Sequence record: MG655267.1
Reading direction: 5' to 3' (one strand)
Length of the DNA stretch: 64,000 nucleotides
Position 1 is the first letter of the stretch. Each line of letters starts with the position of its first letter. Position numbers and translations under genes: made by a program. Below are positions 1 through 64,000 of the stretch, one piece after another. Under the pieces are notes generated by a model, which searched no databases, was not told where the DNA came from, and saw only the letters and a program-made list of their open reading frames with translations.

Positions 1-996
1 ATGGCACATGATCATCAATTCAACGAAGCCTCAGACAGAGGGCTATTCGATTATGATGCTGACTGTAAAGTAAGTTACTTTATTAAGTCCGCACTCAAGA
101 CTCCGTTATTCATTCGACAGCGTACCGGATTGGATAATATCATCCCACCGAAGTTTTATGGTGGCGGGGTCATGGATCAGGTGGAAATCATGCTAGAGTT
201 TCAGATCAAGGAGCATGTATTTCTCGACATTAACAGTAAATCAATTGAGGAGCTACCACCCGAGTACGCCGTGATTGCCAAGGCAATTAATGTAATAAAA
301 GAAAAGCGTGTACGTGAACATGGCAACTATTATGTTGGTCGTGTTGTGTATACCTTTACCAGCGAATATTTCGAGCGCTGTAATGGTCAGTTCTATTTCT
401 CTGTGTTGGATATGGTCTTCTCCGTAAACAGCCCAGATGAGACAGACGAGCACCCGTATTGCATTAATGTGCTGCAGCAAACCATGGCCGCGAAATTAAA
501 GGACGATTATGCCGGCTTAGTGACCTATGCAGTTAAGCTGGTAGATTCGCAGACGCGACTAGGCCCAAAGTACATCAACATCGCTGGCGATGTCTTTGAA
601 GTCACACCCACCGAAGGGCAAGGGACCGAATCAGCTGACGGCCTCTATCTCATTGGTGATGCACCGATCCGCAGAGGGAAGAAAGAATCTACTGGGCGTA
701 CACGATTTACGCCACTCGACTCGATACTACAAAGCCCTGAGAAGTATGGATTATTTTCTACTATTGGGGAAGCAAAGCATCGGGGAGATAAACAGTTGGA
801 TGCGGCATTTAATGCATTAGACGCAGCTAACGCGAAGGAACGGAAAGCGCAGCAGAAGATCGCTCAGCTGGAGACTCAGCTGGAAGGGTTTAAAGCAAAA
901 GAGAAACAGGACAATGGACTGGTTCTCAACAAAGGGATAACGGAGCTCATCAAACTTATTACTGCCACTATAGGCATTGTTAAACTCTTGAGGTAA
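1..996 (+). CDS. Conserved hypothetical protein upstream of nvRNAP beta subunit, C-terminal coiled coil
   Basis: 331-aa ORF starting at base 1 and ending 4 nt before the RNAP gene; C-terminal heptad-like segment AANAKERKAQQKIAQLETQLEGFK; no function recognised. Confidence 0.75.
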   Translation: MAHDHQFNEASDRGLFDYDADCKVSYFIKSALKTPLFIRQRTGLDNIIPPKFYGGGVMDQVEIMLEFQIKEHVFLDINSKSIEELPPEYAVIAKAINVIKEKRVREHGNYYVGRVVYTFTSEYFERCNGQFYFSVLDMVFSVNSPDETDEHPYCINVLQQTMAAKLKDDYAGLVTYAVKLVDSQTRLGPKYINIAGDVFEVTPTEGQGTESADGLYLIGDAPIRRGKKESTGRTRFTPLDSILQSPEKYGLFSTIGEAKHRGDKQLDAAFNALDAANAKERKAQQKIAQLETQLEGFKAKEKQDNGLVLNKGITELIKLITATIGIVKLLR

Positions 997-1000
997 CTCA

Positions 1001-2689
1001 ATGGACCCGTTGCTCGAAACAGCTATAAAAAATACCATACCAAAAATGAATCCAGATATCTCTAATGGATTTGTAAAGCGAGAGCTAGACAAAGCACTTG
1101 AATATCTCAACAACGTCTTTGCCAGCGCCTTTGGTAGTTTGGGTTCCAACATTAAGTACATCGGGTATCAGCGTTGTCGTCCCGATGAAGAGTACCGTTT
1201 CAGTTTAAAGCGTAATGGCGGGGCAACAGCTTCGAAGGCACGTTATGAGCTGGCCCGGTCTGATGTGTTTCTCACCAAGTTCAACTTCACGGTCGATGGA
1301 AAAGCAACCAAGCCATTGCTGCTCTATGTGCCGTACTGTGATGACACTGGACTGATGCACCTGCGTGGGACAGCACACACCATCTCACCTGTCTTGGAAG
1401 ATCCAGGGATCTCTGTGACACGGGATGGTTGTTTCTTTCGCGTGACCTGTGACAAGATCGTGGTGAAACGTACTGGCCATACGGTCTGTCGCGATACCAT
1501 GGACATCACACAAAAGCGTAAGCGGGTGCAGAAGCACATCAACGTACCGTGGGCGAAGATCTACCGTGCTAAGCAACAGAAAGCGAACTCAGCGAAGACC
1601 GCACCGGTTACCTCGCTGCCGCACTATCTGTTTGCGAAGTATGGTGTCACGCACACCTTCAAGAAGTATGCCGGTATGGATGTGGTGTTCGGGACTGAGT
1701 TGGATATCACACCTCAGAACTATCCTGACAATGAGTGGACACGGTTCTATTCCGCTAAACAAACCCATCCTAACAACAAGCGTCCGTCCCAAGAGTGGGT
1801 GCCAACGGCTGCAGCGTTAGCTGTCAGAACCACCGCACCGTCTCAGTTGGTGGATATCTTGGTGGCAGGCTACTTCTATGTCGCTGACTGTTATACCCAT
1901 GAATTCAATCCGATTCACTCTGATGAGCCAGATCATTGGCGTCTGATGATGGGTAAGATGGTCTTTAACAAGACGGTCAAGTATGTGCAGATGACAGAAT
2001 ACCTGGCACCGCACTTTGCCTCACTTGATACGTACCTGGACGACATCGCCAAAGAGAACCTGGCCGAAGAAGGGGTGTTGTGTGAAGACGTGTATGAGCT
2101 GATGACTTACATCATTGCGAACCTGGATCACATGATCAACACTGTGAACCTGGCTAGCATGTACAACAAGAAACTCGTTGTATTGCCGTATGTGTTATCA
2201 CCGATCATTCACGGGATCTTCTATACCAAGTTTAACCTGATGCAACAATGCAAGAAGCGTGCTGTTGATACCACCACTGGTGAAGAGATCATGGTGTTCA
2301 CGGAAGACACGTTATTTGATGTTCTTGGACGTAACCTGAAGCCGGAAGCGATTAACAAAGTGAAAGGGCCAGACCATGGCATGATTAGCTCTGTTGCAGC
2401 CCCAGGCGACAATAAGATGTTTAAGATAAATAACAAGATTACACTACAGCAAAATGCAACACAATCAGGTGGGCGTCGTAATGAATCACCGATGACCGAT
2501 GATTCGAAAGGACTGGATGTCAGTATTGCAGACTGTGCATCGTATCTCCACATTACGAAACCCGATCCGACTGGCCGCTCTTTATTTAACCCCTTTAAGT
2601 TATTGGTACGTGATAAACTGCTTCCGTCCGTTAAATATGAAAAACTGTTTAGCGTAACGCAGGCGATTATCTATCGTCGCAATATTTAG
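1001..2689 (+). CDS. Non-virion RNA polymerase beta subunit, N-terminal part (phiKZ gp123-like)
   Basis: 562 aa; N-terminus MDPLLETAIKNTIPKMNPDISNGF and motifs YIGYQRCRPDEEY, LLLYVPY, ISPVLEDPGISV recalled as gp123-family features; position before portal/baseplate block matches phiKZ-like synteny. Confidence 0.8.
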   Translation: MDPLLETAIKNTIPKMNPDISNGFVKRELDKALEYLNNVFASAFGSLGSNIKYIGYQRCRPDEEYRFSLKRNGGATASKARYELARSDVFLTKFNFTVDGKATKPLLLYVPYCDDTGLMHLRGTAHTISPVLEDPGISVTRDGCFFRVTCDKIVVKRTGHTVCRDTMDITQKRKRVQKHINVPWAKIYRAKQQKANSAKTAPVTSLPHYLFAKYGVTHTFKKYAGMDVVFGTELDITPQNYPDNEWTRFYSAKQTHPNNKRPSQEWVPTAAALAVRTTAPSQLVDILVAGYFYVADCYTHEFNPIHSDEPDHWRLMMGKMVFNKTVKYVQMTEYLAPHFASLDTYLDDIAKENLAEEGVLCEDVYELMTYIIANLDHMINTVNLASMYNKKLVVLPYVLSPIIHGIFYTKFNLMQQCKKRAVDTTTGEEIMVFTEDTLFDVLGRNLKPEAINKVKGPDHGMISSVAAPGDNKMFKINNKITLQQNATQSGGRRNESPMTDDSKGLDVSIADCASYLHITKPDPTGRSLFNPFKLLVRDKLLPSVKYEKLFSVTQAIIYRRNI

Positions 2690-2701
2690 TGAGCCTACAT
2701 C

Positions 2702-2878
2702 ATGAAACAGAACGCTGAGATCGATTCGTCTATTATTTCTACCGGTAATATCTTCCAGGCACACAAGCCAGCCCCAGTTGGTCGTTGTGATCTGTCGGGT
2801 GAATCACAGAAACGCTCACAGAGCATGACAGAAGAAGATAAGGCGGCAGTAGCCAAACGTTTTGGTTTGACTAAATAA
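2702..2878 (+). CDS. Small hypothetical protein (58 aa), below ORF-track cutoff
   Basis: ATG 2702 to TAA 2876-2878, MKQNAEIDSSIISTGNIFQ...AKRFGLTK; fills the gap between two + genes; weak RBS. Confidence 0.45.
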   Translation: MKQNAEIDSSIISTGNIFQAHKPAPVGRCDLSGESQKRSQSMTEEDKAAVAKRFGLTK

Positions 2879-2925
2879 TTAACTTTTTGTAAGCAGATTG
2901 TTTTAGTCTGCAAAAGGAAACCGTT

Positions 2926-5397
2926 ATGAGCAATATGTACCCACCGCAGATGATGATGGCCCAAGGAGGGTTGTATCCTCAGCAAGGGATGTATCCGCAG
3001 CAGCAGATGATGCAACCCCCGATGATGATGCAACAACAAGCTCCACAAATCGATAAGCAAGCTTTAGCACAGGCTTTTGCAAAGTTTATCGATCAGGCGG
3101 CCACGCAGAACCAGAACCAGCTGACTGCCTATATCCACATGCGTTACACACAGAACCAGTATCAGAACCAGCAGTTCCAAACTGCGGTGAACACGGTGCT
3201 GGCGATGTACATGTTGGCGCTGCAGACAGCCCCTGGTATGCCACCGCATCAACTGCAGGGTCAAGCGGTGGTTGATGCATACGAAATCCACGCCATTCTG
3301 GAGTTGCAGCAGAACCCCCAGATGGTGCAGGCTTTGGCGCCGAATATCATTCAGGCGCTTGTGCAGAACATCCCGCGCTTACAGCAGCAGTTAAATCAAA
3401 GCTTCCCGCAGCTGCAGTTGCAAGTACCGCAGCTTAATGTTCCGGGTTATCAGCTGCAGAATACCATGCAGCCGCAGCAGCACATGTTACCTGGCTATAA
3501 TGCCATGATGCCACCGATGCAGGGTTATGCACCGGTACCGCAGCAGGGGATGTATCAGAACAGCATGATGCCTGGTCAGCCGTACAATGGTTATAACGCG
3601 CAGACTAATGATAACCTTGGCATGAGTGATGCCCGTGCTCAGTTACCTGCACCGCCAGCCGATGGTAAGTATTACGGTCCAGCGAGCATCGGTAACAACA
3701 CCGACAACAAACCAGCCAACACCGTGCAGCCTATTGCGGTCGCCGGCTTTGAAGTCAGTGAAGCGCGTGTACCAATGCATGCGGTGGGTGTGTTGGAAGA
3801 GTACAGCACACCTAACCTGCAACAAGCGATGCAACAGCAGCAAGACATGCCAATGCCGAGTAACATCGACTTTGACAGTGTGATGTCGCTGGAAGAGGAA
3901 GAGCACGAAGAACCGATGTTCAACATCCCGATGGCGGATGAAGAGCAACTGGTGCTGAATGCGGGCACGGATGACGAGCCGTATCAGAGTCCGTTCCCGT
4001 CATTCTCTCAGATCTTCGGTCAGCCTGCCTCAGGCGCTAACATCAGTGCAGCAGCAGAAGCGGCGATGACACCACCTCCTGCTGAAGCGTTACTGTCTCA
4101 GCCGGTTGCAAACAAACCGACGGTTGTGGTAACCAAAGCTGCTGAAGTGTCACCAGACGGTCTGCCAGATGGCTGGATGTTCACTGAGTCGCTGGAAGCC
4201 GGTGAGTTCCTGAAGCTGATCCGTGCTGCTAAACGCAATCGTAAGAATCCACTGCCGATTCATTACGACCGTACTTTCATGACCCGCTTGTATCGCTATA
4301 ACCAAGATGGTGCGATTGAGCAACGTATCGTAGGAGAAACCATGGACAGACTTCGTCACGACCTATCCTCACTGGACGAGGTAGATAACCAAGGGGCACG
4401 TGAGCAAGCAGCACTGTTCGCGCCACTGACCACTGCTACTATTGATGAAGTCAATAAGGTAGTGAAGGAAGCAGAGAAAGACAGCGGGAAAGTGACTGAG
4501 AAGCTGAAAGAGAAAGACATCGTCGTTCTTAGCAAGCCAGTGACTGTATCGTGTCGTCAAGAAGCGGCTATCCTGGTGGCAGCCAAAGCTGGCGAGATTC
4601 AGAAACTCAACAGCAACAAACACGGTTATGAGTACTACTACCGTGAAGCGATGGTGCTGCAAACCACCAAGAACGTGGTGGCGTTATTGGAGAACCCAAC
4701 TGTCAAAGCGTTGTCTCAGCGTTCACAGGTGAACAACCTGGTTGAGCTGGCAGAAGCGATCCGTGCAGCGCGTGCAGAAGGTGCGTTAAGCCCACAGGCA
4801 CTGACCAAGCTGACCGACCACATGATGGAAGTGTTTAACGACATGCTCACTCATGATTACGGTTATGCGGGTGAACTGGTGCTGACCGGTAGCGATGAAG
4901 ACGGTAACAAAACCCAGCTGGAAGATGAGCTGATGGACTTCGTGGTCTACATGGACAGTAATGAAGATCATCGTGAAGTGCTGGATCTGATCCATAAGCG
5001 TTGGATTCCGCTGCGTGAGCGTCTGTGCATTATCTTAACGGATGGTGCCTTAACCTCTGCACAACGTATCCTGGCCAAACGTTACGGTTCAGACGATGAC
5101 ATGGATGCGATGGTTGATGCGACCAGTAACATGCTGATTGCAATGACCTCGGTTAGCGTAACCAACCTCAACAAAACCAGCCGTGAGCTGAAGCTTGATG
5201 ACAAGGACCGTATCTTCGCTGTAAACGCGTCTGACAGCCCGTATCTGTACAGTGTGTTGAAAGGTATCACTGAGCGCACTAAACAGCACACATCGCGTTA
5301 CACGAAGCATCGTGTGGTAACGGCAGATGGTCGCTTCCTGAACTTCCGCTTAGGTGGTTTGGGTGACGGCAGTGTCTTCATTGCCAACTTTGAGTAA
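2926..5397 (+). CDS. Hypothetical protein with Q/M/P-rich low-complexity N-terminus and globular C-terminal region
   Basis: 823 aa; RBS AAGGA; first ~310 aa dominated by Q, M, P, N, Y. Confidence 0.85.
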   Translation: MSNMYPPQMMMAQGGLYPQQGMYPQQQMMQPPMMMQQQAPQIDKQALAQAFAKFIDQAATQNQNQLTAYIHMRYTQNQYQNQQFQTAVNTVLAMYMLALQTAPGMPPHQLQGQAVVDAYEIHAILELQQNPQMVQALAPNIIQALVQNIPRLQQQLNQSFPQLQLQVPQLNVPGYQLQNTMQPQQHMLPGYNAMMPPMQGYAPVPQQGMYQNSMMPGQPYNGYNAQTNDNLGMSDARAQLPAPPADGKYYGPASIGNNTDNKPANTVQPIAVAGFEVSEARVPMHAVGVLEEYSTPNLQQAMQQQQDMPMPSNIDFDSVMSLEEEEHEEPMFNIPMADEEQLVLNAGTDDEPYQSPFPSFSQIFGQPASGANISAAAEAAMTPPPAEALLSQPVANKPTVVVTKAAEVSPDGLPDGWMFTESLEAGEFLKLIRAAKRNRKNPLPIHYDRTFMTRLYRYNQDGAIEQRIVGETMDRLRHDLSSLDEVDNQGAREQAALFAPLTTATIDEVNKVVKEAEKDSGKVTEKLKEKDIVVLSKPVTVSCRQEAAILVAAKAGEIQKLNSNKHGYEYYYREAMVLQTTKNVVALLENPTVKALSQRSQVNNLVELAEAIRAARAEGALSPQALTKLTDHMMEVFNDMLTHDYGYAGELVLTGSDEDGNKTQLEDELMDFVVYMDSNEDHREVLDLIHKRWIPLRERLCIILTDGALTSAQRILAKRYGSDDDMDAMVDATSNMLIAMTSVSVTNLNKTSRELKLDDKDRIFAVNASDSPYLYSVLKGITERTKQHTSRYTKHRVVTADGRFLNFRLGGLGDGSVFIANFE

Positions 5398-5405
5398 CCC
5401 ATAAC

Positions 5406-5433
5406 AGGAGAGCTTCGGCTCTCCTTTATGCCG
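5406..5433 (+). terminator. Hairpin + TTATGCCG terminator-like element
   Basis: AGGAGAGC-TTCG-GCTCTCCT then TTATGCCG, 8 nt after stop codon. Confidence 0.75.
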
Positions 5434-5669
5434 GCTAGGTTTTCCACCCATCTCCTCTATCGGACAACAGATATAGATAGCGTCTGATCAACGTCATTGA
5501 TTACACCTTATTCTACAACCCCAACGTAACCTGTCGACATTCATAAGGGAATGCCACACCGTTGTTTATGTCCGTCCTTATAAAAGAAGCGACCAAGCAA
5601 AAGACCAATAATCCGCAAGCCTTCTTTAAACTAAACCTGTTCTCTTTTCTTATTAATCTGGAGTGTTGT

Positions 5670-6002
5670 ATGGATTTCTCATTTCTACTTGATCAAAACC
5701 CGTTGAGCTATTACAAAAACGAGTTACCGGCCTTAGTCCGTGAACTTAATCGCTCGATGGAAGATGATGCCCGTGTTTCTTGTGAAGACGCACTGAATGC
5801 GCTGGTGCATCTCTTTGCAACACCGGGTGAGCTCATCAGCCTTACTATTCAGCGCCACTGTAGCATCGCTGAGCAGAAGCTGCGTTATACGGCAAAGTTC
5901 ATCAATGACACGGTGGTCACGGTCGAAGGACCTGAACCAATGGATCTGCGCTATGTGCTAGGGACTGCAGTATTTAACGCCATTACCATTCCTATCAAAT
6001 AA
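5670..6002 (+). CDS. Hypothetical protein (110 aa)
   Basis: ATG 5670 preceded by GGAG RBS (TTAATCTGGAGTG, same context as upstream of 35762); preferred over the track start at 5562. Confidence 0.65.
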   Translation: MDFSFLLDQNPLSYYKNELPALVRELNRSMEDDARVSCEDALNALVHLFATPGELISLTIQRHCSIAEQKLRYTAKFINDTVVTVEGPEPMDLRYVLGTAVFNAITIPIK

Positions 6003-6004
6003 AT

Positions 6005-6060
6005 CGGCATAAGAGGAGAGGCATTTGCCTCTCCTCTGTTATGCTACTTCTTTTTTTTTT
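6005..6060. terminator. Bidirectional terminator between convergent genes
   Basis: CGGCATA-AGAGGAGAGGC-ATTT-GCCTCTCCTCT-GTTATGCT, then T10; motif on both flanks. Confidence 0.8.
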
Positions 6061-6063
6061 GGT

Positions 6064-8919
6064 TTAGAACGTGAACTTCGGGTTTTTCGAGTCGTCGTCG
6101 TTGAAGTCGTCATCCGTCGGATCTTCAAGACTCGGATCAACGGCATCATCATCCGGATTAGTGGTATCGTCCGGGTTCTGTGTGTCATCCGGGTTCTGCT
6201 CATCTACCGGAGGTTCGTCACCATCGGTCGGTGGTGTCGGCATGGCAAACGGGTCAGCTTCACCCTCATCCGGTGCAGCATTCGGATTAGCGGCGGTATC
6301 ACCCAGCTGCTCATCTTCCTTCAGCTTATCGTATTTACTCTGCAGCTTCTCTTCGACTTTCTTCTTATCTTTCAGATACGTGAGAATGCCTTCCCAGACA
6401 TTTTCATTGTAGCTGATGATTTCAGAAAGCAGGGCAGCGGTAGCGTTAGTGTCTTCACCCAGATCATTCAGGATTGCGTATTGCTGCGCATTACCGGAAT
6501 CATCCATCCACTTACGCATGTACATTGCCACCAGAGACTGACGCCAGGTTTCCAGATCCTCTTCAGAGCCATCCAGGAACTTGCCCACCACGGCATCTGG
6601 GAAGCGGTCATTGATGACAGCCTCGGTGTGTTCACGACGTGTCTGGTAGGCACGGGTGATCTCTTCCAGGTCGGTGGTTTCAGGTTCAGGCAGGGTGACG
6701 ATGATTGAGTTAATGAAGTTGGTCAGCAGACGTGCTGCAATCGCATCTTCATCCTTAGCAACATCCGGGTTATTGGCTTTGAAGTCCTCAAACATCTTCC
6801 TGCCTTTAGCAGAAGACGGACTCCAGAGATTCTTGTTGCTATGAATGACGTCATACAACTCATTCATCAAGTTACCGGATTTGGCAGTCAGTTTACGCAC
6901 CAGGTCAGAGGCATGACCACACACCACACGCTGTGACACGGTGATCTCTTGCGAGTACAACGCATCGTTGTTGATGTGCTCGATGGCAAACTTAATGTCG
7001 TTCTGCGACGAGATGAGTTCAGGGCGAATCCCCCACATCTGTGACAGGAACTCCATCAAGCGGTCATTCCACTCTGGATCAGGCGGAGTGATGTCACGCT
7101 TGCCGTGAGAGATATCTGCATCAATCGACGGGTAGTGATCGTTACCACTGGTCTTTACAATCACGCTGGCACTGTCGAGGATGTTACACACATCACGCGG
7201 GTTCTTGGCACCGATGATCGAGGAGAGACCGAGGGTAGAGTTCAAGTGCGTGGTGATCACATCTTCGATGGTGTTTTCTGGCTCTGGGTCATCCTCATCC
7301 AGCGGGATGTTCAGGGTGGTGATGTTCACCGAGTTCGCGACGTTAGCAAGCGTAGTCGCAATGATGTTGGTCATCGCCATGGACGCATACAGACGTGAGC
7401 GGTCTAACAGAGAACGACCAATACCAAACCGGTTGTAGTCGAAAGCGAAGTAGGTCATCGCTTCTTCTGGCAGGTACAGGATACGGGTCTGCAGGTTACG
7501 GCAAGTACGGGCAAACATGATACGCATGACTTCGTTGGTTAACCCTACGGTCATGGTCTGGCCATAAGTGCCATTAGCCAGGCGCTGCACCAGATCTTTC
7601 TCCACTTCTTCGACATACTTGTTGTAGAAGGCAGACGTATCAAAGGTACATTTATTACCCGACTTCATCTCCGCAGCCATGGCAATGATGCCTTTGGTGC
7701 TGTCGATGGCGCTGTTGGTATCTTGACGGTTCTTCATCTGATCTTGATAGAACTGATCATTCTGCGCCGTACGCACTGGGTTGCCGTGTTCATCCAACAG
7801 AACGAAGTAGCCAACGCGGTGTTTAAAGTCACCCGGGACGTGCACCGGGATCACACACTCTGAGGGCAGGTGCATCAGTAATGGCTGGCCAACGTTTTCT
7901 TTAGACAGCTCGTCGTCACGTCCAACCGTGATGTTATTGGTCGCTACGTAATCACGCTGTTTAAAGAGGTCGTTGTAGACATTGCTGTACTGCTCATCTG
8001 TTAACACCGGTGTCTGGGCAACTTTACTGTCTTTGTCCTTACCGCCTTTTGCTTTCGCCCCACCTTTATCTTCCAGTGCCTCCATACCGGCACGGCGCAG
8101 ACCTAACGGGATACGGTTCTTCTTCGACAGGTTGTGTCGCGCTAACGCCAGCTTAAAGCGCGGCAGACTTAACACCGCATCGTTATCGGTGATGGTCAGC
8201 CCCAACTCATTTTTATTATCACCATTCAGATGGTGCATGGTCATAATAGGCGTTTCGCCACTCATCAACGATTCGAGCGACGCGGTCATCAGCATATTAG
8301 AGCTACCTGGGTTACCCAGATAGCCACGAGAGCGGAACTGTTGGGAGTGTGCGTCGTAGTCATCAGCAATCGCTTCCATGCCAGAGCCACGGGTATAGCC
8401 GTTAATCACGTTATCCAGTGACGACTGGGAAAGCACCGCCCAGGCTGAGGAACCGGTCTTAAATAACATGTCCGGAACGATGTCAGCAAGTTTGTCAGTA
8501 ATTTTATAGTTCTTTTCTATGTACTCCCGCACTGCGCTGATCAAAAGACTGTTAAGCTCTGTGTTCTTACCTTCATACGCTTCTGTGGTATAAGTCAGGG
8601 AGACCGTGCGTAAGTTACGCGGAGAGAGAATAGACGCCGTAAGGATCTTACACGCCTTTAAGGCTCCGGGTACACTTTCCATCAATTCGGTATTCGAGTC
8701 GATACTGGTACTGGTCAGTTTGGAGATGTTTTGGAGCATCCCTGCAGAAGGACCACCATCCCGGTTGGAGCGCCCTGTACGTTTGGACGTATCCCGCGGT
8801 TTGTTGTCTTTCGGAACCAGTATGTCAATGATCGCTTTTGTCGCAGGATCTTTATTGAGTAAATTCAGTTTTGGCGTAGCAGCACGGCTGTTACCTGCCA
8901 AGCGATTCGATTCGGCCAT
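6064..8919 (-). CDS. Portal protein (phiKZ gp129-like)
   Basis: ~951 aa from ATG 8919 (MAESNRLAG, AAGGAG RBS); motifs HLPSECVIPVHVPG, GYFVLLDEHGNP, YFAFDYNRFGIGRSLL; acidic D/P-rich tail; head-to-head with baseplate gene as in phiKZ-like phages. Confidence 0.75.
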   Translation of the reverse strand: MAESNRLAGNSRAATPKLNLLNKDPATKAIIDILVPKDNKPRDTSKRTGRSNRDGGPSAGMLQNISKLTSTSIDSNTELMESVPGALKACKILTASILSPRNLRTVSLTYTTEAYEGKNTELNSLLISAVREYIEKNYKITDKLADIVPDMLFKTGSSAWAVLSQSSLDNVINGYTRGSGMEAIADDYDAHSQQFRSRGYLGNPGSSNMLMTASLESLMSGETPIMTMHHLNGDNKNELGLTITDNDAVLSLPRFKLALARHNLSKKNRIPLGLRRAGMEALEDKGGAKAKGGKDKDSKVAQTPVLTDEQYSNVYNDLFKQRDYVATNNITVGRDDELSKENVGQPLLMHLPSECVIPVHVPGDFKHRVGYFVLLDEHGNPVRTAQNDQFYQDQMKNRQDTNSAIDSTKGIIAMAAEMKSGNKCTFDTSAFYNKYVEEVEKDLVQRLANGTYGQTMTVGLTNEVMRIMFARTCRNLQTRILYLPEEAMTYFAFDYNRFGIGRSLLDRSRLYASMAMTNIIATTLANVANSVNITTLNIPLDEDDPEPENTIEDVITTHLNSTLGLSSIIGAKNPRDVCNILDSASVIVKTSGNDHYPSIDADISHGKRDITPPDPEWNDRLMEFLSQMWGIRPELISSQNDIKFAIEHINNDALYSQEITVSQRVVCGHASDLVRKLTAKSGNLMNELYDVIHSNKNLWSPSSAKGRKMFEDFKANNPDVAKDEDAIAARLLTNFINSIIVTLPEPETTDLEEITRAYQTRREHTEAVINDRFPDAVVGKFLDGSEEDLETWRQSLVAMYMRKWMDDSGNAQQYAILNDLGEDTNATAALLSEIISYNENVWEGILTYLKDKKKVEEKLQSKYDKLKEDEQLGDTAANPNAAPDEGEADPFAMPTPPTDGDEPPVDEQNPDDTQNPDDTTNPDDDAVDPSLEDPTDDDFNDDDSKNPKFTF

Positions 8920-8951
8920 TTTAAAGAGGCTCCTTGCAGTGGGAGAATAGC

Positions 8952-11327
8952 ATGAATTTAAATGTGGACTATACAATTTACGTGGATAACACCAAGAAGC
9001 TTATCCGCACAATGGTCATTAATTCGGCTCAATCAGCTAATATAATTAACGGCCGTATGGATGGCTTGGGGTACGGTCGTGACATCTACGACAAGAGTAC
9101 CTGGAAGTACTACATGAACATGGCCGGGATCTACCATCCGTCCAATGACCGGATGCAGGTGAAGTCACTCGATAACGGTCAGCTCATCGACTTTACCCGT
9201 GAGAACATGGAGATCCATGTCAGCACCAAACGCAGCTACCAGTACGGCACCGACTATTATAAAGCCCTGGTTGCGCAGTACCCGTATCAGATTGCGTTGA
9301 TCAAGGGGATCTTAAACCCGATTGATCTCAGTGTCTCGACCACCGCCGAGGACTGGCAGATCCTCTATTACGATAAGACGCTGGTAGAAGACGGTGAAGA
9401 GAACCTGATCCCCCGTTTCCAGGAGTGGGTCAACACCCTGATCACCCAGACCTATCTGCCGGACTATGTCTACATCACCGAAGATCTGATGCACCACTTC
9501 TATCTTTCCTTAATTGGTGGTTTTGGCCCTGGTGTGATCCTGGGGATTCGCTTAGAGAACATCAAAACCAACCGGGCACACAGTTTCCATATCTGGTCGC
9601 ACATTCTGTCGCATGCTGATATTGAGCAGTATCGCCCGTACCTGAACCGCAAACAGATTCTCTATCTGTATCGCAACATTGTGTGGCATACCCGCAACCC
9701 GGGTGCACAATACTCCTTCCAGAAGATGATCGACGCCTTCTTAACGGAACGCCGCATCCCATTACAGTCGTACAACGCTCAGCACAACACCTCGAGCATC
9801 CTGACCAAGATTAAACCCGAGGTGGAGTTCAAGCGCGAACTGCTGAACATGCAAGATGCGATTGCCAATGTGAACTATGTGCGCAGTACCCGTGAGATCC
9901 TGGAAGATGAAGTGCCGCTGGCGAAGAACAACGCCGATGTGTACGAAGACCGGATCGGGGAAGTCATTCAGGATGTCGGGACCAACCGCAACAGTAACCT
10001 GCCGACCAAAGTGTTGGAATCCAACATGCGGGATCTGTCTGACTCGCTGCCGTTCTCCCACTCCCTGACATTACTGAACGAATGGGTGCGGTTGTCCTCT
10101 ACGGGCATGTATACTGCGGTGATCACCACCACCAACCCCAATACCGGCTTGACCATGACCATGACAGTAAAGGAAGCGTTTATCCTTTATCTGTACGGTG
10201 TCTGGCAAAGTCACGGGGTTAACTTGGAGACGATCCCGACCTTCCGTGCCAATATGGTAATGAAGATCCCTCGGCCACAGTTTGCGTTCTTAAAAGCACA
10301 ATACGGCTCGCAGCATGTCACTGACGAGTTCATCAAGTACGCCCTGAATCTCTGTCCGGATATCCCTGCGATCATCTCAACAGAAACCTTCTATGCGAAG
10401 ACACTTGAGATCAATGCCGCGACCCAGTTGCACCGGGATCTGTACAGCTACCGTAACCACTATCATGCACGGGCAGAATTCGAAGCCCTGGCCTTTGGTT
10501 TCTACCAGGATCAGGATTGCGACATCAACTCCGGCATGACGTATAAGGAGTTCTTCAAACAGAAGGGGTGGGACTTCACTGACTTGCCACCGGAAGAGTG
10601 GGTGGTGTTCGCCAACAAGGTCTCCTCCATTGCCACCGGGCTGGATACGGCTAACCAGCAGAAGCTTGCGGATATTCAGCAAGCCATGTTGGGTCTGACC
10701 ATGCAACTGTCCAGTTACACCATCCAAGTGATCAGGAAGATCAATGAAGAAGCGGTGGTGATGCTTGACTGGCCAACCTTGCGTGGGGGTGACATGCACA
10801 TGAAGGTCTATCAGCAGTGGCACTTGGTGGATAACCCTGTGCGACCAATTGATACCCACATGCGTGAGAAGAAAACCTACAACCTGATCCACGACTTCCC
10901 GAAAGGCCATAACTCGGTAGAGCGCAGCTGGCGCTTCTATATCGACACCGCCCGCCAGTTAAGTAGTCAGGGAATCAACTCCCGTTACAACTATTTAAAC
11001 GGCGCACGTATGCGGCTGTGGACGGCTGACGATGCGGCGGGTACCGAGAACGAGTTTGACCAACAGATGACCGTGAAAGATCTGCAAGGTCTCTGGATTG
11101 ACCCGTACGGCGATGCCCGTCCGCCGGCTGACTTCAGTGCAGAAGTGTTGAACGGATTGTGGACTGATCCATTACCCGGGATTGCACCAATCGTTAGTAG
11201 CTTGGGTGGGTTGTGGATCGATGGTCCGAAGAGCAGTGGTTTTGATGAGGATCTCAACGGACTGCATACTGAAGTCCCTGCGGCATTACAAGCCTTACGC
11301 AATACCCCGGGTGATAGCGCCACGTAA
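8952..11327 (+). CDS. Virion structural protein, baseplate wedge-like (phiKZ gp128-like)
   Basis: 791 aa from ATG 8952 (GGGAG RBS); WKYYMNMAGIYH and LYLYRNI motifs; divergent from portal. Confidence 0.65.
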   Translation: MNLNVDYTIYVDNTKKLIRTMVINSAQSANIINGRMDGLGYGRDIYDKSTWKYYMNMAGIYHPSNDRMQVKSLDNGQLIDFTRENMEIHVSTKRSYQYGTDYYKALVAQYPYQIALIKGILNPIDLSVSTTAEDWQILYYDKTLVEDGEENLIPRFQEWVNTLITQTYLPDYVYITEDLMHHFYLSLIGGFGPGVILGIRLENIKTNRAHSFHIWSHILSHADIEQYRPYLNRKQILYLYRNIVWHTRNPGAQYSFQKMIDAFLTERRIPLQSYNAQHNTSSILTKIKPEVEFKRELLNMQDAIANVNYVRSTREILEDEVPLAKNNADVYEDRIGEVIQDVGTNRNSNLPTKVLESNMRDLSDSLPFSHSLTLLNEWVRLSSTGMYTAVITTTNPNTGLTMTMTVKEAFILYLYGVWQSHGVNLETIPTFRANMVMKIPRPQFAFLKAQYGSQHVTDEFIKYALNLCPDIPAIISTETFYAKTLEINAATQLHRDLYSYRNHYHARAEFEALAFGFYQDQDCDINSGMTYKEFFKQKGWDFTDLPPEEWVVFANKVSSIATGLDTANQQKLADIQQAMLGLTMQLSSYTIQVIRKINEEAVVMLDWPTLRGGDMHMKVYQQWHLVDNPVRPIDTHMREKKTYNLIHDFPKGHNSVERSWRFYIDTARQLSSQGINSRYNYLNGARMRLWTADDAAGTENEFDQQMTVKDLQGLWIDPYGDARPPADFSAEVLNGLWTDPLPGIAPIVSSLGGLWIDGPKSSGFDEDLNGLHTEVPAALQALRNTPGDSAT

Positions 11328-11360
11328 CCGGCATAATGAGGGGTCGTCACTGACCCCTCA
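11328..11360 (-). terminator. Hairpin + TTATGCCG element oriented on the minus strand
   Basis: CCGGCATAA-TGAGGGGTC-GTCACT-GACCCCTCA; + side is followed by AAAAG, - side by TTATGCCGG. Confidence 0.6.
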
Positions 11361-11406
11361 AAAGTAATCCTATGTTTACACCACCTCTACGCCTAAGGAG
11401 AACCAC

Positions 11407-12282
11407 GTGCCTGCTAATCAGCCGATTCACGGTGAGGGTGACTATGTTGTAGACGTCGCATTGAGCTCTGCTGAGTTAGTGTATGGTTTGATTAACCATG
11501 ACAACAACACAGACTACACCTCATTGACGTTACGGTTAGGAACCCCGACTGTAAATACCAACGCACAGCACGATCGTAATACCCGTATCTTTGCCCAAAC
11601 TCGTCCAGGCGCGCCGAAGCAGGGGTCAACGTATTTCTATTATGATCGTATTTCGCTGGCCTACTACCTGCAAAACTACCCTGACCTGGAAGTCGACATC
11701 ACCGATGACATGCTCACCATGCGTGATCTGATTCCGTGGATGAACCAGACCTTTGGATTAGGGTTGGTTGCTGAAGATGTCCGGGCCGATTTAATTGACC
11801 GTACCCCGAATGCTGAAAACCGCTTTGCGATGTCAGCTGCCTCCATGGCCTGGCAGGATTCGATCGTCTTAAAGATCAACATCCCACCGGTGGGTATTGC
11901 CACCTTGACCGGTGACTCGGTCTTTGATGCCATTGAAGTGGTGTCAGAACACCCACGCACTTACGGCCAGCTGTATGGCTATCAGGTTGATACCTCTGGC
12001 ATGGCGGCGTTACTGACCGGTCTGCCAATTGGTAAGCTGAGTAATCTCAATGGTGAGAACCTCACGCAAGCATTGTCCACTGCTACTTCTGACTATTGGG
12101 CTTTCGATGCAACTCCAGTTGTCCGTAACCTCTATGGCGCTACTGTGCGCTTTAATGGTCGCAGTACTGACCAGGCCGTGTACCCCACTAAACCAGACAA
12201 CGCGTACATGGTAATCGTGGATATTGTTGAGAGCGAATGCCTGGAGTTCGAAGGCCCGTTGGTTCTCTACTACACCCGTTAA
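11407..12282 (+). CDS. Virion structural protein, baseplate/tail-tip paralog family (phiKZ gp131-135-like)
   Basis: GTG start with AAGGAG; FYYDRISL and NLYGATVRFNG motifs shared with 12298 and 14028 ORFs. Confidence 0.6.
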   Translation: MPANQPIHGEGDYVVDVALSSAELVYGLINHDNNTDYTSLTLRLGTPTVNTNAQHDRNTRIFAQTRPGAPKQGSTYFYYDRISLAYYLQNYPDLEVDITDDMLTMRDLIPWMNQTFGLGLVAEDVRADLIDRTPNAENRFAMSAASMAWQDSIVLKINIPPVGIATLTGDSVFDAIEVVSEHPRTYGQLYGYQVDTSGMAALLTGLPIGKLSNLNGENLTQALSTATSDYWAFDATPVVRNLYGATVRFNGRSTDQAVYPTKPDNAYMVIVDIVESECLEFEGPLVLYYTR

Positions 12283-12297
12283 CCGAGGAATCGCATT

Positions 12298-13116
12298 ATG
12301 TTACAACGCATTCTGCAAAAGACGGCTAACGAGATTATCGTTGAACCGTTTAACCTGGCTTTTAACACCAACTTAAAAGCTGCCAATTTTGAGCTGAAGG
12401 ATGTCGGCCCTGCAACCGGTGGGAAAGATACCCAAGCCACCTTGTCGGTGATCGACACCACCTCCGGATATAAAGGCGAGCGTCCGTTCACGTATAACCG
12501 TCTGGATGCCACAGAACTCTTTTACGGTGTGCCGAAGTTCTTCCCAATGGGTTCGGCTGACATTGATGAATACTCTGTCGTTGGGATGCTGGCCCTGCGT
12601 TATGGTCTGAAGCTTGACATCAACCATATCGCTAACGTCGCCATCACTGCCGGTAAAGCCGTGGTAACGTTTGCAGATTCATCCCCGATCATCAAAGGCA
12701 GTGTGCAGTTTGACTTCTACGATGAAGCCATCGATTTGGAAGAACTGATTGCTGACCCAGAAATCGGCGTGCTGGAGATGCCAGAGCGTACTGAGAAGCC
12801 GAACGTGACGTATTACAGTTACGCGTACGACATGACGTACTGTAAAGCGTTTGTTCCGGGTATGGCGGTGGGTTCACTGGCAACACAGGAACTGGCTGAC
12901 GCCGTAGCGAACATCACCGGTGATCCGTGGGTGCTGGCAGACGGTACTGCCACTGAATACAACCTGGCCGGTGCCGAGCTTGTCTACAACGGCAACACCA
13001 CCACTGCGAATGCCCAGGGCTATCCCGTCAATGACGAATACGCCATGGTGGCTTTGTTTAAATTAACAGATTCATGTAATAATTTTAGTGGTCTGCTAAT
13101 GGTTAACATGAACTAA
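12298..13116 (+). CDS. Virion structural protein, same paralog family
   Basis: FTYNRLDATELF, LALRYGLKL, NLAGAELVYNG motifs. Confidence 0.6.
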   Translation: MLQRILQKTANEIIVEPFNLAFNTNLKAANFELKDVGPATGGKDTQATLSVIDTTSGYKGERPFTYNRLDATELFYGVPKFFPMGSADIDEYSVVGMLALRYGLKLDINHIANVAITAGKAVVTFADSSPIIKGSVQFDFYDEAIDLEELIADPEIGVLEMPERTEKPNVTYYSYAYDMTYCKAFVPGMAVGSLATQELADAVANITGDPWVLADGTATEYNLAGAELVYNGNTTTANAQGYPVNDEYAMVALFKLTDSCNNFSGLLMVNMN

Positions 13117-13136
13117 TCTGTTGAAAAGGAACAATA

Positions 13137-14012
13137 ATGAAACGTAATGTCAGATCGCATGCAGGTAACATGTTGCAGGTCGCCCAGATGTTGGGGATTG
13201 CACATGTGGTTCAGGAGCACACCACGCTGAATGAAAAGTTCAATGTACTGCCTGATCAGATCCCGCAGACCGGTCGCCCTAACATGCAGTACTTCTGCAT
13301 TGGCTTTGGCGGACACAAAGGTATTCTCGGTAAGAACAATACCTTCCTGTCCACATCGATCGACCACTACCCGGATCATGCAGCGCTTTATAAACACATC
13401 CCGTTTGTGTTGCGTGAGATCGGTAATGACCTCACTGCAGATCAGCGCGCGAAGTATCGTCTGCGTAGCATCATCACGCTGGATGACGGCAGTCGTTATA
13501 TCGCCTATTACCTGAAGAAGATCGAACTCAGTAATGTGGTGGTGCGTTCTCAAAAGAACACACGCGATGAAGCCGGTTTAATCACTACCTCTGACTACGT
13601 GCCGGATGCCTCGGTACTGAACCCACAACAACCTGAACTCAACACCAACAACATCGACCAGGTAGTCACCTCCACGACCTTCTTGTCAGCCAACGCTGAA
13701 CTGGATCTGTCGCTGAATGAGCTTGACTGTTCAGAGCTGCTCGATGTCGCCCGCATCCTTTATAAAGATGAAGCGTATGCCCTGGTGTCGGAGTACGGTT
13801 TGGTGGCAGGTATCGATGTCCCTGCTCAGGGTTCAACCGGCGCTGGCGGAACCATTCAGTATACTGAAGTGGTGGCGGCACAGATCGTAGACTTCATGAC
13901 CAACCGTGGCTCAGGTGCGGATGATGACGATAAAGGCATCACCTGTCTGGTCAACTACGGTGCTACTGAGCCGCTGTTAGCTGACAGTGGTGCAAACGCA
14001 ACAACCGTCTAA
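13137..14012 (+). CDS. Conserved virion (baseplate) protein of phiKZ-like phages
   Basis: YFCIGFGGH, HAALYKHIPFVLR and YIAYYLKKI motifs; lies within structural cluster. Confidence 0.6.
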   Translation: MKRNVRSHAGNMLQVAQMLGIAHVVQEHTTLNEKFNVLPDQIPQTGRPNMQYFCIGFGGHKGILGKNNTFLSTSIDHYPDHAALYKHIPFVLREIGNDLTADQRAKYRLRSIITLDDGSRYIAYYLKKIELSNVVVRSQKNTRDEAGLITTSDYVPDASVLNPQQPELNTNNIDQVVTSTTFLSANAELDLSLNELDCSELLDVARILYKDEAYALVSEYGLVAGIDVPAQGSTGAGGTIQYTEVVAAQIVDFMTNRGSGADDDDKGITCLVNYGATEPLLADSGANATTV

Positions 14013-14027
14013 TGACACGGGGGTGAC

Positions 14028-14897
14028 ATGAACATTCTGGGTAAAGATCCACAACAGTTGATCAAAGAACTCGCTGCCGGTCACAACAATGTCACGTTGG
14101 TACCAGGGGCGACGAAAGTGGTCAACTTTCAAAACCTGGCTGGTACGGTTGGTATTGACGCACAGGCGGATATTGTCCCGGCCGACCCGACCGTCTATTA
14201 CCGTAAGAAGACCATCCAGTTTGGCAAGATCGATCTGTCCAAGCATTGGTTGAATCAGCGTCTGACAATCCCACTGCAGGCGAACTCAACCAGCCACAGC
14301 ATCTTACCGCAACTGATCAAACGTTATGGTCTGAAACTGTCCACCGATGATCTGGTGCTGACCACGGTAGATACCAGTAAAGATATCTGGGAATTACCGA
14401 TTCGGGTGAAAGCCACCTCGTGGGTCTTTAAGAACACGCTGGACAACATTATCGTCTACGCCACCGATGTCAGCACTGATCTGCAGTATGTGATCAAGCG
14501 TCCATCGTTGACTGGGCTGGCGTATCCTTCTGCCGATACCACCAAGATGCAAGGCCCGCTGTTAAGCTACGGCATGCATTACAGTGTGTATACCGGACAG
14601 AACGAAGCCCTCCGCAATGCGAAGGTCGGTTACAAGATGATTGTAGCCTCTGACGATGACTGGGCGATTGCGGATCTGCTGTCGGACTATACGGGTCTGG
14701 CATGGTCGTTTAAACAGACTGGACCAAGCCTGTACAATGCCGAAGTGGCGTATAATGGTGTTGCAACGAATGTACCGAGCACCTATTCCCATCTTGATCG
14801 CAATAGCGCCACGAACTTCTTAATTCTGAAGCTCAGTGGTGTTGGTGATGTGGGCGGGTATGTGGCTATTGGTTACACGATCGAAGTTGATCCGTAG
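14028..14897 (+). CDS. Virion structural protein, same paralog family as 11407/12298
   Basis: IQFGKIDLSKHW, LIKRYGLKL, SLYNAEVAYNG motifs. Confidence 0.6.
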   Translation: MNILGKDPQQLIKELAAGHNNVTLVPGATKVVNFQNLAGTVGIDAQADIVPADPTVYYRKKTIQFGKIDLSKHWLNQRLTIPLQANSTSHSILPQLIKRYGLKLSTDDLVLTTVDTSKDIWELPIRVKATSWVFKNTLDNIIVYATDVSTDLQYVIKRPSLTGLAYPSADTTKMQGPLLSYGMHYSVYTGQNEALRNAKVGYKMIVASDDDWAIADLLSDYTGLAWSFKQTGPSLYNAEVAYNGVATNVPSTYSHLDRNSATNFLILKLSGVGDVGGYVAIGYTIEVDP

Positions 14898-14910
14898 CAG
14901 TGTATAAATG

Positions 14911-14936
14911 AAGGGTGGGGCTTCGGCTCTGCCCTT
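14911..14936 (+). terminator. Stem-loop between structural genes and RuvC (no U-tract)
   Basis: AAGGGTGGGGC-TTCG-GCTCTGCCCTT immediately upstream of the RuvC RBS. Confidence 0.4.
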
Positions 14937-14946
14937 AGGGAGTCTT

Positions 14947-15552
14947 ATGATGGTGTTGCAAGATGGACGCCCGGTGGAAGAGTTACTGCAGGTCTCCATT
15001 GACCCCGGAACTGATACCGTCGGTGTTACGTTATTGGGATTGCATCCGATCACCCTTGAGATGACCTGGAAGGAATCCTTTACGTTGTATGGATCATTGC
15101 TTAATTACCGCTCAGAGCTCGTGTTCCAGGAAGACCGGAATCGTGATGCACGTTTAAAGGGCCTCACTGATGCCCTGTTGCGTTATCTCTGTACGGTGCG
15201 GCCTCACGTAGTGGTGTTTGAAGATAACTTCTTACGTCACTCCCCACAGGCCTTTAAAGCACTGATCGAATCGGTGGAAGCCATTAAGCGCGCAGTCTGG
15301 GGATATAACCCATACTTACCGTTCTATGAGATCTCTCCGATGCAGGCGAAAGGTGCCGTGAATGCGATTGCTCCTCGCGGACAAAAACATGATAAGGAGC
15401 TAGTGCGTAAGGGACTGATGAACTATCCACGTTTACAAATCCCTCATGCTATTTTGCAGACACTCTCTGAGCACGCAGTTGACTCCGTCGCCATCGGCAT
15501 CTACGGCCTGGAACAATTGTCGCTCGCATTGAGTGCTGCTCATTGGAGATAA
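14947..15552 (+). CDS. ruvC: RuvC-like Holliday junction resolvase
   Basis: SIDPGTDTVG (first acidic motif), VVFEDNF, ISPMQAKGAV, HAVDSVAIG; start after GGGAG RBS. Confidence 0.85.
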   Translation: MMVLQDGRPVEELLQVSIDPGTDTVGVTLLGLHPITLEMTWKESFTLYGSLLNYRSELVFQEDRNRDARLKGLTDALLRYLCTVRPHVVVFEDNFLRHSPQAFKALIESVEAIKRAVWGYNPYLPFYEISPMQAKGAVNAIAPRGQKHDKELVRKGLMNYPRLQIPHAILQTLSEHAVDSVAIGIYGLEQLSLALSAAHWR

Positions 15553-15553
15553 A

Positions 15554-16063
15554 ATGACTACGCAGGCTACTGAAGAAGAGAAGGTGGAAGTGCCGGCATC
15601 GAGTCTGGTTGAGCCAGTGATCGAGTCGGTGCATCCGCCGGTTGTCCGGGCAATGAACTTTGCCGGGGTACTGGCTGTCCTCACCACCTGTTTGTGTGCC
15701 ATTGCTTTCTTTGCCAACATGTCAATCCATGTCTGGCGAAACGGGTCATGGCCGCCGAACGTCGGGGCAGTGATCGTGGCAGTGGTATTGATCGGCCCTG
15801 TCTTAACCGCCTGGCAGTTCATGGGTGTGCGCAAAATCCTAACCTCATTACTTTCAAACGAGAATGGCCTGGGGTTAGGCGGAATTGCGAAAGAGGTCGT
15901 GGCCCGGCGTATGGGGTTTCAATACCAACCGACCCAGCCAATGACCAGCCAGCAGGTGCAGCAGAACTACCCGTCACATCAACCGCCGGTGGAATATCCC
16001 ACTCCACCCGAGGGTTATGCACAGAACGTCCCGCCCGTACCACCAGGTGAGAATGCACGATGA
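15554..16063 (+). CDS. Two-TM membrane protein, holin candidate
   Basis: ATG 15554 with GGAG; two hydrophobic helices (FAGVLAVLTTCLCAIAFF; VGAVIVAVVLIGPVLTAW) and P/Q-rich tail; converges on spanin genes. Confidence 0.45.
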   Translation: MTTQATEEEKVEVPASSLVEPVIESVHPPVVRAMNFAGVLAVLTTCLCAIAFFANMSIHVWRNGSWPPNVGAVIVAVVLIGPVLTAWQFMGVRKILTSLLSNENGLGLGGIAKEVVARRMGFQYQPTQPMTSQQVQQNYPSHQPPVEYPTPPEGYAQNVPPVPPGENAR

Positions 16064-16084
16064 ATAGCACCGAACTGATTTAAT

Positions 16085-16137
16085 CAGCATAAAGACAGAG
16101 GGCCTCCGCAAGGAAGCTCTCTGTCTTGTTTATGCCG
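16085..16137. terminator. Bidirectional terminator
   Basis: CAGCATAA-AGACAGAGGGC...GCTCTCTGTCT-TGTTTATGCCG between convergent genes. Confidence 0.8.
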
Positions 16138-16144
16138 GTTAAGG

Positions 16145-16648
16145 TTATTTCGTCGATCCCGTAGGGGGATTAACTTTCAGGTTGTTCAACTGTTTTATTG
16201 CAGTGAGCAGACCAGTGGTGTATTCCTGGAGTTTGGTCAGACGACGAGCAGTGTCATCCGCTTCTGCCCCAATGTTAATTAAGAACTGACTGTCTTCAGG
16301 TGGAAAGTACAGGTACTCATCATCTTCGAGTACACTGGTGACTTTATAGTTTACATCAGGCAAAGGTGCAATCGCTGCCGTTGAGGTAGCTGGAGCACCC
16401 GCTGGAACACCTACAGTTGCAGGCACGACAGCATCACTCGTACTACCAAAGCGGTCAATGATTCGCTTTTGCACCGTCGGAGCCGCGGGTCGCATCAGGG
16501 GAGCTGGCGGCTCCTGGACTTGCAATACCGTTTGCTCCAGCAACGTTCCGGTAAGGGATGGTGACGGGGGCGCTTGGTTTCTTGATCCGCAACCGGAAAG
16601 AACCATCACTAACAGCCCCAAGCAAGTTCCCAGTAGTAGCTTGCGCAT
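16145..16648 (-). CDS. o-spanin (Rz1-like outer-membrane lipoprotein)
   Basis: MRKLLLGTCLGLLVMVLSG-C lipobox, Pro-rich periplasmic part, overlaps the 3' end of the i-spanin in another frame. Confidence 0.75.
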   Translation of the reverse strand: MRKLLLGTCLGLLVMVLSGCGSRNQAPPSPSLTGTLLEQTVLQVQEPPAPLMRPAAPTVQKRIIDRFGSTSDAVVPATVGVPAGAPATSTAAIAPLPDVNYKVTSVLEDDEYLYFPPEDSQFLINIGAEADDTARRLTKLQEYTTGLLTAIKQLNNLKVNPPTGSTK

Positions 16649-16919
16649 CCTGTGACTCCTTATCATATTCAGAACTGATTCGTTGAGTCAGCGCCATCTG
16701 TTGTTGCTGGATGTCTCTCGTCTGCTCCCCGAGGACCTTTAGTTGATTAACAGATTCGCCTATCGATTCAATCTGTTTCGACATTTGTTTCTGTTGTTCA
16801 CCAAGCGTGGCAACCGACGTCGCTGTTGACCACAGAAAATAGACAACGAAGCCTACCACTGCGATGACAAGTACGACTTTGAAGTTTTTAAGAAATAGTT
16901 CTTTCAGCAGAATCCACAT
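16455..16919 (-). CDS. i-spanin (Rz-like)
   Basis: N-terminal TM, long Q-rich coiled coil, LLGAVSDGSFRLRI motif typical of Rz. Confidence 0.75.
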   Translation of the reverse strand: MWILLKELFLKNFKVVLVIAVVGFVVYFLWSTATSVATLGEQQKQMSKQIESIGESVNQLKVLGEQTRDIQQQQMALTQRISSEYDKESQDAQATTGNLLGAVSDGSFRLRIKKPSAPVTIPYRNVAGANGIASPGAASSPDATRGSDGAKANH

Positions 16920-16928
16920 AAGTCGACC

Positions 16929-18158
16929 TTAATAGGTAGAGATCTTCAACCACCAGGCTTTGGCAAAGACCCAGGGTTTGGGCATCAGCCCATAGTCTGT
17001 GACAATGTCTTCGTTACGGTACTGGATGGTTGTGTTAAGGGCGAATCGCCGACGATGGTGTAAGGTAAGTAACCGAGAGCGTCCCTCGCCCGGGCGTAGC
17101 AAAGGCTCCGCCATCACCCCGTTGTTCAGCTGAATGGGGATACGAGTGTTATCGGGCACGGTGAACATACCAGGCCATTTATGTGTCTCCAGGGGAATCT
17201 GCTCCACTTCTAAGAGCGGATTGTCAAACACCACCCAAAAACTGGTAGATAAGAGCAGCCAGGCTTTATAGAAGTCATCCTTCTGGTAATCACCCTTGCT
17301 CATGATCCGAGGCGAGTCAGGATTGATATTGGCCGGAATGCTAGATAGGTCTATGAATTCGCGGTCATAGAAATAGCGATCAACCCAGTCAATATACACC
17401 GTTGACAAACTGACCAGGCCTTCTCCGAGGATAGAGATGACTTCATCCTGCCAATAGAAGATCCCACCGATCACAATCCCGACGGATTTACCCTGGGTGC
17501 TAAACGGTGGCGACATCAGGATCTTCTGCCGATAGGGGTTCAGTTCATCTGAAGGCTGGAGCTGGTCCGCGGTGATGGAGTAACACTTCAGGGTGCTGAC
17601 ATTATGAAAGCTCAATACGCCTGATTTCACATCGTTGCTGACTTTGGCATTTTTACACGCATCTAACAGATAGATGCCGTCATCGGATAGCGAGCTGCGG
17701 TGCAGGTAGCCGTTCACGGTAAACAATGCACAGTTAAATAATGTCGGGTAGTCCACTCCTTCTTTCATTAAGATGACATCATTAGCGTCCGCATAGCTAA
17801 AGTCACGTTTCAGGGATGAGGTGATGTTGGTCGGTTTTTGGGTAAACCACCATTCATTGAGATTGTTAAATAGCGCAGACTTCTTGGTGAGATTAGGCAG
17901 CGTCGTTGAGGTGGTCAACGCCCGGTTACCGAGCGAGGCTAACCACTGTACCAACGTACCGTTGAAAGCACTCACTTCATTATAATAATCCTGCAGAACC
18001 AGACAGACGTTCTTCTTTAGAAAGGGTGACGATAATATGACCCGGTTTTCAGAATAGGTCTGCAACACCGTTTTGAGCTGCATGGATGAAATATCGTCAG
18101 CAACTAACTTCGGGCGCTTGCCCACGGTTTTGGAAATACAGGCAACGTAGTTATACAT
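16929..18158 (-). CDS. Conserved virion structural protein of phiKZ-like phages
   Basis: 409 aa; LFTVNGYLH and SFWVVFDNP motifs; within structural cluster, reverse orientation. Confidence 0.5.
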   Translation of the reverse strand: MYNYVACISKTVGKRPKLVADDISSMQLKTVLQTYSENRVILSSPFLKKNVCLVLQDYYNEVSAFNGTLVQWLASLGNRALTTSTTLPNLTKKSALFNNLNEWWFTQKPTNITSSLKRDFSYADANDVILMKEGVDYPTLFNCALFTVNGYLHRSSLSDDGIYLLDACKNAKVSNDVKSGVLSFHNVSTLKCYSITADQLQPSDELNPYRQKILMSPPFSTQGKSVGIVIGGIFYWQDEVISILGEGLVSLSTVYIDWVDRYFYDREFIDLSSIPANINPDSPRIMSKGDYQKDDFYKAWLLLSTSFWVVFDNPLLEVEQIPLETHKWPGMFTVPDNTRIPIQLNNGVMAEPLLRPGEGRSRLLTLHHRRRFALNTTIQYRNEDIVTDYGLMPKPWVFAKAWWLKISTY

Positions 18159-18187
18159 GCGCTCCGCCCTTAGTTTGAAAAATCAAT

Positions 18188-18193
18188 CATATG
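18188..18193. promoter_or_regulatory. Candidate divergent late promoter (palindromic CATATG)
   Basis: TATG on both strands in the 85-nt gap between divergent structural genes; phiKZ late promoter consensus is TATG. Confidence 0.3.
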
Positions 18194-18243
18194 TGCTCGT
18201 TACTTAAACATACCTAAGCTATAAAATTACTTTGGAGACCGAC

Positions 18244-19218
18244 ATGGCTCAGCAGATCAGCGTGAACGACGTAGTTTATCCGTTCAACCCCCTTAATACC
18301 GTGGCCGGTGCCAAAGGCATTGTGGAGTCCCATACACTTACGCCAGCCAACGGTGTGAACTATGTGACTTTCGTTCCACGCGCAGCCCCTTTCTTTCGCC
18401 GCACCTTAGTACTCAAGAACAAAGCCAACAACCAGGTGTTAGTCGAAGGCCAGCATTATACCCTGGCGTATTTCTTTGCCCCATTCACCCAGCTGGTCTA
18501 TAAAGGTGTCTACGGCGGTATTACAGTCAATGAACTGGATGCGCCAATTGAAGTCGAAGTGACCTACGATACCATCGGCGGGGATTTTGTTCTGGACAGC
18601 ACTGGTTATGCACAGCTGGCTGCTAACCTGGTAAACAACCCGCGTGAACTGGACTGGACACAGATCGCTGATACCCCAGATACGTACCCACCGATCGACC
18701 ATACCCATCCGGCTGACCAAACCCTAAACTACATGGATTACGTTGAGCAACTGCAGGCCATGCAGGCACTGGTCGCCAGCGCCATCGGCGGGTATGTGGC
18801 CTCCCTCAACACCCACATCGACACCCAAGGTAATGCCCATGGCATGAAGCCGATTGATATCGGACTGGGTAATGTGATGAACTGGGCACCGGCTACGACC
18901 GAAGATATCCCAGGGGGCGGGACAACGTTGTATGCCTCACTGGCGATTGTGAAACAAGCCTTCCAGTACATGTACGGCGGCTTAACCACCCCGGCATTGA
19001 AGAGTGCGATTCTCAATGACTACCTGTCAGCAGAATCCGTGGTCCGTACCTTAACGGTATTGAATGAAGGCGCGTTACTGAACACCGATGAAGTGGCGAA
19101 CTTTGGTTTGTGGAAAACCTACCGGGCACAGATGTTGATCAAAGCATCAACCGGCAATACCACCGTGCTCACTCCGCCAGCGGTAAACGGAGCGTTCTCA
19201 CGACTGTTAGGAGTCTAA
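18244..19218 (+). CDS. Virion baseplate/fibre-attachment protein
   Basis: YPFNP...GIVESHTL N-domain, YPPIDHTHP and HIDTQGNAHG motifs shared with the next three ORFs. Confidence 0.6.
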   Translation: MAQQISVNDVVYPFNPLNTVAGAKGIVESHTLTPANGVNYVTFVPRAAPFFRRTLVLKNKANNQVLVEGQHYTLAYFFAPFTQLVYKGVYGGITVNELDAPIEVEVTYDTIGGDFVLDSTGYAQLAANLVNNPRELDWTQIADTPDTYPPIDHTHPADQTLNYMDYVEQLQAMQALVASAIGGYVASLNTHIDTQGNAHGMKPIDIGLGNVMNWAPATTEDIPGGGTTLYASLAIVKQAFQYMYGGLTTPALKSAILNDYLSAESVVRTLTVLNEGALLNTDEVANFGLWKTYRAQMLIKASTGNTTVLTPPAVNGAFSRLLGV

Positions 19219-19219
19219 C

Positions 19220-20482
19220 ATGAGCAGTACTTTATTTCCTGATGTACGTCGGTTGGAGTTTGACCGCTCAGGCATTAGCGCTGACAATCACATCACGGAC
19301 GATTACATTGATCTGCCTGTAGCGGGATCAAACCGGGCGATCGTGTTAAAGCATGGTGCGTTCTATACCGACTCATTGATATTGAAAGATGACAGCGGCA
19401 ATATTCTGGAGAAATGGGTGGATTACCAACCTGTCTATCCTTATAACCGCCCTGAGCTCAATATCACTGAGATGACCGGCAAGGACAACGCAGCGTTTAT
19501 CATGATCCTCAATGCCAGTCTGACTGGGCGGGTGATCGCTGATTATCAGGCAGTGGGGATTCCAAGCGGGATCGCTAACCGGGACTTGATCGATATCCTG
19601 GATGCGATTGCCAAAGATGCGCGTAAGTATTACTGGGATGATATCTTTGATAAGCCCGATAAGTTCCCGCCATCTCCACACCCATTGGATATCAAAGACA
19701 CCTACAACTGGGCGCCGATGACAGAAGCCATGGCACGGTTCGTGGATTGTTTGAAACACCTTGATCGTCTGCCAACCATCCAGGACTACATCGATCAGAT
19801 CGACACGGTGTATAAGGACACGTTACCAAAACTCAATGCAGTTTATAGCGCGTTCCTCACCCACCGTCGGAACTACAGTAATCCGCATCTTGATGTGAAG
19901 ACCACGGTAGTTAATCTGAACAATGTGGATGATTTTGATATGGCGTCCTTGGCAGAGGTCATTGCCGGCACATCCAGTGTTAAGTTCATGTCACCGTACA
20001 CCGGCTCGCAAGCGGCTTACAATACCCTGCTGAAGAATGACACCTCGTTAGTGCACGTTAACCGTGTGCCGATGGTGCAGTTCGGGGACCTGAGCACCAC
20101 TGCGATTCCGTATACGATCGCAGGTTTCGTACTGACCATCACGGCGGACGTGCCGGCGATGTTGGCGTCACGGGAGTTCACCCTGAAGAAAGGGGCGATC
20201 GACCTGACCAAGTTTGTCAGTACACCGGCGAACAAGACCCTCTTCCTCTATGTGCGTATCCGTAATGGACAAGCGAGCTATGAGGTCGCGAGTGCAGCAT
20301 CACCTGAGACCACCACGTATATCAACGTAGGACGCATTGTAACCGGTGCATCTGCTATCACGTCTGTTACGATCAATAAGATCTCCGGACTCGGTACCGT
20401 GCGCGTCAGTGAGGCCCAGATTGGTTCTGCGATTGCAGTGACATCTGGACTGCCATCCCAATCGGCGAATTTGAACTGGTAA
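19220..20482 (+). CDS. Tail fibre-associated virion protein
   Basis: FDRSGISADNHI N-domain, FPPSPHPLD, YSNPH; C-terminal domain ending GSAIAVTSGLPSQSANLNW shared with 20536 and 24076. Confidence 0.6.
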   Translation: MSSTLFPDVRRLEFDRSGISADNHITDDYIDLPVAGSNRAIVLKHGAFYTDSLILKDDSGNILEKWVDYQPVYPYNRPELNITEMTGKDNAAFIMILNASLTGRVIADYQAVGIPSGIANRDLIDILDAIAKDARKYYWDDIFDKPDKFPPSPHPLDIKDTYNWAPMTEAMARFVDCLKHLDRLPTIQDYIDQIDTVYKDTLPKLNAVYSAFLTHRRNYSNPHLDVKTTVVNLNNVDDFDMASLAEVIAGTSSVKFMSPYTGSQAAYNTLLKNDTSLVHVNRVPMVQFGDLSTTAIPYTIAGFVLTITADVPAMLASREFTLKKGAIDLTKFVSTPANKTLFLYVRIRNGQASYEVASAASPETTTYINVGRIVTGASAITSVTINKISGLGTVRVSEAQIGSAIAVTSGLPSQSANLNW

Positions 20483-20519
20483 GGGTGAGTGGGTGACCCC
20501 CTCACCCACTTCCCTATGA
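20482..20519 (+). terminator. Stem-loop, variant tail CTATGAC
   Basis: AGTGGGTGA-CCCCC-TCACCCACT, then TCCCTATGAC. Confidence 0.45.
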
Positions 20520-20535
20520 CCCAGGAGAGGTTTCG

Positions 20536-23500
20536 ATGAACACCCCGATTTTAACGAAGTATAAATTTGACCCCACGGGGAAAGATCCCGAGAACCTGAT
20601 TGGTGGCGAACGCCACACTGTTGCGGCGGGCCCAAAGAACAAAATCATCGCCGTGTTTGAAGGTCCCTTTTTCTCAGCCAGTGCCAAAGTGCGCTTGCTT
20701 GACGGCAGCTACCTGGAACCCTGGGTAGACTTCCAACCCGTGCACCATTTCCCTGAAGCCTCCAAACGCACCGGGAAGTCCTGTACGTGCTTTATCAAGA
20801 TCCTCAATGAATCGGTCAATGGGGATGTCTTTATTGAGTACCAGGTGGTGGGGGGCGAGTTCACCTTCAACAGTATCACGCTTGAGAACCTGTTATGGGC
20901 GATCATTAATGATGAGCGTTCGGTCCTGTGGGATAACATCAACAACCGTCCCGCTACGTACCCGCCATCGTATCACACCCATGATATCTTCAATGACACG
21001 TATGGCTGGGATGATCGTATCGCTTTCAGTAACTGGATCTCGGATTACCTGATCCTCGGTGGCGAGCGCTTGAACTACGAAGGCTTTACCAACAAGGTCA
21101 ATGTGGTACTGGATGAGATCACCACCATTCAGGCGAACATCTTAGCCCAAGTTGCTGAGCATGAAGCCGATCACACCAATCCGCATGCCGATACGGCAAA
21201 GACCTTGGGTTACAACAAACTGCAGAACCTGGCCACCGCGAACGAAGTGCAGGCGCTGGAAGGGCAACGTACCGATCTGCGTCTTACCGTGAAGACGGCT
21301 GAAAGCATTCTGGCGGATGCAGTAAAAGGCTATTCGGTCAACCTGATTCACCAGGGGATTATTCCGGTCAGTCGCTTTGGTAACCTGAACTTCTTACAAC
21401 CAGGGATCATCGGGTCGTTTGAAGGGGCGTCGATGGTTGAAGCAGAAGATCACTACGCCCAGAACGTTGAGAATGACGGCACATACATTCGTTTACGTCC
21501 AGGGACCAACGGTGAATCTATTGCGTTGTATTACGACTATGTCACCAACATCCACAACAACATTAATACATTCACCGTCACCAACACCAATAACAAATAC
21601 ACACCTGCCAGTTTGGATCAGGCGTATATTCCGGCGCGCTTATTTGACTGTCAAGGTGATGTAATTGCCGGGATCATGTACAACAAGGCCGCATTGCCGA
21701 GCACTGCTGATTATAAGTACTGGGTGGCGCTGACCAACGGCACACTGGACAGCACCAAACATAACTGCGCGGTTATCAACAATGCCTATTTTACCATGGA
21801 TGACGGCACAACCCAAGACTTTCGTACCGCCTGGACCCAGTTTTGTTTGATAGGTTCTCGGATTTACATCATCCATCAGAATCCAAACATCGCTACTACG
21901 ATGGAGGCCGGTGGTTCAATCTCTGTCAACGCAATTCCCCAATTCTATCTCGGGTATATTAACGTTGCCGATGTAGTGGCCGGCGGTCCGGTGAATGTGA
22001 CTCAACTTACGGGTTGGGCAACAACGCTGTTAGGTCAGACCCGTACAGCAGCTCGCAGTATGCAAATCTGTGATCAGGTGATTGGTCGCTCTAATCAGCA
22101 CGTTCTGGTGCGTTATGACGGAAATCAATACGTCAAAGCACAATACCGCTCATGGCCAGGTGGTTATGGTAAATTGGTTGCCAACACCGACGGTACGTTA
22201 ACCATGTTGGTTGACTTCACCCTCAACGTTGATGGTCGCAACAATTCCAACATCTCAATGTTCCCAATCCGTTTCATTGTGGACTTAAATGCCAAGACTG
22301 TGCGGTCACCCGAAACGATGAACCCGTTTGTGATTATCGACGCCCCTAACAGTAACCTGACCATGACGGTGAATACCAACGGGTCTAACCTGAACATGTT
22401 CAAACTACGCGGGGTAAATGATGGCGGGACGGCACTGACCGGTGATTACCACGGCAGTCGGATGATCACGAAGAAAGGGTATTCAATCTGCACCCATCGC
22501 CAACAATCCACCAACCTCGGTTTGCGGGTTGATGTCCAACAGATCCCGAACTTTACGAACATCGATGCCTACTGGCGCAATCCAGCCGGGTACAGTAATG
22601 TACTGTATCGTTCAGTAGGAGATGACACCTCCTACGGTTCTGAGGCCAAAGGTAACTTACGCTGCCCAATCCTCTTCCCGAACAACCGTTTAGGTTTCTA
22701 CACTCTGGACTCTAGCGGTACGCATTTTGTGTCACAGCCGCTCATTGGCAATGGTGATTTCGTTTATAAACTGATCGGACTTGGAACAGTGCAGGGTTTC
22801 CAGCCCTCGAACGACCGTGTGAAGGCTGTGATTAAGTACCCTACCCGTGAGATCATCACTGAGATCAACGGCGGGTCTGTGGTCACACATTGCCGTTCAA
22901 TCTCTGACGATGCACCCGCGGGACCAGCTAACATTGATTACTTGCTCAATGAATCGGGTAGTATCAGTACCGATGTGAACTATCTGCGGTCGCAGGGTCA
23001 GCGTGTGTTAACTCAACTCGGTATTACGGCAGCTAAGTTCAGATGTATTTTGTTTGTACCGACCGATGGCGGGATGTCATTGATGTTGAAGGTTGTGGGG
23101 TATACTCCCCCGCAAGCTAACGGCATTACTAACACCATCACTGCAATCGCAACTGTGACGTATGGCGGTGCACGTGATGGTGTGTTAGCTGGCTGGACTG
23201 CCAATGTGGATGATATCATTAGCAAACCGGAAGTGGTCGGTACGTCAGATATCTCCCGCATCCAAACGACTTTTGGTTTATTGACATATAAGGTAGGGAA
23301 TGAATACATCGTTGCGATGGGTGGGTTCTATTGCCCTTACACAGTAGGTCCGGCTAACAATTTACCATTAGTGTACTTAAAAATGACTAATGGTCGGATT
23401 GCCGGCAATCCATCTAACCAGTACTTTGTTTCGCCGTACGTCGACTTGCTGTCTAACACACCGTTTGCACTGCCGGGCAAGGGTTTGTTTGTAACTTACT

Positions 23501-24027
23501 CAGACGGGAACTACACCACTCCTGTAACGCCTGATGCGGCGGCTGCGGTAGGTCCGTGCGCGATTGTGGTTGCGGGTCAGGGCGAGGATTTCGAGAAAGT
23601 ACGGCAATGGACTATTCCAGGCAACTCTACGATGGTGCTGTTGTCACAAACAGTAGAACAAGGCTGGATCTTGTACTTTGCTGAAGAGATCCCGGTGATT
23701 CTGAATGGGCGGGAGTACGCCTTACCGATCACCAGTATCGACCTGCGTAATGTGAAAGCTAACCCGGCGAGCACCACCTTCTTTGTCTACATTGAAGCTG
23801 TGGATGCAACTACTGCGAAGTACACCATCTCAGCCACGGAGTTGGCGGCTGCGACCACACGGATGTTCATTGGCACGGTAGCAACCAATACGTCACAGAT
23901 CAACACGATCAACGTGACCAAGCGATCGGGTCTGAATAAGTACCAGATCTCTGCGGTGAAAGCCGGATCGTCTATTCCGGTGTCAACCGGCTTGCCGTTC
24001 CAACGCGGTAACTGGAGTCAGGAATAA
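20536..24027 (+). CDS. Long tail fibre protein (phiKZ gp145/146-like)
   Basis: 1163 aa; FDPTGKDPENLI N-domain, HTNPH, beta-rich body, conserved C-terminal GSSIPVSTGLP domain. Confidence 0.7.
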   Translation: MNTPILTKYKFDPTGKDPENLIGGERHTVAAGPKNKIIAVFEGPFFSASAKVRLLDGSYLEPWVDFQPVHHFPEASKRTGKSCTCFIKILNESVNGDVFIEYQVVGGEFTFNSITLENLLWAIINDERSVLWDNINNRPATYPPSYHTHDIFNDTYGWDDRIAFSNWISDYLILGGERLNYEGFTNKVNVVLDEITTIQANILAQVAEHEADHTNPHADTAKTLGYNKLQNLATANEVQALEGQRTDLRLTVKTAESILADAVKGYSVNLIHQGIIPVSRFGNLNFLQPGIIGSFEGASMVEAEDHYAQNVENDGTYIRLRPGTNGESIALYYDYVTNIHNNINTFTVTNTNNKYTPASLDQAYIPARLFDCQGDVIAGIMYNKAALPSTADYKYWVALTNGTLDSTKHNCAVINNAYFTMDDGTTQDFRTAWTQFCLIGSRIYIIHQNPNIATTMEAGGSISVNAIPQFYLGYINVADVVAGGPVNVTQLTGWATTLLGQTRTAARSMQICDQVIGRSNQHVLVRYDGNQYVKAQYRSWPGGYGKLVANTDGTLTMLVDFTLNVDGRNNSNISMFPIRFIVDLNAKTVRSPETMNPFVIIDAPNSNLTMTVNTNGSNLNMFKLRGVNDGGTALTGDYHGSRMITKKGYSICTHRQQSTNLGLRVDVQQIPNFTNIDAYWRNPAGYSNVLYRSVGDDTSYGSEAKGNLRCPILFPNNRLGFYTLDSSGTHFVSQPLIGNGDFVYKLIGLGTVQGFQPSNDRVKAVIKYPTREIITEINGGSVVTHCRSISDDAPAGPANIDYLLNESGSISTDVNYLRSQGQRVLTQLGITAAKFRCILFVPTDGGMSLMLKVVGYTPPQANGITNTITAIATVTYGGARDGVLAGWTANVDDIISKPEVVGTSDISRIQTTFGLLTYKVGNEYIVAMGGFYCPYTVGPANNLPLVYLKMTNGRIAGNPSNQYFVSPYVDLLSNTPFALPGKGLFVTYSDGNYTTPVTPDAAAAVGPCAIVVAGQGEDFEKVRQWTIPGNSTMVLLSQTVEQGWILYFAEEIPVILNGREYALPITSIDLRNVKANPASTTFFVYIEAVDATTAKYTISATELAAATTRMFIGTVATNTSQINTINVTKRSGLNKYQISAVKAGSSIPVSTGLPFQRGNWSQE

Positions 24028-24034
24028 CCAGCAC

Positions 24035-24059
24035 GGGGGAGGTGACTCCCCCTTTCTTT
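24035..24059 (+). terminator. Canonical intrinsic terminator
   Basis: GGGGGAG-GTGA-CTCCCCC followed by TTTCTTT. Confidence 0.65.
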
Positions 24060-24075
24060 ATTGAAAGGAGTTGCC

Positions 24076-27000
24076 ATGAGCAGCAACCTTGTGGTCGAGC
24101 CAGGCAGTTGGGGTGAGTTCTATGCCTCGATTGAAGCTTTGACCTGGAAGTTACAAAACTCACGTTATTCTCAGTATGATCTGGCTTCCACGGTGATGGT
24201 CAACTTTGAAAACGATGTTGATGATCTGGTAACCAGTGCACAGACCCTTTTAGCCAGTCATCAGGCACGTCGGGATAATGTCCATCAGGTGAACGCCGAG
24301 CAGTTGGGGTTTGGCTTAGTCGATAACTTTAAAACTGCAACCGTAGCACAAGCCGGCGAAGGCGGATACCCCAATCTCTTTGTTACCCCACAGGGGTTTA
24401 ATGCCCTGGCGAGTAAAGTGTTTGCAGATTTCGGTTCATCACTTCATCATCAAGGGATCAACCCAATCTCGTCGTTTGGTTCGCTGTCTTTCCTCCCCCC
24501 TGACGTCTCCGGTTCTTTTGAAGGTTCAGGTCAGGTATCGGGAAACTCAGCCAGTCCAATGATCATTGAAGACGATGGAACATTAGTGGGGTTGCGCTAC
24601 GGTACCACAGGCACCACCGAAGGATTGTACTACTTCTACTTACCAACCGCTGAAGACCGTATTGATAACGCGTCTGTTATTCGCACCAACTTTAAGTATG
24701 CACCTGCAAACTTACCGGCGGGGGCTTATTGCACCGATGTTTACAATACCGAGTCGGATGTGCTGCTGGGGAATATCAAAGGGTCATCGAGCTACAATTG
24801 GTTTATCTCCATTACCAACGGGACGTTTGACGCCACCAAACACAACACCGCTTACTTCACTATCAACGGTGATTCGGACCTTGCTTACCTGGGTAAGTAT
24901 TCCACGGCGCTGGTTGTCAATGGCTATGTTTATATTTTCGGCATGTTGGATGACGGCTTTACCACCAACCGACCTATTGGTGGTGAGTTGAAAAACACCC
25001 AACCCATTGACATGGTGGTGTGGCGCGTTGCAGTAAGCAGTATCATTAATAACAATGCGGTGACTCTTGAAAAGATCAGTACTTGGTCTACCAAAGATAT
25101 CTGGGGTGACACAACCAGCAATCCCCGTATTCAGCTCAGTAAAATCGCGATCAGTGAGAATGCAGCTGACAAACCGTATGTGCAGGTGAATGGCACGCTG
25201 GTGCGCTCAGTAATCGTTCGTAATGCCCAGCGTCGTCTGTTTGCCGTGGTTGACCCAAGCAACCCTAACCGTATTCGGTTGGCTGTTAATCACACCTTTT
25301 ATGCGCAGCTCTCAACCGGCAGCAGTTATAACGGCAGTTGTGCGTTGAGCCTGTTGCTGGATCTGACTGCAAAGACCGCAGTGGTGGAAGATAACGCCAA
25401 CCGTATCCTGGTCGGTGTAAGTGGCCAGACGGTTACTGTGTCCGGCAATACCCTACTGACTGATAATCTGTTAACAGGCTCGGCACTAGGGGGTAACTGG
25501 CATCCAAACGTCACGTTGACCTCACGCGGGTATCTGTTCTGTCGCACCTCAGGTAACCAGCCAGATGAGAACCCACGGTTCAGTAAAGGACTGATCACCA
25601 ACTTTACTACCCGGTTTGAAGCGATGCGGATTCGGTCACGTCAAGTGCGCCAGATAACCCTGGTTACCGACCCACTGGTTACCGGTACGGCACTGACCAA
25701 CAACTTCATGAAGCCACAGTACTTGGCCGGTAATGCGTTGTTGCTCACCAGTAACCCGTACAAGACGCCCGGGTATTACGCTTACGGTACGACTAAACGG
25801 GTATTGCTTACCGGGTCACCTACCTTTAACTACACGCTGAACTCCGGTGTGACGTTACAGGGCTGGGCGCCTAACAGCAACCGTTATGAGATCACCGATG
25901 CCAACAACCCACCCCGCAATCGCTTTTACCACATCATCACCCAGGTTGACAGTGCCGGTAATGTGACCTCCAGTCCGTCAGTGTTGTCAGATGGTAGTTC
26001 TGCACAAGTGGGCACTTCCATTGACGCTAACCTGAACATCACCGGCTCGATCACTTTTAACCAGGCTGAACTGAACACCGTGGCGAAAGCGGCGTGTCAG
26101 ACTGCCTTGGGGGCTGCGCCGTCGTTGTGGCGTGGTTTGATCTATGTCCCGCAGGATACCGCGGTGCCGTTGATCATGGTGTGTACCGGTGAAGTACTGC
26201 GCAGTGACGGTAACGGTTATCGGGTGAATCACTCGTTGGTTGAGTTAACGTACACCGGTGCGCGTTCAGGGAACATTACTGGCTATACCGTGAAGCGGGT
26301 ACTCAACTCACAGCTCAATGACCAGCAACCAACCGGCGTGCCGTTAGAGCTGGCGTGTAACGGTGGGTTGAACATCTACAAAACAGCGGCCGGCGATTAT
26401 CTGCTGGGGATTGGCGAACCTACCTTCCATCAGACCTACGGTGGGATCTACGGTTATGTCTGGTATGCGGCGATCAAAGCAGGCACAGGCACCATTGAAG
26501 ACAGTTCGTTAAAAGCCTTTAACCATGGCTATTATCCGACGTCCGTCAACCCAACCCCGGTTGTGGTGCCGGGTTATGGTTTGTGTGTAATGGATTATCA
26601 GACGCAGCAGGCTAACGCCAACGCCCTGATGATTGTGGATGTGATGGCGGCAACCTACGCCGAGTTTGTTGCCTGGACGTCCAAGCGTAAGCTGGTCTTA
26701 ACCGCACAACAGGTAGAGCAAGGGTATCTTGTTTACTTCACGGCACCCACTCAGGTGTTCATGGCTGGTAACGAATACACCCTGCCTGCGGGTAACATTG
26801 ACCTGCGTACCATCACTGCCAATCCTGCCAGTAAGACGTTCTATGTTTACGTGCAGTTAGTCGACGAGCAGGTACAATACCTGATCACCCTCGATCAACT
26901 CGCCCCAACCATAACGTTGATGTACATTGGCAAGATTACCACCAACACCACGCAAATCAGTAGCATTGCTGTTGATAAACGTATCCGCATCGAAACCTTC

Positions 27001-27531
27001 GAATTGTCAGCTACCCACATCGGGTCGGGTATTCCGATCACGACAGGCGTGCCGTCAACCGCGGGTAACTTTGCATGGCGTAATGGTTACTTGAAACTGA
27101 TGAGCTTTGCAATGCAGCTGGACTATAATGGTATTGTGACAGTGAATCTGAGAACGGGTGCGGTAACCATTGAAATGAGTGTCTCTGGTACACCACCAGA
27201 TTCTGTGAGCAGAACAAGAACACAGACTGTCTGGTCTACTGGTGAGACCTGGGTGCCTGGTCTGGTGACGGTGGGGACCGAAGCATCAGGGGCAAGCGAT
27301 GCATTCAATACGTACGCGAGTACATCGAAAACCTTCCCAGCTCTGGCGAGGTCAGATATCGCAAACAGTACTGGGCTTGCAGTTATGATGGGTAACGAAA
27401 GTAACCCAACTAACAAAGGCGTCTTTACTCAGCAGCCAAGTGCAGCCAATGACTATACCCTTAAGTGGAAAGTCACTGATACACCGGGTGGCGCTGGCGA
27501 ATACACCTTTGATCTGTATGTGAAATACTAA
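24076..27531 (+). CDS. Long tail fibre protein, paralog of 20536 with extra C-terminal domain
   Basis: ATG 24076 with AAGGAG; HQGINPISSFGSLSFLPPDVSGSFEG matches HQGIIPVSRFGNLNFLQPGIIGSFEG of 20536. Confidence 0.7.
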   Translation: MSSNLVVEPGSWGEFYASIEALTWKLQNSRYSQYDLASTVMVNFENDVDDLVTSAQTLLASHQARRDNVHQVNAEQLGFGLVDNFKTATVAQAGEGGYPNLFVTPQGFNALASKVFADFGSSLHHQGINPISSFGSLSFLPPDVSGSFEGSGQVSGNSASPMIIEDDGTLVGLRYGTTGTTEGLYYFYLPTAEDRIDNASVIRTNFKYAPANLPAGAYCTDVYNTESDVLLGNIKGSSSYNWFISITNGTFDATKHNTAYFTINGDSDLAYLGKYSTALVVNGYVYIFGMLDDGFTTNRPIGGELKNTQPIDMVVWRVAVSSIINNNAVTLEKISTWSTKDIWGDTTSNPRIQLSKIAISENAADKPYVQVNGTLVRSVIVRNAQRRLFAVVDPSNPNRIRLAVNHTFYAQLSTGSSYNGSCALSLLLDLTAKTAVVEDNANRILVGVSGQTVTVSGNTLLTDNLLTGSALGGNWHPNVTLTSRGYLFCRTSGNQPDENPRFSKGLITNFTTRFEAMRIRSRQVRQITLVTDPLVTGTALTNNFMKPQYLAGNALLLTSNPYKTPGYYAYGTTKRVLLTGSPTFNYTLNSGVTLQGWAPNSNRYEITDANNPPRNRFYHIITQVDSAGNVTSSPSVLSDGSSAQVGTSIDANLNITGSITFNQAELNTVAKAACQTALGAAPSLWRGLIYVPQDTAVPLIMVCTGEVLRSDGNGYRVNHSLVELTYTGARSGNITGYTVKRVLNSQLNDQQPTGVPLELACNGGLNIYKTAAGDYLLGIGEPTFHQTYGGIYGYVWYAAIKAGTGTIEDSSLKAFNHGYYPTSVNPTPVVVPGYGLCVMDYQTQQANANALMIVDVMAATYAEFVAWTSKRKLVLTAQQVEQGYLVYFTAPTQVFMAGNEYTLPAGNIDLRTITANPASKTFYVYVQLVDEQVQYLITLDQLAPTITLMYIGKITTNTTQISSIAVDKRIRIETFELSATHIGSGIPITTGVPSTAGNFAWRNGYLKLMSFAMQLDYNGIVTVNLRTGAVTIEMSVSGTPPDSVSRTRTQTVWSTGETWVPGLVTVGTEASGASDAFNTYASTSKTFPALARSDIANSTGLAVMMGNESNPTNKGVFTQQPSAANDYTLKWKVTDTPGGAGEYTFDLYVKY

Positions 27532-27533
27532 AT

Positions 27534-27579
27534 CGGCATAGAGGGAGAGGCTAACACCTCTCCCTCGTGCTTTATGCCG
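27534..27579. terminator. Bidirectional terminator
   Basis: CGGCATA-GAGGGAGAGG-CTAACA-CCTCTCCCTC-GTGCTTTATGCCG between convergent genes. Confidence 0.8.
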
Positions 27580-27580
27580 A

Positions 27581-28519
27581 TTAAACAGGACCACCAGTTT
27601 CTGAACCGCCTTTCTGTACCCCGCCGTGCAGGTGGCCGGTTAGTGAAATCCCGGCTGCGACAACATCCGCTGGGGTGTTTAAACCGCCAGAGGTCTCAAT
27701 GTGACCATTGTGGTCGATGTCACCAATCATACTGATCCCGCCTGGAGAATTGATCGTGGTTTTATTAGTAATAAGCTCGAAGGATTCATTAGCCGTGATC
27801 TTCATGGTTTTGCACAACATGGAAATCAATTCTTGGGCAGTGAGATTGAAGTTCTCTTGCGCAATGATTTCAATGTTCTTTTTGCTCATGGTGATCAGAC
27901 ACTTGTCAGTATTGGTGATCTGCCATAACGCTTCAAGCGAGTTCAGGACCAGGTTGTTGTCCAGGTCATCCGCCAATGAGAAGATCGCTTCACCATAATC
28001 CGCCTTGATGACATACTGGACTTGTTCGCCATTCATCTTCGAGTTGGACATCATGAAGTGTTTTTTATGAGAGGACCATTCAATGAAGTACCAGTCTCCT
28101 TCACCGATGTTCTTGTCTTCGGTGGTAGCAGGCGACCCACTCAAGGCAATGATGATGGTCTCTAAACGCCGCAAATCATCATCCAGACCCGTTTCCGTCC
28201 AGTAGTACTTGTCCTCGTCACCAATCTGCCAGATCACGACACGTTCACCTTTGACCACATCGGGGGCGGTGACGCGGTTAGAACGGAATGGGAACCAGAT
28301 TGCTGCGATAGTGGAGTCCGTTACCACTTTGTCTTGGGTGCTGTCACCCGACGAGGTCTTGCCATTATGGGTGATGACCTGTGGGTTCACTTCAGCTTCA
28401 CCCGACATCATCGGTGCAGTTTCACGGGGAATAACTTGAATCTCTTTGCTGTTGGTGCTCTTGACTGCAGCCACCACACCCATAGAGTAAAATTTAAGAA
28501 CCGATACGTTACTGGCCAT
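27581..28519 (-). CDS. Baseplate central spike (gp5/gpV-like; phiKZ gp164-like)
   Basis: OB-like N-domain RVTAPDVVKGERVVIW, beta-helix-like middle, C-terminal HxH metal-binding tip LTGHLHGGVQKG. Confidence 0.8.
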   Translation of the reverse strand: MASNVSVLKFYSMGVVAAVKSTNSKEIQVIPRETAPMMSGEAEVNPQVITHNGKTSSGDSTQDKVVTDSTIAAIWFPFRSNRVTAPDVVKGERVVIWQIGDEDKYYWTETGLDDDLRRLETIIIALSGSPATTEDKNIGEGDWYFIEWSSHKKHFMMSNSKMNGEQVQYVIKADYGEAIFSLADDLDNNLVLNSLEALWQITNTDKCLITMSKKNIEIIAQENFNLTAQELISMLCKTMKITANESFELITNKTTINSPGGISMIGDIDHNGHIETSGGLNTPADVVAAGISLTGHLHGGVQKGGSETGGPV

Positions 28520-28592
28520 AGCTAACCCTAATGTTATTTTTTACGTAACCCGACCATTCTATAAACCAGATCGAATTAATAGGAATCGATAA

Positions 28593-28784
28593 ATGAACCA
28601 AGTCTTCTTTATTGAGGCAGCGCCTCAGCGTTTACCGCAGTGGCTCAACCAAGCGATTCTTGACGGCCGTGTTCTTGTGCGCGGTGACTCCGTAGTAGAC
28701 TACCCGTTTTATGTAGTCGACGGACAGGTCGCAACAGTCGGCCAGAGCCTGGTCTTTGACGGGCAAACTATCACCATTAACTAG
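28593..28784 (+). CDS. Small hypothetical protein (63 aa)
   Basis: AGGA RBS; directly upstream of SbcC. Confidence 0.55.
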   Translation: MNQVFFIEAAPQRLPQWLNQAILDGRVLVRGDSVVDYPFYVVDGQVATVGQSLVFDGQTITIN

Positions 28785-28795
28785 CGGCGCACATC

Positions 28796-31288
28796 ATGCT
28801 GATTAAATTTATTGAGCTATACAATTATCAGCGATTGAAGAACAAAGGCATCAATCGCATCACCATGACCTTCAGTGAAGTGGTGCAAGTTATTCTGGGT
28901 AAGAACGGCAGTGGTAAGTCATCGCTGATTCGCGAGCTCTCACCACTGCCACCTGCGAATGACGAGTATGATAAAGACGGTTACAAACATATCGTCATCG
29001 AACACAAAGGCGCAGAGTATGAGCTGTACTCCCAGCCTGGCTCGCCGTCACGTCATACCTTTAAGCGTAATGGTGAGGACCTGAACGAAAGCATGACCAT
29101 GAATGCGCAGAAGATCTTGGTGAAAGAACACTTTGGGTATACTGCTGAAATCCATGAAGTCTTGCTGGGGATGGTGAATGGGGTTTCCTTTACTTCCATG
29201 ACGCCACAGAAACGCCGTGAGTGGTTCACCTTACTCCACCCAACTGACCTGTCGTATGTCATTGAATTGCATCAGGTGTTAAAGGTGATGTTGCGTGATG
29301 CCAAAGGCGGGATCAAAACCAGTAACCAGCACTTGACGGACCTGTACGGTCAGCGTCAGGAAGGGGTCACGGTTGAAGCACAGCAAAGTCAACTGGATGA
29401 TATCCAACACCGCCGTGATCGCATTGCTCGGTTTATCTCGGATGAGTTAGCCGGGAAGAACTTCAAGCAAGAGCTCGATAACGACATGTACCGGTTGAAA
29501 GATATCGGTGAGCGTTTCCAAGCCAACCCGCCATTACTGTCACGCAACTATCGGTCACGGGAAGAGATCTTAACCGAGCTGGAGAACTGCCGGGCTGAAC
29601 TGGGTAAGCTGGAGTATGCCCACAAGACCCACAGCAACGAACTGGCTGAGCTTTCAAAGAACGAGATCTTTACCAGCGGTGATGCTGAGAAAGACAAAGC
29701 GGAACTGGAAGCCTCTAAGCTTGCCATTGCTGAGCATCTTGAACAAAGCCGGGCGGCCCATGCGGATGCGATGAACCGTTTAGGGGATAACCCTTTATGG
29801 CAAAAAATGTACAGTATGCCGTTTGAGCAGGTACGGGTGGTGTTATCGCAGGTGGAGAACCTGATCGATCACCTGTTGCGTATGGTGCCGATGGATGAGC
29901 GCAAGAACACCTTGATGTTCTATGACCGTGCCCGTCGCAGTCAGTATGATCTGCAGGTGATGATTGAAGGGCTAGAGCAAGAAGACAAGAAGTACAGTCA
30001 TCAGCTCTCCCATTTCAATTCCGCCGATAAGACCGAGTGCCCGTCGTGTCACCATCGCTGGGTGCCGGGGGTATCTGAGCGGCAGATGGAAGAGGTCAAG
30101 CAGAAGCACAATGCGGTGAACGTGGAACTCACCACAGCCCGGGAGCGACTGGGTCGGTGTAATGCCTACCTTGAAGCCAATGAGACCTGGTATCAGGCTG
30201 CCAGTGCGTATATCCGCTATACCGAAACCATGCCAGAGTGTCGGGATGTGTTTGAGTGGATGTTGGCGAATGATGTCCTCTATATGGCTAACCGGGAATT
30301 CGCGGCGATTCTGCCGACCATCAAGCACGGTATCTTAAGTCGTGAAGCGTTGGCGAACGATGAGCAGCGTCTGGTGCAGATTGACAATAAGCTGAAGCTC
30401 TTTACCAACGATGCCATTGAGTGGCACACCCGCCGTTACAACGAGCATGAGACAGCTTTAAGTCAGGTAATCAGTCAGACCCAAGCAATCAATCACACCA
30501 TGGCGGTACTAAAGAAAGATCTGCGTCTGGTCGATGACAGTCTGATGATGGCAGAAGTCGCACGGGTCTCAATGGAAGGGGTGCGGGTCAATACCGGTAA
30601 CCTGGCTAAGCAGGCGATTGCCAACACGGCCAATGACGAATACCGGATGTTGGGGGATCAACACAAATCCATCACTGCAGGGCTCTATAACGCACGCTCA
30701 CTGGAGTCAACCATTCTCAGCACTGAATCCCATGTGCAGTCAATGAAAGCCTCTAAGGACGCGCTGGAGCTCTTGGTGAAGGCGACCTCACCAACCGAAG
30801 GCATTCCGGCTGAACAGCTGTCTGAGTTCATTGAAACCTTTGTCGGTAACATGAACGCGATCATCTCCGATATTTGGGGTGACAATCTGCAGATCAAACC
30901 GTGTAACATGGAAAACGGTGATCTCTCCTTTAAGTTCCCGTTAATCTCAGGTGACTTTGAAGGCGGAGCGAAAGATGTCTCTGACTCCTCAACCGGGGAA
31001 GCACAGATCATCAACTACGTCTTCCGGTTAGTGGTGATGCAGTACCTGGGCTTTGAGCAGTATCCGTTGGTCATGGATGAAGCGGGCGCGAACTTCGATG
31101 AAGCACACCGTCCGGCATTAATGAACTACATCAAACGTGCCTCAGAGTCTGGGGTCTATTCGCAGATCTTTTTGATCTCTCACTATATCGCACAGCACGG
31201 TGTATTAACCCATGCAGAAGTCTGCGCCTTGTCTAACGACGGTGTCGCGCTGCCTGAGACATACAACGACCATGTTGTTATCGAGTAA
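28796..31288 (+). CDS. sbcC: SbcC/Rad50-like SMC ATPase (phiKZ gp165-like)
   Basis: Walker A GKNGSGKSS, coiled coil, zinc hook CPSC, signature SSTGE, Walker B LVMDE, ISH switch. Confidence 0.9.
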   Translation: MLIKFIELYNYQRLKNKGINRITMTFSEVVQVILGKNGSGKSSLIRELSPLPPANDEYDKDGYKHIVIEHKGAEYELYSQPGSPSRHTFKRNGEDLNESMTMNAQKILVKEHFGYTAEIHEVLLGMVNGVSFTSMTPQKRREWFTLLHPTDLSYVIELHQVLKVMLRDAKGGIKTSNQHLTDLYGQRQEGVTVEAQQSQLDDIQHRRDRIARFISDELAGKNFKQELDNDMYRLKDIGERFQANPPLLSRNYRSREEILTELENCRAELGKLEYAHKTHSNELAELSKNEIFTSGDAEKDKAELEASKLAIAEHLEQSRAAHADAMNRLGDNPLWQKMYSMPFEQVRVVLSQVENLIDHLLRMVPMDERKNTLMFYDRARRSQYDLQVMIEGLEQEDKKYSHQLSHFNSADKTECPSCHHRWVPGVSERQMEEVKQKHNAVNVELTTARERLGRCNAYLEANETWYQAASAYIRYTETMPECRDVFEWMLANDVLYMANREFAAILPTIKHGILSREALANDEQRLVQIDNKLKLFTNDAIEWHTRRYNEHETALSQVISQTQAINHTMAVLKKDLRLVDDSLMMAEVARVSMEGVRVNTGNLAKQAIANTANDEYRMLGDQHKSITAGLYNARSLESTILSTESHVQSMKASKDALELLVKATSPTEGIPAEQLSEFIETFVGNMNAIISDIWGDNLQIKPCNMENGDLSFKFPLISGDFEGGAKDVSDSSTGEAQIINYVFRLVVMQYLGFEQYPLVMDEAGANFDEAHRPALMNYIKRASESGVYSQIFLISHYIAQHGVLTHAEVCALSNDGVALPETYNDHVVIE

Positions 31289-31308
31289 CTAGGCTTAAGG
31301 AGTCTATT

Positions 31309-32709
31309 GTGTCGGCTAGTCCTGCTAATCTGTATTACGGTCCTGAGGTTCCGGTCGACGCATTGCCTGGTGCAGTGTTTAACGACGGCACATGTTTGTA
31401 TCGCGGAGGTGAACACGGCTGGTTGTATATGTGTCATCTCCACACAGTTTTAAACACTCTCGATTCGCCTTTGGCGATGTATGCTGCTGAACCGAACAAC
31501 GGCACGATCGCCGAGCTTAATGAACCGTTTGCGGTTTACCATCAAGGTAACTGGTTGGAATTGGACAAAGACGCTACACCAGACTTGAATGCGACCGTGG
31601 TCTTCAAAGATGAACATGTGGGCGCAATCGCCGCCGACAGCAATAGAACCTGTTTGGTGTTTATGGTCGGCGACATCGTAGCACAGGTGGCTTTCAAGGT
31701 AACACTGTACCTTTGCCATAAAGGCGAAGTGGTGGGGCTTGGTGACTACGACTACGTTAGCGCCGATAATCTACCGCAGCTGCAGAGAATGATGTTCGGT
31801 AACCGGGGAGGGGGTATGGTTGAATACATGGAACTAGACATCACATCACGGTTTATCGTGAACAAAGGGCATTTGCCGGAAGTGGGCGACACCTGGATCG
31901 ATAACGAGTTCAACGAATACGTGTACAGCGCGACACGGCTGTGGGATCGTATTGGTAAGCTTGCCTTTGTGTATAAAGGCAGTCTGGCTTCCGGTATCGA
32001 TGCCTTGCGTCACCCCGGCCCGCATAACACCGGCGACACGTACTTGGTTGACAATTTTGCGTATGTCTATAACAAAATCGTGAACCGCTTTGTGGTGTTG
32101 CAAGTTGATCCGGGTAACGATAACACACCGTTTGATCTCTATCCTGATGGTGCACTCGAACCCATTCCAATGCAGGGGATCTATCGCCGCAGTACTGACG
32201 CCTTACCCAGCGAACCCAATGGCTGTGGGTATGTCGTAATTGAGCAGGATGGCAGTCATGTCATCTACAATCAGTACGGATTGCGTATTGACTGCGATGT
32301 GGTGGAGACCACCGAGCGCACCGAGTCCCGCACACCGATGGTGGTGATCGGCGATAACGCGTTGCTGAGGCTTTATTACGAAGCCAACGACATGGACCCT
32401 TGTGAAGGGGATGTCTGGGTAAATGATAAACAGCTCATGACCTTCTTTGCTGGCGAATGGACGTTATTGCCCGTGGGCCGCCTCTACACTGAACGACACC
32501 AACCGCTGCGTGATAAAGTTCAGGCATTGCGTGAACTGATTGACAGTGGTCGGTTCAAAAGTGTGATCGATAAAGCCCGAGAGCAGGAGTTTGAACGCGA
32601 GCTGGCCGAATACGACGCTGTCCTCAAACAACCCCAGCTAGAACAAGAACCCAAAGACACCTCTTTCTTTGCACCGATCAAAGCCTTCTTTAAGCGTTTG
32701 ATACAGTAA
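31309..32709 (+). CDS. Hypothetical protein with repeated GD(T/V)(W/Y) modules
   Basis: GTG with AAGGAG; repeats GDTWIDNEFNEYVY, GDTYLVDNFAYVY, GDVWVNDKQLMTF. Confidence 0.7.
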   Translation: MSASPANLYYGPEVPVDALPGAVFNDGTCLYRGGEHGWLYMCHLHTVLNTLDSPLAMYAAEPNNGTIAELNEPFAVYHQGNWLELDKDATPDLNATVVFKDEHVGAIAADSNRTCLVFMVGDIVAQVAFKVTLYLCHKGEVVGLGDYDYVSADNLPQLQRMMFGNRGGGMVEYMELDITSRFIVNKGHLPEVGDTWIDNEFNEYVYSATRLWDRIGKLAFVYKGSLASGIDALRHPGPHNTGDTYLVDNFAYVYNKIVNRFVVLQVDPGNDNTPFDLYPDGALEPIPMQGIYRRSTDALPSEPNGCGYVVIEQDGSHVIYNQYGLRIDCDVVETTERTESRTPMVVIGDNALLRLYYEANDMDPCEGDVWVNDKQLMTFFAGEWTLLPVGRLYTERHQPLRDKVQALRELIDSGRFKSVIDKAREQEFERELAEYDAVLKQPQLEQEPKDTSFFAPIKAFFKRLIQ

Positions 32710-32729
32710 AGATCGTAGATCATTTTATT

Positions 32730-32739
32730 CCTACATTAC
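32730..32739 (+). promoter_or_regulatory. Candidate phage early promoter CCTACATTAC
   Basis: Intergenic, AT-rich upstream, resembles phiKZ early core TATATTAC; recurs at 40026, 53590, 57991. Confidence 0.5.
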
Positions 32740-32766
32740 CAGATTGGTATAGTCATCGAGGTCATC

Positions 32767-33111
32767 ATGTTAGTGATACTACCCCTCGGTAATTTGGCCG
32801 CACGGATTGATCGTGCGCTCCAGGTTACTGATTACGTGTTCTCTGCTGAAGAGATTGCCGAAGCTGCGGTTCATTACATCAACGGAGATGTGGACTGTGC
32901 GCTGGATCAGCTCTTTCGCAAGATCAACGCTTTAGATGAGACCTTTGTTGACTTGCCGTATAACACCCCTTCTGACCAAGTACTGAAAAAAGTGATTGGT
33001 CAGGTAGGGCGTGAAATCAATACCAATCTATTTAACCTCTATCACGACGTCTGTATCCCGCACTTTGTAAGCGCAGGAGAACATCAAGTCGTGTTAACTG
33101 TCGATATGTAG
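32767..33111 (+). CDS. Hypothetical protein
   Basis: 114 aa, GAGG RBS, first of four tightly packed small ORFs. Confidence 0.7.
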   Translation: MLVILPLGNLAARIDRALQVTDYVFSAEEIAEAAVHYINGDVDCALDQLFRKINALDETFVDLPYNTPSDQVLKKVIGQVGREINTNLFNLYHDVCIPHFVSAGEHQVVLTVDM

Positions 33112-33120
33112 GAGTTACTC

Positions 33121-33609
33121 ATGAGCAGTATTCATCGCGTCTTTTCCACGGACTTACAAACTATCAAAGACACTCCGACACCGGAGCTCGAAGATAGTGT
33201 TACTGTCGCCCGGAGGATTGCCATGCAGCAACAGCATCAAACGAGTTTCCTGATACTTTTCAAAGAGCGTGCACGTCAATGCACCGATGGCTTTGATAAG
33301 TGGCGGATGGATAAAACCAACAACCCTCTGTTTGAACAGACGGCACGTCAGCGCTTAGCAGGCATCGCCATCAACATCTACCAGGAAGTCACCGGTGAGG
33401 TGGTCAGCAGTGACACCAGGCACCAGTTGATTAAATGGGCCGAAGACAACAAAGTGATCATCATCAACCATGTGGTCGGCATGCAGCTGTGGCACCGCAT
33501 GGTAAACAACACCCCGGCTGAAACCCAGCTGCAGGTGTTCAGTGGTGGTCGGCAAGCCCTGATGTTCTCTTTCAAAATCCCCGGGGCGAAGCATCCTTAT
33601 CTTATATAA
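33121..33609 (+). CDS. Hypothetical protein
   Basis: 162 aa, AGGAG RBS. Confidence 0.7.
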   Translation: MSSIHRVFSTDLQTIKDTPTPELEDSVTVARRIAMQQQHQTSFLILFKERARQCTDGFDKWRMDKTNNPLFEQTARQRLAGIAINIYQEVTGEVVSSDTRHQLIKWAEDNKVIIINHVVGMQLWHRMVNNTPAETQLQVFSGGRQALMFSFKIPGAKHPYLI

Positions 33610-33615
33610 GGTGTC

Positions 33616-33948
33616 GTGATGAAGCTGCAATATCATGCTATCATCCCTATCCCCTCTATGCCGGTTATTTGTCAACAGTACGGTATTTCGCGTGAAGGGC
33701 TCGTGCGAATGGTATTGGAATACCTGGAGGGGAATGAGTATCAGATGATGAGACGCATCCAAGAACTGCCTGCTGTGACTGACCCTGACATGACTGAAGC
33801 GGTCGTAGCCGCCGTTTCACGTGCCATGTTGGAGTTCCTGGATTCGTTACCTGAGGTTAGTACAGGCCAACATATTCGGGATATCTATTTGATAGCAGCC
33901 CATTCATTAACCGCCCATGTCGGATTCGCTGTGTGCGATGACGAGTAG
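33616..33948 (+). CDS. Hypothetical protein
   Basis: 110 aa, AAGGTG RBS. Confidence 0.65.
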   Translation: MMKLQYHAIIPIPSMPVICQQYGISREGLVRMVLEYLEGNEYQMMRRIQELPAVTDPDMTEAVVAAVSRAMLEFLDSLPEVSTGQHIRDIYLIAAHSLTAHVGFAVCDDE

Positions 33949-33954
33949 ATTCCC

Positions 33955-34365
33955 ATGACCCTTTATAAAGAACATGTGGTGTTGTGTATTGTCCAATCTG
34001 ATGCAGCCACCGAAGCCTGGGCCGAGCTATCGCAGCTAGTTTTCGATAACCCGACTTTGATGTTTGATCAGGAAGACTTTACCCGCCTCCTTAATTTAGC
34101 GTTGGCCGATGACCGGGATGAGATGATCAAATACATCCGCACCGCACTCACGATCGACCTAAATATTGAGCTCATTAATTGGCTCACAGACAGCATGCTT
34201 GACATCGCCTATGCTCTTCGCAAATCGTTACCGGTGTTAACACCCACACAACCCGGAGTTGTGGCCAAGTGTGAGTACCTGTCCCATTGCAGGCGCAACG
34301 TCGTACTAAAAGCTACCATCCTCGAACCTTTACCTAAGGAGCATTTGACAGTTATTCACTTCTGA
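33955..34365 (+). CDS. Hypothetical protein
   Basis: 136 aa, tightly packed. Confidence 0.65.
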   Translation: MTLYKEHVVLCIVQSDAATEAWAELSQLVFDNPTLMFDQEDFTRLLNLALADDRDEMIKYIRTALTIDLNIELINWLTDSMLDIAYALRKSLPVLTPTQPGVVAKCEYLSHCRRNVVLKATILEPLPKEHLTVIHF

Positions 34366-34439
34366 CTTTGGGAGAAGTGACCAAGGCCGTGGGGGTATAA
34401 GCCTCCACTTAAAGAACCACGACTTCGGTAAAAACCAAA

Positions 34440-35207
34440 ATGAAAACGATCAACGCGATCCTTCACACCCTCGTGCTGTTTGCACTTGTCTTCGTTGCAC
34501 AATCCTCACTGGTCCACGCCTCGACATCAACTGGAAAAGCTGCCGTCCAGTTTAATCAAGCAGGGTGGGATAAATACAAATCCACATTAACCCGAGCCTC
34601 GTTAGCATCCGGTGTACCGGTCACTGAGCTCGTGATCTTTACCTCTATTGAGTCTGACTTCGAAGCCAAGGCCCGCAACACAGCCGGGAGCAATGCAGGC
34701 GGACTGACCCAATTCATTCCAAGTACTTGGCGATCGATGGTGCGAACCCACCACAAAAAGTACGGGTTAAGTAAAAACGTGTCTCGTTTTAATGCCTATG
34801 CCAACGCGGCTATGACCGCAGAGTATATTAAGCAGAACAGGAGCCTTCTACAACAGGCACTAAAACGGGAGATCACCACTACCGATGTCTATATGGCTCA
34901 CTTCCTTGGTCCGGGTACTGCAATTCAAGTCCTGAAGGCCAAAGGTAACCGCTCGATCACATCTGTTGTAAAGGCGACAAAAGGAAATGCCCGCTTGTTT
35001 TACAACAAAGGTCGACCATTAACGGTTGCGCAGTTTAAAGCCAATATGGCCCGCAAAGTGGCTAACCACCGCCAGGTCTATAAACCCGTTGCCGTAAAGT
35101 ACGCTGTACGCTACGAGGAAAACCAACGTCTCGATGCGCTTATCGCCAAAGTCAATGATAAGCCAGTACGCGTCGGGTTTAGCACCGCATACGTCAGGGA
35201 AATGTAA
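34440..35207 (+). CDS. Lytic transglycosylase (SLT) endolysin with N-terminal signal peptide
   Basis: IFTSIESDF (catalytic Glu), AGGLTQFIPSTW, YMAHFLGPG as in the phiKZ gp144 catalytic domain; hydrophobic leader ending LVHA. Confidence 0.85.
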   Translation: MKTINAILHTLVLFALVFVAQSSLVHASTSTGKAAVQFNQAGWDKYKSTLTRASLASGVPVTELVIFTSIESDFEAKARNTAGSNAGGLTQFIPSTWRSMVRTHHKKYGLSKNVSRFNAYANAAMTAEYIKQNRSLLQQALKREITTTDVYMAHFLGPGTAIQVLKAKGNRSITSVVKATKGNARLFYNKGRPLTVAQFKANMARKVANHRQVYKPVAVKYAVRYEENQRLDALIAKVNDKPVRVGFSTAYVREM

Positions 35208-35238
35208 AAGTTAACATACCTGCACGATAATATACATT

Positions 35239-35270
35239 GGGAGGGGCGCAGGTCTCTCCCTTTTATGCCG
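35239..35270 (+). terminator. Hairpin + TTTTATGCCG
   Basis: GGGAGGGGC-GCAG-GTCTCTCCC-TTTTATGCCG. Confidence 0.7.
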
Positions 35271-35302
35271 TTTGAATTTATTAACCCCCAAGGAGGTTGT
35301 GT

Positions 35303-35716
35303 ATGCCTGCATTATTGCGTGCCGCCAATACCAGTTGTAACACCATTGGTCATGAGTATCACTCCCCGTTAAACGAACAGGTCATCATGATCAGCGATAA
35401 CCAAATGAAAATGTTAATAGCCCTGCCTGCGAGCAAACTGAATCTATTAACACGTAATCCGGTCTACGCTGACAATGGCATTGAATCTGTGTTCGTCCAT
35501 CCCTTGTTTATTGAGATAGCTGGCCTGATCCAGTTAAGTGCCTATGCCAAAGACCCCGCATGGCAGCAGCATGACCTCAGTAGCATGATGGTCTACCTCG
35601 GGATGGTCGGGCGTAACAATGTTCGTCTGGTTGAAGTAAATGCCCACCTGGCCAGTTGCGGTATGCTCACGTTGCGCCGTAGTGCCCTTGAGTTTGCCAA
35701 ACCCGTTATGTCTTAA
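35303..35716 (+). CDS. Hypothetical protein
   Basis: ATG 35303 after AGGAGG. Confidence 0.6.
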   Translation: MPALLRAANTSCNTIGHEYHSPLNEQVIMISDNQMKMLIALPASKLNLLTRNPVYADNGIESVFVHPLFIEIAGLIQLSAYAKDPAWQQHDLSSMMVYLGMVGRNNVRLVEVNAHLASCGMLTLRRSALEFAKPVMS

Positions 35717-35761
35717 TGGACAAACACTTACTATTATCTGTTAATTAATCTGGAGTGCCTT

Positions 35762-36208
35762 ATGATTCAACCTATTAACGTTCCCGGGATGGTGATCAAC
35801 CCCGAAGTCTCCCGTGAAGTGATCTTAATGACCAGTGAACAGCTGGACCGTTTCTCGATTGCTGCCTTCGACATGCTGGCGTTGGGTAATACCGTATTCA
35901 GTGGTGAGTTCGGCAGTTATGTCACACCATCGCGTGACGAGTTCATGCAGGCTTACCTGCGTCCATTGCAAGCCCCTGACTCGGTAAGGCGCTACAATGA
36001 GATCGATCAAACCCAAGTCGCCTGTCTGGTCGATTCAATTACCCGTAACGAAAAAGGTGATCTGATTGGGCGGGTGATCCCACATGGTCCGAATGGCCCG
36101 AAACTTGAGAAGCTGTTTAAAGAAAAGAAACAGAAGTTCAAAGTCTTTCCACGACTCAAGTGGGAAAATGGCTGGAAGTTCGTGGCGTTTGATGTGGGGT
36201 ATAAGTAA
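35762..36208 (+). CDS. Prohead-protease-fold (S80/gp21-like) protein, catalytic residues apparently absent
   Basis: GEFG, EIDQTQVACLV, GRVIPHGPNGPKLEKLF, FPRL, FVAFD follow the prohead-protease motif order. Confidence 0.5.
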   Translation: MIQPINVPGMVINPEVSREVILMTSEQLDRFSIAAFDMLALGNTVFSGEFGSYVTPSRDEFMQAYLRPLQAPDSVRRYNEIDQTQVACLVDSITRNEKGDLIGRVIPHGPNGPKLEKLFKEKKQKFKVFPRLKWENGWKFVAFDVGYK

Positions 36209-36529
36209 ATGGTACGCGCCGATACAACCATCGCAACAAAAGGAAAGGTTGTGCGCTTGAGTGTCACCGGCTACGGGGTGATGAGCATGGATGGGGTTAT
36301 GGTGGATGACCCTAAGCAGCGCGTGAACATGCGCACTGCGCACCCCAGCCAAAGTTGTTACCCACTACCGGGTGAAAAGAAATGGTACGAAGTTAAACGG
36401 GTAGAACAGACAGCCAATGGTTGGTGTTATCCGGTGGTCGGGTTATTTAAGTATCCCGGTGACGCCACAAACTTTATTCAATCTCTTATTCAGAAATACA
36501 AACTCGATCAGGAAAAACCTCATGAGTGA
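36209..36529 (+). CDS. Hypothetical protein
   Basis: 106 aa, abuts previous stop. Confidence 0.6.
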   Translation: MVRADTTIATKGKVVRLSVTGYGVMSMDGVMVDDPKQRVNMRTAHPSQSCYPLPGEKKWYEVKRVEQTANGWCYPVVGLFKYPGDATNFIQSLIQKYKLDQEKPHE

Positions 36530-37001
36530 AATTACCGTAAAAGTTGTTGGTCCAATTCAAGCGGGTAAAACTGCAATCGCCTCTTTATTGGACAATGCCC
36601 TGCGTGCGAATGGCATCACAGCAAAGATCCAGTCTGACTCGGCGTTGTCTTATCTGCGTGAGGCTAAGAACCACGTCCCAACCAATGTCAGCGTCACGAT
36701 CATTGACGGCACCACTGACGGTGTACGTGAATTTGGTAACAGTGATGATGTCATTCCAATCCGCGGTCGCATCATGGGTATCGAAGTCCAACCGGTCAAA
36801 TACACCCCCGCTGAAGCGACAGTGGTTGCACTGGCCGATGCTAACGCCTTTGCCGTGTATCGCCGTGAATGGCTGAATAATGCTTCGCTGGCGGTCTGGG
36901 TGGGTGACTTCCATGTTGAGAGCGATGCCATTGACTGCGCCAACACCCTGGCTGAGAAATACGGCACCGCCGCTGACTTCCTTTATAAGGCAGGTTTGTA
37001 A
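36522..37001 (+). CDS. Small protein with N-terminal Walker A-like motif
   Basis: ATG 36522 after AGGA; VKVVGPIQAGKT (G-x4-GKT). Confidence 0.6.
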   Translation: MSEITVKVVGPIQAGKTAIASLLDNALRANGITAKIQSDSALSYLREAKNHVPTNVSVTIIDGTTDGVREFGNSDDVIPIRGRIMGIEVQPVKYTPAEATVVALADANAFAVYRREWLNNASLAVWVGDFHVESDAIDCANTLAEKYGTAADFLYKAGL

Positions 37002-37003
37002 CC

Positions 37004-37273
37004 ATGCATCAGTTTACTCCTGAGATGAAAGAAACGTTAAACGAACTCGAGCGTGAGTTAGCCCACATTCGTTTAACGCAACCGAACCGGATTAACACAC
37101 TGATCAAAACCAAGTGTTTTAGCCTGGCCCGGAAAACAAAGTCACCGCACGTCAAACGGGTTCTGCAGTCAATTACCGCTACCCCGTTGTCGGTTGTAAA
37201 GTTAGAAGAAGTTCTGAAGCTTTACCATGAAGTGGATAGTGGTGAAGTGGAACTCTCTATCCAGCAGGTTTGA
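37004..37273 (+). CDS. Hypothetical protein
   Basis: 89 aa, tightly packed. Confidence 0.6.
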   Translation: MHQFTPEMKETLNELERELAHIRLTQPNRINTLIKTKCFSLARKTKSPHVKRVLQSITATPLSVVKLEEVLKLYHEVDSGEVELSIQQV

Positions 37274-37746
37274 GGGGGGTAGAATGGCGTTGGCTTTCGA
37301 TTCTTAACGAGTCGGACTTCAACGCAATGACCTTCCTCGCGGTGAAACAATACCACGCTCAGTCTATCTACTGGAAACGACTGGGTGTGGATTGGAACAC
37401 CCCTAAGCCTGAGACTGTCCACAAGTTTATGGCGACCTATGTGAAAAATGCCCCGATCAAACTGATGATCCGTAACGCGGATGCGGTGATGATTGGGTTT
37501 GCACTACTCAGTACCGAACGCACGGATAAAGGACTTGTCTGTCACATCGACGAGGTGTTTATCGACGAACCCTATCGTAATAAGGGCATTGGTAAGAAAA
37601 CGCTTATTAGGATTAAACGGCACGCCGAAAAACAGAAGATCGCTGCATTGACCTTGAACGTCAGTGCCGCCAATCCCGTTCGCGCACTTTATGAACGTAT
37701 GGGGTTTGAACCAGTGCAGGTGAAATACCAGATGCGGCTGGGTTGA
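37270..37746 (+). CDS. GNAT family acetyltransferase
   Basis: Motif A HIDEVFIDEPYRNKGIGKKTL, motif B NPVRALYERMGF; start codon uncertain. Confidence 0.85.
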   Translation: MRGVEWRWLSILNESDFNAMTFLAVKQYHAQSIYWKRLGVDWNTPKPETVHKFMATYVKNAPIKLMIRNADAVMIGFALLSTERTDKGLVCHIDEVFIDEPYRNKGIGKKTLIRIKRHAEKQKIAALTLNVSAANPVRALYERMGFEPVQVKYQMRLG

Positions 37747-37764
37747 CCTAGTGAGGAGTTTGTC

Positions 37765-38319
37765 GTGTCTATCTATCGCATTGAAATCCACCCGAACGCC
37801 ACCAGTGGTCTTACGGTACTTGTCAGCACGGCTGAAGGTATACGGCGGCTGGCATTAGTGGAAGGGTGTTCGGAACAGGGAGCGTTTGTAGTTATACGGG
37901 ATAAGGTTATACGGTTCTATCATTGGGATGTACGACGGGAAGAAGACCGGGCGTTGTTCAATGCAGACGGTCTGGCACGGAACACACTGGTTGGGATCGA
38001 AGCCTTGTTGTGCAAGAACAAAGATTGGGGGTTTGGTGGGACACGTTTCCTGGCCTTTATGACAGGTGGCTTAAAACACCGCTGGAACGAGTACAGCAAC
38101 ACGCGGGGGTTTATCCGAGCAGAACATCATCATTTGGTGCACACTCGCGTAGATCGCCGTGAGGAGCGTGTATTCGTGACATTAGGGGACTGGGCGCAAC
38201 ACGCACCGTGGAACTTACGCCTGGACCGTAAAACCCCCTATTCAACGAAATTCAGAGAGGTGGTTGAACGCCTCGTCCGTCAGGAGTTCGATTTACCGGC
38301 GGTCTTTGACATTAATTAA
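37765..38319 (+). CDS. Hypothetical protein
   Basis: GTG after GAGGAG, 184 aa. Confidence 0.7.
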   Translation: MSIYRIEIHPNATSGLTVLVSTAEGIRRLALVEGCSEQGAFVVIRDKVIRFYHWDVRREEDRALFNADGLARNTLVGIEALLCKNKDWGFGGTRFLAFMTGGLKHRWNEYSNTRGFIRAEHHHLVHTRVDRREERVFVTLGDWAQHAPWNLRLDRKTPYSTKFREVVERLVRQEFDLPAVFDIN

Positions 38320-38333
38320 CCTAAGGTGCTTTC

Positions 38334-38831
38334 ATGGACATTCAACAGTACCAACCCTCTGCACAGATCCTGCATCTCGCTAATCTGTTCTGCGACTACT
38401 TCAACCAATCGCCGAATTATTATAACTTGGATTTGGGTAACCGGATCTTTGTCGAGACCAGCATCTATCCCATTACTGGGGTCGCTGATATAACACCACA
38501 GCGGATCGAACGCCTGCAAGCGTCGCACATGACAGGTCAGCTGGCCGCTGTGGTCGATGAGCTGTTAAAACTATTTCCTAACATGCGCTATGTATCAGAT
38601 GAGTGTGATGGGTTGTTGTCTTTACTGTGTAACGGACGGGCAATTGAGATGACAACTGTCAAGGGTCTCTGTCGGGGCATTGTCACCTTACGGGGTCTGG
38701 TCTGGTTAGATCGCTTTGATCACGACTACCTTAATCCTGATGCGGCGCATTATGAAGAGATGGCCAGGTTGATCAATATCCATCTGGGGATGATTAAATT
38801 CCAAGGCACCATCCTAAAAAGATTTCTTTAA
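38334..38831 (+). CDS. Hypothetical protein
   Basis: 165 aa, AAGGTG RBS. Confidence 0.7.
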   Translation: MDIQQYQPSAQILHLANLFCDYFNQSPNYYNLDLGNRIFVETSIYPITGVADITPQRIERLQASHMTGQLAAVVDELLKLFPNMRYVSDECDGLLSLLCNGRAIEMTTVKGLCRGIVTLRGLVWLDRFDHDYLNPDAAHYEEMARLINIHLGMIKFQGTILKRFL

Positions 38832-38857
38832 CACAAGTATACGTAGCGAGGTCATGA

Positions 38858-39442
38858 ATGAACTACATCTACCGGGCAAACGGCCATTTATTTGTGTTGC
38901 TCTACCACATTCCAGTTCTTGATGTCGATCCAAATAAAATGACCCATTGGGAACGGGTATTGCATTACCGTCCCTTAACGATTGCCCTCGGGGCTGAAGA
39001 AACAGCGGCGGTCGCATTCATGCCCGTTCATCTCGAACTGAGTGGCTGGTCAATGACAACCGATGAAGGTGAGTTCTACGACGGCATCTATGTGATCTGG
39101 GAGGGTAAACTCTATCTAACACAGAACGATGAAATGTGTTTGATAGAAGAAATCCCTGCCCTGTTTCACAACCTGATGCCAAGTGCTTATCATCAGCAAA
39201 TGGTGCGTTACACTCAACCGTTTGAGTTCATCAACGGGCTCGACCATCGTAAGTTACGCTCGCTAAAAGCGACAGCCGAAACCGCCAACAGTTTCCTGCG
39301 TATGATGGATCGGTTTGAACAAGCGGTTGAGTGCCATTACATCAATGAACGCACCAACCTCATGGCGTCCACCGAAATGCCCTTGAGCTTTATTCCGCGC
39401 CAACGTGGCGCTGCTATTAACGAACCTATCGTCTTACATTAA
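38858..39442 (+). CDS. Hypothetical protein
   Basis: 194 aa, GAGG RBS. Confidence 0.7.
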   Translation: MNYIYRANGHLFVLLYHIPVLDVDPNKMTHWERVLHYRPLTIALGAEETAAVAFMPVHLELSGWSMTTDEGEFYDGIYVIWEGKLYLTQNDEMCLIEEIPALFHNLMPSAYHQQMVRYTQPFEFINGLDHRKLRSLKATAETANSFLRMMDRFEQAVECHYINERTNLMASTEMPLSFIPRQRGAAINEPIVLH

Positions 39443-39453
39443 CGGAGCCAGTC

Positions 39454-39906
39454 ATGTCAGAACAAAAACCCCTTATCCCGTTTCTCCACTTCCAGATCGA
39501 TGCATTCCGTAATTACCTGGTCGCTAATGATCTGACCCCGTACGCCGTCTTTACCTTACCTAAAGGTCTGGACCCGGTACTGGATCGCTATGCCGACCCT
39601 GCCAGTGGTCAGCTGATCCTTAACCTCAGCCCTAACTCTTGTGGTCACTACGAGATCACTGATGATGGTTATATGGTTCTGCATCAGCGTTTCTCGGGTA
39701 AAGCCCACGAAGCGTTCCTGCCGGTCCAACACCTGCTGGCCATGTATGCGCGTGAACGTCAAGACCAGGCCATGGTCTTTGCCGACATCGAGCACACCTG
39801 CGATGATGATGTGAAATTTGTTGAAGATGAGACTGTACCGGAAGTGGATGACACTAACGTAACAGCCCTGCCCTTCAAGAAACCCACATTAACGGTAGTC
39901 AAGTAA
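39454..39906 (+). CDS. sspB: SspB-like ClpXP adaptor
   Basis: NDLTPY, GQLILNLSP, RFSGK, LLAMYARE; acidic linker; C-terminal ClpX-binding-like KPTLTVVK (E. coli RPALRVVK). Confidence 0.9.
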   Translation: MSEQKPLIPFLHFQIDAFRNYLVANDLTPYAVFTLPKGLDPVLDRYADPASGQLILNLSPNSCGHYEITDDGYMVLHQRFSGKAHEAFLPVQHLLAMYARERQDQAMVFADIEHTCDDDVKFVEDETVPEVDDTNVTALPFKKPTLTVVK

Positions 39907-39968
39907 ATTCTATGACTGCGGTTGCGTTCGGTGAGCTTGCCTTTGTACGGTATTGAAGTTCAGCAGTC

Positions 39969-39990
39969 GGGTGGCATTTGCCACCCTTCT
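39969..39990 (+). terminator. Stem-loop after sspB
   Basis: GGGTGGC-ATTT-GCCACCC-TTCT; weak U-tract. Confidence 0.45.
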
Positions 39991-40025
39991 ATACACAGCT
40001 TCTTTATTTTTTGTCGAAAAATAAT

Positions 40026-40039
40026 CAGACCTACATTAC
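40026..40039 (+). promoter_or_regulatory. Candidate phage early promoter CAGACCTACATTAC
   Basis: AT-rich upstream; near-identical to CAGACCTATATCAC at 57991. Confidence 0.55.
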
Positions 40040-40092
40040 GTATAGGCTACAGCTAGTCTGTTGTAATTCGCATCACTAAGGCTAGGTTTACT

Positions 40093-40389
40093 ATGTCACT
40101 CATTTGCGTTGATCATCTTGTGGCGGCTTGCGCTACATTTGTTCTGCTGTTGGTGCTGGAGCGCATCATTCACAGAGACGAACCCGACCACACCCTGATT
40201 GAACTGCTTATTACCGCCTTCGGCATTTCAATCAGCATTCCCATCACTGTCGGTATGATTATGCTGACTTACGTGATTCTATTGATCCGTAAGCAACCCA
40301 ACGCCTTAACCAGGGCGAGCTATTTCCCGGTGGAGATCCTGCGTCTTATTACCCGCAATCGCTTCAGGCGAAAACCCTCTATTCTCTAA
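40093..40389 (+). CDS. Small membrane protein
   Basis: 98 aa, two hydrophobic segments, basic tail. Confidence 0.6.
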   Translation: MSLICVDHLVAACATFVLLLVLERIIHRDEPDHTLIELLITAFGISISIPITVGMIMLTYVILLIRKQPNALTRASYFPVEILRLITRNRFRRKPSIL

Positions 40390-40398
40390 CTTACTTCT

Positions 40399-40428
40399 GG
40401 GGTGAGTGAAAACTCACCCTTTATGCCG
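40399..40428 (+). terminator. Hairpin + TTTATGCCG
   Basis: GGGTGAGT-GAAA-ACTCACCC-TTTATGCCG. Confidence 0.75.
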
Positions 40429-40490
40429 GCGTGTTTAAAACAACTAAACTGCGCCATTATTTAGACACCGTTAATTAAAGGAATACTGTT

Positions 40491-41042
40491 ATGTCTGTTG
40501 TCGACAAATTCAAGAACTGGAAAGCGAACAAGCGCATCGCGTTGCTCGAAGAACTGCTGGAGGTTCACTACTCAATCGGCGATGTGGTGAGTTACCCAGA
40601 TCCACCGGCGTTCGAAGTCTGCTGGCATGACACACCGGACTCGATCCACCGGGCACGCTGGACAGGTGTGGCTGAAGCCACCGGCATGACGTATGACGAT
40701 TTCTTCAAAGCCACGCGCGTAGGTCAGCTGCACGATACCTCAAACGTTGAAATCACCGGTGAACAAGAAGTCACGGATATGCAAACCCAGGGTTGCTATG
40801 CCTTCTGTAACTGGCTGACGAATGAGATCCACATCTGGCTGGGTGATCTGCCGTATGATGACCCGCGCACGGAAGAGATCCTGCACACCATGATCGCCAG
40901 TGAGATCGCGCACCTCACCCCCAACCGTCATCGTAATGAACAGCTGGAAATGTACCGGGCGATGCAGTATGCCGTGGTAGCGCGTTCTGCCAAAGCAGTA
41001 CTGGTTGATGCGCTGGGTCTGCTGAAAGGAAAACAGGTATGA
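40491..41042 (+). CDS. Hypothetical protein, degenerate zincin-like motif
   Basis: AAGGA RBS; TMIASEIAHL resembles HExxH with the first His replaced. Confidence 0.65.
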   Translation: MSVVDKFKNWKANKRIALLEELLEVHYSIGDVVSYPDPPAFEVCWHDTPDSIHRARWTGVAEATGMTYDDFFKATRVGQLHDTSNVEITGEQEVTDMQTQGCYAFCNWLTNEIHIWLGDLPYDDPRTEEILHTMIASEIAHLTPNRHRNEQLEMYRAMQYAVVARSAKAVLVDALGLLKGKQV

Positions 41043-41356
41043 AGAAGGAGCTCTTCACGGTTGTTACCATTGCAGGCGAAGTTAAAACCCCGATCACGGT
41101 GTTTGTTCCGGAGCACGACTACGACATCAATCAACGGGTAGATCTGGTGGCTGCGTGTTATGACCGTCGCCACAAACAAACACCCATCAGCAAAGAACAC
41201 AAAGCATTGGTTACTGACTTACTGGCGCAGATGCGCGAGAAGCTTAACACCGCGATTACACTCGGGGAAGATGTTGTGCTGGTCTCAGGCGATGTCTCAT
41301 TGAAGTACCGGGTTTACCTCAGTACTTTTAAAGGGACGACCTATGTTGAGACATGA
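41039..41356 (+). CDS. Hypothetical protein (paralog of 41343)
   Basis: 105 aa; ELFTVVTIAG...PI and SGDVSLKY align to next ORF. Confidence 0.65.
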   Translation: MKKELFTVVTIAGEVKTPITVFVPEHDYDINQRVDLVAACYDRRHKQTPISKEHKALVTDLLAQMREKLNTAITLGEDVVLVSGDVSLKYRVYLSTFKGTTYVET

Positions 41357-41657
41357 GTTGATTACTTCAGTAGCAGTCAACGGCAAGGAGTATTCGCCGA
41401 TTGTCTGCCCACTGGCTAAAGGACCGGATTACAGCCGGGCGTTTGGTGCGTTGCATAAAGCGTATCGGGATGCTGCGACTTACGGCAGTCAGATCATCAC
41501 GGAGCCGTATGTCAAAACCATTTGCGGGTTGATCGATCAAATCCAAACTGATCTGGCTGCAGGTGTCGATTTCACCGAGACCCGTAAAGTCAGTGACGGT
41601 GAAGTGGCAATCAGTTATCACATCACTGTTCGTACGCTCCCGCGCCACGGCAGTTAA
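41343..41657 (+). CDS. Hypothetical protein (paralog of 41039)
   Basis: 104 aa; ELITSVAVNG...PI and DGEVAISY. Confidence 0.65.
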   Translation: MLRHELITSVAVNGKEYSPIVCPLAKGPDYSRAFGALHKAYRDAATYGSQIITEPYVKTICGLIDQIQTDLAAGVDFTETRKVSDGEVAISYHITVRTLPRHGS

Positions 41658-41664
41658 TGACCTC

Positions 41665-41698
41665 ACCCAATCAGTGCAGCCGCTGGTTGGGTTTTCTT
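41665..41698 (+). terminator. Canonical intrinsic terminator
   Basis: ACCCAATCAGTG-CAGC-CGCTGGTTGGGT-TTTCTT. Confidence 0.6.
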
Positions 41699-41723
41699 AC
41701 GCTTCATTATAAAGGAAGACATC

Positions 41724-42353
41724 ATGGGTTGGTTTAATAAACAGAAAGCTACACCGGTAGCTGAAGACACTCCCACGACAGACAAGCAAGACAGTGCCGA
41801 CTACCCGTGGGGTGCAACGTATCGCCAACGGCTAATGACACATGCTCGTTCACTATTGACCGTTGATGAACAACAACCCCTGCGTTCTGGCGAAGCCGGT
41901 AAGTTGATCGTTTTTAACGGCGTGGGTTTCTTGATCCGGGGTGAATCGGCCAACATTCCTGATTTGGCTTACATGCACTATCTGGAAGAAATGTGGAACT
42001 GGTTGTTGCGCTGTAATGGAATCGAGCAAAAGCACGGTGGTGTCGTGCCTCGGGCTGAGGTGATTCGCCGTTACGATATCGGCGGGGTAGCTGAAGGGTG
42101 TGGCTATACCGTTGGGTCGCTGGAACCAATCGTACCGGCCTATACTGCCAGTAGCCTGCGTCACCGTAATGCTGCAGACGGTCTGCATTTACTCAAAACC
42201 CTGCAGGACGTGATTCCGGTCACGGACATGCTGATGATTAGTGAACATGAGAAAGAGCTGATCCGCAATATAGAGAACTTGGGGATGAAATTGGTTTCAA
42301 CTCCACTCAGTCACGCCGGTCAGATATTTAGCCGAATCCGCTTTAAGGACTGA
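41724..42353 (+). CDS. Hypothetical protein
   Basis: 209 aa, AAGGA RBS. Confidence 0.7.
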   Translation: MGWFNKQKATPVAEDTPTTDKQDSADYPWGATYRQRLMTHARSLLTVDEQQPLRSGEAGKLIVFNGVGFLIRGESANIPDLAYMHYLEEMWNWLLRCNGIEQKHGGVVPRAEVIRRYDIGGVAEGCGYTVGSLEPIVPAYTASSLRHRNAADGLHLLKTLQDVIPVTDMLMISEHEKELIRNIENLGMKLVSTPLSHAGQIFSRIRFKD

Positions 42354-42358
42354 CACCG

Positions 42359-43468
42359 ATGATCTATCTGGTCTGGATTCTGATTCCATCCTTGCTACTG
42401 GTGCTGTTGTCCAAAGCCGTGTTCCCGCATCACATCACCTTTAAAGAGTGGTCGCTGCAGGGCGTGGCAGTTGTAGTGGGGACGGCGTTGTCTGTCTTGA
42501 TACTCTATATCACTACAACGGGGATGAGTATCGATCATGAAGTCTGGAATGGCTCTGTGATCTCCAAAGCGCCGGTGCACGTCTCCTGTACACACGAACA
42601 CCAATGTGGCGAGACGTGTTCTACCGACAGTAAAGGTAAGAAACACTGTACACCGATCTATTGTCCGGACCATGCCTTTGATGTTGATTGGGATGTCAAG
42701 ACAACAGTCGGAACGTTTACCATTGATCGCGTGGCGTTTGACCGTCAGGGATTACGGGAACCTAAGCGCTTTACGGCGGTACAGATTGGCGAACCGGCAG
42801 CAGCAGAGAAGTACACCCGCAATTACCTGTTGCTCGACAGTGACCGCTTTAAAGCCTCAGAAGGGGTGATGGAGAAGTATAAAGGACGGATACCGGATTA
42901 TCCCTCCACTTATGACTATTACCGTTTTAACCGGGTAGTCAACACCACCAAGGATGATTTCAATTACATCAACGATTACCTGAATAAGGAACTGATTACA
43001 CTCGGCGCACAAAAACAACTCAACATTGTCGTGGTAATAACCGACAAGAGTAAAGACTTCTATGAAGCCCTCCGTGAATCCTGGGACGGTGCCCGTAAGA
43101 ACGATGTGATACTCGTCTACGGCATTGACAAGGAACATCATGTGAACTGGTTTAAAGCCGATGCGTTTGCAGACGGGCAGTCAAATATGTCGATGATCAA
43201 AACACTGAACTCGACGGCTCTTGACCGCACTCTTGATGCTGACCTCGTGCATGAACAACTTCACGTGATCCAGGAGCGTTTTAATAGACTGCCTAATAAA
43301 ACCTTCGAATACCTTAATGAAGATTTCACCCCACCGATGTGGGCGATCATCATGACGGTACTCATTAACCTGCTACTCAATATTGGCGTGACCTGGTTCA
43401 TGGTAAAAAATGAAATGGGCGAATACGCATTCATGAATGATAAAGGAAGAAGAAATGCAAGATGGTAA
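42359..43468 (+). CDS. Membrane protein with Cys-rich periplasmic loop and TPM-like domain
   Basis: Two N-terminal TMs, CTHEHQCGETC...HCTPIYC, LNIVVVIT...WDGARKNDVILVYG, C-terminal TM. Confidence 0.6.
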   Translation: MIYLVWILIPSLLLVLLSKAVFPHHITFKEWSLQGVAVVVGTALSVLILYITTTGMSIDHEVWNGSVISKAPVHVSCTHEHQCGETCSTDSKGKKHCTPIYCPDHAFDVDWDVKTTVGTFTIDRVAFDRQGLREPKRFTAVQIGEPAAAEKYTRNYLLLDSDRFKASEGVMEKYKGRIPDYPSTYDYYRFNRVVNTTKDDFNYINDYLNKELITLGAQKQLNIVVVITDKSKDFYEALRESWDGARKNDVILVYGIDKEHHVNWFKADAFADGQSNMSMIKTLNSTALDRTLDADLVHEQLHVIQERFNRLPNKTFEYLNEDFTPPMWAIIMTVLINLLLNIGVTWFMVKNEMGEYAFMNDKGRRNARW

Positions 43469-44045
43469 GAAAGGCCTATCTACTGGTGCTCTTGTGGGCA
43501 TCGTCGCTGTTGGTTTCCTGGTACTGGTCCTGGCCATAGCCGGTTCGATCTTTATGGGTTATGTTTCGGCATCGAACGAAGGGGTGCGATCTGAAAGTCG
43601 CATTGAACAGCTGAACAAAGACTCCGAGAACGTGCTGTCGACCTCAACGATCAAGATCAAGAACATGGCTCAGATTCCGGGCATGTATGTGAAAGATCTT
43701 AAAGAGGTGATCAGGGCGACCTTTGAAGGGCGTTATGGTAAAGACGGGTCGAAAGCCGTAGTGCAGTTTATTCAGGAACAAAACCAACAGGTCGATTCCA
43801 AACTGTACCTGAATATTCAAAATGAGATGGCAGCTGGTCAGGATGAGTTTCGTATTGCGCAGAGCAACAAGCTTGCAGCATGTCGTAATTATGAAAACAG
43901 CCTGGGTTATTTCTGGAAGGGTATGTTCTTGAAGTGGGCGGGCTATCCGAAGAAAGACCTGAGCAAACTCTGCCAGGTGGTATCGGATGATCAAACGCAA
44001 GAAGCGTTTAAGACCGGCAAGCAAAAGACCATCGAGCTGAACTAA
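43455..44045 (+). CDS. LemA-like membrane-anchored helical protein
   Basis: ATG 43455; N-terminal TM, YVSASNEGVRSESRI, helical body, CRNYENSLGYFWKGMFLKWAGYP resembles the LemA C-terminus. Confidence 0.6.
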   Translation: MQDGKKGLSTGALVGIVAVGFLVLVLAIAGSIFMGYVSASNEGVRSESRIEQLNKDSENVLSTSTIKIKNMAQIPGMYVKDLKEVIRATFEGRYGKDGSKAVVQFIQEQNQQVDSKLYLNIQNEMAAGQDEFRIAQSNKLAACRNYENSLGYFWKGMFLKWAGYPKKDLSKLCQVVSDDQTQEAFKTGKQKTIELN

Positions 44046-44085
44046 CTCACCATCGGACAGGGATGTCCTTTTAATGGAGGTCGTC

Positions 44086-44430
44086 ATGCCTTTTATTCGA
44101 TTCAAAGCAAAAGAGATTAAACATACTGCGGAAGCCGTAACAAGCCTTAAGCGGTTCTTTGGTCTGATTGATAAAAACATTGATGCCGTTAAGATTGTCC
44201 AGGCATTTCAAACGGTCGATACCCGCAACGAACCATTGCTGGAAAACTCGTTGTTGATTATCACACGGATGCCAGACGGGACAAAACGTCACACTCATAT
44301 CTGGAACTCGAAGTTCAAAGAAGAACTCGCTGCATTTAAACCTGAACTGGTTGGTGAAGTCCGATCGTTCAGACTCGATTATCAGTTGTATATGGACGGC
44401 GACGAGGATAACCCCCTTAAGCGGTTCTAA
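44086..44430 (+). CDS. Hypothetical protein
   Basis: ATG 44086 after GGAGG. Confidence 0.7.
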   Translation: MPFIRFKAKEIKHTAEAVTSLKRFFGLIDKNIDAVKIVQAFQTVDTRNEPLLENSLLIITRMPDGTKRHTHIWNSKFKEELAAFKPELVGEVRSFRLDYQLYMDGDEDNPLKRF

Positions 44431-44440
44431 GGAATCTAAA

Positions 44441-44963
44441 ATGAAAGGTACGTTGGTTGAGCATCTTGCCAGTCGTGGCTATGATGTTGCACGGTATAAA
44501 ACGCAGTGGTTGACAGACACCCAGTTGACTGTTCCATTGTTCGACTTCGATCACAAACTCAAAGGGTATCAGGTTTATACACCTGATGCACCTAAGCATG
44601 CTACTAACCCAAAAGAAGCACGTTACTTTACACGTGGGCTAGGTAAGCAGTTGGTGTGGGGTCTGGAGTTGGAAATTAGTATTAACAACCAACAGATTAC
44701 CAACCGTATTCTTAACTGAATCGGTTTTCAAGGCCTGTGCACTACATCGCTTAGGATTGAACGCCTGGTCTGTTTTAGGTTCTACGGTATCTGACCCACT
44801 CTATCACCAGCTTCGCTTATTACCTGTTGACTTAGTTTGTTGCGGGGATGATGACAAAGCAGGGAAAGTATTCTCAGAAACCTTTGGTCGAGGTTTTGTG
44901 TCGCACGATCTGGATGAATTATCCCCGAAAGAATTACTCTACTTAACTGCACCGTTTTTATAA
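44441..44963 (+). pseudogene. TOPRIM primase-like gene split by a +1 frameshift
   Basis: Frame A 44441-44719 (LTVPLFDFDHKLKGYQVY...YFT...VWGLE); the +1 frame continues LPTVFLTESVFKACALHRLGLNAWSVLGS...VCCGDDDKAG to TAA 44961-44963. Confidence 0.7.
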
Positions 44964-44974
44964 AGGTAGTTATC

Positions 44975-46213
44975 ATGTCAAACATTATTGAATTAGAAGG
45001 CAAGCAGGTTCCCATCAAGATGTGGACGAAGTTTGTTCCGGTAGAAGAACGTGCTCAACAGCAATTACTAAACTTGAGTGAGTTACCTTTCATCTTCAAA
45101 CACCTCGCCGTGATGCCTGATGTGCACTGGGGAATGGGTGCGACCATTGGTTCGGTTATTGCGACTAAAGGTGCGATTATTCCTGCTGCTGTGGGTGTTG
45201 ATATTGGTTGTGGGATGATTGCCCAACAAACCTCGCTGGTTGCTGCTGACCTACCCGATAACCTCAGTGCTTTGCGCAGTCGTATTGAAGCAGGCATCCC
45301 GCATGGCCGTACCGATAACGGCGGTGCAAACGATCGCGGTGCTTGGGGTGATGAGTTCGCCATGGGCTTAGACGATGTGCACCGTGAAGCATTGCTGGTT
45401 CTTCAGCAACGTTTAGTGGCTATTGTGGCTAAGCACCCGAAGCTCACCAAAGCAGCCAGTAAGTTCACCAAACATACTGGCACACTGGGTAGCGGTAACC
45501 ACTTCGTTGAAATCTGTTTAGACGAAGAGCAACGCGTTTGGGTAATGTTGCATTCAGGTTCACGTGGCATCGGTAACACCATCGGTAAATACTTCATCGA
45601 GAAAGCCAAAGAAGAGATGAACCGTTTCTTCGTCCATTTAGTTGACCAAGATCTGGCGTATCTCCCAGAAGGCTCTCGGTATTACGATGACTACCTGCAA
45701 GCGGTGCAATGGGCACAAGACTTTGCAGCGCTCAATCGTGCGGTGATGCTGAGTGCGACACTGAAGGCATTGCACAGTGCCGTGGCTAAGCCATTCACTG
45801 AAAGCACCATTGCGGTTAACTGTCACCACAACTATGTCGCAATGGAAAACCATTTTGATACCAATGTCCTGGTCACCCGTAAAGGTGCAGTGCGGGCGCG
45901 TGTAGGTGATTTGGCGATTATCCCGGGTAGTATGGGTGCAAAGTCGTTTATTGTCGAAGGGCTGGGTAACCAGGAAAGCTTCTGTTCGTGCTCGCATGGT
46001 GCTGGTCGTTTACTGTCGCGCTCAGCAGCGGTGAAACAATTTAGTCTGGAAGACCATATCCGTGATACCGAGGGTGTGGAATGTCGTAAAGATAAAGACG
46101 TCCTTGATGAAACACCGAAGGCGTATAAGTCGATTGAAGACGTGATGCGTTCACAAGACGATTTGGTGAAAATCAAATATACCCTGAAACAGATCCTTTG
46201 TGTAAAAGGTTAA
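44975..46213 (+). CDS. rtcB: RtcB RNA 2',3'-cyclic phosphate/3'-phosphate ligase
   Basis: MPDVHWG, GVDIGCG, GTLGSGNHFVE, HSGSRG, CHHNY, RKGA, IPGSMG, SHGAGR, DETPKAYK. Confidence 0.95.
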   Translation: MSNIIELEGKQVPIKMWTKFVPVEERAQQQLLNLSELPFIFKHLAVMPDVHWGMGATIGSVIATKGAIIPAAVGVDIGCGMIAQQTSLVAADLPDNLSALRSRIEAGIPHGRTDNGGANDRGAWGDEFAMGLDDVHREALLVLQQRLVAIVAKHPKLTKAASKFTKHTGTLGSGNHFVEICLDEEQRVWVMLHSGSRGIGNTIGKYFIEKAKEEMNRFFVHLVDQDLAYLPEGSRYYDDYLQAVQWAQDFAALNRAVMLSATLKALHSAVAKPFTESTIAVNCHHNYVAMENHFDTNVLVTRKGAVRARVGDLAIIPGSMGAKSFIVEGLGNQESFCSCSHGAGRLLSRSAAVKQFSLEDHIRDTEGVECRKDKDVLDETPKAYKSIEDVMRSQDDLVKIKYTLKQILCVKG

Positions 46214-46215
46214 TT

Positions 46216-46536
46216 ATGAACAAGAAAAAGCAAGTTACGATCTTCGTGGCGGGTGATGTCAATTCAGCTAAGACCACGGTCATTGCCATTATTGAAAAGG
46301 CGCTGAAAGAAGCGGGTCTGGATGCCAAACTGCTTGCGCATGCAGCGGCGGATGCGGAATATTTCGTTGGCGTAAAAAGCGCGTTAGAATATATTCCAGA
46401 GATCAGCGATAAGGTCGAGGTCTCCATTGAAGAACTCACCCGCCCAGCACCGACCAACGATGATGGCTCGCGCCCTGAGAGTTATGTGGCGATCACACAT
46501 AGCGCCGGCATCAAGATCCTTCCCCGTAACAGCTAG
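46216..46536 (+). CDS. Small protein with degenerate Walker A, paralog of 36522
   Basis: VTIFVAGDVNSAKTT...ALKEAG vs VKVVGPIQAGKTA...ALRANG. Confidence 0.6.
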   Translation: MNKKKQVTIFVAGDVNSAKTTVIAIIEKALKEAGLDAKLLAHAAADAEYFVGVKSALEYIPEISDKVEVSIEELTRPAPTNDDGSRPESYVAITHSAGIKILPRNS

Positions 46537-46541
46537 CTTCT

Positions 46542-46570
46542 AAGAGGACTTCGGTCCTCTTTTATGCCCG
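46542..46570 (+). terminator. Hairpin + TTTATGCCCG
   Basis: AAGAGGAC-TTCG-GTCCTCTT-TTATGCCCG. Confidence 0.75.
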
Positions 46571-46614
46571 GTTTAATTGTATATAGACACAGTACACATC
46601 AACCGAGGGCCATC

Positions 46615-47553
46615 ATGTTAGAGTTACTGATGTTAGGACACACCACCCAAAGCGCGGGGGGTAAGCAGGAAGACATCAAGACTGACGTCTCGGGACTCAT
46701 TGCAAAATATAGCAATGCAGGATCTATCAGCGCCTTAAATATCACCGTTGGCGCCAGCGCCGGCCTTGCAGTATATGACAACCAATTAATCCTCATTAAT
46801 CCGGGTTCGATGAGCTATTATGACATCAACACCTTTGCATTAAAGAAGAGCACAACCAACAACGTCAATATCAGCGTTAGTTTTAACAGTGTTGCGCATC
46901 AGTCAGGCAAACATTGGTGGTTTGGTCAGGATCGTACTACCGCAGTAATTTACCATGCGGATTTAGAAACTGGGGTCATTACCAAATACCCTACGCCACC
47001 GGTTAAGAAAGGTATGTTCTTTGCTTATAACGGCAGGCTCTGGTTAGTAGGTGGCTGGGTGGGTAGTGTTAGTAATACCACGACCATCTACAGCATCGAC
47101 TACAGCAACCCCGTGAGTTGGAGTAGCCAGCCTTTAAACACTCCATTACCTCGTCAGTTAGCGGGCGCATCAGCCTATTTCACCACAAATGGTTTAGTGG
47201 CGTTTGTCGGAGGCGGGGCAGTAAGTAGTTCCGGAGATACCGATGGCACAGGTTATACCAGTGTCATGCTCCTCAATCCCGATACATTAACCTTCACAGG
47301 CAAGACGATCTCCACACCAATGGGTGGCGGGTATCACAACCCGAACTTTGTCTTCAACGACACCGCGTACCAATTTAAATACACCAACACCGGTCAGCGT
47401 TGGTCGTTAGGTGATGTCAGTCGGGAATCTAGCCTCAGTCCCGCACCGATCATTGGCGGTTACCATAACGCATTCACCATTGCAGGTCGCGTTGCTTTCT
47501 ACGGGAACAGTTACTCTACCAGTCCTGTTTATCTCTACGTTTTACCAGATTAA
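46615..47553 (+). CDS. Kelch-like beta-propeller protein
   Basis: ATG 46615 after GAGG; repeats GRLWLVGG, GLVAFVGGG, GRVAFYG with downstream W/Y; S/T/G-rich. Confidence 0.6.
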   Translation: MLELLMLGHTTQSAGGKQEDIKTDVSGLIAKYSNAGSISALNITVGASAGLAVYDNQLILINPGSMSYYDINTFALKKSTTNNVNISVSFNSVAHQSGKHWWFGQDRTTAVIYHADLETGVITKYPTPPVKKGMFFAYNGRLWLVGGWVGSVSNTTTIYSIDYSNPVSWSSQPLNTPLPRQLAGASAYFTTNGLVAFVGGGAVSSSGDTDGTGYTSVMLLNPDTLTFTGKTISTPMGGGYHNPNFVFNDTAYQFKYTNTGQRWSLGDVSRESSLSPAPIIGGYHNAFTIAGRVAFYGNSYSTSPVYLYVLPD

Positions 47554-47558
47554 GAACC

Positions 47559-47588
47559 GGAGAGGCGTATAGCCTCTCTCTTATGCCG
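47559..47588 (+). terminator. Hairpin + TTATGCCG
   Basis: GAGAGGC-GTATA-GCCTCTC-TCTTATGCCG. Confidence 0.75.
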
Positions 47589-47605
47589 TCAAAAGGAAAT
47601 TAACC

Positions 47606-48016
47606 ATGCGTACACTTGTTGTTGTTTTAACTGAACCGGCTGAGAACCAATCGATTGCTCTGACTATCCGTGACCCGTATCACGAGCTTACCTTTGACAA
47701 GATCGCAGGCTGGATCGAGTCAGCCACCGGTGACAGTGTATTTCGTGACAAATTCGATTTATTGTGTAACGAACACACCCTGGAAGTTTTGGTCGATGTA
47801 GTTGATGACGGCGACACGCCAACGGTGCATTTCGTCTACAGCAATACCCAGTGGAAAGATTGGGTAAAGTCAGTGGCAAAAGCTTTTGTTTACAATGACC
47901 CGCATTCTCGTAACTTCTGCACGGTGAAGGCCGCAGCCGCTTTACTGACCCGTGCGAAACCAACCCTTAGTGACCAACACAGCGATCTGCGTGGCATTGC
48001 CTACGTCGAGGAGTAA
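47606..48016 (+). CDS. Hypothetical protein (possible paralog of 48019)
   Basis: 136 aa, AAGGA RBS. Confidence 0.7.
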   Translation: MRTLVVVLTEPAENQSIALTIRDPYHELTFDKIAGWIESATGDSVFRDKFDLLCNEHTLEVLVDVVDDGDTPTVHFVYSNTQWKDWVKSVAKAFVYNDPHSRNFCTVKAAAALLTRAKPTLSDQHSDLRGIAYVEE

Positions 48017-48018
48017 TC

Positions 48019-48450
48019 ATGGACAACAAGATTCAAGTCGTTATCTTATCGGATGATTCGTATCAGCAACGCTTCCTGTTCCTGGAAGTCCCTGCGCTCG
48101 TGAACAACACCGATACCGACATCACCGTCCGCAAGCTTATTAATGAAGCGACCGCAAAAGGACGCCCTGATTTTAACGTCTCTCTGATCAGTGCAGGGAT
48201 CGGTATGATTGCCGGCTCCAATAATGTTACCATGGAATACCAGATCAAAGCGAACTGCTCAGGTGCCGCTGGTGAGATCGCTGAGTATATCCGCACCGTA
48301 GGTAACTACGAGCGGGTACAGGTAGCAACTAAACCCCACATCGCTCTGGCAATGCTACACAACGAAGACTGGGTAGGTAAGCAAACCATCGATCTGATGG
48401 ATGCAACGCCATTCCTGACCATCACTCCAGTTACTGAAGAGACCTGCTAA
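48019..48450 (+). CDS. Hypothetical protein (possible paralog of 47606)
   Basis: 143 aa, GAGGAG RBS. Confidence 0.7.
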   Translation: MDNKIQVVILSDDSYQQRFLFLEVPALVNNTDTDITVRKLINEATAKGRPDFNVSLISAGIGMIAGSNNVTMEYQIKANCSGAAGEIAEYIRTVGNYERVQVATKPHIALAMLHNEDWVGKQTIDLMDATPFLTITPVTEETC

Positions 48451-48451
48451 C

Positions 48452-49405
48452 ATGGCTGAAGTCATTAAACGCTCGCCGGGGATGAATCACCATCCGGCAC
48501 ACCCTGGTATCTGGGTGCCCTTCGAAAGCTATCGTCTGAAAGACTACTACGACATCAAACTGAAAACCGGTGAGGTGTATAAGTGCTGGTACCCGAACGC
48601 CACCGCCTGGTCACCCCGGGGTGAATTGGTCGAAGGTCAGCCGGGTCGGGTAGAAGATGATGACGTGGTGGAGATCCGCCTGTTACCCGATGAAGAGATC
48701 ACTGACCGTTATTGGTTCAAAGGCGAAGATCGTCTGAAGCGCAATATCGATTTCTTTGGCGATGTGTTGCCGGAAGTGATCACCGCAGAAGATGGCACGG
48801 TAACCTTTAAACCGATCACCCGTCGCGTGTTTGATGAGTTGGTGACCAGTAGTTGGGATGGCGAGAAAGCGATCTGGCTACGGGAGGATGAGTTATCCGT
48901 CGAGGAGCTCAAGACCAGGCTCTGGAGTGAGAAGGGTGACATCGATCCTGATTCGATACTGGGTCGGTCATTCACCACTTATCTGACACTACTCTGCACC
49001 CAGGCCAAGTACGAGCTTGAGTTGCTGGAAGTGCCGTGGAAGGGCAGTACGTTCTACATGAACCTGATGAGCGCCACTGACTATCAGCGTGAAGCGTGTC
49101 TGAATGCAGTGGTCAAACTTGAAGAGTTGGCCGCACAGAAGCAGGCTGAGGGGCGTTTACCTTCTACGCCTTGTCGTGGCGTTGTTCCTCATCTGCGTAA
49201 ACAGCGTGCGGCGGTCACAGCAGCGGTGCATACATTGGTATCTGCCTTGGATCGTAAAGCGATAGCTGGCGCCAAGCACATGAAAGGTGATCGCTTTGTC
49301 ACCAAAGGCGAAGCACGGGTAGTCGATGGTCAGAAACTGACCGGGAAGCAATTACGTAAACTGCAGAAGAAACAACGGAGGGCTGAACGTGGAACAGTCG
49401 AATGA
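48452..49405 (+). CDS. Hypothetical protein with basic C-terminal tail
   Basis: 317 aa; ends GKQLRKLQKKQRRAERG. Confidence 0.75.
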   Translation: MAEVIKRSPGMNHHPAHPGIWVPFESYRLKDYYDIKLKTGEVYKCWYPNATAWSPRGELVEGQPGRVEDDDVVEIRLLPDEEITDRYWFKGEDRLKRNIDFFGDVLPEVITAEDGTVTFKPITRRVFDELVTSSWDGEKAIWLREDELSVEELKTRLWSEKGDIDPDSILGRSFTTYLTLLCTQAKYELELLEVPWKGSTFYMNLMSATDYQREACLNAVVKLEELAAQKQAEGRLPSTPCRGVVPHLRKQRAAVTAAVHTLVSALDRKAIAGAKHMKGDRFVTKGEARVVDGQKLTGKQLRKLQKKQRRAERGTVE

Positions 49406-49697
49406 AGAAATCAAACTGATCAGTGGTGATGAAGAACGTGGCGAAGCTTCGTATTTAGTCGAAAGTGAATACGAAGCCCGTGACGCGTATCAACATTTCA
49501 TTGAGCACTATACTGGCGATTCAATCACCGATGGCGAAGATCAGTGGCACACGGTTGCCAGTGAAGGATTCCTCAGTGACCTTGACTATCCGGTGATTGT
49601 GATCTTCTACATCAACTGGGATCATGCTGACCGTCACGAAGTGAAGTCCGTTCCCGTCAATGGTTTGAGTGCGCTTGCGCCTCATCTGTTCAAATAA
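49389..49697 (+). CDS. Acidic hypothetical protein
   Basis: 102 aa, GTG after GGAGG, overlaps previous stop. Confidence 0.6.
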   Translation: MEQSNEEIKLISGDEERGEASYLVESEYEARDAYQHFIEHYTGDSITDGEDQWHTVASEGFLSDLDYPVIVIFYINWDHADRHEVKSVPVNGLSALAPHLFK

Positions 49698-49722
49698 GTT
49701 CCATTAACCCAAAGAGGTAATT

Positions 49723-50016
49723 ATGTCGTTCACACTGTCAAAGAAACTCGTTCCTGTTCTGCTCACCGCGAAAGACGGCCGTAAGTACGCCGTTGTTAAT
49801 GGCGGTAACCGCGCCAAGCTGACCCTCGGCTTTGATGACGGGATCAGTCAGGAGGTTGCTGTGCCTTCTGAGCAGATTCCTGAAGAAGCGCGCACCAACG
49901 GCACCAAACTGTATTTCGATGCAGAAGGTGCGGTGACGGGCTGGGATGCAGCACCGGGTGGAAAGACGAAGTCAAGCACGACTGCCGGATCAATGACCAT
50001 GCGTCGTCCTGGCTAA
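49723..50016 (+). CDS. Hypothetical protein
   Basis: 97 aa, GAGGT RBS. Confidence 0.7.
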   Translation: MSFTLSKKLVPVLLTAKDGRKYAVVNGGNRAKLTLGFDDGISQEVAVPSEQIPEEARTNGTKLYFDAEGAVTGWDAAPGGKTKSSTTAGSMTMRRPG

Positions 50017-50022
50017 ACCATC

Positions 50023-50050
50023 AGGGGGAGGGAAACCTCCCCTTATGCCG
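50023..50050 (+). terminator. Hairpin + TTATGCCG
   Basis: GGGGAGG-GAAA-CCTCCCC-TTATGCCG. Confidence 0.75.
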
Positions 50051-50062
50051 TATGGAGGGGTT

Positions 50063-50593
50063 ATGAGTTTATTGATCTACACTGACGGGCTGTTAATCGG
50101 TGATCGTCGGGGAACACGTAATGCAGAGCATGAGCGATTCATCCGTGACATGAAGAAGACCCATGTTTCGAAATGCAAACGCTTAGCGTTAGGGGTGGTA
50201 GGGGAAGAGATTCATCCAACAGATCTGCCAAAGGTGATGACCTTCTTTATTAACTCGCTGACCGATCACTATCACCGTGAGCATGATGTGGGCTATGCCC
50301 ACAGTTATAGCGAAGAAGAGTCATTGGTAGCTGGCCTTGAGAATCGTCGTTTTATCCTGATGACAGCTGACCGGGCGTTTATCATTAACTTCGGCTCTTT
50401 GACTGAGATCACTCACGAGCCCTGGTATTGCTCAGGTAACGGAATGGCGATGGCCGATGTCTTTCTGACTGCAGGGATGTCGCCAGGGAAAGTAATTGAA
50501 GCGGTAGCCAAACTCAATCTGGAAGTGGGGCATTCATTTACCCGTGTCGAACAGTCTCGCTTAAAACCCTTGATTAAGAAGGTGGAAGAATGA
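50063..50593 (+). CDS. HslV/proteasome-beta-like Ntn-hydrolase fold protein
   Basis: ATG 50063 after GGAGGG; SLLIYTDGLLIGDRRGT, MKK, LALGVVG, CSGNGMAMA, GMSPGKVIEAV follow the HslV motif order. Confidence 0.65.
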   Translation: MSLLIYTDGLLIGDRRGTRNAEHERFIRDMKKTHVSKCKRLALGVVGEEIHPTDLPKVMTFFINSLTDHYHREHDVGYAHSYSEEESLVAGLENRRFILMTADRAFIINFGSLTEITHEPWYCSGNGMAMADVFLTAGMSPGKVIEAVAKLNLEVGHSFTRVEQSRLKPLIKKVEE

Positions 50594-51108
50594 GTGGCAT
50601 ATTCGCAGCCCAAGGACGTAACCTGGTGTTTCCTACTCAACTGGAGAAAAGGAGTGGGCTTTACTACACCCCGCCTCCTGAAGCGTGCTGGATGCCCTGG
50701 GGGCGTTACTTCCCACTGTCAGCAACCAGCTTCAATATCCTCGAGCATTTCATGACCGGAGAAGATCTGCCACGGGAGAGTTCATACTCGACGCACGTGC
50801 TCGGTATTCTGGTCACACCAAACGGACTGATCTACGAATACATCAATACCGTTGAAGGGATTAGACGGCGGGTTGTTCCTTTGGGTAAAGGTGCAGTGTA
50901 TTGTCGCTCCGATGATCCATTGCTGGAAGAAGCTATGACAGCAGCGATGGTGGTGCATGATCAGCTGGTTGATGCCATTACGCTGGTGAGTAAGTCCCGC
51001 AAACTGATGACCCATCAGTACAAATATACAACACTGGACAAAGTATATGCGGAAATAAAGGAACGTAAAATTGTCCTGCAACCGCCCACGAGGAATAATC
51101 TAATTTAA
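50590..51108 (+). CDS. Hypothetical protein, possible degenerate Ntn-fold partner of 50063
   Basis: ATGA overlap; SGIFAAQGRNLV, GILVTPNGLIYEY, EAMTAAMVVHDQLVDAITLVSK. Confidence 0.5.
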   Translation: MSGIFAAQGRNLVFPTQLEKRSGLYYTPPPEACWMPWGRYFPLSATSFNILEHFMTGEDLPRESSYSTHVLGILVTPNGLIYEYINTVEGIRRRVVPLGKGAVYCRSDDPLLEEAMTAAMVVHDQLVDAITLVSKSRKLMTHQYKYTTLDKVYAEIKERKIVLQPPTRNNLI

Positions 51109-51133
51109 CCCCTGTTTATATAGAAAGGAAAAT

Positions 51134-51580
51134 ATGAACAACTTTATCAACGATGCTTTAGATATCATTGAACTTAACGAAAGTAGTGCACGTACTGAAC
51201 TCTGCCGCAAACAGGAAGCTTCGTTACCGGCCTATATTCTCAAACTGGCGACCCGACTGGCCAAGAAGATTGCCTATGCAGTTAGCTTAATGGAGAGACG
51301 CGATGAAGGGTATGTTCGTCTTGGTACTTATAGCGATCGCTGGTTACTCTGTTTTGGTGACCGCATCAGCCGTTATGGCATGCATACGTCGGGTAAACAT
51401 GCGCTCTATCTTACCTTGGATTGGGCTACTTTTATCCGTGACCATAAGTTATTTGACGTGGCAAATCACCTACTTCAATTGGCTCTGGGCAAGTTGCTTC
51501 CTGGGCATTGTGTGTTACTGGGCGGTGAAACACCCAAACACGAATTCGAGTTCGTGATCTGCAAACAAACAACAAAATAA
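51134..51580 (+). CDS. Hypothetical protein (paralog of 51592)
   Basis: C-terminal LYLTLDWATFIRDHKL...VLLGGETP aligns with next ORF. Confidence 0.7.
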   Translation: MNNFINDALDIIELNESSARTELCRKQEASLPAYILKLATRLAKKIAYAVSLMERRDEGYVRLGTYSDRWLLCFGDRISRYGMHTSGKHALYLTLDWATFIRDHKLFDVANHLLQLALGKLLPGHCVLLGGETPKHEFEFVICKQTTK

Positions 51581-51591
51581 GAGAGGGCGTC

Positions 51592-52011
51592 ATGCCACAG
51601 CGTGGTACAACACCGAGCTTTGCAGAATTCACACAGCAAGAACTGGCAGAGAAGGTAATCCCGATACTGCCAGATTACTGTAACCGTCTTTGTGGGGTCA
51701 TGATCAGTACATGCTTTGCGCATCGCGTTGGGCTTACTGACAAATCTGTACTGCGTTTTGCTGAGTATCACTTCAACCCCACGCCCGACCTAGCGCGACA
51801 AACAGACTGGTCGGTGGAAGTGCGAAGTGAGCAGTGTGTGGTTTATGAACTCAACATCCCCAAGTTTGTCCATGAGGCTGGATTGGTAAAGCAGTTTTTA
51901 GATATCCTCTCCAGCCATCTTGAACTTTATTTCACTGACAGTAAGGTGCTCCTCGGTCATGTACTCCCGCCGTGCTTCCTTACTATCCGCATTGAGAAAA
52001 CAACACCATGA
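51592..52011 (+). CDS. Hypothetical protein (paralog of 51134)
   Basis: VVYELNIPKFVHEAGL...VLLGHVLP. Confidence 0.7.
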   Translation: MPQRGTTPSFAEFTQQELAEKVIPILPDYCNRLCGVMISTCFAHRVGLTDKSVLRFAEYHFNPTPDLARQTDWSVEVRSEQCVVYELNIPKFVHEAGLVKQFLDILSSHLELYFTDSKVLLGHVLPPCFLTIRIEKTTP

Positions 52012-52775
52012 ATCTTTATCTCGTCTCTGACAGTCGTTATACCCCGCCAGGTGATTTCTACAACAACTGGTTAGTCCACGCTAATAGTCGTGACAATGCC
52101 GCGATGTTGTGTAATTCACGTTGTCTGGTTGATACCTTTGAGATTGGTAGCCTGAACTACAACAACGGCGAACTGATCATGATGCACAAGACCGTCCAGC
52201 ACACGGATGAACCGCGTCTGAAGCAGAAGGTTGGGGATGCACTGTATTATCCTTTAACGGTATCACCTGACAGCAGTGCCTTTGACCGTATCATTGGTGA
52301 GATCGTGAACAAAGCCGCCTCTCCGTTACCGGAAGGTGTCTCTGTCGATCGCCTTCTCATCAATGCTGACAGTCCTGAAGCGCTGTTCTTTATCTCGCGC
52401 CATGACTTTGGTGCATCACGTTGTTACTACAAGATCCCCAGTGAACTCGACAGCCAAATCTCTAAACTGCTGGACTTCAATAAAGGTGAGCGTATTCCCC
52501 GTACGTCTCACGAACCGGTTGTGCTCTCCTGGCGTAGTCGTCTCTCCCTCATGATCGCGCGTCAGCATGATGATGCGTACAACCATGAGAAGCTGGAGAT
52601 CTACCGTAAAATGGCATTTGATCTGGTAGCTACCGCTACCGTCGAGGATAGCGCCACGCCTGTTGCCCTCGACCCTGATCAACCGGACTTCAAAGTCTGG
52701 ATGCCGGGAATTGATGAAGAGAAGATCCATCAAGCGCTGGATACGTTAGGTGCGCCACGTCAGTTAGGGGAATAG
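52008..52775 (+). CDS. Hypothetical protein
   Basis: 255 aa, ATGA overlap. Confidence 0.7.
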   Translation: MNLYLVSDSRYTPPGDFYNNWLVHANSRDNAAMLCNSRCLVDTFEIGSLNYNNGELIMMHKTVQHTDEPRLKQKVGDALYYPLTVSPDSSAFDRIIGEIVNKAASPLPEGVSVDRLLINADSPEALFFISRHDFGASRCYYKIPSELDSQISKLLDFNKGERIPRTSHEPVVLSWRSRLSLMIARQHDDAYNHEKLEIYRKMAFDLVATATVEDSATPVALDPDQPDFKVWMPGIDEEKIHQALDTLGAPRQLGE

Positions 52776-52824
52776 CCTATTATATAGGTTGTAACTCAAT
52801 GGGATGGTGATCTTTTATCTTCCG

Positions 52825-52900
52825 CGGGTGAGGGTTAGAACCCGGCTGTGGCCGCATAGCCAAAGTCGGTTAATCAAAGTCGACGGATTTGGATTACCCG
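52825..52900 (+). ncRNA. Candidate structured ncRNA (four-way junction)
   Basis: Closing stem CGGGTGA/TTACCCG encloses three hairpins; lies in a ~190-nt intergenic gap ending at a terminator. Confidence 0.35.
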
Positions 52901-52962
52901 GCGTGACTTGTCATTGTTTCACTTTGTTCTACTACACAAACAGCTCAACTCTCTCATAATTC

Positions 52963-52993
52963 AAGGGGTGGGGTAACTCACCCCTTTATGCCG
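52963..52993 (+). terminator. Hairpin + TATGCCG
   Basis: AAGGGGTGGG-GTAA-CTCACCCCTT-TATGCCG. Confidence 0.75.
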
Positions 52994-53008
52994 CAAGGAT
53001 CTATTATC

Positions 53009-53341
53009 ATGCAGGAATTCTTCAAAAGCTACGGCACGTACTTCTTTGATGTACTCATGTTTATCATGGTGTTCGCCTGGTGTTTCTGTGGCAGTGGCGG
53101 TACACGTCATGACAAAAACAAATGGTTGCGTTACGGCGCACCTGTTGCATTTGGTCTTTTTGTTGTGCTGGTCGTCCACGGGTTTGGTGCATTTGATCGT
53201 TATCTGGAAAGGAATAAGTGCGCTGACTTACCAATAGGTGTCGGTGTAATGATTGAAGACCGCTGCTACAAGCGCGTTGATGGACCCGTGTACATATCCG
53301 CCGACAGTACCGTGTACAAGGAGAGCAATGTACATGACTGA
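53009..53341 (+). CDS. Two-TM membrane protein
   Basis: ATG 53009 after AAGGA; two hydrophobic helices, C-terminal Cys pair. Confidence 0.65.
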   Translation: MQEFFKSYGTYFFDVLMFIMVFAWCFCGSGGTRHDKNKWLRYGAPVAFGLFVVLVVHGFGAFDRYLERNKCADLPIGVGVMIEDRCYKRVDGPVYISADSTVYKESNVHD

Positions 53342-53537
53342 TTTGTGGTTGTACATTGCAATCTTTCTGCTCTGTTATATCTGGGCATTTTTCGGTCTTC
53401 CACCTACCGGTAATAAAAGAAAGCTTTATCTGTATCCGGGAATCGTTGCAGTAGCGTTCTGTTTAGGTGTAATGGCGATTAAGAACTGCAGTGATTCAAC
53501 CACACGATATCAACCGCTGTACAACGTGCATCAATAA
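53334..53537 (+). CDS. Small two-TM membrane protein (paralog of 53009)
   Basis: AAGGAG RBS; MTDLWLYIAIFLLCYIWAFFG...KRKLYLYPGIVAVAF. Confidence 0.6.
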   Translation: MTDLWLYIAIFLLCYIWAFFGLPPTGNKRKLYLYPGIVAVAFCLGVMAIKNCSDSTTRYQPLYNVHQ

Positions 53538-53540
53538 CGG

Positions 53541-53568
53541 GAGGAGGCTTTGGCCTCCTCTTATGCCG
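53541..53568 (+). terminator. Hairpin + TTATGCCG
   Basis: GAGGAGGC-TTTG-GCCTCCTC-TTATGCCG. Confidence 0.8.
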
Positions 53569-53589
53569 ACTATTCTTTTTTGGTTATTT

Positions 53590-53600
53590 CCTACATCTAC
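53590..53600 (+). promoter_or_regulatory. Candidate early promoter variant CCTACATCTAC
   Basis: After a T-rich tract (TTATTTCCTACAT, same context as 32730). Confidence 0.35.
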
Positions 53601-53638
53601 CCGCAAATCATTTAGCCCATTATACACTGGAGTTGTTC

Positions 53639-54190
53639 ATGGAAAAGATTACGAGTGATACGATCCTTGCTAAGTTACGTGAGGTGGCAGAAACAAACAA
53701 AGAAAACCAACATCATAAACTCCGCTCAATAAGCCAAACCATGGCGTACAACATTGAAGCGATCGTCGAGCTGATTGCGTTATCGGGTGAGATGCACCTT
53801 GACCTGCTTGATCGACACAAGGTTGATGCGATCATAGAGCCGCATTACAAAGGCAATCAACGGGCTTATAGTCGATTGAGCCATACCGCCTCTATTCATA
53901 CGGGCATGGAATACCTTGCCGGCAACGCACACATCTATACCAACGACGACGGTAAAGAAGCGGTACGAATCATCTGCACCTTTAAATTTAAGCGCGACTT
54001 CCTGCAACCTAGCTTATTACCTAAGGTACTTCACTACTGCCTGCGGGAGCTTAAGCCGCAACTTGCTGACAGTGGTGCTGTCCTCTTCCACACACAGGGT
54101 GAGCTGGAAGACCCTCGTCTTAAAGGCATTCCGGGCTGGCACGTCGACGCCAACGTCCGTGATAACTCCATTGTCATTACTTTACGTTAA
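53639..54190 (+). CDS. Hypothetical protein
   Basis: ATG 53639 after GGAG; C-terminal half weakly like 51134/51592. Confidence 0.7.
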   Translation: MEKITSDTILAKLREVAETNKENQHHKLRSISQTMAYNIEAIVELIALSGEMHLDLLDRHKVDAIIEPHYKGNQRAYSRLSHTASIHTGMEYLAGNAHIYTNDDGKEAVRIICTFKFKRDFLQPSLLPKVLHYCLRELKPQLADSGAVLFHTQGELEDPRLKGIPGWHVDANVRDNSIVITLR

Positions 54191-54200
54191 GGAATCATAC

Positions 54201-54911
54201 ATGATCGTTGTTGTTGTTGATACTGAATCGACTGCCTTGGATGAACTCGCGGGTATTCTTAGTTTGTCCGCTATTCGCACTAACGTGGCTGACATGAGTT
54301 GCATCAAGCACCTGATCGGTGTGCACCAAGCCGGCAAGACGCATGACGACATCTTCCATGCCGTATTAAACCTCAATGAACAATACGTGATGGGTCGTAC
54401 CTTCTTGCAAAGCACGCAGGATTGGTGGATGAAGAAAACCACCCCGGCGGCGAAGGCTTCAGTAACCGGACCAACGCAGTCTGCAAAAGATGCTTTGACA
54501 GCATTTGTGGCTTTCATCGAAAAGGCCATTGAGGCGACGATTAACGAACGCGGGGAGAAAGCGAAGGTCCAGCTGTACTACCGTGGCGACTTCGATGCTA
54601 AAGCCATTGCGTCCCTGGCAAAAGCGGTGGGTGTTGAACTCCCGTATATCTTCAATCAGAACAAAGAGATCCGCACATATATCGATGCCAAGCTGGACAC
54701 GGATATCGGTTATATCCCGTGGCTCGGTTACCCAGAAGGACTGGGGCGTCATAGCTCACTCGATGATGTTCTAATCGATGGCTTCGAGATGGCGGTGGCC
54801 TATCGCATCAATCACCTCGAAAAGTTCGATAAAAAGTCGGTGCCGGGTGAGATCGCCAAACTGAAAGAAACGTACCCTGTTCCGGAGAAAACCCATGCAA
54901 AATCTAAATGA
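54201..54911 (+). CDS. DEDDh 3'-5' exonuclease (DnaQ/RNase T-like)
   Basis: ATG 54201 after AAGGA; ExoI VVVDTEST, ExoII RGDFD, ExoIII HSSLDD. Confidence 0.85.
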   Translation: MIVVVVDTESTALDELAGILSLSAIRTNVADMSCIKHLIGVHQAGKTHDDIFHAVLNLNEQYVMGRTFLQSTQDWWMKKTTPAAKASVTGPTQSAKDALTAFVAFIEKAIEATINERGEKAKVQLYYRGDFDAKAIASLAKAVGVELPYIFNQNKEIRTYIDAKLDTDIGYIPWLGYPEGLGRHSSLDDVLIDGFEMAVAYRINHLEKFDKKSVPGEIAKLKETYPVPEKTHAKSK

Positions 54912-55617
54912 CCGTATCTTTGCCAATTATAATGGTTACATTGAAGCTATTGATGCACATTTTAAACCTACCTATCAACTGCAGCTAGCTGAGCAAGTCA
55001 TCCCGGCTGAGCAGATGGATAAGCTTGTAACCTGGATGGACCACAACACCCATGTCAAGGGTGCGACGGTCTACCTGATGGAGTTGGTGCCTGATCTCGA
55101 TAAACCGCATCCTGCACAATCAGAGATGCGTGTGTTTATTGCACTCGGTATGTTTCATCGTGAAGTCAACCCTGATTTGCCTTACTGGTGTCATGTACAT
55201 CGCCATTACCCGGTTAACCTCGCTGTCGACTTGATTGTTACTGACCTGCAAGGCGTTCCTGTAACTCATGCCGTTCTGACTGCGTTTAAGTCATTTGATC
55301 GAGCGCGTACCTACAGGGATAATCTCGGCGGTAAAGGCGGGCATCAACCGCATCACGAAATCCATACTGGCATTATTGACCAAAGTGGTAAGGTGATCTT
55401 CGAAGCCTACGGGAATATCAACTGGCATACCAAGAATGCCATTCGTCTGCTGGCCGAACGACAGATCCTGCAGGAAGATACCGAGTTGTCAGCGGTGTGG
55501 TTACTGGCGGGTTTAAAAGCAGGTGTCAACTGGAAAGTCGAAGACCATGTTGACATCATGAAAGCAATTGATACTTTCCGTCCGAGGAATACCCATGATT
55601 TTAACGGCTATGTTTAA
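54895..55617 (+). CDS. Hypothetical protein
   Basis: 240 aa, overlaps neighbours. Confidence 0.7.
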   Translation: MQNLNDRIFANYNGYIEAIDAHFKPTYQLQLAEQVIPAEQMDKLVTWMDHNTHVKGATVYLMELVPDLDKPHPAQSEMRVFIALGMFHREVNPDLPYWCHVHRHYPVNLAVDLIVTDLQGVPVTHAVLTAFKSFDRARTYRDNLGGKGGHQPHHEIHTGIIDQSGKVIFEAYGNINWHTKNAIRLLAERQILQEDTELSAVWLLAGLKAGVNWKVEDHVDIMKAIDTFRPRNTHDFNGYV

Positions 55618-56359
55618 GAAGTGCTTTGGTGCTTCATCTGTCTATAAAGAAGATGACGGCAGCACGCGTATTACCGCCGACCAGTATGAGCTTACGCTGG
55701 GGCGATCCTACAACCCTAAGCTTAAGCGTAAGGTAGGTCGGGGATTTGGCTTCTATGTCGAAAATGGTGAGAAGCTCGAGTTCGTCCTGCGGGGTTACTG
55801 GTTTGTGTTGATTGCCTGGAGCAAGAAGCGCAAATCACTCAAGTGGGACGAAGTGGAGAATGCACCGACCTACGGCTTCAATGTTGTCGACTCTGACTTA
55901 GCGATCTATCTGGGCAACGAATCCGCTAAGTCAGACAAACACATCAGCATGCGTAGTCGCAGCAAATACATCCCCCTGCCTTGGGCCTGGGTCTTCCATA
56001 AGCGTGAAGTGTTAACCACCCGTGACACCTGGACTGATGTCAAAGAAGGTGCGCTGTCTCAAGAGTGGTCGTTCCCCGCCACATACATCACCAAGCACAA
56101 TGAAGTGCAAGAGTTGATGGTCGAAGCGAAGATGGAGCGCATGAGTTGGCGCCTGGCATGGCTACCTTGGTTCGCGCCGGTTAGCAAGAAAGACCGCTCG
56201 GTAAGTTACAAGTACCACGGGAACGGTGGTAACGGGGTTGGTCACGATGCCAGTGGGTGGAAAGGCGGGGTCATCGGCGGTGGCATTATCATGCGGGACA
56301 ATGAACACAACCCGAAAGAAACATTCGACCGTTTAATTAAAGAGCAGCATTACGGCTAA
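55595..56359 (+). CDS. Hypothetical Trp-rich protein
   Basis: ATG 55595 after GAGGA. Confidence 0.7.
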   Translation: MILTAMFKKCFGASSVYKEDDGSTRITADQYELTLGRSYNPKLKRKVGRGFGFYVENGEKLEFVLRGYWFVLIAWSKKRKSLKWDEVENAPTYGFNVVDSDLAIYLGNESAKSDKHISMRSRSKYIPLPWAWVFHKREVLTTRDTWTDVKEGALSQEWSFPATYITKHNEVQELMVEAKMERMSWRLAWLPWFAPVSKKDRSVSYKYHGNGGNGVGHDASGWKGGVIGGGIIMRDNEHNPKETFDRLIKEQHYG

Positions 56360-56371
56360 GAAGGAAAGCAC

Positions 56372-57523
56372 ATGCGTCAGTATTTGGATGGGATTCGTTA
56401 CATCTTTGAGAACGGGTCACAACGAGGGGATCGCACCGGGGTAGGTACGTTGTCGGTGTTCTCGATGAAGCAGACTTACGATCTGCGTCTGGGATTCCCA
56501 CTGGTCACCAGTAAGAAAGTGCGTATCGATTTTATTATCGAAGAGCTCATCTCCTTCCTATCGGGTGACCCTGATATGCCGGGCGTGGGTATCTGGGATG
56601 ATTGGCGTGTCAAAGACGAAGTCTCTCGTGAAGTCCCGTTAGAGAACCACGAGCGTTTAAAACTCTGGGTTGAGAAGTCGGACCTGAAGTATAACGTTGC
56701 TTACCTTCAACTCAATGCGATGGGTTCTGTCGAAGCGGGTCATCGTTTCCTGGATGAGCAAGGGATTCCACGTAACAGAAAAGAAGTACTGGTAGCAGAA
56801 GGTGCACTCAATGCACCCTATGGGCCAGCCTGGCGTGCGTGGAAAGGTCGTCAGGGCGAAGTGCATGATCAGATCGGTTATCTGCTCAAGCTGCTTAAAA
56901 ACAATCCTACGAGCCGTCGTATGCTATTGTCTGCTTGGGACCCGGCGAACATGCCGGATGAGTCTATCAGCCCGCAGGATAACATCATTGATGGCAAGCC
57001 ATGTCTGACTCCGTGTCATTGGGCGTTTGAGCTGTACACTGACGAAATCCTGGCAGAGGAACGCCTTGATTGGGTCGAAGCTAATGCACCTAGCCTCTGG
57101 GAAGACTACAATGATCGTTCAGGGCGCGGTCAGTGGTTAGGCGACACAGACAGTAAGCGCCTTCATGAATTCCTGGACGAAGCCGGCGTACCGAAGTATT
57201 ACCTGGATCTGAAGTATCACCAACGTTCCTGTGACTATATGGTTGGCGTGCCGTATAACATCGCCAGCTATGCGGTGTTGCAGCACATGTTTGCGGCCAC
57301 CTGTAACATGATCCCGCGGATGATGGAAGCGGATATGACTAACATCCATATCTACAACTTCCACAAAACCAATGCGGTCATGCAGGCCAGTCGCAGCCCA
57401 CGCGCACTACCCACTCTAAAGGTACTCGCCGCTCACGATAAGTTGGAAGACTATACGTTGGAAGACTTTGAACTCGAAGGTTATGATCCGCATCCTTTTA
57501 TTAAATATAAAAGAGCGGTCTGA
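56372..57523 (+). CDS. thyA: Thymidylate synthase with two large insertions
   Basis: DRTGVGT, FPLVTSKK, YGPAWR, SRRMLLSAWDP, LTPCH (catalytic Cys), HQRSCD, GVPYNIASY (Asn = dUMP specificity), HIY. Confidence 0.95.
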   Translation: MRQYLDGIRYIFENGSQRGDRTGVGTLSVFSMKQTYDLRLGFPLVTSKKVRIDFIIEELISFLSGDPDMPGVGIWDDWRVKDEVSREVPLENHERLKLWVEKSDLKYNVAYLQLNAMGSVEAGHRFLDEQGIPRNRKEVLVAEGALNAPYGPAWRAWKGRQGEVHDQIGYLLKLLKNNPTSRRMLLSAWDPANMPDESISPQDNIIDGKPCLTPCHWAFELYTDEILAEERLDWVEANAPSLWEDYNDRSGRGQWLGDTDSKRLHEFLDEAGVPKYYLDLKYHQRSCDYMVGVPYNIASYAVLQHMFAATCNMIPRMMEADMTNIHIYNFHKTNAVMQASRSPRALPTLKVLAAHDKLEDYTLEDFELEGYDPHPFIKYKRAV

Positions 57524-57555
57524 TCCACTGGTGCGTTGAAGGGAGCACAACGGTA

Positions 57556-57921
57556 ATGAAGAGAGAGTCCAGTTACACCCTGGTCTTTGGGGAAGGTAGT
57601 ACTGAAGAAGATGTCAATACCCTGCGTGAGATGGTGTCACACATGCGGGGGTTGACTGGGTTGTCGCAGCTGGGGGCGTTTGAGGTGTTCGTTACCCATT
57701 ATGAATTGCAACGTAAAGACGCAGGGCTAATCACCAGTAATCTTCCAGTGAATGCACAGTCGTTGTTTGATGTCAGTGATCGACAGAACTGGCTGACACC
57801 GCTGTTCACTTCACGGGGATTAGTGGCGTGTGACTTGTTGTTGCTGTTGAAGCAAGGCAAATGGGCCGGAGAACACCTCAAGGTGACCTTTCGGGTAAAG
57901 GGTATCGGGGCGAAAGCATAA
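57556..57921 (+). CDS. Hypothetical protein
   Basis: 121 aa, GGGAG RBS. Confidence 0.6.
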   Translation: MKRESSYTLVFGEGSTEEDVNTLREMVSHMRGLTGLSQLGAFEVFVTHYELQRKDAGLITSNLPVNAQSLFDVSDRQNWLTPLFTSRGLVACDLLLLLKQGKWAGEHLKVTFRVKGIGAKA

Positions 57922-57922
57922 C

Positions 57923-57955
57923 GCATACGGAGGGGTCATTCCCTCCGCTATGCCG
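57923..57955 (+). terminator. Hairpin + CTATGCCG
   Basis: GCATA-CGGAGGGG-TCAT-TCCCTCCG-CTATGCCG. Confidence 0.7.
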
Positions 57956-57990
57956 ATTAAGTTTTTAACAAAGTTTACTGCAGATCTTTT

Positions 57991-58004
57991 CAGACCTATA
58001 TCAC
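57991..58004 (+). promoter_or_regulatory. Candidate phage early promoter CAGACCTATATCAC
   Basis: AT-rich upstream; matches the 40026 site; upstream of the 58054 cluster. Confidence 0.55.
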
Positions 58005-58053
58005 GTCGGTGAATAACCTTTCACTAATTAACCAATCCGTAAGGAGTTTTATC

Positions 58054-59430
58054 ATGGCTGCATTAAAATCTAAAGTTGAACTGTTTCACTGGTATCAGGA
58101 ACTGAAAACTGAATTTAAAACCGGCAAGATTACCGTGTTCGAATTTGAGCGGCAAGTGCTCAGCGAAATTCTTTCCCTGACCGATACTGGTAAAACACCA
58201 TCTACTGCCAAAATCAGTCTGGTAGTGGACATCCTTAATTCTGTGGTTTTTGATCATGTGTTTACCGCAGACGGTATCATTGACCTGGACAACATGCTCG
58301 CTCGTGAACACGTACGCAACATTTCGGAATTGACGGCAGCACGCAATAACTTTATTACCATACAAGCCCAGGCCCGTCTGAACAAAGAAAAGGAACAGAC
58401 TGCGAAACCAGCAGAGCAGAAGGCGTTTGCCAAGTTTCCAACGAAAGAAGAGCTCGAATATTGGGTTAATGCCAGAAAGCTATTCCGTTATGGTAACCCC
58501 AATACGCTCGGCACTGAAGCATACCAGGAGGTTGTCAAATACTGGCATCTGGTCGATAAATATCTGGGTACATTAAAACTGGAACTGGATCACACCGACC
58601 CTAACTACGTCGATAACATCCTGTTGATTGACTACTTTGTATCGTTGGTCGCCAAGCAAGAGGTTCCTGAGGAAGAACGCAGGCATCTGAAAGACACACT
58701 TAGCAGTCTATATGCGTGCCCCATTAAAACCCCACACATCGATGCATTTGTCGAACGTGACCAACACCCCCTTCCAGTTAAGCCAAAACAACCACCCATC
58801 GCGCAACAAGCCATCGACCGCGCTATTGCCTGGCGTGAAGAGGAAACCAAAACAAACCATCAGCAAAAAGACATATTACGAGAATTCGCCGATCAATACT
58901 GTCCGGTAATGGTGGCCAAGCAACATGCCACTCAGCAGTTGTTTGATTTCGTTGCTCGTGCGGTGAAACGTGTCTTGACCGCCATTGCTCAGCCAAACAA
59001 CCCGGAAGACGCCGAGATGCTGGCAAAAGGTCATGCCATCAACATTCTCAATGTTAAGCATGGTGTAATTGGTGTCAGTACCACGATTACCAGAAACGGT
59101 CTGGTCAAGTTACGCATCTTCGCTGAACGTGAACTATGTAACGAGGACTACGGTATTCCGACTCTGTCGTATAATCAAGTCCGTCAATCACCTCATGCAA
59201 CGTTCAGCATACCAATGCCGGCACTGATAGATGGGTTCATTAACATGTGGGATATCCCTAATCAGGCCCCTCGCCATATGCATAATAGCGTAGGCGGTAT
59301 GTTGGGTAATCCCTATCCGTTACAGCAGCTTGATGGTTTGATGTCAGCTATTGCAAGAGAAACAGCCGAGTACGGCGTTACGCCTACTTATGGCATGATC
59401 GAAGACAGCATGATTGTTGTGCTGCATTAA
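58054..59430 (+). CDS. Hypothetical protein with two copies of a helical W...G...(Y/F)E module
   Basis: ATG 58054 after AAGGAG; KVELFHWYQELKTEFKTGKI and TKEELEYWVNARKLFRYG...LIDYFVSLVAKQE. Confidence 0.75.
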   Translation: MAALKSKVELFHWYQELKTEFKTGKITVFEFERQVLSEILSLTDTGKTPSTAKISLVVDILNSVVFDHVFTADGIIDLDNMLAREHVRNISELTAARNNFITIQAQARLNKEKEQTAKPAEQKAFAKFPTKEELEYWVNARKLFRYGNPNTLGTEAYQEVVKYWHLVDKYLGTLKLELDHTDPNYVDNILLIDYFVSLVAKQEVPEEERRHLKDTLSSLYACPIKTPHIDAFVERDQHPLPVKPKQPPIAQQAIDRAIAWREEETKTNHQQKDILREFADQYCPVMVAKQHATQQLFDFVARAVKRVLTAIAQPNNPEDAEMLAKGHAINILNVKHGVIGVSTTITRNGLVKLRIFAERELCNEDYGIPTLSYNQVRQSPHATFSIPMPALIDGFINMWDIPNQAPRHMHNSVGGMLGNPYPLQQLDGLMSAIARETAEYGVTPTYGMIEDSMIVVLH

Positions 59431-59437
59431 TTCACAC

Positions 59438-59468
59438 GGGGAGGTTTCCCTCCCCCTTTTATTTTTTA
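59438..59468 (+). terminator. Canonical intrinsic terminator
   Basis: GGGGAGG-TTTC-CCTCCCC-CTTTTATTTTTT. Confidence 0.75.
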
Positions 59469-59493
59469 ATTAACCTACTGTGAGAATTTAACC

Positions 59494-60195
59494 ATGAACA
59501 AAGAAACTTATACTACCTGGTACAATGGATTAAAAGAAAGATTGGCGACTGGGCACATTAATCAAGAACACTACGAGACACTTATTGTTGACAATCTAAG
59601 TTCATTGATTACTCATTTCTTCAATAGTCGATACGACGATGGTCATATGTCTCTGGAGGAGCATTTTGCGTTAGTTAATCATTATTTCGAACTGGTTGCT
59701 GATGCAGAAATATCAGAACGCAGTGCCATGCTCATGGTACGTTCTGTAGCTAGCAGTATTCAAAAGCTACCAGCGGCTAAAGCCTTCGCAGAGAAACATA
59801 ACACTCCGGCGCCGTCAATTAAAGAAATTCTTGGTAGTCGACCTGGTTTACTGCGTAAGCATGCTGCCAGCACGACCGAGAAGATGATAGGGTGTCCGGT
59901 GATCACCCAGGCCAACGAACCTGAGAACGAAGTAACCATTGACTTACCCTGGAAATTGGCATTGCACGTTTACAAAGGGTTCCTGGTAAAGGCGCTGATG
60001 TCAAAGCACGGATATAAATACAGTGATGCGTATAACTACATTACTGATCATCAGAACAAATACGACGAACTCTTGGCAGAAGTCCTCAACAACATTATTG
60101 CTAATGAGGAATCGCATCTGGTGTCGGTAGGTGGCGGCATCACTGCAGCGGGTACTGGTCTGGTGGTAAGCGGGATTATTAAGCCGGAGGAGTGA
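59494..60195 (+). CDS. Helical module fused to an RNA polymerase beta-prime fragment (switch 2/dock), non-catalytic
   Basis: GSRPGLLRKH...GCPVIT...LPWKLALHVYKGFL aligns to RpoC [10 protein letters not shown]...GRSVIT...LPKKMALELFKPFI; no NRAPTLH or NADFDGD. Confidence 0.65.
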   Translation: MNKETYTTWYNGLKERLATGHINQEHYETLIVDNLSSLITHFFNSRYDDGHMSLEEHFALVNHYFELVADAEISERSAMLMVRSVASSIQKLPAAKAFAEKHNTPAPSIKEILGSRPGLLRKHAASTTEKMIGCPVITQANEPENEVTIDLPWKLALHVYKGFLVKALMSKHGYKYSDAYNYITDHQNKYDELLAEVLNNIIANEESHLVSVGGGITAAGTGLVVSGIIKPEE

Positions 60196-60755
60196 TGAAA
60201 GGAGAGATAGAGACACGCTTCAGAAGACACTACGGCAACCACATTAAACGGGGTAGTGATATCGCAGTGCCTTTATACCACATTAGTCTACAGAATGACT
60301 TGGAGGGGCTATGGCGACCTAAAGCCCCTGACTCGCCATTTGATATTCCGAAGAAACCCAACATCATTACTGAAATGCCGCTCCCGCGTATCTGTGTAGC
60401 ACCATCTATCGAACAGTGCTTCTGGGCAATCTATCCCAATATCTCTAAGCTCTTTGAAGAGGAAGAATACGCAGCGGTTTGTTTTGCGGTTTATCAACCG
60501 ATTCTGCATGCCGGTATTGCTGTCGTGGATACCAGTACGTTAACGCAATGCCGACTAGTGCACGATGCACATATTACCGGCGAGCATTGGTTACTTAGTG
60601 ATACCACCATGTGTGTGATCGACTTTATTCAGGTTAATAACACCTCACACGGCGAGTTCGTAAAGTTCCATCCGTTTAATACCCCGGTTGGTAACGAATG
60701 GGAGCTCGCCCCTAAAAATGTTGTTTATCATTCACTTAAATTAACGGAGTTGTAA
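60192..60755 (+). CDS. ADP-ribosyltransferase-fold-like phage protein
   Basis: LYHIS, PRICVAPS, VHDAHITGEHW follow the ART H/R-S-E scaffold order. Confidence 0.5.
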   Translation: MMKGEIETRFRRHYGNHIKRGSDIAVPLYHISLQNDLEGLWRPKAPDSPFDIPKKPNIITEMPLPRICVAPSIEQCFWAIYPNISKLFEEEEYAAVCFAVYQPILHAGIAVVDTSTLTQCRLVHDAHITGEHWLLSDTTMCVIDFIQVNNTSHGEFVKFHPFNTPVGNEWELAPKNVVYHSLKLTEL

Positions 60756-60759
60756 ATCC

Positions 60760-61404
60760 ATGGTAACTGCTAGAAAAGCTAATAAGACCTTAGGTGAGCA
60801 CGCAGTGGCTCATGAGGCAGTAACACGCTTAGGTAGCAACAAGAAAGTCAAACCAGTTAAACCGCTTTGGACACTGGAGAACATCGAGGACAATCTGGTT
60901 GGTCAAGGCATCCTTGCCTACTTGAAACGCCACACGTCGTTATCGATCCGTGATATCAACACCGCGGCTAACCGCCTGACGAAGATTGCTGATTCAGATA
61001 TAAAGGAAGGGAAAGCGCGTGATTACGTGGCACGAGTTATTGGGTACAACAATTACGACGCTCTCAACGTCACCGTTCGTGCAGCGGTACCTGTGCGCAA
61101 TCATGTACAACGTCGTAAAGCAAATCAGCCGGTCACAGAGTTGTTGATAGAAGACGAAGAACTGCCGCCGGTAACACGTACTGAAATCAACCCCTTGGTG
61201 ATGTTAGCCCTACAGCGTGAGATCTCTAAACGCGGCTTTCGTCTACTGGGTAAGAACTACCGGGCTTTCGTTAACAAGGATAACCCCGAGCACACCTTTA
61301 CGTTGATGCAGGCGTATAACTACCTTGCCAAACAACTGGGTTATCCGGATTATCACTCTATGCCCCGTCAATACCCAATCATTAACTTGCGCTACGTCGA
61401 TTAA
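60760..61404 (+). CDS. Hypothetical protein with two helical repeats
   Basis: ARDYVARVIGYNNYDAL and AYNYLAKQLGYPDYHSM (Glyoxalase_8-like helical motif). Confidence 0.65.
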   Translation: MVTARKANKTLGEHAVAHEAVTRLGSNKKVKPVKPLWTLENIEDNLVGQGILAYLKRHTSLSIRDINTAANRLTKIADSDIKEGKARDYVARVIGYNNYDALNVTVRAAVPVRNHVQRRKANQPVTELLIEDEELPPVTRTEINPLVMLALQREISKRGFRLLGKNYRAFVNKDNPEHTFTLMQAYNYLAKQLGYPDYHSMPRQYPIINLRYVD

Positions 61405-61426
61405 CCTATTGTAAGGAATAAAGAAC

Positions 61427-62176
61427 ATGACAACGACTTTCCCGAAAGAGATGAATGCTGCTTTCCATCCTGATAACGAACAAACCACCCAGCTGTGCAA
61501 AACGATCCAGCAGATCAGCGGGGTGGAGATCAAACGTGTACATGTGGTGATGGCGATCCACCATTACAAACAAAACGATGCGGCACATCAGCCTGACCAC
61601 ATGCTGGCGGTCTTAGCAGAAGCAGCCCACATCATCCAGTCGTTTCCTGACCTGGAGAAATGGCGCACCCAGATCATGTTAGGGTGTCTGTTCCATGACA
61701 CCCACTGTCACATCGATCGGGATATGCACCACCTGCTAGGCGCCGAACATGCCCAAGAGGCATTACTGGAGTATGCGTGTGGTTATGGGATGTCACGTGC
61801 GGATGTCTACCTGATCAGTCAGGCCGTACTGGAGCATCGGGCTTCCTGGAAGTACCCGCGTATTAACCCTGTATCCAACGCTGTGGCGTCTGCAGATCGT
61901 GGCTACCCTGATCTAAAGAAATACATCCGTCGCGCTGTACAGTACCGTTACAAGCGTATGGCAGTCATCAACATGAACACCATTATCGATGAGTCGATCG
62001 AACACATGGTAGAGAAGTTCGGGGATGGTGGTTACGCCTGGGAAAGCTACCCGACGTATGCAGCAGTGATGCACGGTGATGCGATCCAACAAGTGAAACA
62101 ACAACTGCGCAGTAAAGAAGGAAAGGCGCAGCTCAAAGAGTACGCTGAACTCCACTTTGATGAGTGGGTAGAATAA
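61427..62176 (+). CDS. HD-domain phosphohydrolase
   Basis: AHQPDHM, CLFHD, HHLLGAEH, EHR, ASADR. Confidence 0.85.
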   Translation: MTTTFPKEMNAAFHPDNEQTTQLCKTIQQISGVEIKRVHVVMAIHHYKQNDAAHQPDHMLAVLAEAAHIIQSFPDLEKWRTQIMLGCLFHDTHCHIDRDMHHLLGAEHAQEALLEYACGYGMSRADVYLISQAVLEHRASWKYPRINPVSNAVASADRGYPDLKKYIRRAVQYRYKRMAVINMNTIIDESIEHMVEKFGDGGYAWESYPTYAAVMHGDAIQQVKQQLRSKEGKAQLKEYAELHFDEWVE

Positions 62177-62183
62177 GCTACGT

Positions 62184-62213
62184 GGCCGGAGGTAATCCTC
62201 CGGCTGTTATGCC
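62184..62213 (+). terminator. Hairpin + GTTATGCC
   Basis: GCCGGAGG-TAAT-CCTCCGGC-TGTTATGCCT. Confidence 0.7.
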
Positions 62214-62336
62214 TGTTCTTTCTTCTTTGTAATTCCCAACACATTCGGTCTTTGTTATACAAAGGCTATAATCTTTGTCCCGAGCTAAGGGTAACGTGAA
62301 CAGTTATGCTGGCTTACTTTTTAAAGGTATCTTTTC

Positions 62337-62867
62337 ATGGATGGTTTATTTAATCTCTCCTCATGGCAATCGCTTTTACTTGTGGTAGTCGTACTCCTAC
62401 TGTGGGCGTATTACCAACGACTTCAACACCTGCGTCGTAAGTATCATCGTCGTAATGAACGCATGATGGCGCAGAGCGTGGTCATGACATCCCGGCTGTT
62501 ACTGAGTACCTTCTCGGAGATTGTGGAACGCGCTAAAGAGGAGGACATCTACCAGCGTGATCCTAACTCCCCGATTGCGGCAGACCGGGCCAGTGCGATG
62601 GCCTGCTCCTCCATCTTCAGTGGGTTGTATAACCTGGTTGTGGTGCCCGTCACCACCCTTGATCCGGTGTTCAACGATTTATTGATTACCGGTACTGAGC
62701 GGGAAGATGTTGAGGAAGGGGTCTTTGTGTCGTTTTATTTGGGTGAACAGCGTAATGATGTGGTTAGGCATTTTATACCCGACCGGTCGTTACAGGCCTT
62801 TATCACCCAAACGCGTGCCTTCAGTGCTTACCTGCGACAGGCTGCGAATACAAAACCACCACAATGA
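62337..62867 (+). CDS. Membrane-anchored hypothetical protein (paralog of 62876)
   Basis: N-terminal TM followed by basic residues. Confidence 0.7.
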   Translation: MDGLFNLSSWQSLLLVVVVLLLWAYYQRLQHLRRKYHRRNERMMAQSVVMTSRLLLSTFSEIVERAKEEDIYQRDPNSPIAADRASAMACSSIFSGLYNLVVVPVTTLDPVFNDLLITGTEREDVEEGVFVSFYLGEQRNDVVRHFIPDRSLQAFITQTRAFSAYLRQAANTKPPQ

Positions 62868-62875
62868 GGTGACAC

Positions 62876-63406
62876 ATGACCAATTATGGTTTTCTGCTGA
62901 ACACAGTACTTCTGGCTTTTCTTATTTGGTTTGGTTACCGACTGCACACGTTGGTAAACAACAGCGAGAAAGCCACCCTCGCCGCTGATCATAACGCCAA
63001 GCTGCGCTTCCTGACCTATGCAGCCCGGCAGATAATGAGTGACTTGTATACGTCGCTCAATCTTCCGACGCTCACCGGGTGTGCGAAGATGTATCTACGC
63101 GATGACGGCAAGCTTGATAATATTGAAGTCATTATGCGACTCTTCATGAAAACCCATAATGAGATTATTACCAAGCTCTCCGAGGGATTGGTGTCGGATC
63201 ATTTGAAGATCACCGATGTTAAAGTTACCCATGATCTGGTGACCAACGAAGTGCTCATCACACTCTTGTATCCGAATAAAGTCACTGACATCCTGGTCTT
63301 CCATCATAACCACCTGGCGCAGGCGATCTACCAACTGGATCGATTGCAGCATCGGCTCTCAACGTTCCACAAAGCGGTGCCGAACCGCGACCTGTACCAA
63401 CTCTAA
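62876..63406 (+). CDS. Membrane-anchored hypothetical protein (paralog of 62337)
   Basis: GAGGTG RBS; N-terminal TM; same length (176 aa). Confidence 0.7.
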   Translation: MTNYGFLLNTVLLAFLIWFGYRLHTLVNNSEKATLAADHNAKLRFLTYAARQIMSDLYTSLNLPTLTGCAKMYLRDDGKLDNIEVIMRLFMKTHNEIITKLSEGLVSDHLKITDVKVTHDLVTNEVLITLLYPNKVTDILVFHHNHLAQAIYQLDRLQHRLSTFHKAVPNRDLYQL

Positions 63407-63409
63407 ACC

Positions 63410-63439
63410 AAGGGAGGGCTTCGGCTCTCCCTTATGCCA
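63410..63439 (+). terminator. Hairpin + TATGCCA
   Basis: AGGGAGGGC-TTCG-GCTCTCCCT-TATGCCA. Confidence 0.75.
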
Positions 63440-63526
63440 CCCGTTCTTCTTTTTTGGTTATTACTATGAATTGCAAGATTCACCACGTAGTTCGTTTCAC
63501 TTATTAACCCCTAAAGAGGAATAGTC

Positions 63527-64000
63527 ATGACAGATAGCACTACAGCGCAGAGCCCGACCGTGACGTTAGACCAAGTCATCGCGTCAGGCGGCCAGATTGT
63601 CTTCCTGGACAATGGGCAACTGAAAAGCTTTCCTGTCTCTCAGATCACTGACTTACTGAAAAGCGGCATGTCTACTGATGTGTTGGGTCAGGCTGATTCT
63701 CTGAGTATGTTTGGTCAGGTGGAGTCGTTCGAGGCTCTACGTAAGCTTAAGCCACAGAAAGAAGGTGCACGCATCTCTCTTCGTGGTTGGAACAAAGGCA
63801 GTTGTCTGGGTGGTGGTGAGTTCATTGGTCATCTCGTAACCAAAGAGCTTAAAGCCCGTCCAGACGATGGCGGCATGATTGCAGCCGGTAGCGGGTTCTT
63901 CTGGGAACGTGTGTGCTCAGATTGCGGGCAAATGAATGTCACTCACTTCGGTGCGCTTCCTGGCGCAACTGCAGCGACTGATTGCGTGCCAGCAATGACC
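63527..64000 (+). CDS. Tailspike/depolymerase-like protein, 5' part (runs off window)
   Basis: GAGGA RBS; open to the window end; GQVESFEALRKLKP, LRGW..GS..GGGEF, DDGGMI, FWER, NVTHFGA typical of tailspike N-domain plus pectate-lyase-like start. Confidence 0.75.
   Translation, partial: MTDSTTAQSPTVTLDQVIASGGQIVFLDNGQLKSFPVSQITDLLKSGMSTDVLGQADSLSMFGQVESFEALRKLKPQKEGARISLRGWNKGSCLGGGEFIGHLVTKELKARPDDGGMIAAGSGFFWERVCSDCGQMNVTHFGALPGATAATDCVPAMT

Follow-up and report, generated by a model that had tools for sequence, protein, structure and literature searches.

Described Terminators of phiKZ-like Phages

In phiKZ, 61 mapped terminators share a consensus composed of a hairpin and the word YTTATKYYGT, and predicted intrinsic terminators dominate the set (Putzeys et al. 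2024, PMC10914365). The terminator "motif A" of 201phi2-1, found at 59 sites, resembles the phiKZ motif; eight terminators of this phage were tested in vivo, and the tails TTTATGCC, TTTATGTT, and TTTATGAC supported termination at least equal to that of lambda T0 in uninfected P. chlororaphis (PMC11512511). All six 201phi2-1 3′-end coordinates printed in that paper lie in one register, TTTAT(G or A)NN/G, in which the slash marks the transcript end. According to its authors, the long-read mapping method has a start-site resolution of only about 2 nt, and it is therefore the agreement among these six sites on which the exact 3′-end register depends. For the genus Agricanvirus, a motif search was run in the descriptive paper and its results were dismissed. 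A literature search for the word TATGCCG returned a primer in an unrelated genome announcement as its sole result.

The window analyzed here, a stretch of 64,000 nucleotides, comprises bases 1-64000 of Erwinia phage vB_EamM_Bosolaphorus (hereafter Bosolaphorus), an Agricanvirus. Bosolaphorus belongs to one phage family with phiKZ and, like it, has virion and non-virion multisubunit RNA polymerases of its own, several split β-type subunits of which are annotated in its record. Relatives of its capsid protein are found in phiKZ, 201phi2-1, and Goslar. RAY, the type of its species, is a characterized nucleus-forming phage (PMC10299810). Rfam gave no family match within the window. The hairpin-TATGCCG elements described below are of a kind that is largely known from phiKZ and 201phi2-1, and they are most probably factor-independent (intrinsic-type) terminators of the sort used by phiKZ-like nucleus-forming jumbo phages. 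Their sequence anatomy, placement, orientation, conservation, and covariation come from Bosolaphorus; the 3′ ends and the termination in reporter assays are carried over from the papers on its relatives.

Elements in the Window

TATGCCG occurs 20 times in the window, compared with 6.64 ± 2.67 expected, and none of 100 shuffles reaches 20. The excess lies entirely directly behind GC-rich hairpins: 13 copies are found 0-6 nt past a GC-rich stem-loop in non-coding DNA, and the seven copies without a hairpin are all intragenic and equal the chance expectation in number. The 15 hairpin sites listed in an earlier note on this DNA are all present, with TATGCCG at 12 and TATGCCC (46563), TATGCCT (62208), and TATGCCA (63433) at the others.

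On the + strand, putative terminators follow gp4 (5406..5433; 8-bp stem, TTCG loop, T, TATGCCG; with an ortholog in AH06, a 69% identical phage), gp29 (35239..35270; 9-bp stem, TTT, TATGCCG), gp40 (40399..40428; 9-bp stem, GAAA loop, T, TATGCCG), gp50 (46542..46569; 8-bp stem, TTCG loop, T, TATGCCC), gp51 (47559..47588; 8-bp stem, CT, TATGCCG), gp56 (50024..50050; 8-bp stem, GAAA loop, TATGCCG), gp63 (53540..53568; 9-bp stem, TATGCCG), gp74 (62182..62214; 11-bp stem, TATGCCT), and gp76 (63411..63439; 9-bp stem, TTCG loop, TATGCCA). Another closes a conserved non-coding stretch of ~190 nt after gp61 (52963..52993, +; 10-bp stem, GTAA loop, TATGCCG). The hairpin behind gp69 (57928..57955, +; 8-bp stem, C, TATGCCG) has a reverse face with a weaker tail, TATGCGT (57921..57947, -). 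Among sequencing runs, a search returned DNA runs and two candidates of unknown kind; compared with positions 57800-63700, these two yielded low-depth, DNA-like contigs of related phages and no transcript ends.

At three convergent junctions (6005/6040, 16085/16131, and 27534/27573), the motif is found on both strands, as had been claimed. Each junction has one hairpin with two faces: gp6 (6005..6037, -; 11-bp stem, TATGCCG) is paired with gp5 (6012..6046, +; GT, TATGCTA, with a T10 run at 6051-6060), gp14 (16085..16125, -; 14-bp stem, TT, TATGCTG) with gp13 (16093..16137, +; TGTT, TATGCCG), and gp21 (27534..27566, -; 11-bp stem, TATGCCG) with gp20 (27541..27579, +; GTGCTT, TATGCCG). The claim that all 15 sites lie at gene ends holds generally and fails at 11329..11360, where an orphan antisense element carries the motif only on the - strand, between gp7 and gp8, both of which are + genes. 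No AH06 counterpart of this element was found, and its placement counts against the terminator reading.

Genome-Wide Placement and Orientation

For the genome-wide counts, the Bosolaphorus genome was rebuilt from six annotated stretches, and genes were called with a codon-usage model, which misses a few small genes; the gene distances of the window sites were checked against the deposited annotation. Two crude ORF-based gene calls were discarded because they contained too many false - strand genes.

Across the genome, TTATGCC and TATGCCG are the most frequent non-homopolymer intergenic 7-mers, and the non-coding share, 8% of the genome, holds 33 of the 46 TTATGCC and 29 of the 48 TATGCCG copies on the + strand. 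A hairpin lies upstream of TATGC in 80 of 391 occurrences; the mean for the 59 other permutations of its letters is 26, and several of these have about 800-1300 occurrences each.

Genome-wide, 63 intergenic elements consist of a hairpin and TATGC, and 57 of these are GC-rich stem-loops directly past a gene end on the strand of the gene, at a median distance of 41 nt (quartiles 30-57) behind the co-oriented stop codon, which bears out their description as strand-specific 3′-end signals. The distance from the element to the next gene ranges from 1 to 479 nt. As in phiKZ, elements past gene ends are joined by overlapping bidirectional pairs between convergent genes: 25 of the 63 lie at convergent junctions, facing the 3′ end of the converging gene, and in 20 of the 25 a mirrored CATA flank is present.

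This placement bears on a second reading, in which the signal couples stop and restart, the TATG of the terminator doubling as the start core of the non-virion RNA polymerase, which would begin 5′-GCCG... transcripts at its G. The late promoters of phiKZ do require TATG as their core, with +1 at the G, and the β-like subunit binds it there as single-stranded non-template DNA (PMC4666361, PMC12809450), and TATG on the non-template strand is present at all Bosolaphorus sites. The 31 tandem sites are compatible with a promoter upstream of a co-oriented gene, and at 11 of them the next start codon is only 14-33 nt downstream, the interval holding a ribosome-binding site and nothing else. These 11 sites leave room for read-through or re-initiation and none for a separate promoter. 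Within genes, TATG and CATA are somewhat depleted, to 0.76 and 0.62 of the synonymous-shuffle expectation, a weak hint in the same direction; many other words, however, are depleted at least as strongly as TATG. A promoter role is unsuited to the convergent elements because no gene is there to serve. Moreover, TATG by itself is insufficient for phiKZ promoter activity, no hairpin lies upstream of the reference late promoter P119L, and phiKZ promoters show no conservation past TATG, whereas CCG follows in Bosolaphorus, where the candidate late promoters read TATGT or TATGA and not TATGCC. Several sites are also followed by a probable early promoter of their own, CCTACATTAC. As context features, this probable virion RNA polymerase promoter core is found in the window at 32730..32739 (+), where it resembles TATATTAC behind the phiKZ capsid terminator, and at 40030..40039 (+). 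Intergenic TATG without a hairpin has C as its next base in 12 of 75 cases, which is no preference, and the tail is therefore not a generic promoter word. A coupled stop/restart signal is, on balance, unlikely.

Anatomy of Stem, Loop, and Tail

The anatomy was examined in an unbiased set of 89 strong hairpins located just past stop codons. The tail logo was anchored on the last G:C pair of the stem; a logo anchored on the raw hairpin end was dropped, as extension of the stem by A-U and G-U pairs blurs it. In 68 of the 89 hairpins, TAT lies at most 9 nt from the last G:C pair, and the four positions that follow are G (74%), C (75%), C (69%, with T at 25%), and G (59%). The tail immediately past the stem thus takes the form YTTAT-(G/T)-Y-Y-G, with C or T at the third position in 94%, and a typical tail is TTATGCCG. 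UUCG or GNRA loops cap the hairpins at roughly half of the one-directional sites.

The phiKZ terminators have the same composition, a GC-rich stem-loop followed by a pyrimidine, TTAT, G or T, two pyrimidines, and G. The differences are that the Bosolaphorus tail is sharper and GC-richer (TATGCCG versus TATGTTGT in phiKZ), that stem polarity is opposite, the 5′ arm being 80% purine in Bosolaphorus and 26% in phiKZ, and that the 3′ ends are mapped in phiKZ and predicted in Bosolaphorus. The architecture is likewise shared with 201phi2-1, in which exactly TTTATGCC/G is found at some sites (179552, 229201). That phage infects another host genus, its stems are mostly pyrimidine-first, and its terminators were shown to be active in uninfected Pseudomonas, while those of the Erwinia phage are read from sequence.

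Similar to a canonical intrinsic (Rho-independent) terminator, the element has a hairpin, a 3′ end predicted about 8 nt past the stem, and bidirectionality where an upstream complement exists. Unlike in the canonical form, a specific GCC-containing word takes the place of the run of about 7-9 U directly behind the hairpin: at least six T within the first 8 nt are found in only 12 of the 89 hairpins, and of 8 tail positions only about 4 are U. For one-directional sites, a mere extension of the stem, with the tail pairing to an upstream CATAA, was rejected as an explanation, as 22 of the 31 tandem junctions lack the complement.

Some Bosolaphorus sites are truly canonical, with a long hairpin and then a T10 run. 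U-rich terminators without the motif had been reported at three sites and are present there, after gp19 (24035..24063, +; hairpin, then TTTCTTTATTG), gp43 (41664..41700, +; hairpin, then TTTTCTTACG), and gp70 (59438..59467, +; hairpin, then CTTTTATTTTTT); two of the three still contain TTTAT. The U-rich sites exist, as the proposal of two terminator classes required, but most share the proximal TTTAT, and composite sites occur in which the hairpin is followed by TATGCTGC and then T10. The U-rich and TATGCCG terminators look like a continuum rather than two classes. Sorting the two kinds of tail by gene class or polymerase gave no clear pattern.

Conservation and Spread

Comparison of the 50 orthologous sites in AH06 shows that TATGC is kept at 98%. 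The G and C of the tail are each 98% identical, and the C and G that come after them 84%. The stems, by contrast, are identical at only 11 of the 50 sites, and the gp51 element has a wholly different stem and the same tail in AH06. Among the 28 stems of equal length, 28 double compensatory pair changes are observed, a covariation that preserves pairing, G-U included. The conserved part is thus the sequence past the hairpin and not a copied repeat, in agreement with what had been proposed.

In another reading the element would act at the level of the DNA, for example as a cruciform, as the boundary of a module or of recombination, or as a site bound by a phage DNA protein, and transcript ends would coincide with it only incidentally. 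Many elements are perfect palindromes, some hairpins are inverted between Bosolaphorus and AH06, and the contig of a related phage diverges directly past the element at 57955, as such a signal could explain. A double-stranded DNA signal, however, has no need of strand-specificity relative to gene direction, UUCG and GNRA loops stabilize RNA and not DNA, and the stems covary so as to keep even G-U pairs; a DNA-level role is accordingly very hard to credit.

Behind the major capsid gene, a hairpin with TTATG-Y-Y-G is found in pEa_SNUABM_48, Goslar, 201phi2-1, RSL2, and phiKZ, and close variants in FBKp24 (TCTATGTTTG), 2050HW, and RP31; SPN3US-like phages and some Vibrio and Serratia members have plain U-tracts. 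The phiKZ/201phi2-1 terminator word is therefore not confined to Pseudomonas phages: nucleus-forming phages that infect Erwinia, Escherichia, and Ralstonia retain it in spellings particular to their lineages, and some Klebsiella and Serratia phages have close variants.

Proposed Mode of Termination

If the elements are intrinsic-type terminators, a GC-rich hairpin, in many cases with a UUCG or GNRA tetraloop, would form in the nascent RNA, and the roughly 8 nucleotides that follow, (Y)UUAUGCC, would substitute for the usual U-tract. By homology with the 201phi2-1 3′ ends, the transcript would end past the second C, just before the conserved G; because the six 201phi2-1 ends share one register, Bosolaphorus RNA should end at TTATGCC/G. 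Multisubunit RNA polymerases have a consensus elemental pause, G(-10)Y(-1)G(+1) (PMC6062546), and such an end would agree with its rule of a pyrimidine at -1 and G at +1, the predicted last nucleotide being C and the next G, although position -10 falls in the pyrimidine-rich 3′ arm and not on a G. The role of the tail is probably to slow the polymerase when it is a set distance past the hairpin, which would allow the hairpin to release the RNA. In convergent pairs, one palindromic hairpin with tails on both strands would stop transcription from either side. We infer that the elements work alike in Bosolaphorus, with both phage polymerases, and that CC/G acts as a pause there.

The proposal that the elements are specific for phage RNA polymerase is not supported: the homologous 201phi2-1 terminators worked in uninfected P. 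chlororaphis, in which only the host RNA polymerase is available.

Alternatively, the polymerase could read through and an endonuclease cut in the single-stranded UAUGCCG, with the hairpin shielding the new 3′ end as an RNA processing or stability element. A conserved single-stranded tail beside a stable hairpin does resemble a sequence-specific nuclease site, and the mapped 3′ ends and fluorescence reporters of the relatives are as compatible with cleavage as with termination, as they cannot separate termination from cleavage with hairpin-protected trimming. The 8-nt spacing from stem to 3′ end and the Y/G junction, however, fit polymerase pausing and termination, as does the predominance of predicted intrinsic terminators in phiKZ. 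The retention of the tail, or of close variants, in phages of the six host genera named above argues for a phage-encoded or universal reader and not for one host nuclease. Processing is a decidedly improbable account, and termination remains the preferred one.

Implications

It is conceivable, if improbable, that a single non-template-strand pocket of the phage RNA polymerase recognizes TATG both at late promoters and in the terminator tail, with a stall at CC/G and then release or restart. The promoter-recognition parts are permanent subunits of the phage polymerases; an elongating polymerase would therefore catch TATG and stall a few nucleotides on, with the hairpin just formed. If this is true, one protein-DNA contact would serve both terminator and promoter, comparable to bacterial σ-dependent pausing, and nucleus-forming phages that infect Pseudomonas, Erwinia, Escherichia, and Ralstonia would all have conserved it. 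The spread of the element across the family, together with a 3′ end before the conserved G, makes it directly testable which part of the tail is recognized and which polymerase recognizes it. In the Agricanvirus fire-blight phages, the ends of about 60 transcription units can readily be mapped with the element, and this map also flags start codons annotated inside a terminator tail.

Hairpin-Linked TATGCCG Elements in the Window

The genome of vB_EamM_Bosolaphorus (MG655267.1; genus Agricanvirus, species Agricanvirus ray; 272,228 bp), in which several split RNA polymerase beta-type subunits are annotated, contains recurrent elements composed of a hairpin and a TATGCCG tail that, judged from their sequence, are very likely phiKZ-type transcription terminators. 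In the window, TATGCCG is observed 20 times versus 6.64 expected, a count that no shuffle attains. Thirteen of the 20 copies are located in non-coding DNA immediately 3′ of a GC-rich stem-loop, and the remaining seven, a number at chance level, are intragenic and hairpin-less. The elements are real, and their occurrence is strongly non-random. An earlier note is judged to be right in reading them as terminators, and all 15 of its sites are present, three with TATGCCC, TATGCCT, or TATGCCA tails; the word is found on both strands at the three convergent junctions for which this had been claimed. The three U-rich hairpins described as lacking the motif (24035, 41665, and 59438) exist as well. One of the listed sites differs from its description: the orphan terminator-like element at 11329-11360 lies antisense between the + strand virion genes gp7 and gp8. 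A counterpart of this element was sought in the related Erwinia phage AH06 and was not found. The orphan may block antisense read-through arriving from the gp16-gp14 block.

Genome-Wide Architecture

Genome-wide counts were made on the whole record, rebuilt by joining six stretches, and its first 64 kb equal the window. A 12-kb piece of the window (20000-32000) matches this record at 100%, which places the window at bases 1-64000. Apart from T-runs, the commonest intergenic 7-mers are TTATGCC and TATGCCG, and a hairpin is found 5′ of TATGC in 80 of 391 cases, compared with a mean of 26 for 59 other permutations of the same letters. Of 63 intergenic hairpin+TATGC elements, 57 have a co-oriented stop codon upstream (median distance of 41 nt, quartiles 30-57) and 25 are located at convergent junctions; the next gene begins anywhere from 1 to 479 nt away. 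In an unbiased test that does not presuppose the motif, 89 strong hairpins just 3′ of stop codons were considered. TAT is located at most 9 nt past the last G:C pair in 68 of these, and the positions after TAT are occupied by G (74%), C (75%), C (69%, with T in 25%), and G (59%). The other post-stop hairpins are mostly followed by TTTAT and then T-runs, or by variants such as TTATACCG.

At one-directional sites, the tail does not serve as the pairing partner of an upstream complement: a mirrored CATA flanks 20 of 25 convergent sites but just 9 of the 31 in tandem. UUCG or GNRA loops, found at about half of the one-directional sites, point to a hairpin formed in RNA.

Runs of at least seven T number 19 on the + strand versus 5 on the − strand (6051-6060 in the window, for example), and nearly all begin 8-12 nt 3′ of hairpin+TATG. 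At convergent junctions, a + strand TATGCTG is able to pair with an upstream CGGCATA, forming a long hairpin with T10 directly after it; read one way, such a junction is a canonical terminator, and read the opposite way, it is of the TATGCCG type.

Comparison with AH06

The AH06 and Bosolaphorus genomes are collinear, with ~69% identity in the early region, and 50 Bosolaphorus elements have an AH06 counterpart at the orthologous place. Among these pairs, identity is 98% at the G and C that follow TAT and 84% at the next C and G, whereas stems are identical in 11 pairs and loops in 16. In the 28 stems of the same length, both bases of a pair have changed in a compensatory manner 28 times; single changes of the wobble type number 10 and changes involving a mismatch 6. 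Several orthologous sites carry wholly different hairpins. Because the stems vary with compensation and the tail letters stay, the hairpin is under selection as structure and the tail as sequence. At some bidirectional sites, the hairpin and loop are inverted between the two phages with both flanking tails unmoved (e.g., 16085-16137; genome 252808-252834).

Promoter and Terminator Readings

In phiKZ late promoters, the essential core is TATG, with G as +1, and is held single-stranded (non-template) under the beta lobe. Hairpin-linked TATG could, at least occasionally, also be a promoter or restart core, and the next start codon is only 14-33 nt past 11 tandem sites. TATG and CATA are also modestly depleted in genes (0.76 and 0.62 of expectation in synonymous-codon shuffles of coding regions genome-wide); depletion in the same shuffles is stronger for TTTT (0.41) and Shine-Dalgarno-like words (GAGG, 0.48). 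Such a role is nevertheless improbable: the 25 elements at convergent junctions face a converging gene, the reference phiKZ late promoter P119L has no hairpin, and hairpin-less intergenic TATG is followed by C in just 12 of 75 cases, which represents no preference. The sequence in likely late promoters is TATGT or TATGA, and a separate word, CCTA[CT]ATTA[CT], is probably the early (virion polymerase) promoter. This second word has 18 intergenic copies, all on the + strand (32730-32739 and 40030-40039 in the window), often 20-40 nt 3′ of a terminator and typically with an A/T-rich stretch on its 5′ side. It resembles TATATTAC, located 3′ of the phiKZ capsid terminator.

Two relatives already have published terminators of this kind. 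In phiKZ, transcript mapping with long reads yielded 133 termination regions; 61 of these share a stem-loop with a TTAT region behind it (consensus ...YTTATKYYGT), and there are six bidirectional pairs (PMC10914365). The same method yielded 132 termination sites in 201phi2-1, with a motif in 59 that "strongly resembles" that of phiKZ (PMC11512511). Placed on the deposited 201phi2-1 genome, the six 3′-end coordinates printed in PMC11512511 all share one register, eight nt past the last G:C pair and directly before G, with RNAs ending in TTTATGCT, TTTATGTT, TTTATGCC (two sites), TTTATGAC, and TTTATACC. By homology, Bosolaphorus transcripts should end in TTATGCC, directly before the G. The consensus pause core of multisubunit polymerases has a pyrimidine at the RNA end and G as the next nucleotide (PMC6062546), which the predicted end fits. 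The same six 201phi2-1 terminators are equal to or better than lambda T0 in uninfected P. chlororaphis (PMC11512511) and therefore do not need a phage polymerase; the phage-polymerase specificity proposed in the earlier note is unsupported. In the descriptive paper on Agricanvirus, MEME was run and the resulting motifs were not followed up, and the element thus seems to be undescribed for this genus.

Neighboring Annotation and a Candidate Non-Coding RNA

The deposited starts of gp57 (50045), gp62 (52988), and gp51 (46564) are ATG codons within the terminator word TATGCC and are probably mis-annotated. In-frame ATG codons are located downstream at 50063 in gp57, preceded by the ribosome-binding site GGAGGGG, and at 53009 in gp62, preceded by AAGGA; a ribosome-binding-site-scored gene call starts gp51 at 46615. 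The terminator at 52963 is separated from gp61 by ~190 nt of non-coding sequence (52776-52962), the fold of which beats 200 of 200 shuffles (z −3.4). This folding, together with nucleotide-level conservation in AH06 with frame shifts, favors a small non-coding RNA over the 51-codon ORF at 52804-52959. The region has no Rfam match.

Distribution among Relatives

The sequence 3′ of the major capsid gene was compared phage by phage. After the capsid-gene hairpin, pEa_SNUABM_48 has TTTTTATGCCG, Goslar TTTCTATGCCG, 201phi2-1 and phiKZ the same TTTATGTTGT, RSL2 TTTATGCTGT, FBKp24 TCTATGTTTG, 2050HW TTTATTTTGCC, and RP31 TTTTATTTTGC; a plain U-tract is found in the SPN3US-like SEGD1 and in a Vibrio phage. 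When tails were scored over 120-280 kb per genome, the TAT-G-Y-Y-G tail was dominant in AH06, RP31, pEa_SNUABM_48, phiKZ, and 201phi2-1; in SEGD1, PCH45, and the Vibrio phage, it was weak or absent. Enrichment of exact TTATGCCG is confined to pEa_SNUABM_48, RP31, and the Agricanvirus phages (Bosolaphorus and AH06). The stem arms display a strong purine/pyrimidine asymmetry, the polarity of which differs by lineage: purines make up ~80% of the 5′ arm in Bosolaphorus, AH06, and a Vibrio phage but ~20-30% in phiKZ, 201phi2-1, Goslar, and SEGD1. In several cases, identical stems are repeated at unrelated loci, such as AGGAGAGGGC, which occurs five times. In public-run contigs of a related phage, the match to Bosolaphorus ends exactly after TATGCCG at 57955 and returns at 57981, a hint that terminators mark mosaic boundaries between relatives.

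Follow-up and report, generated by a model that had tools for sequence, protein, structure and literature searches.

The stretch of DNA analysed here (the window, 64,000 nucleotides) matches record MG655267.1, Erwinia phage vB_EamM_Bosolaphorus (Agricanvirus ray), over its bases 1-64000, with 100% identity and with coordinates in register. Bosolaphorus is a 272-kb nucleus-forming jumbo phage. The features discussed below are centred on the gene gp71 and are listed in Table 1.

Table 1. Features at the gp71 locus of Bosolaphorus, with positions in the window
Feature	Position	Strand	Description
gp70	58009..59430	+	473 aa as annotated; homologues begin at M16; upstream neighbour of gp71
Terminator-like hairpin, gp70/gp71 gap	59438..59464	+	7 pairs (6 G-C) and a T-run; from a consensus scan only
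gp71 (BOSOLAPHORUS_71 = RAY gp070)	59494..60195	+	233 aa; annotated as hypothetical protein; very probably a truncated nvRNAP β′-N paralogue
gp71 N-terminal module, residues 1-108	59494..59817	+	all-helical; non-polymerase
gp71 β′ fragment, residues 110-206	59821..60111	+	switch 2, first double-psi barrel strand, dock helices
gp71 tail, residues 207-233	60112..60192	+	glycine-rich, hydrophobic (…GGGITAAGTG…KPEE); nearly invariant within the family
gp71/gp72 coupling site	60186..60197	+	GGAGGAG in the last three gp71 codons, read from the sequence as the gp72 Shine-Dalgarno
gp72	60195..60755	+	186 aa; adjoins the 3′ end of gp71

The TGA stop codon of gp71 and the ATG of gp72 overlap by one base, and gp72 appears to be translationally coupled to gp71. 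The same abutting arrangement is found in Ea35-70, AH06 and L011. The terminator-like hairpin between gp70 and gp71 suggests that gp71 is the start of a new unit, gp71-gp74, the genes of which are tightly packed. Small insertions aside, the order Acb3, thymidylate synthase, small ORF, gp70, gp71, gp72, gp73, gp74 is conserved, including the position of gp70 relative to gp71. These surroundings form an accessory region with an anti-CBASS gene, rather than a transcription gene block. No family match, endonucleases included, was obtained for gp72 in Pfam, PHROG or NCBIfam; distant homologues of gp72 occur in other phage-like contigs, in which an adjacent gp71-like gene is not called. A shared promoter motif upstream of gp71 was no more frequent than expected by chance, and an Rfam search of the 64-kb window returned neither an intron nor any other family match.

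An initial annotation of this DNA had read a stand-alone β′ fragment with switch 2 and dock in 59815-60099, which are residues 108-202 of gp71, and the ORF reads as it was quoted there. The homology itself was borne out by a profile-profile comparison (hhalign), in which the gp71 family matched 44 full-length N-terminal β′ subunits of jumbo-phage non-virion RNA polymerases (nvRNAP β′-N) with a probability of 99.5% (E 1e-22), residues 111-206 of gp71 falling on residues 291-386 of gp225. An HMM of 44 nvRNAP β′-N subunits recovered gp71 with an E-value of ~1e-28 (13-sequence target set), residues 110-203 aligned without gaps with residues 271-364 of phiKZ gp55 (BLASTP, E 3e-10), and the sole significant PDB sequence match was 7ogp_A, from the phiKZ nvRNAP (E 1.6e-5). 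gp71 also matched PHROG 2987, 'RNA polymerase beta subunit' (E 4e-17), its own family being PHROG 11276 (E 8e-160, residues 1-233 on profile positions 1-233). When the gp71-family profile was run against 1.84 billion representatives, 228 proteins were retrieved at E ≤ 1e-3; the 150 matches listed are mostly β′-N-like, with lengths of ~370-570 aa and with profile positions ~110-208 lying at their residues ~240-400.

The phiKZ-type subunits gp74 and gp180 had been named as the nearest relatives, and in this respect the earlier reading has to be corrected: the closest proteins are nvRNAP β′-N subunits of the phiKZ gp55 family. phiKZ gp74 is the C-terminal half of β′ and gp180 is the β′-N of the virion polymerase; gp165, the virion-type β′-N of Bosolaphorus, was barely detectable with the same profile. 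The proposed colinearity with E. coli RpoC was right as to position, but a direct match was not significant, as Pfam PF00623 (RNA_pol_Rpb1_2) gave no hit to gp71 at E ≤ 1. Genuine phage β′-N subunits pass this model with 26.8-40 bits against a cut-off of 25.3 (residues 297-435 of P0044 on PF00623 positions 3-151; residues 391-450 of gp225 on positions 100-155). Because PF00623 matches phage β′-N and not gp71, the RpoC placement is significant only transitively. Placed in this way, residues 132-208 of gp71 would cover approximately the opening half of Rpb1 domain 2, with switch 2 before it.

The AlphaFold model of gp71 has a mean pLDDT of 78.5. The structural match that the initial annotation had suggested looking for was found with Foldseek, with phiKZ gp55, AR9 β′-N and Thermus β′ on top, but with weak E-values (0.05-0.9). 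The best PDB match was 8que_A, and 7ogr_A fitted the model with an rmsd of 2.2 Å over 71 columns. A BFVD entry of 84 aa matched the dock part alone, with a target TM-score of 0.75. The dock helices are modelled with a pLDDT of ~90 and contain many of the residues that are invariant in the family alignment. As the switch-2/strand part reaches a pLDDT of 49-58, the isolated fragment may adopt a fold that differs from the one it has within β′. Scored with an HMM of the β′-N segment, the gp71 family obtained 73-90 bits, just under the most divergent real subunits (90-153 bits in a leave-one-out comparison, with a median of 125). The GTR and HFS motifs, which face nucleic acid and are conserved in β′-N, are replaced in gp71.

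The β′-N profile alignment of gp71 ends at position 366 of 480. A motif search that found DxDGD in gp225, gp165, Noxifer and Eowyn found none in gp71, which agrees with the earlier observation that the ORF ends before NRAPTLH and has no NADFDGD. The N-terminal zinc finger and the clamp are also absent, and the cysteines C72, C74, C87 and C90, which are invariant or nearly so in the β′-N family, have no counterpart in gp71. Judged from these absences, gp71 is non-catalytic, and polymerisation, clamp formation and zinc binding should be impossible for it. It likewise departs from canonical β′-N subunits in its length, which is ~420-520 aa in the latter, and in its position, which is canonically directly after the nuclear-shell (chimallin) gene.

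Both complete subunits are present elsewhere in the genome. gp225 (495 aa) carries NADFDGD at 435 and four zinc-finger cysteines, and follows gp224, the counterpart of the RAY nuclear-shell gene gp222, which is the canonical arrangement also seen in phiKZ, Noxifer and Eowyn; gp165 carries DYDGD at 483. The RNA polymerase genes annotated in Bosolaphorus are gp2, gp165, gp166, gp225, gp250, gp251 and gp273, with gp2, gp225, gp250 and gp251 corresponding to the nvRNAP, and a search of all genome ORFs with the β′-N HMM retrieved only gp225 (E 1.6e-160), gp71 (E 3e-26) and, weakly, gp165 (E 0.002). gp71 is thus additional to two complete phage polymerases. The RAY equivalents gp002, gp248, gp223 (that of gp225) and gp249 have been localised to the phage nucleus (PMC10299810). 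gp72 was considered as the missing catalytic half of gp71 and was rejected, since it has no DxDGD and no family match and occurs elsewhere without gp71. Taken together, we consider gp71 to be a truncated, catalytically dead third β′-N paralogue of the jumbo-phage nvRNAP (phiKZ gp55 family), with a probability of about 0.9.

The N-terminal module is modelled as helical with a pLDDT above 90, and its comparison with β′-N gave a probability of 0.5% (hhalign); the view that the first ~100 residues are unrelated to RNA polymerase was therefore upheld. The alternative that the module represents diverged β′ residues 150-270 was raised by PHROG and some HMM envelopes, which reach residue 54 or earlier, and was rejected on the same 0.5% for the isolated module. 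Its relatives are found next door: residues 3-41 of gp71 match residues 22-60 of gp70 with 73% probability (hhalign, E 3e-5), an N-terminal motif of ~40 residues, and residues 56-107 match residues 202-256 of gp70 (BLASTP, E 0.003). Across the whole genome, gp70 was the only other match of an N-module HMM, and Erwinia phage AH06 has a further ORF of 191 aa carrying a gp71-type N-module. gp70 had been a candidate second β′ paralogue, on account of its comparable length and of an 'NQAPRH' motif noticed by eye; it was discarded, as hhalign against β′-N gave a probability of 0.4%. The AlphaFold model of gp70 (pLDDT 69) had no polymerase match in the PDB and yielded generic helical-repeat matches only (TM ~0.14).

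The C-terminal tail is nearly invariant in the alignment between sequences that are only 55% identical overall. It is the most constrained part of gp71, with a dN/dS of 0.01-0.08, and its synonymous differences amount to 0.5-0.7, so that the invariance lies at the protein level. No position of the tail was aligned with the β′-N profile by hmmsearch or hmmalign. MAFFT had put it at the β′-N C-terminus, and the resulting candidates, barrel strands β2-β3 or the segment after DFDGD, were rejected because the profile methods leave the tail unaligned. AlphaFold gives a low-confidence hairpin with a pLDDT below 50. The best Kyte-Doolittle 19-mer of the tail scores 1.48 against a usual membrane cut-off of 1.6, compared with 1.53 for gp70 and 1.78 for gp72, two proteins for which no membrane segment is predicted. 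On the Hessa scale, a rough sum is +4.1 kcal/mol for the tail; the likely membrane segments of gp75/gp76 give +1.2 to +2.2. These values lean against a C-terminal membrane anchor in gp71. P0018 (191 aa), which might have pointed to the tail being a mobile module, was dismissed: its spliced gene model is an artefact, and the 4.7-Mb contig on which it lies, with 40% GC and retroelement genes, holds only degraded pieces of the gp71 C-terminus and of gp73. The homologue P0007 has a 37-aa extension with 'IPDFDGAAV', which resembles a relic of NADFDGD but is left unaligned by the profile.

Eleven homologues of gp71 were found in the databases (55-98% identity, 233-270 aa), in Agricanvirus genomes, in Erwinia phage AH06 and in metagenomic contigs of 190-288 kb. 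AH06, whose homologue carries the annotation 'RNA polymerase subunit beta′', has the same architecture and gene order, as do metagenomic contigs of 225-288 kb. The family forms one cluster at the 50% level among the 1.84 billion representatives; in other jumbo phages, one match per genome was obtained at tblastn sensitivity, in the genuine β′-N gene. All 12 family members (gp71 and its 11 homologues) have an intact ORF, down to 55% identity and with a conserved stop, and whole-gene dN/dS is 0.13-0.31 for the pairs in which synonymous sites are unsaturated, the other pairs being saturated. The gene order is conserved as well; gp71 is under purifying selection and is not a pseudogene. The phylogeny resolved part of the question put to it: the family is monophyletic (SH-aLRT 99) with a long stem and is not sister to its own gp225, but the 111 columns do not fix its placement among the nvRNAP β′-N sequences. 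The fragment may have arisen by duplication within the genome or by transfer from another jumbo phage.

Bosolaphorus and Ea35-70 share 96-100% DNA identity over 5.6 kb, with the exception of one patch at ~59400-59890 (roughly 490 bp). This patch aligns without gaps at 58-66% identity and spans the upstream region of gp71 and codons 1 to ~133, the N-module included. As it is diverged, synonymous sites included, amid DNA that is 96-100% identical, the patch indicates an allelic replacement by recombination.

phiKZ gp55 (with gp56.1; PDB 7OGP, 7OGR and 8QUE chain A; PHROG 2987) shares switch 2, the barrel strand and the dock helices with gp71. In comparison with it, gp71 lacks the first ~270 residues, with the zinc finger, clamp helices and lid, as well as the whole C-terminal portion that begins with the NRNPSL strand and includes DFDGD; the unrelated N-module and the unique tail are present instead, and no nuclear-shell gene is adjacent. 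Whereas phiKZ gene 55 is interrupted by an intron and spliced to 56.1, gp71 has no intron. gp225 (= RAY gp223) belongs to the same family as gp71, with only 21% identity over the common segment. Of the cellular RpoC switch 2/dock domain (PF00623), gp71 holds only the first part, and the Foldseek support from Thermus β′ is weak. The exons of intron-split β′ genes, such as the annotated 420-aa phiKZ ORF55 and the fragments P0022 and P0024, resemble gp71 in being short, in bearing the dock and in ending at or before the catalytic motif; however, they are pieces of one functional subunit that are rejoined by splicing, whereas gp71 begins with a domain of its own and ends at a stop that is conserved. 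T7 Gp2, T4 AsiA and Xp10 P7 are small phage regulators that bind polymerase and act on the host enzyme. To our knowledge, none derives from a subunit of a polymerase, and the analogy with them is functional only, the occupancy of an interface being common to them and to the role proposed below for gp71.

With regard to this role, gp71 cannot polymerise and has neither clamp nor zinc finger, yet its dock surface is retained nearly as well as in genuine subunits. For this reason we tentatively propose that gp71 may be an interface mimic acting on phage transcription, a reading to which we give somewhat less than even odds. gp71 would bind a partner that normally touches the dock/switch-2 region of β′, and this binding would tune phage transcription at the level of assembly, timing or activity, the N-module and the tail supplying specificity or anchoring. 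The linker or the C-terminal domain of the σ-like fifth subunit (the homologue of phiKZ gp68, corresponding to RAY gp243) is a candidate partner, and the RNA exit channel, on its β flap side, or the nascent RNA could be others. In phiKZ, gp68 contacts gp55, and its linker passes through the cleft and the exit channel in the manner of σ region 3.2 (PMC8287921, PMC7618050). Counted against mimicry are the replaced GTR and HFS motifs, the low pLDDT of the switch-2/strand part, the location in an accessory region and the absence from lysate mass spectrometry: in RAY and Deimos-Minion crude lysates, gp71 is not among the proteins given in text and table (PMC6690015).

It is less probable, although still worth considering, that the fold has been exapted outside transcription, for example as a scaffold functioning through the N-module and the invariant tail. 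The tail is the part under the strongest constraint and has no polymerase counterpart, the N-module recurs without a β′ part in both gp70 and the additional AH06 ORF, and the partner in the putative coupling, gp72, occurs elsewhere without gp71. Nevertheless, the signature of the β′ segment is almost at the level of real subunits, which would be hard to explain if the polymerase surface were irrelevant.

An unlikely alternative is that gp71 serves as an inter-phage weapon or immunity factor. It would mimic a consensus chimallivirus β′-N and poison the nvRNAP assembly of a co-infecting phage, the diverged gp225 of its own genome being spared. gp71 is indeed closer to foreign β′-N, with 33% identity to that of Noxifer (E 2e-12) and 29% to that of Eowyn, than to its own gp225 (E 0.017). 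The gp71-family HMM gives gp225 19.6 bits, compared with at least 38 bits for the best 150 foreign proteins among the 228 matches; the segment score of gp225 is the second-lowest among the 44 subunits, and a near-universal PW motif is kept in gp71 and lost in gp225. The N-module patch that is swapped between otherwise near-identical phages also fits this explanation, as recombination swaps of this sort are typical of conflict genes. Against it, the divergence of gp225 may be unrelated, and the comparison rests on a short segment, with the tree placement not fixed.

We consider it rather more doubtful that gp71 is an accessory or alternative polymerase subunit, that is, an extra stable component which would, for instance, change the promoter class. 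The middle promoters of phiKZ have been proposed to use an alternative form of the nvRNAP (PMC7598289). Jumbo-phage polymerases consist of split β/β′ pieces without the α platform of cellular enzymes. The BFVD entry that matches the dock alone is consistent with such a component. However, since the genuine β′-N already contains the segment, the canonical architecture would leave no vacant site for a second copy, and gp71 has no virion-protein annotation and is unreported in the lysate mass spectrometry.

The initial annotation had suggested a decoy against host defences that sense or target the phage polymerase, which now seems improbable, or a modulator of termination, which is likewise speculative. 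The anti-CBASS gene Acb3 lies in the accessory region, two genes upstream of gp70, the 5′ end of gp71 has undergone the allelic replacement, and the family is confined to one phage clade, all of which would suit a decoy. Nevertheless, gp70-gp73 have no anti-defence family match in Pfam, PHROG or NCBIfam, and a defence system directed at the β′ dock of a phage nvRNAP is not known to us. Furthermore, the genuine nvRNAP works within the protein nucleus, where it is apart from sensors in the cytoplasm (PMC10299810).

Finally, it is essentially excluded that gp71 is a remnant in decay or one exon of a split β′ gene: the ORF does end before the catalytic motif, at the point where the phiKZ gp55 intron interrupts, and many short database matches are exons of this kind, but gp71 is intact in every family member even where synonymous sites are saturated, has a low dN/dS, an N-terminal domain of its own and a stop that is conserved, no Rfam intron was found in the window, and an intact gp225 with NADFDGD is encoded elsewhere in the genome.

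The homology between phiKZ gp055 and both RAY gp223 and gp070 is listed, without analysis, in table S3 of Prichard et al. 2023 (PMC10299810) and is therefore already on record. In that work gp070 was drawn as a non-block core gene, and gp223 was localised while gp070 was not (PMC10299810); a 2020 review of jumbo-phage polymerases makes no mention of an extra copy (PMC7598289). As far as we have found, there is no previous description of the truncation and the lack of catalytic and clamp parts, of the anatomy in three parts, or of the selection pattern and the recombination patch. In a bolder version of interface mimicry, which we likewise regard as unlikely, gp71 would mimic a subunit of a multisubunit RNA polymerase and be the first virus-encoded 'subunit mimic' of this kind to be described; as a dominant-negative β′ fragment, it would block or re-programme polymerase assembly. 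It could serve to time the phage's own nvRNAP or to sabotage that of a related jumbo phage infecting the same cell; target specificity would then come from the swappable N-module, with the invariant tail as effector or anchor.

The labels 'RNA polymerase β′', as given in AH06 and in core-gene tables that place RAY gp070 beside gp223, lump a very probably non-catalytic paralogue with the real subunit. gp71 may bear on how the pieces of these polymerases find each other and enter the phage nucleus (PMC7598289; bioRxiv 10.64898/2026.09.21.753271), and it could be a ready-made probe for partners of the β′ dock/switch-2 surface. If its function is regulatory or antagonistic, subunit mimicry would join the known means by which phages control transcription or compete with one another.

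Comparison of Bosolaphorus with Ea35-70 revealed a patch without gaps, covering the region upstream of gp71 and codons 1 to ~133, in which DNA identity is only 58-66%, versus 96-100% in the surrounding DNA. As this divergence extends to synonymous sites, the comparison indicates a recombination-driven allelic replacement of the 5′ end of gp71 rather than local drift. With regard to the N-terminal module encoded there, Erwinia phage AH06 was found to possess an additional 191-aa ORF between its gp70-like and gp71-like genes, which carries the module shared by gp71 and gp70, including the VNHYF motif, and lacks the β′ part. The module thus constitutes a small paralogous family at the gp70-gp71 locus.

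Features discussed, with their coordinates (window of MG655267.1, or locus of the database sequence)
Feature	Location	Detail
gp67	55595-56359	annotated as hypothetical
Thymidylate synthase	56372-57523	
gp70, annotated N-terminal extension	58009-58053	GTG start
gp70, M16	58054	
Divergent patch	59400-59890	versus Ea35-70 (L014)
Strong terminator-like hairpin	59438-59464	GGGGAGG-TTTC-CCTCCCC, then T-run; directly after gp70
AH06 ThyA gene	L009:775-2769	called in two pieces
AH06 additional ORF	L009:4702-5277	
P0007, gp71 homologue	L011:6001-6813	
gp71/gp73 pieces	L015:7290-8036	GCA_054859325.1
gp225	L007:10070-11557	

Two database sequences related to gp71 have an unusual form. P0007 exhibits 37 extra residues at its C-terminus, including IPDFDGAAV, which recalls the NADFDGD catalytic loop of β′-N and was left unaligned by the β′-N profile; this stretch may be a relic of the loop or a chance likeness. 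GCA_054859325.1 contains frame-shifted, degraded pieces of the gp71 C-terminus and of a gp73 homologue, flanked by reverse-transcriptase genes on a 4.7-Mb contig of 40% GC that looks like a eukaryotic assembly. Contamination or a chimeric assembly could account for these pieces, as could an old insertion event; P0018, a spliced gene model made from them, was rejected as an artefact.

The switch-2/dock segment is unusually divergent in gp225, the genuine nvRNAP β′-N of Bosolaphorus, whose leave-one-out segment score was the second-lowest among 44 subunits and in which the near-universal PW motif is replaced by PR. In BFVD, the 84-aa viral protein I1VXK4 matched the gp71 model in its dock part (target TM-score 0.75; 78 columns at an rmsd of 2.8 Å) and may represent a further stand-alone or split dock fragment, from a different phage. 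I1VXH8 (478 aa), which has a similar accession, is found lower in the same match list.

Upstream, gp67 matches Pfam PF25187 (E 2e-61) and is clearly an Acb3 CBASS inhibitor. The length of the thymidylate synthase (383 aa, compared with 266 positions in the Pfam model) implies that it contains a large insertion. The ThyA pieces of AH06 (289 and 99 aa) are separated by two small ORFs of 38 and 156 aa, the latter showing a weak I-HmuI/NUMOD-like match. The start of gp70 is probably mis-annotated: it adds 15 residues missing from all seven aligned homologues, which start at a methionine aligned with M16. The hairpin that follows gp70 may help to delimit the transcription units of Bosolaphorus.
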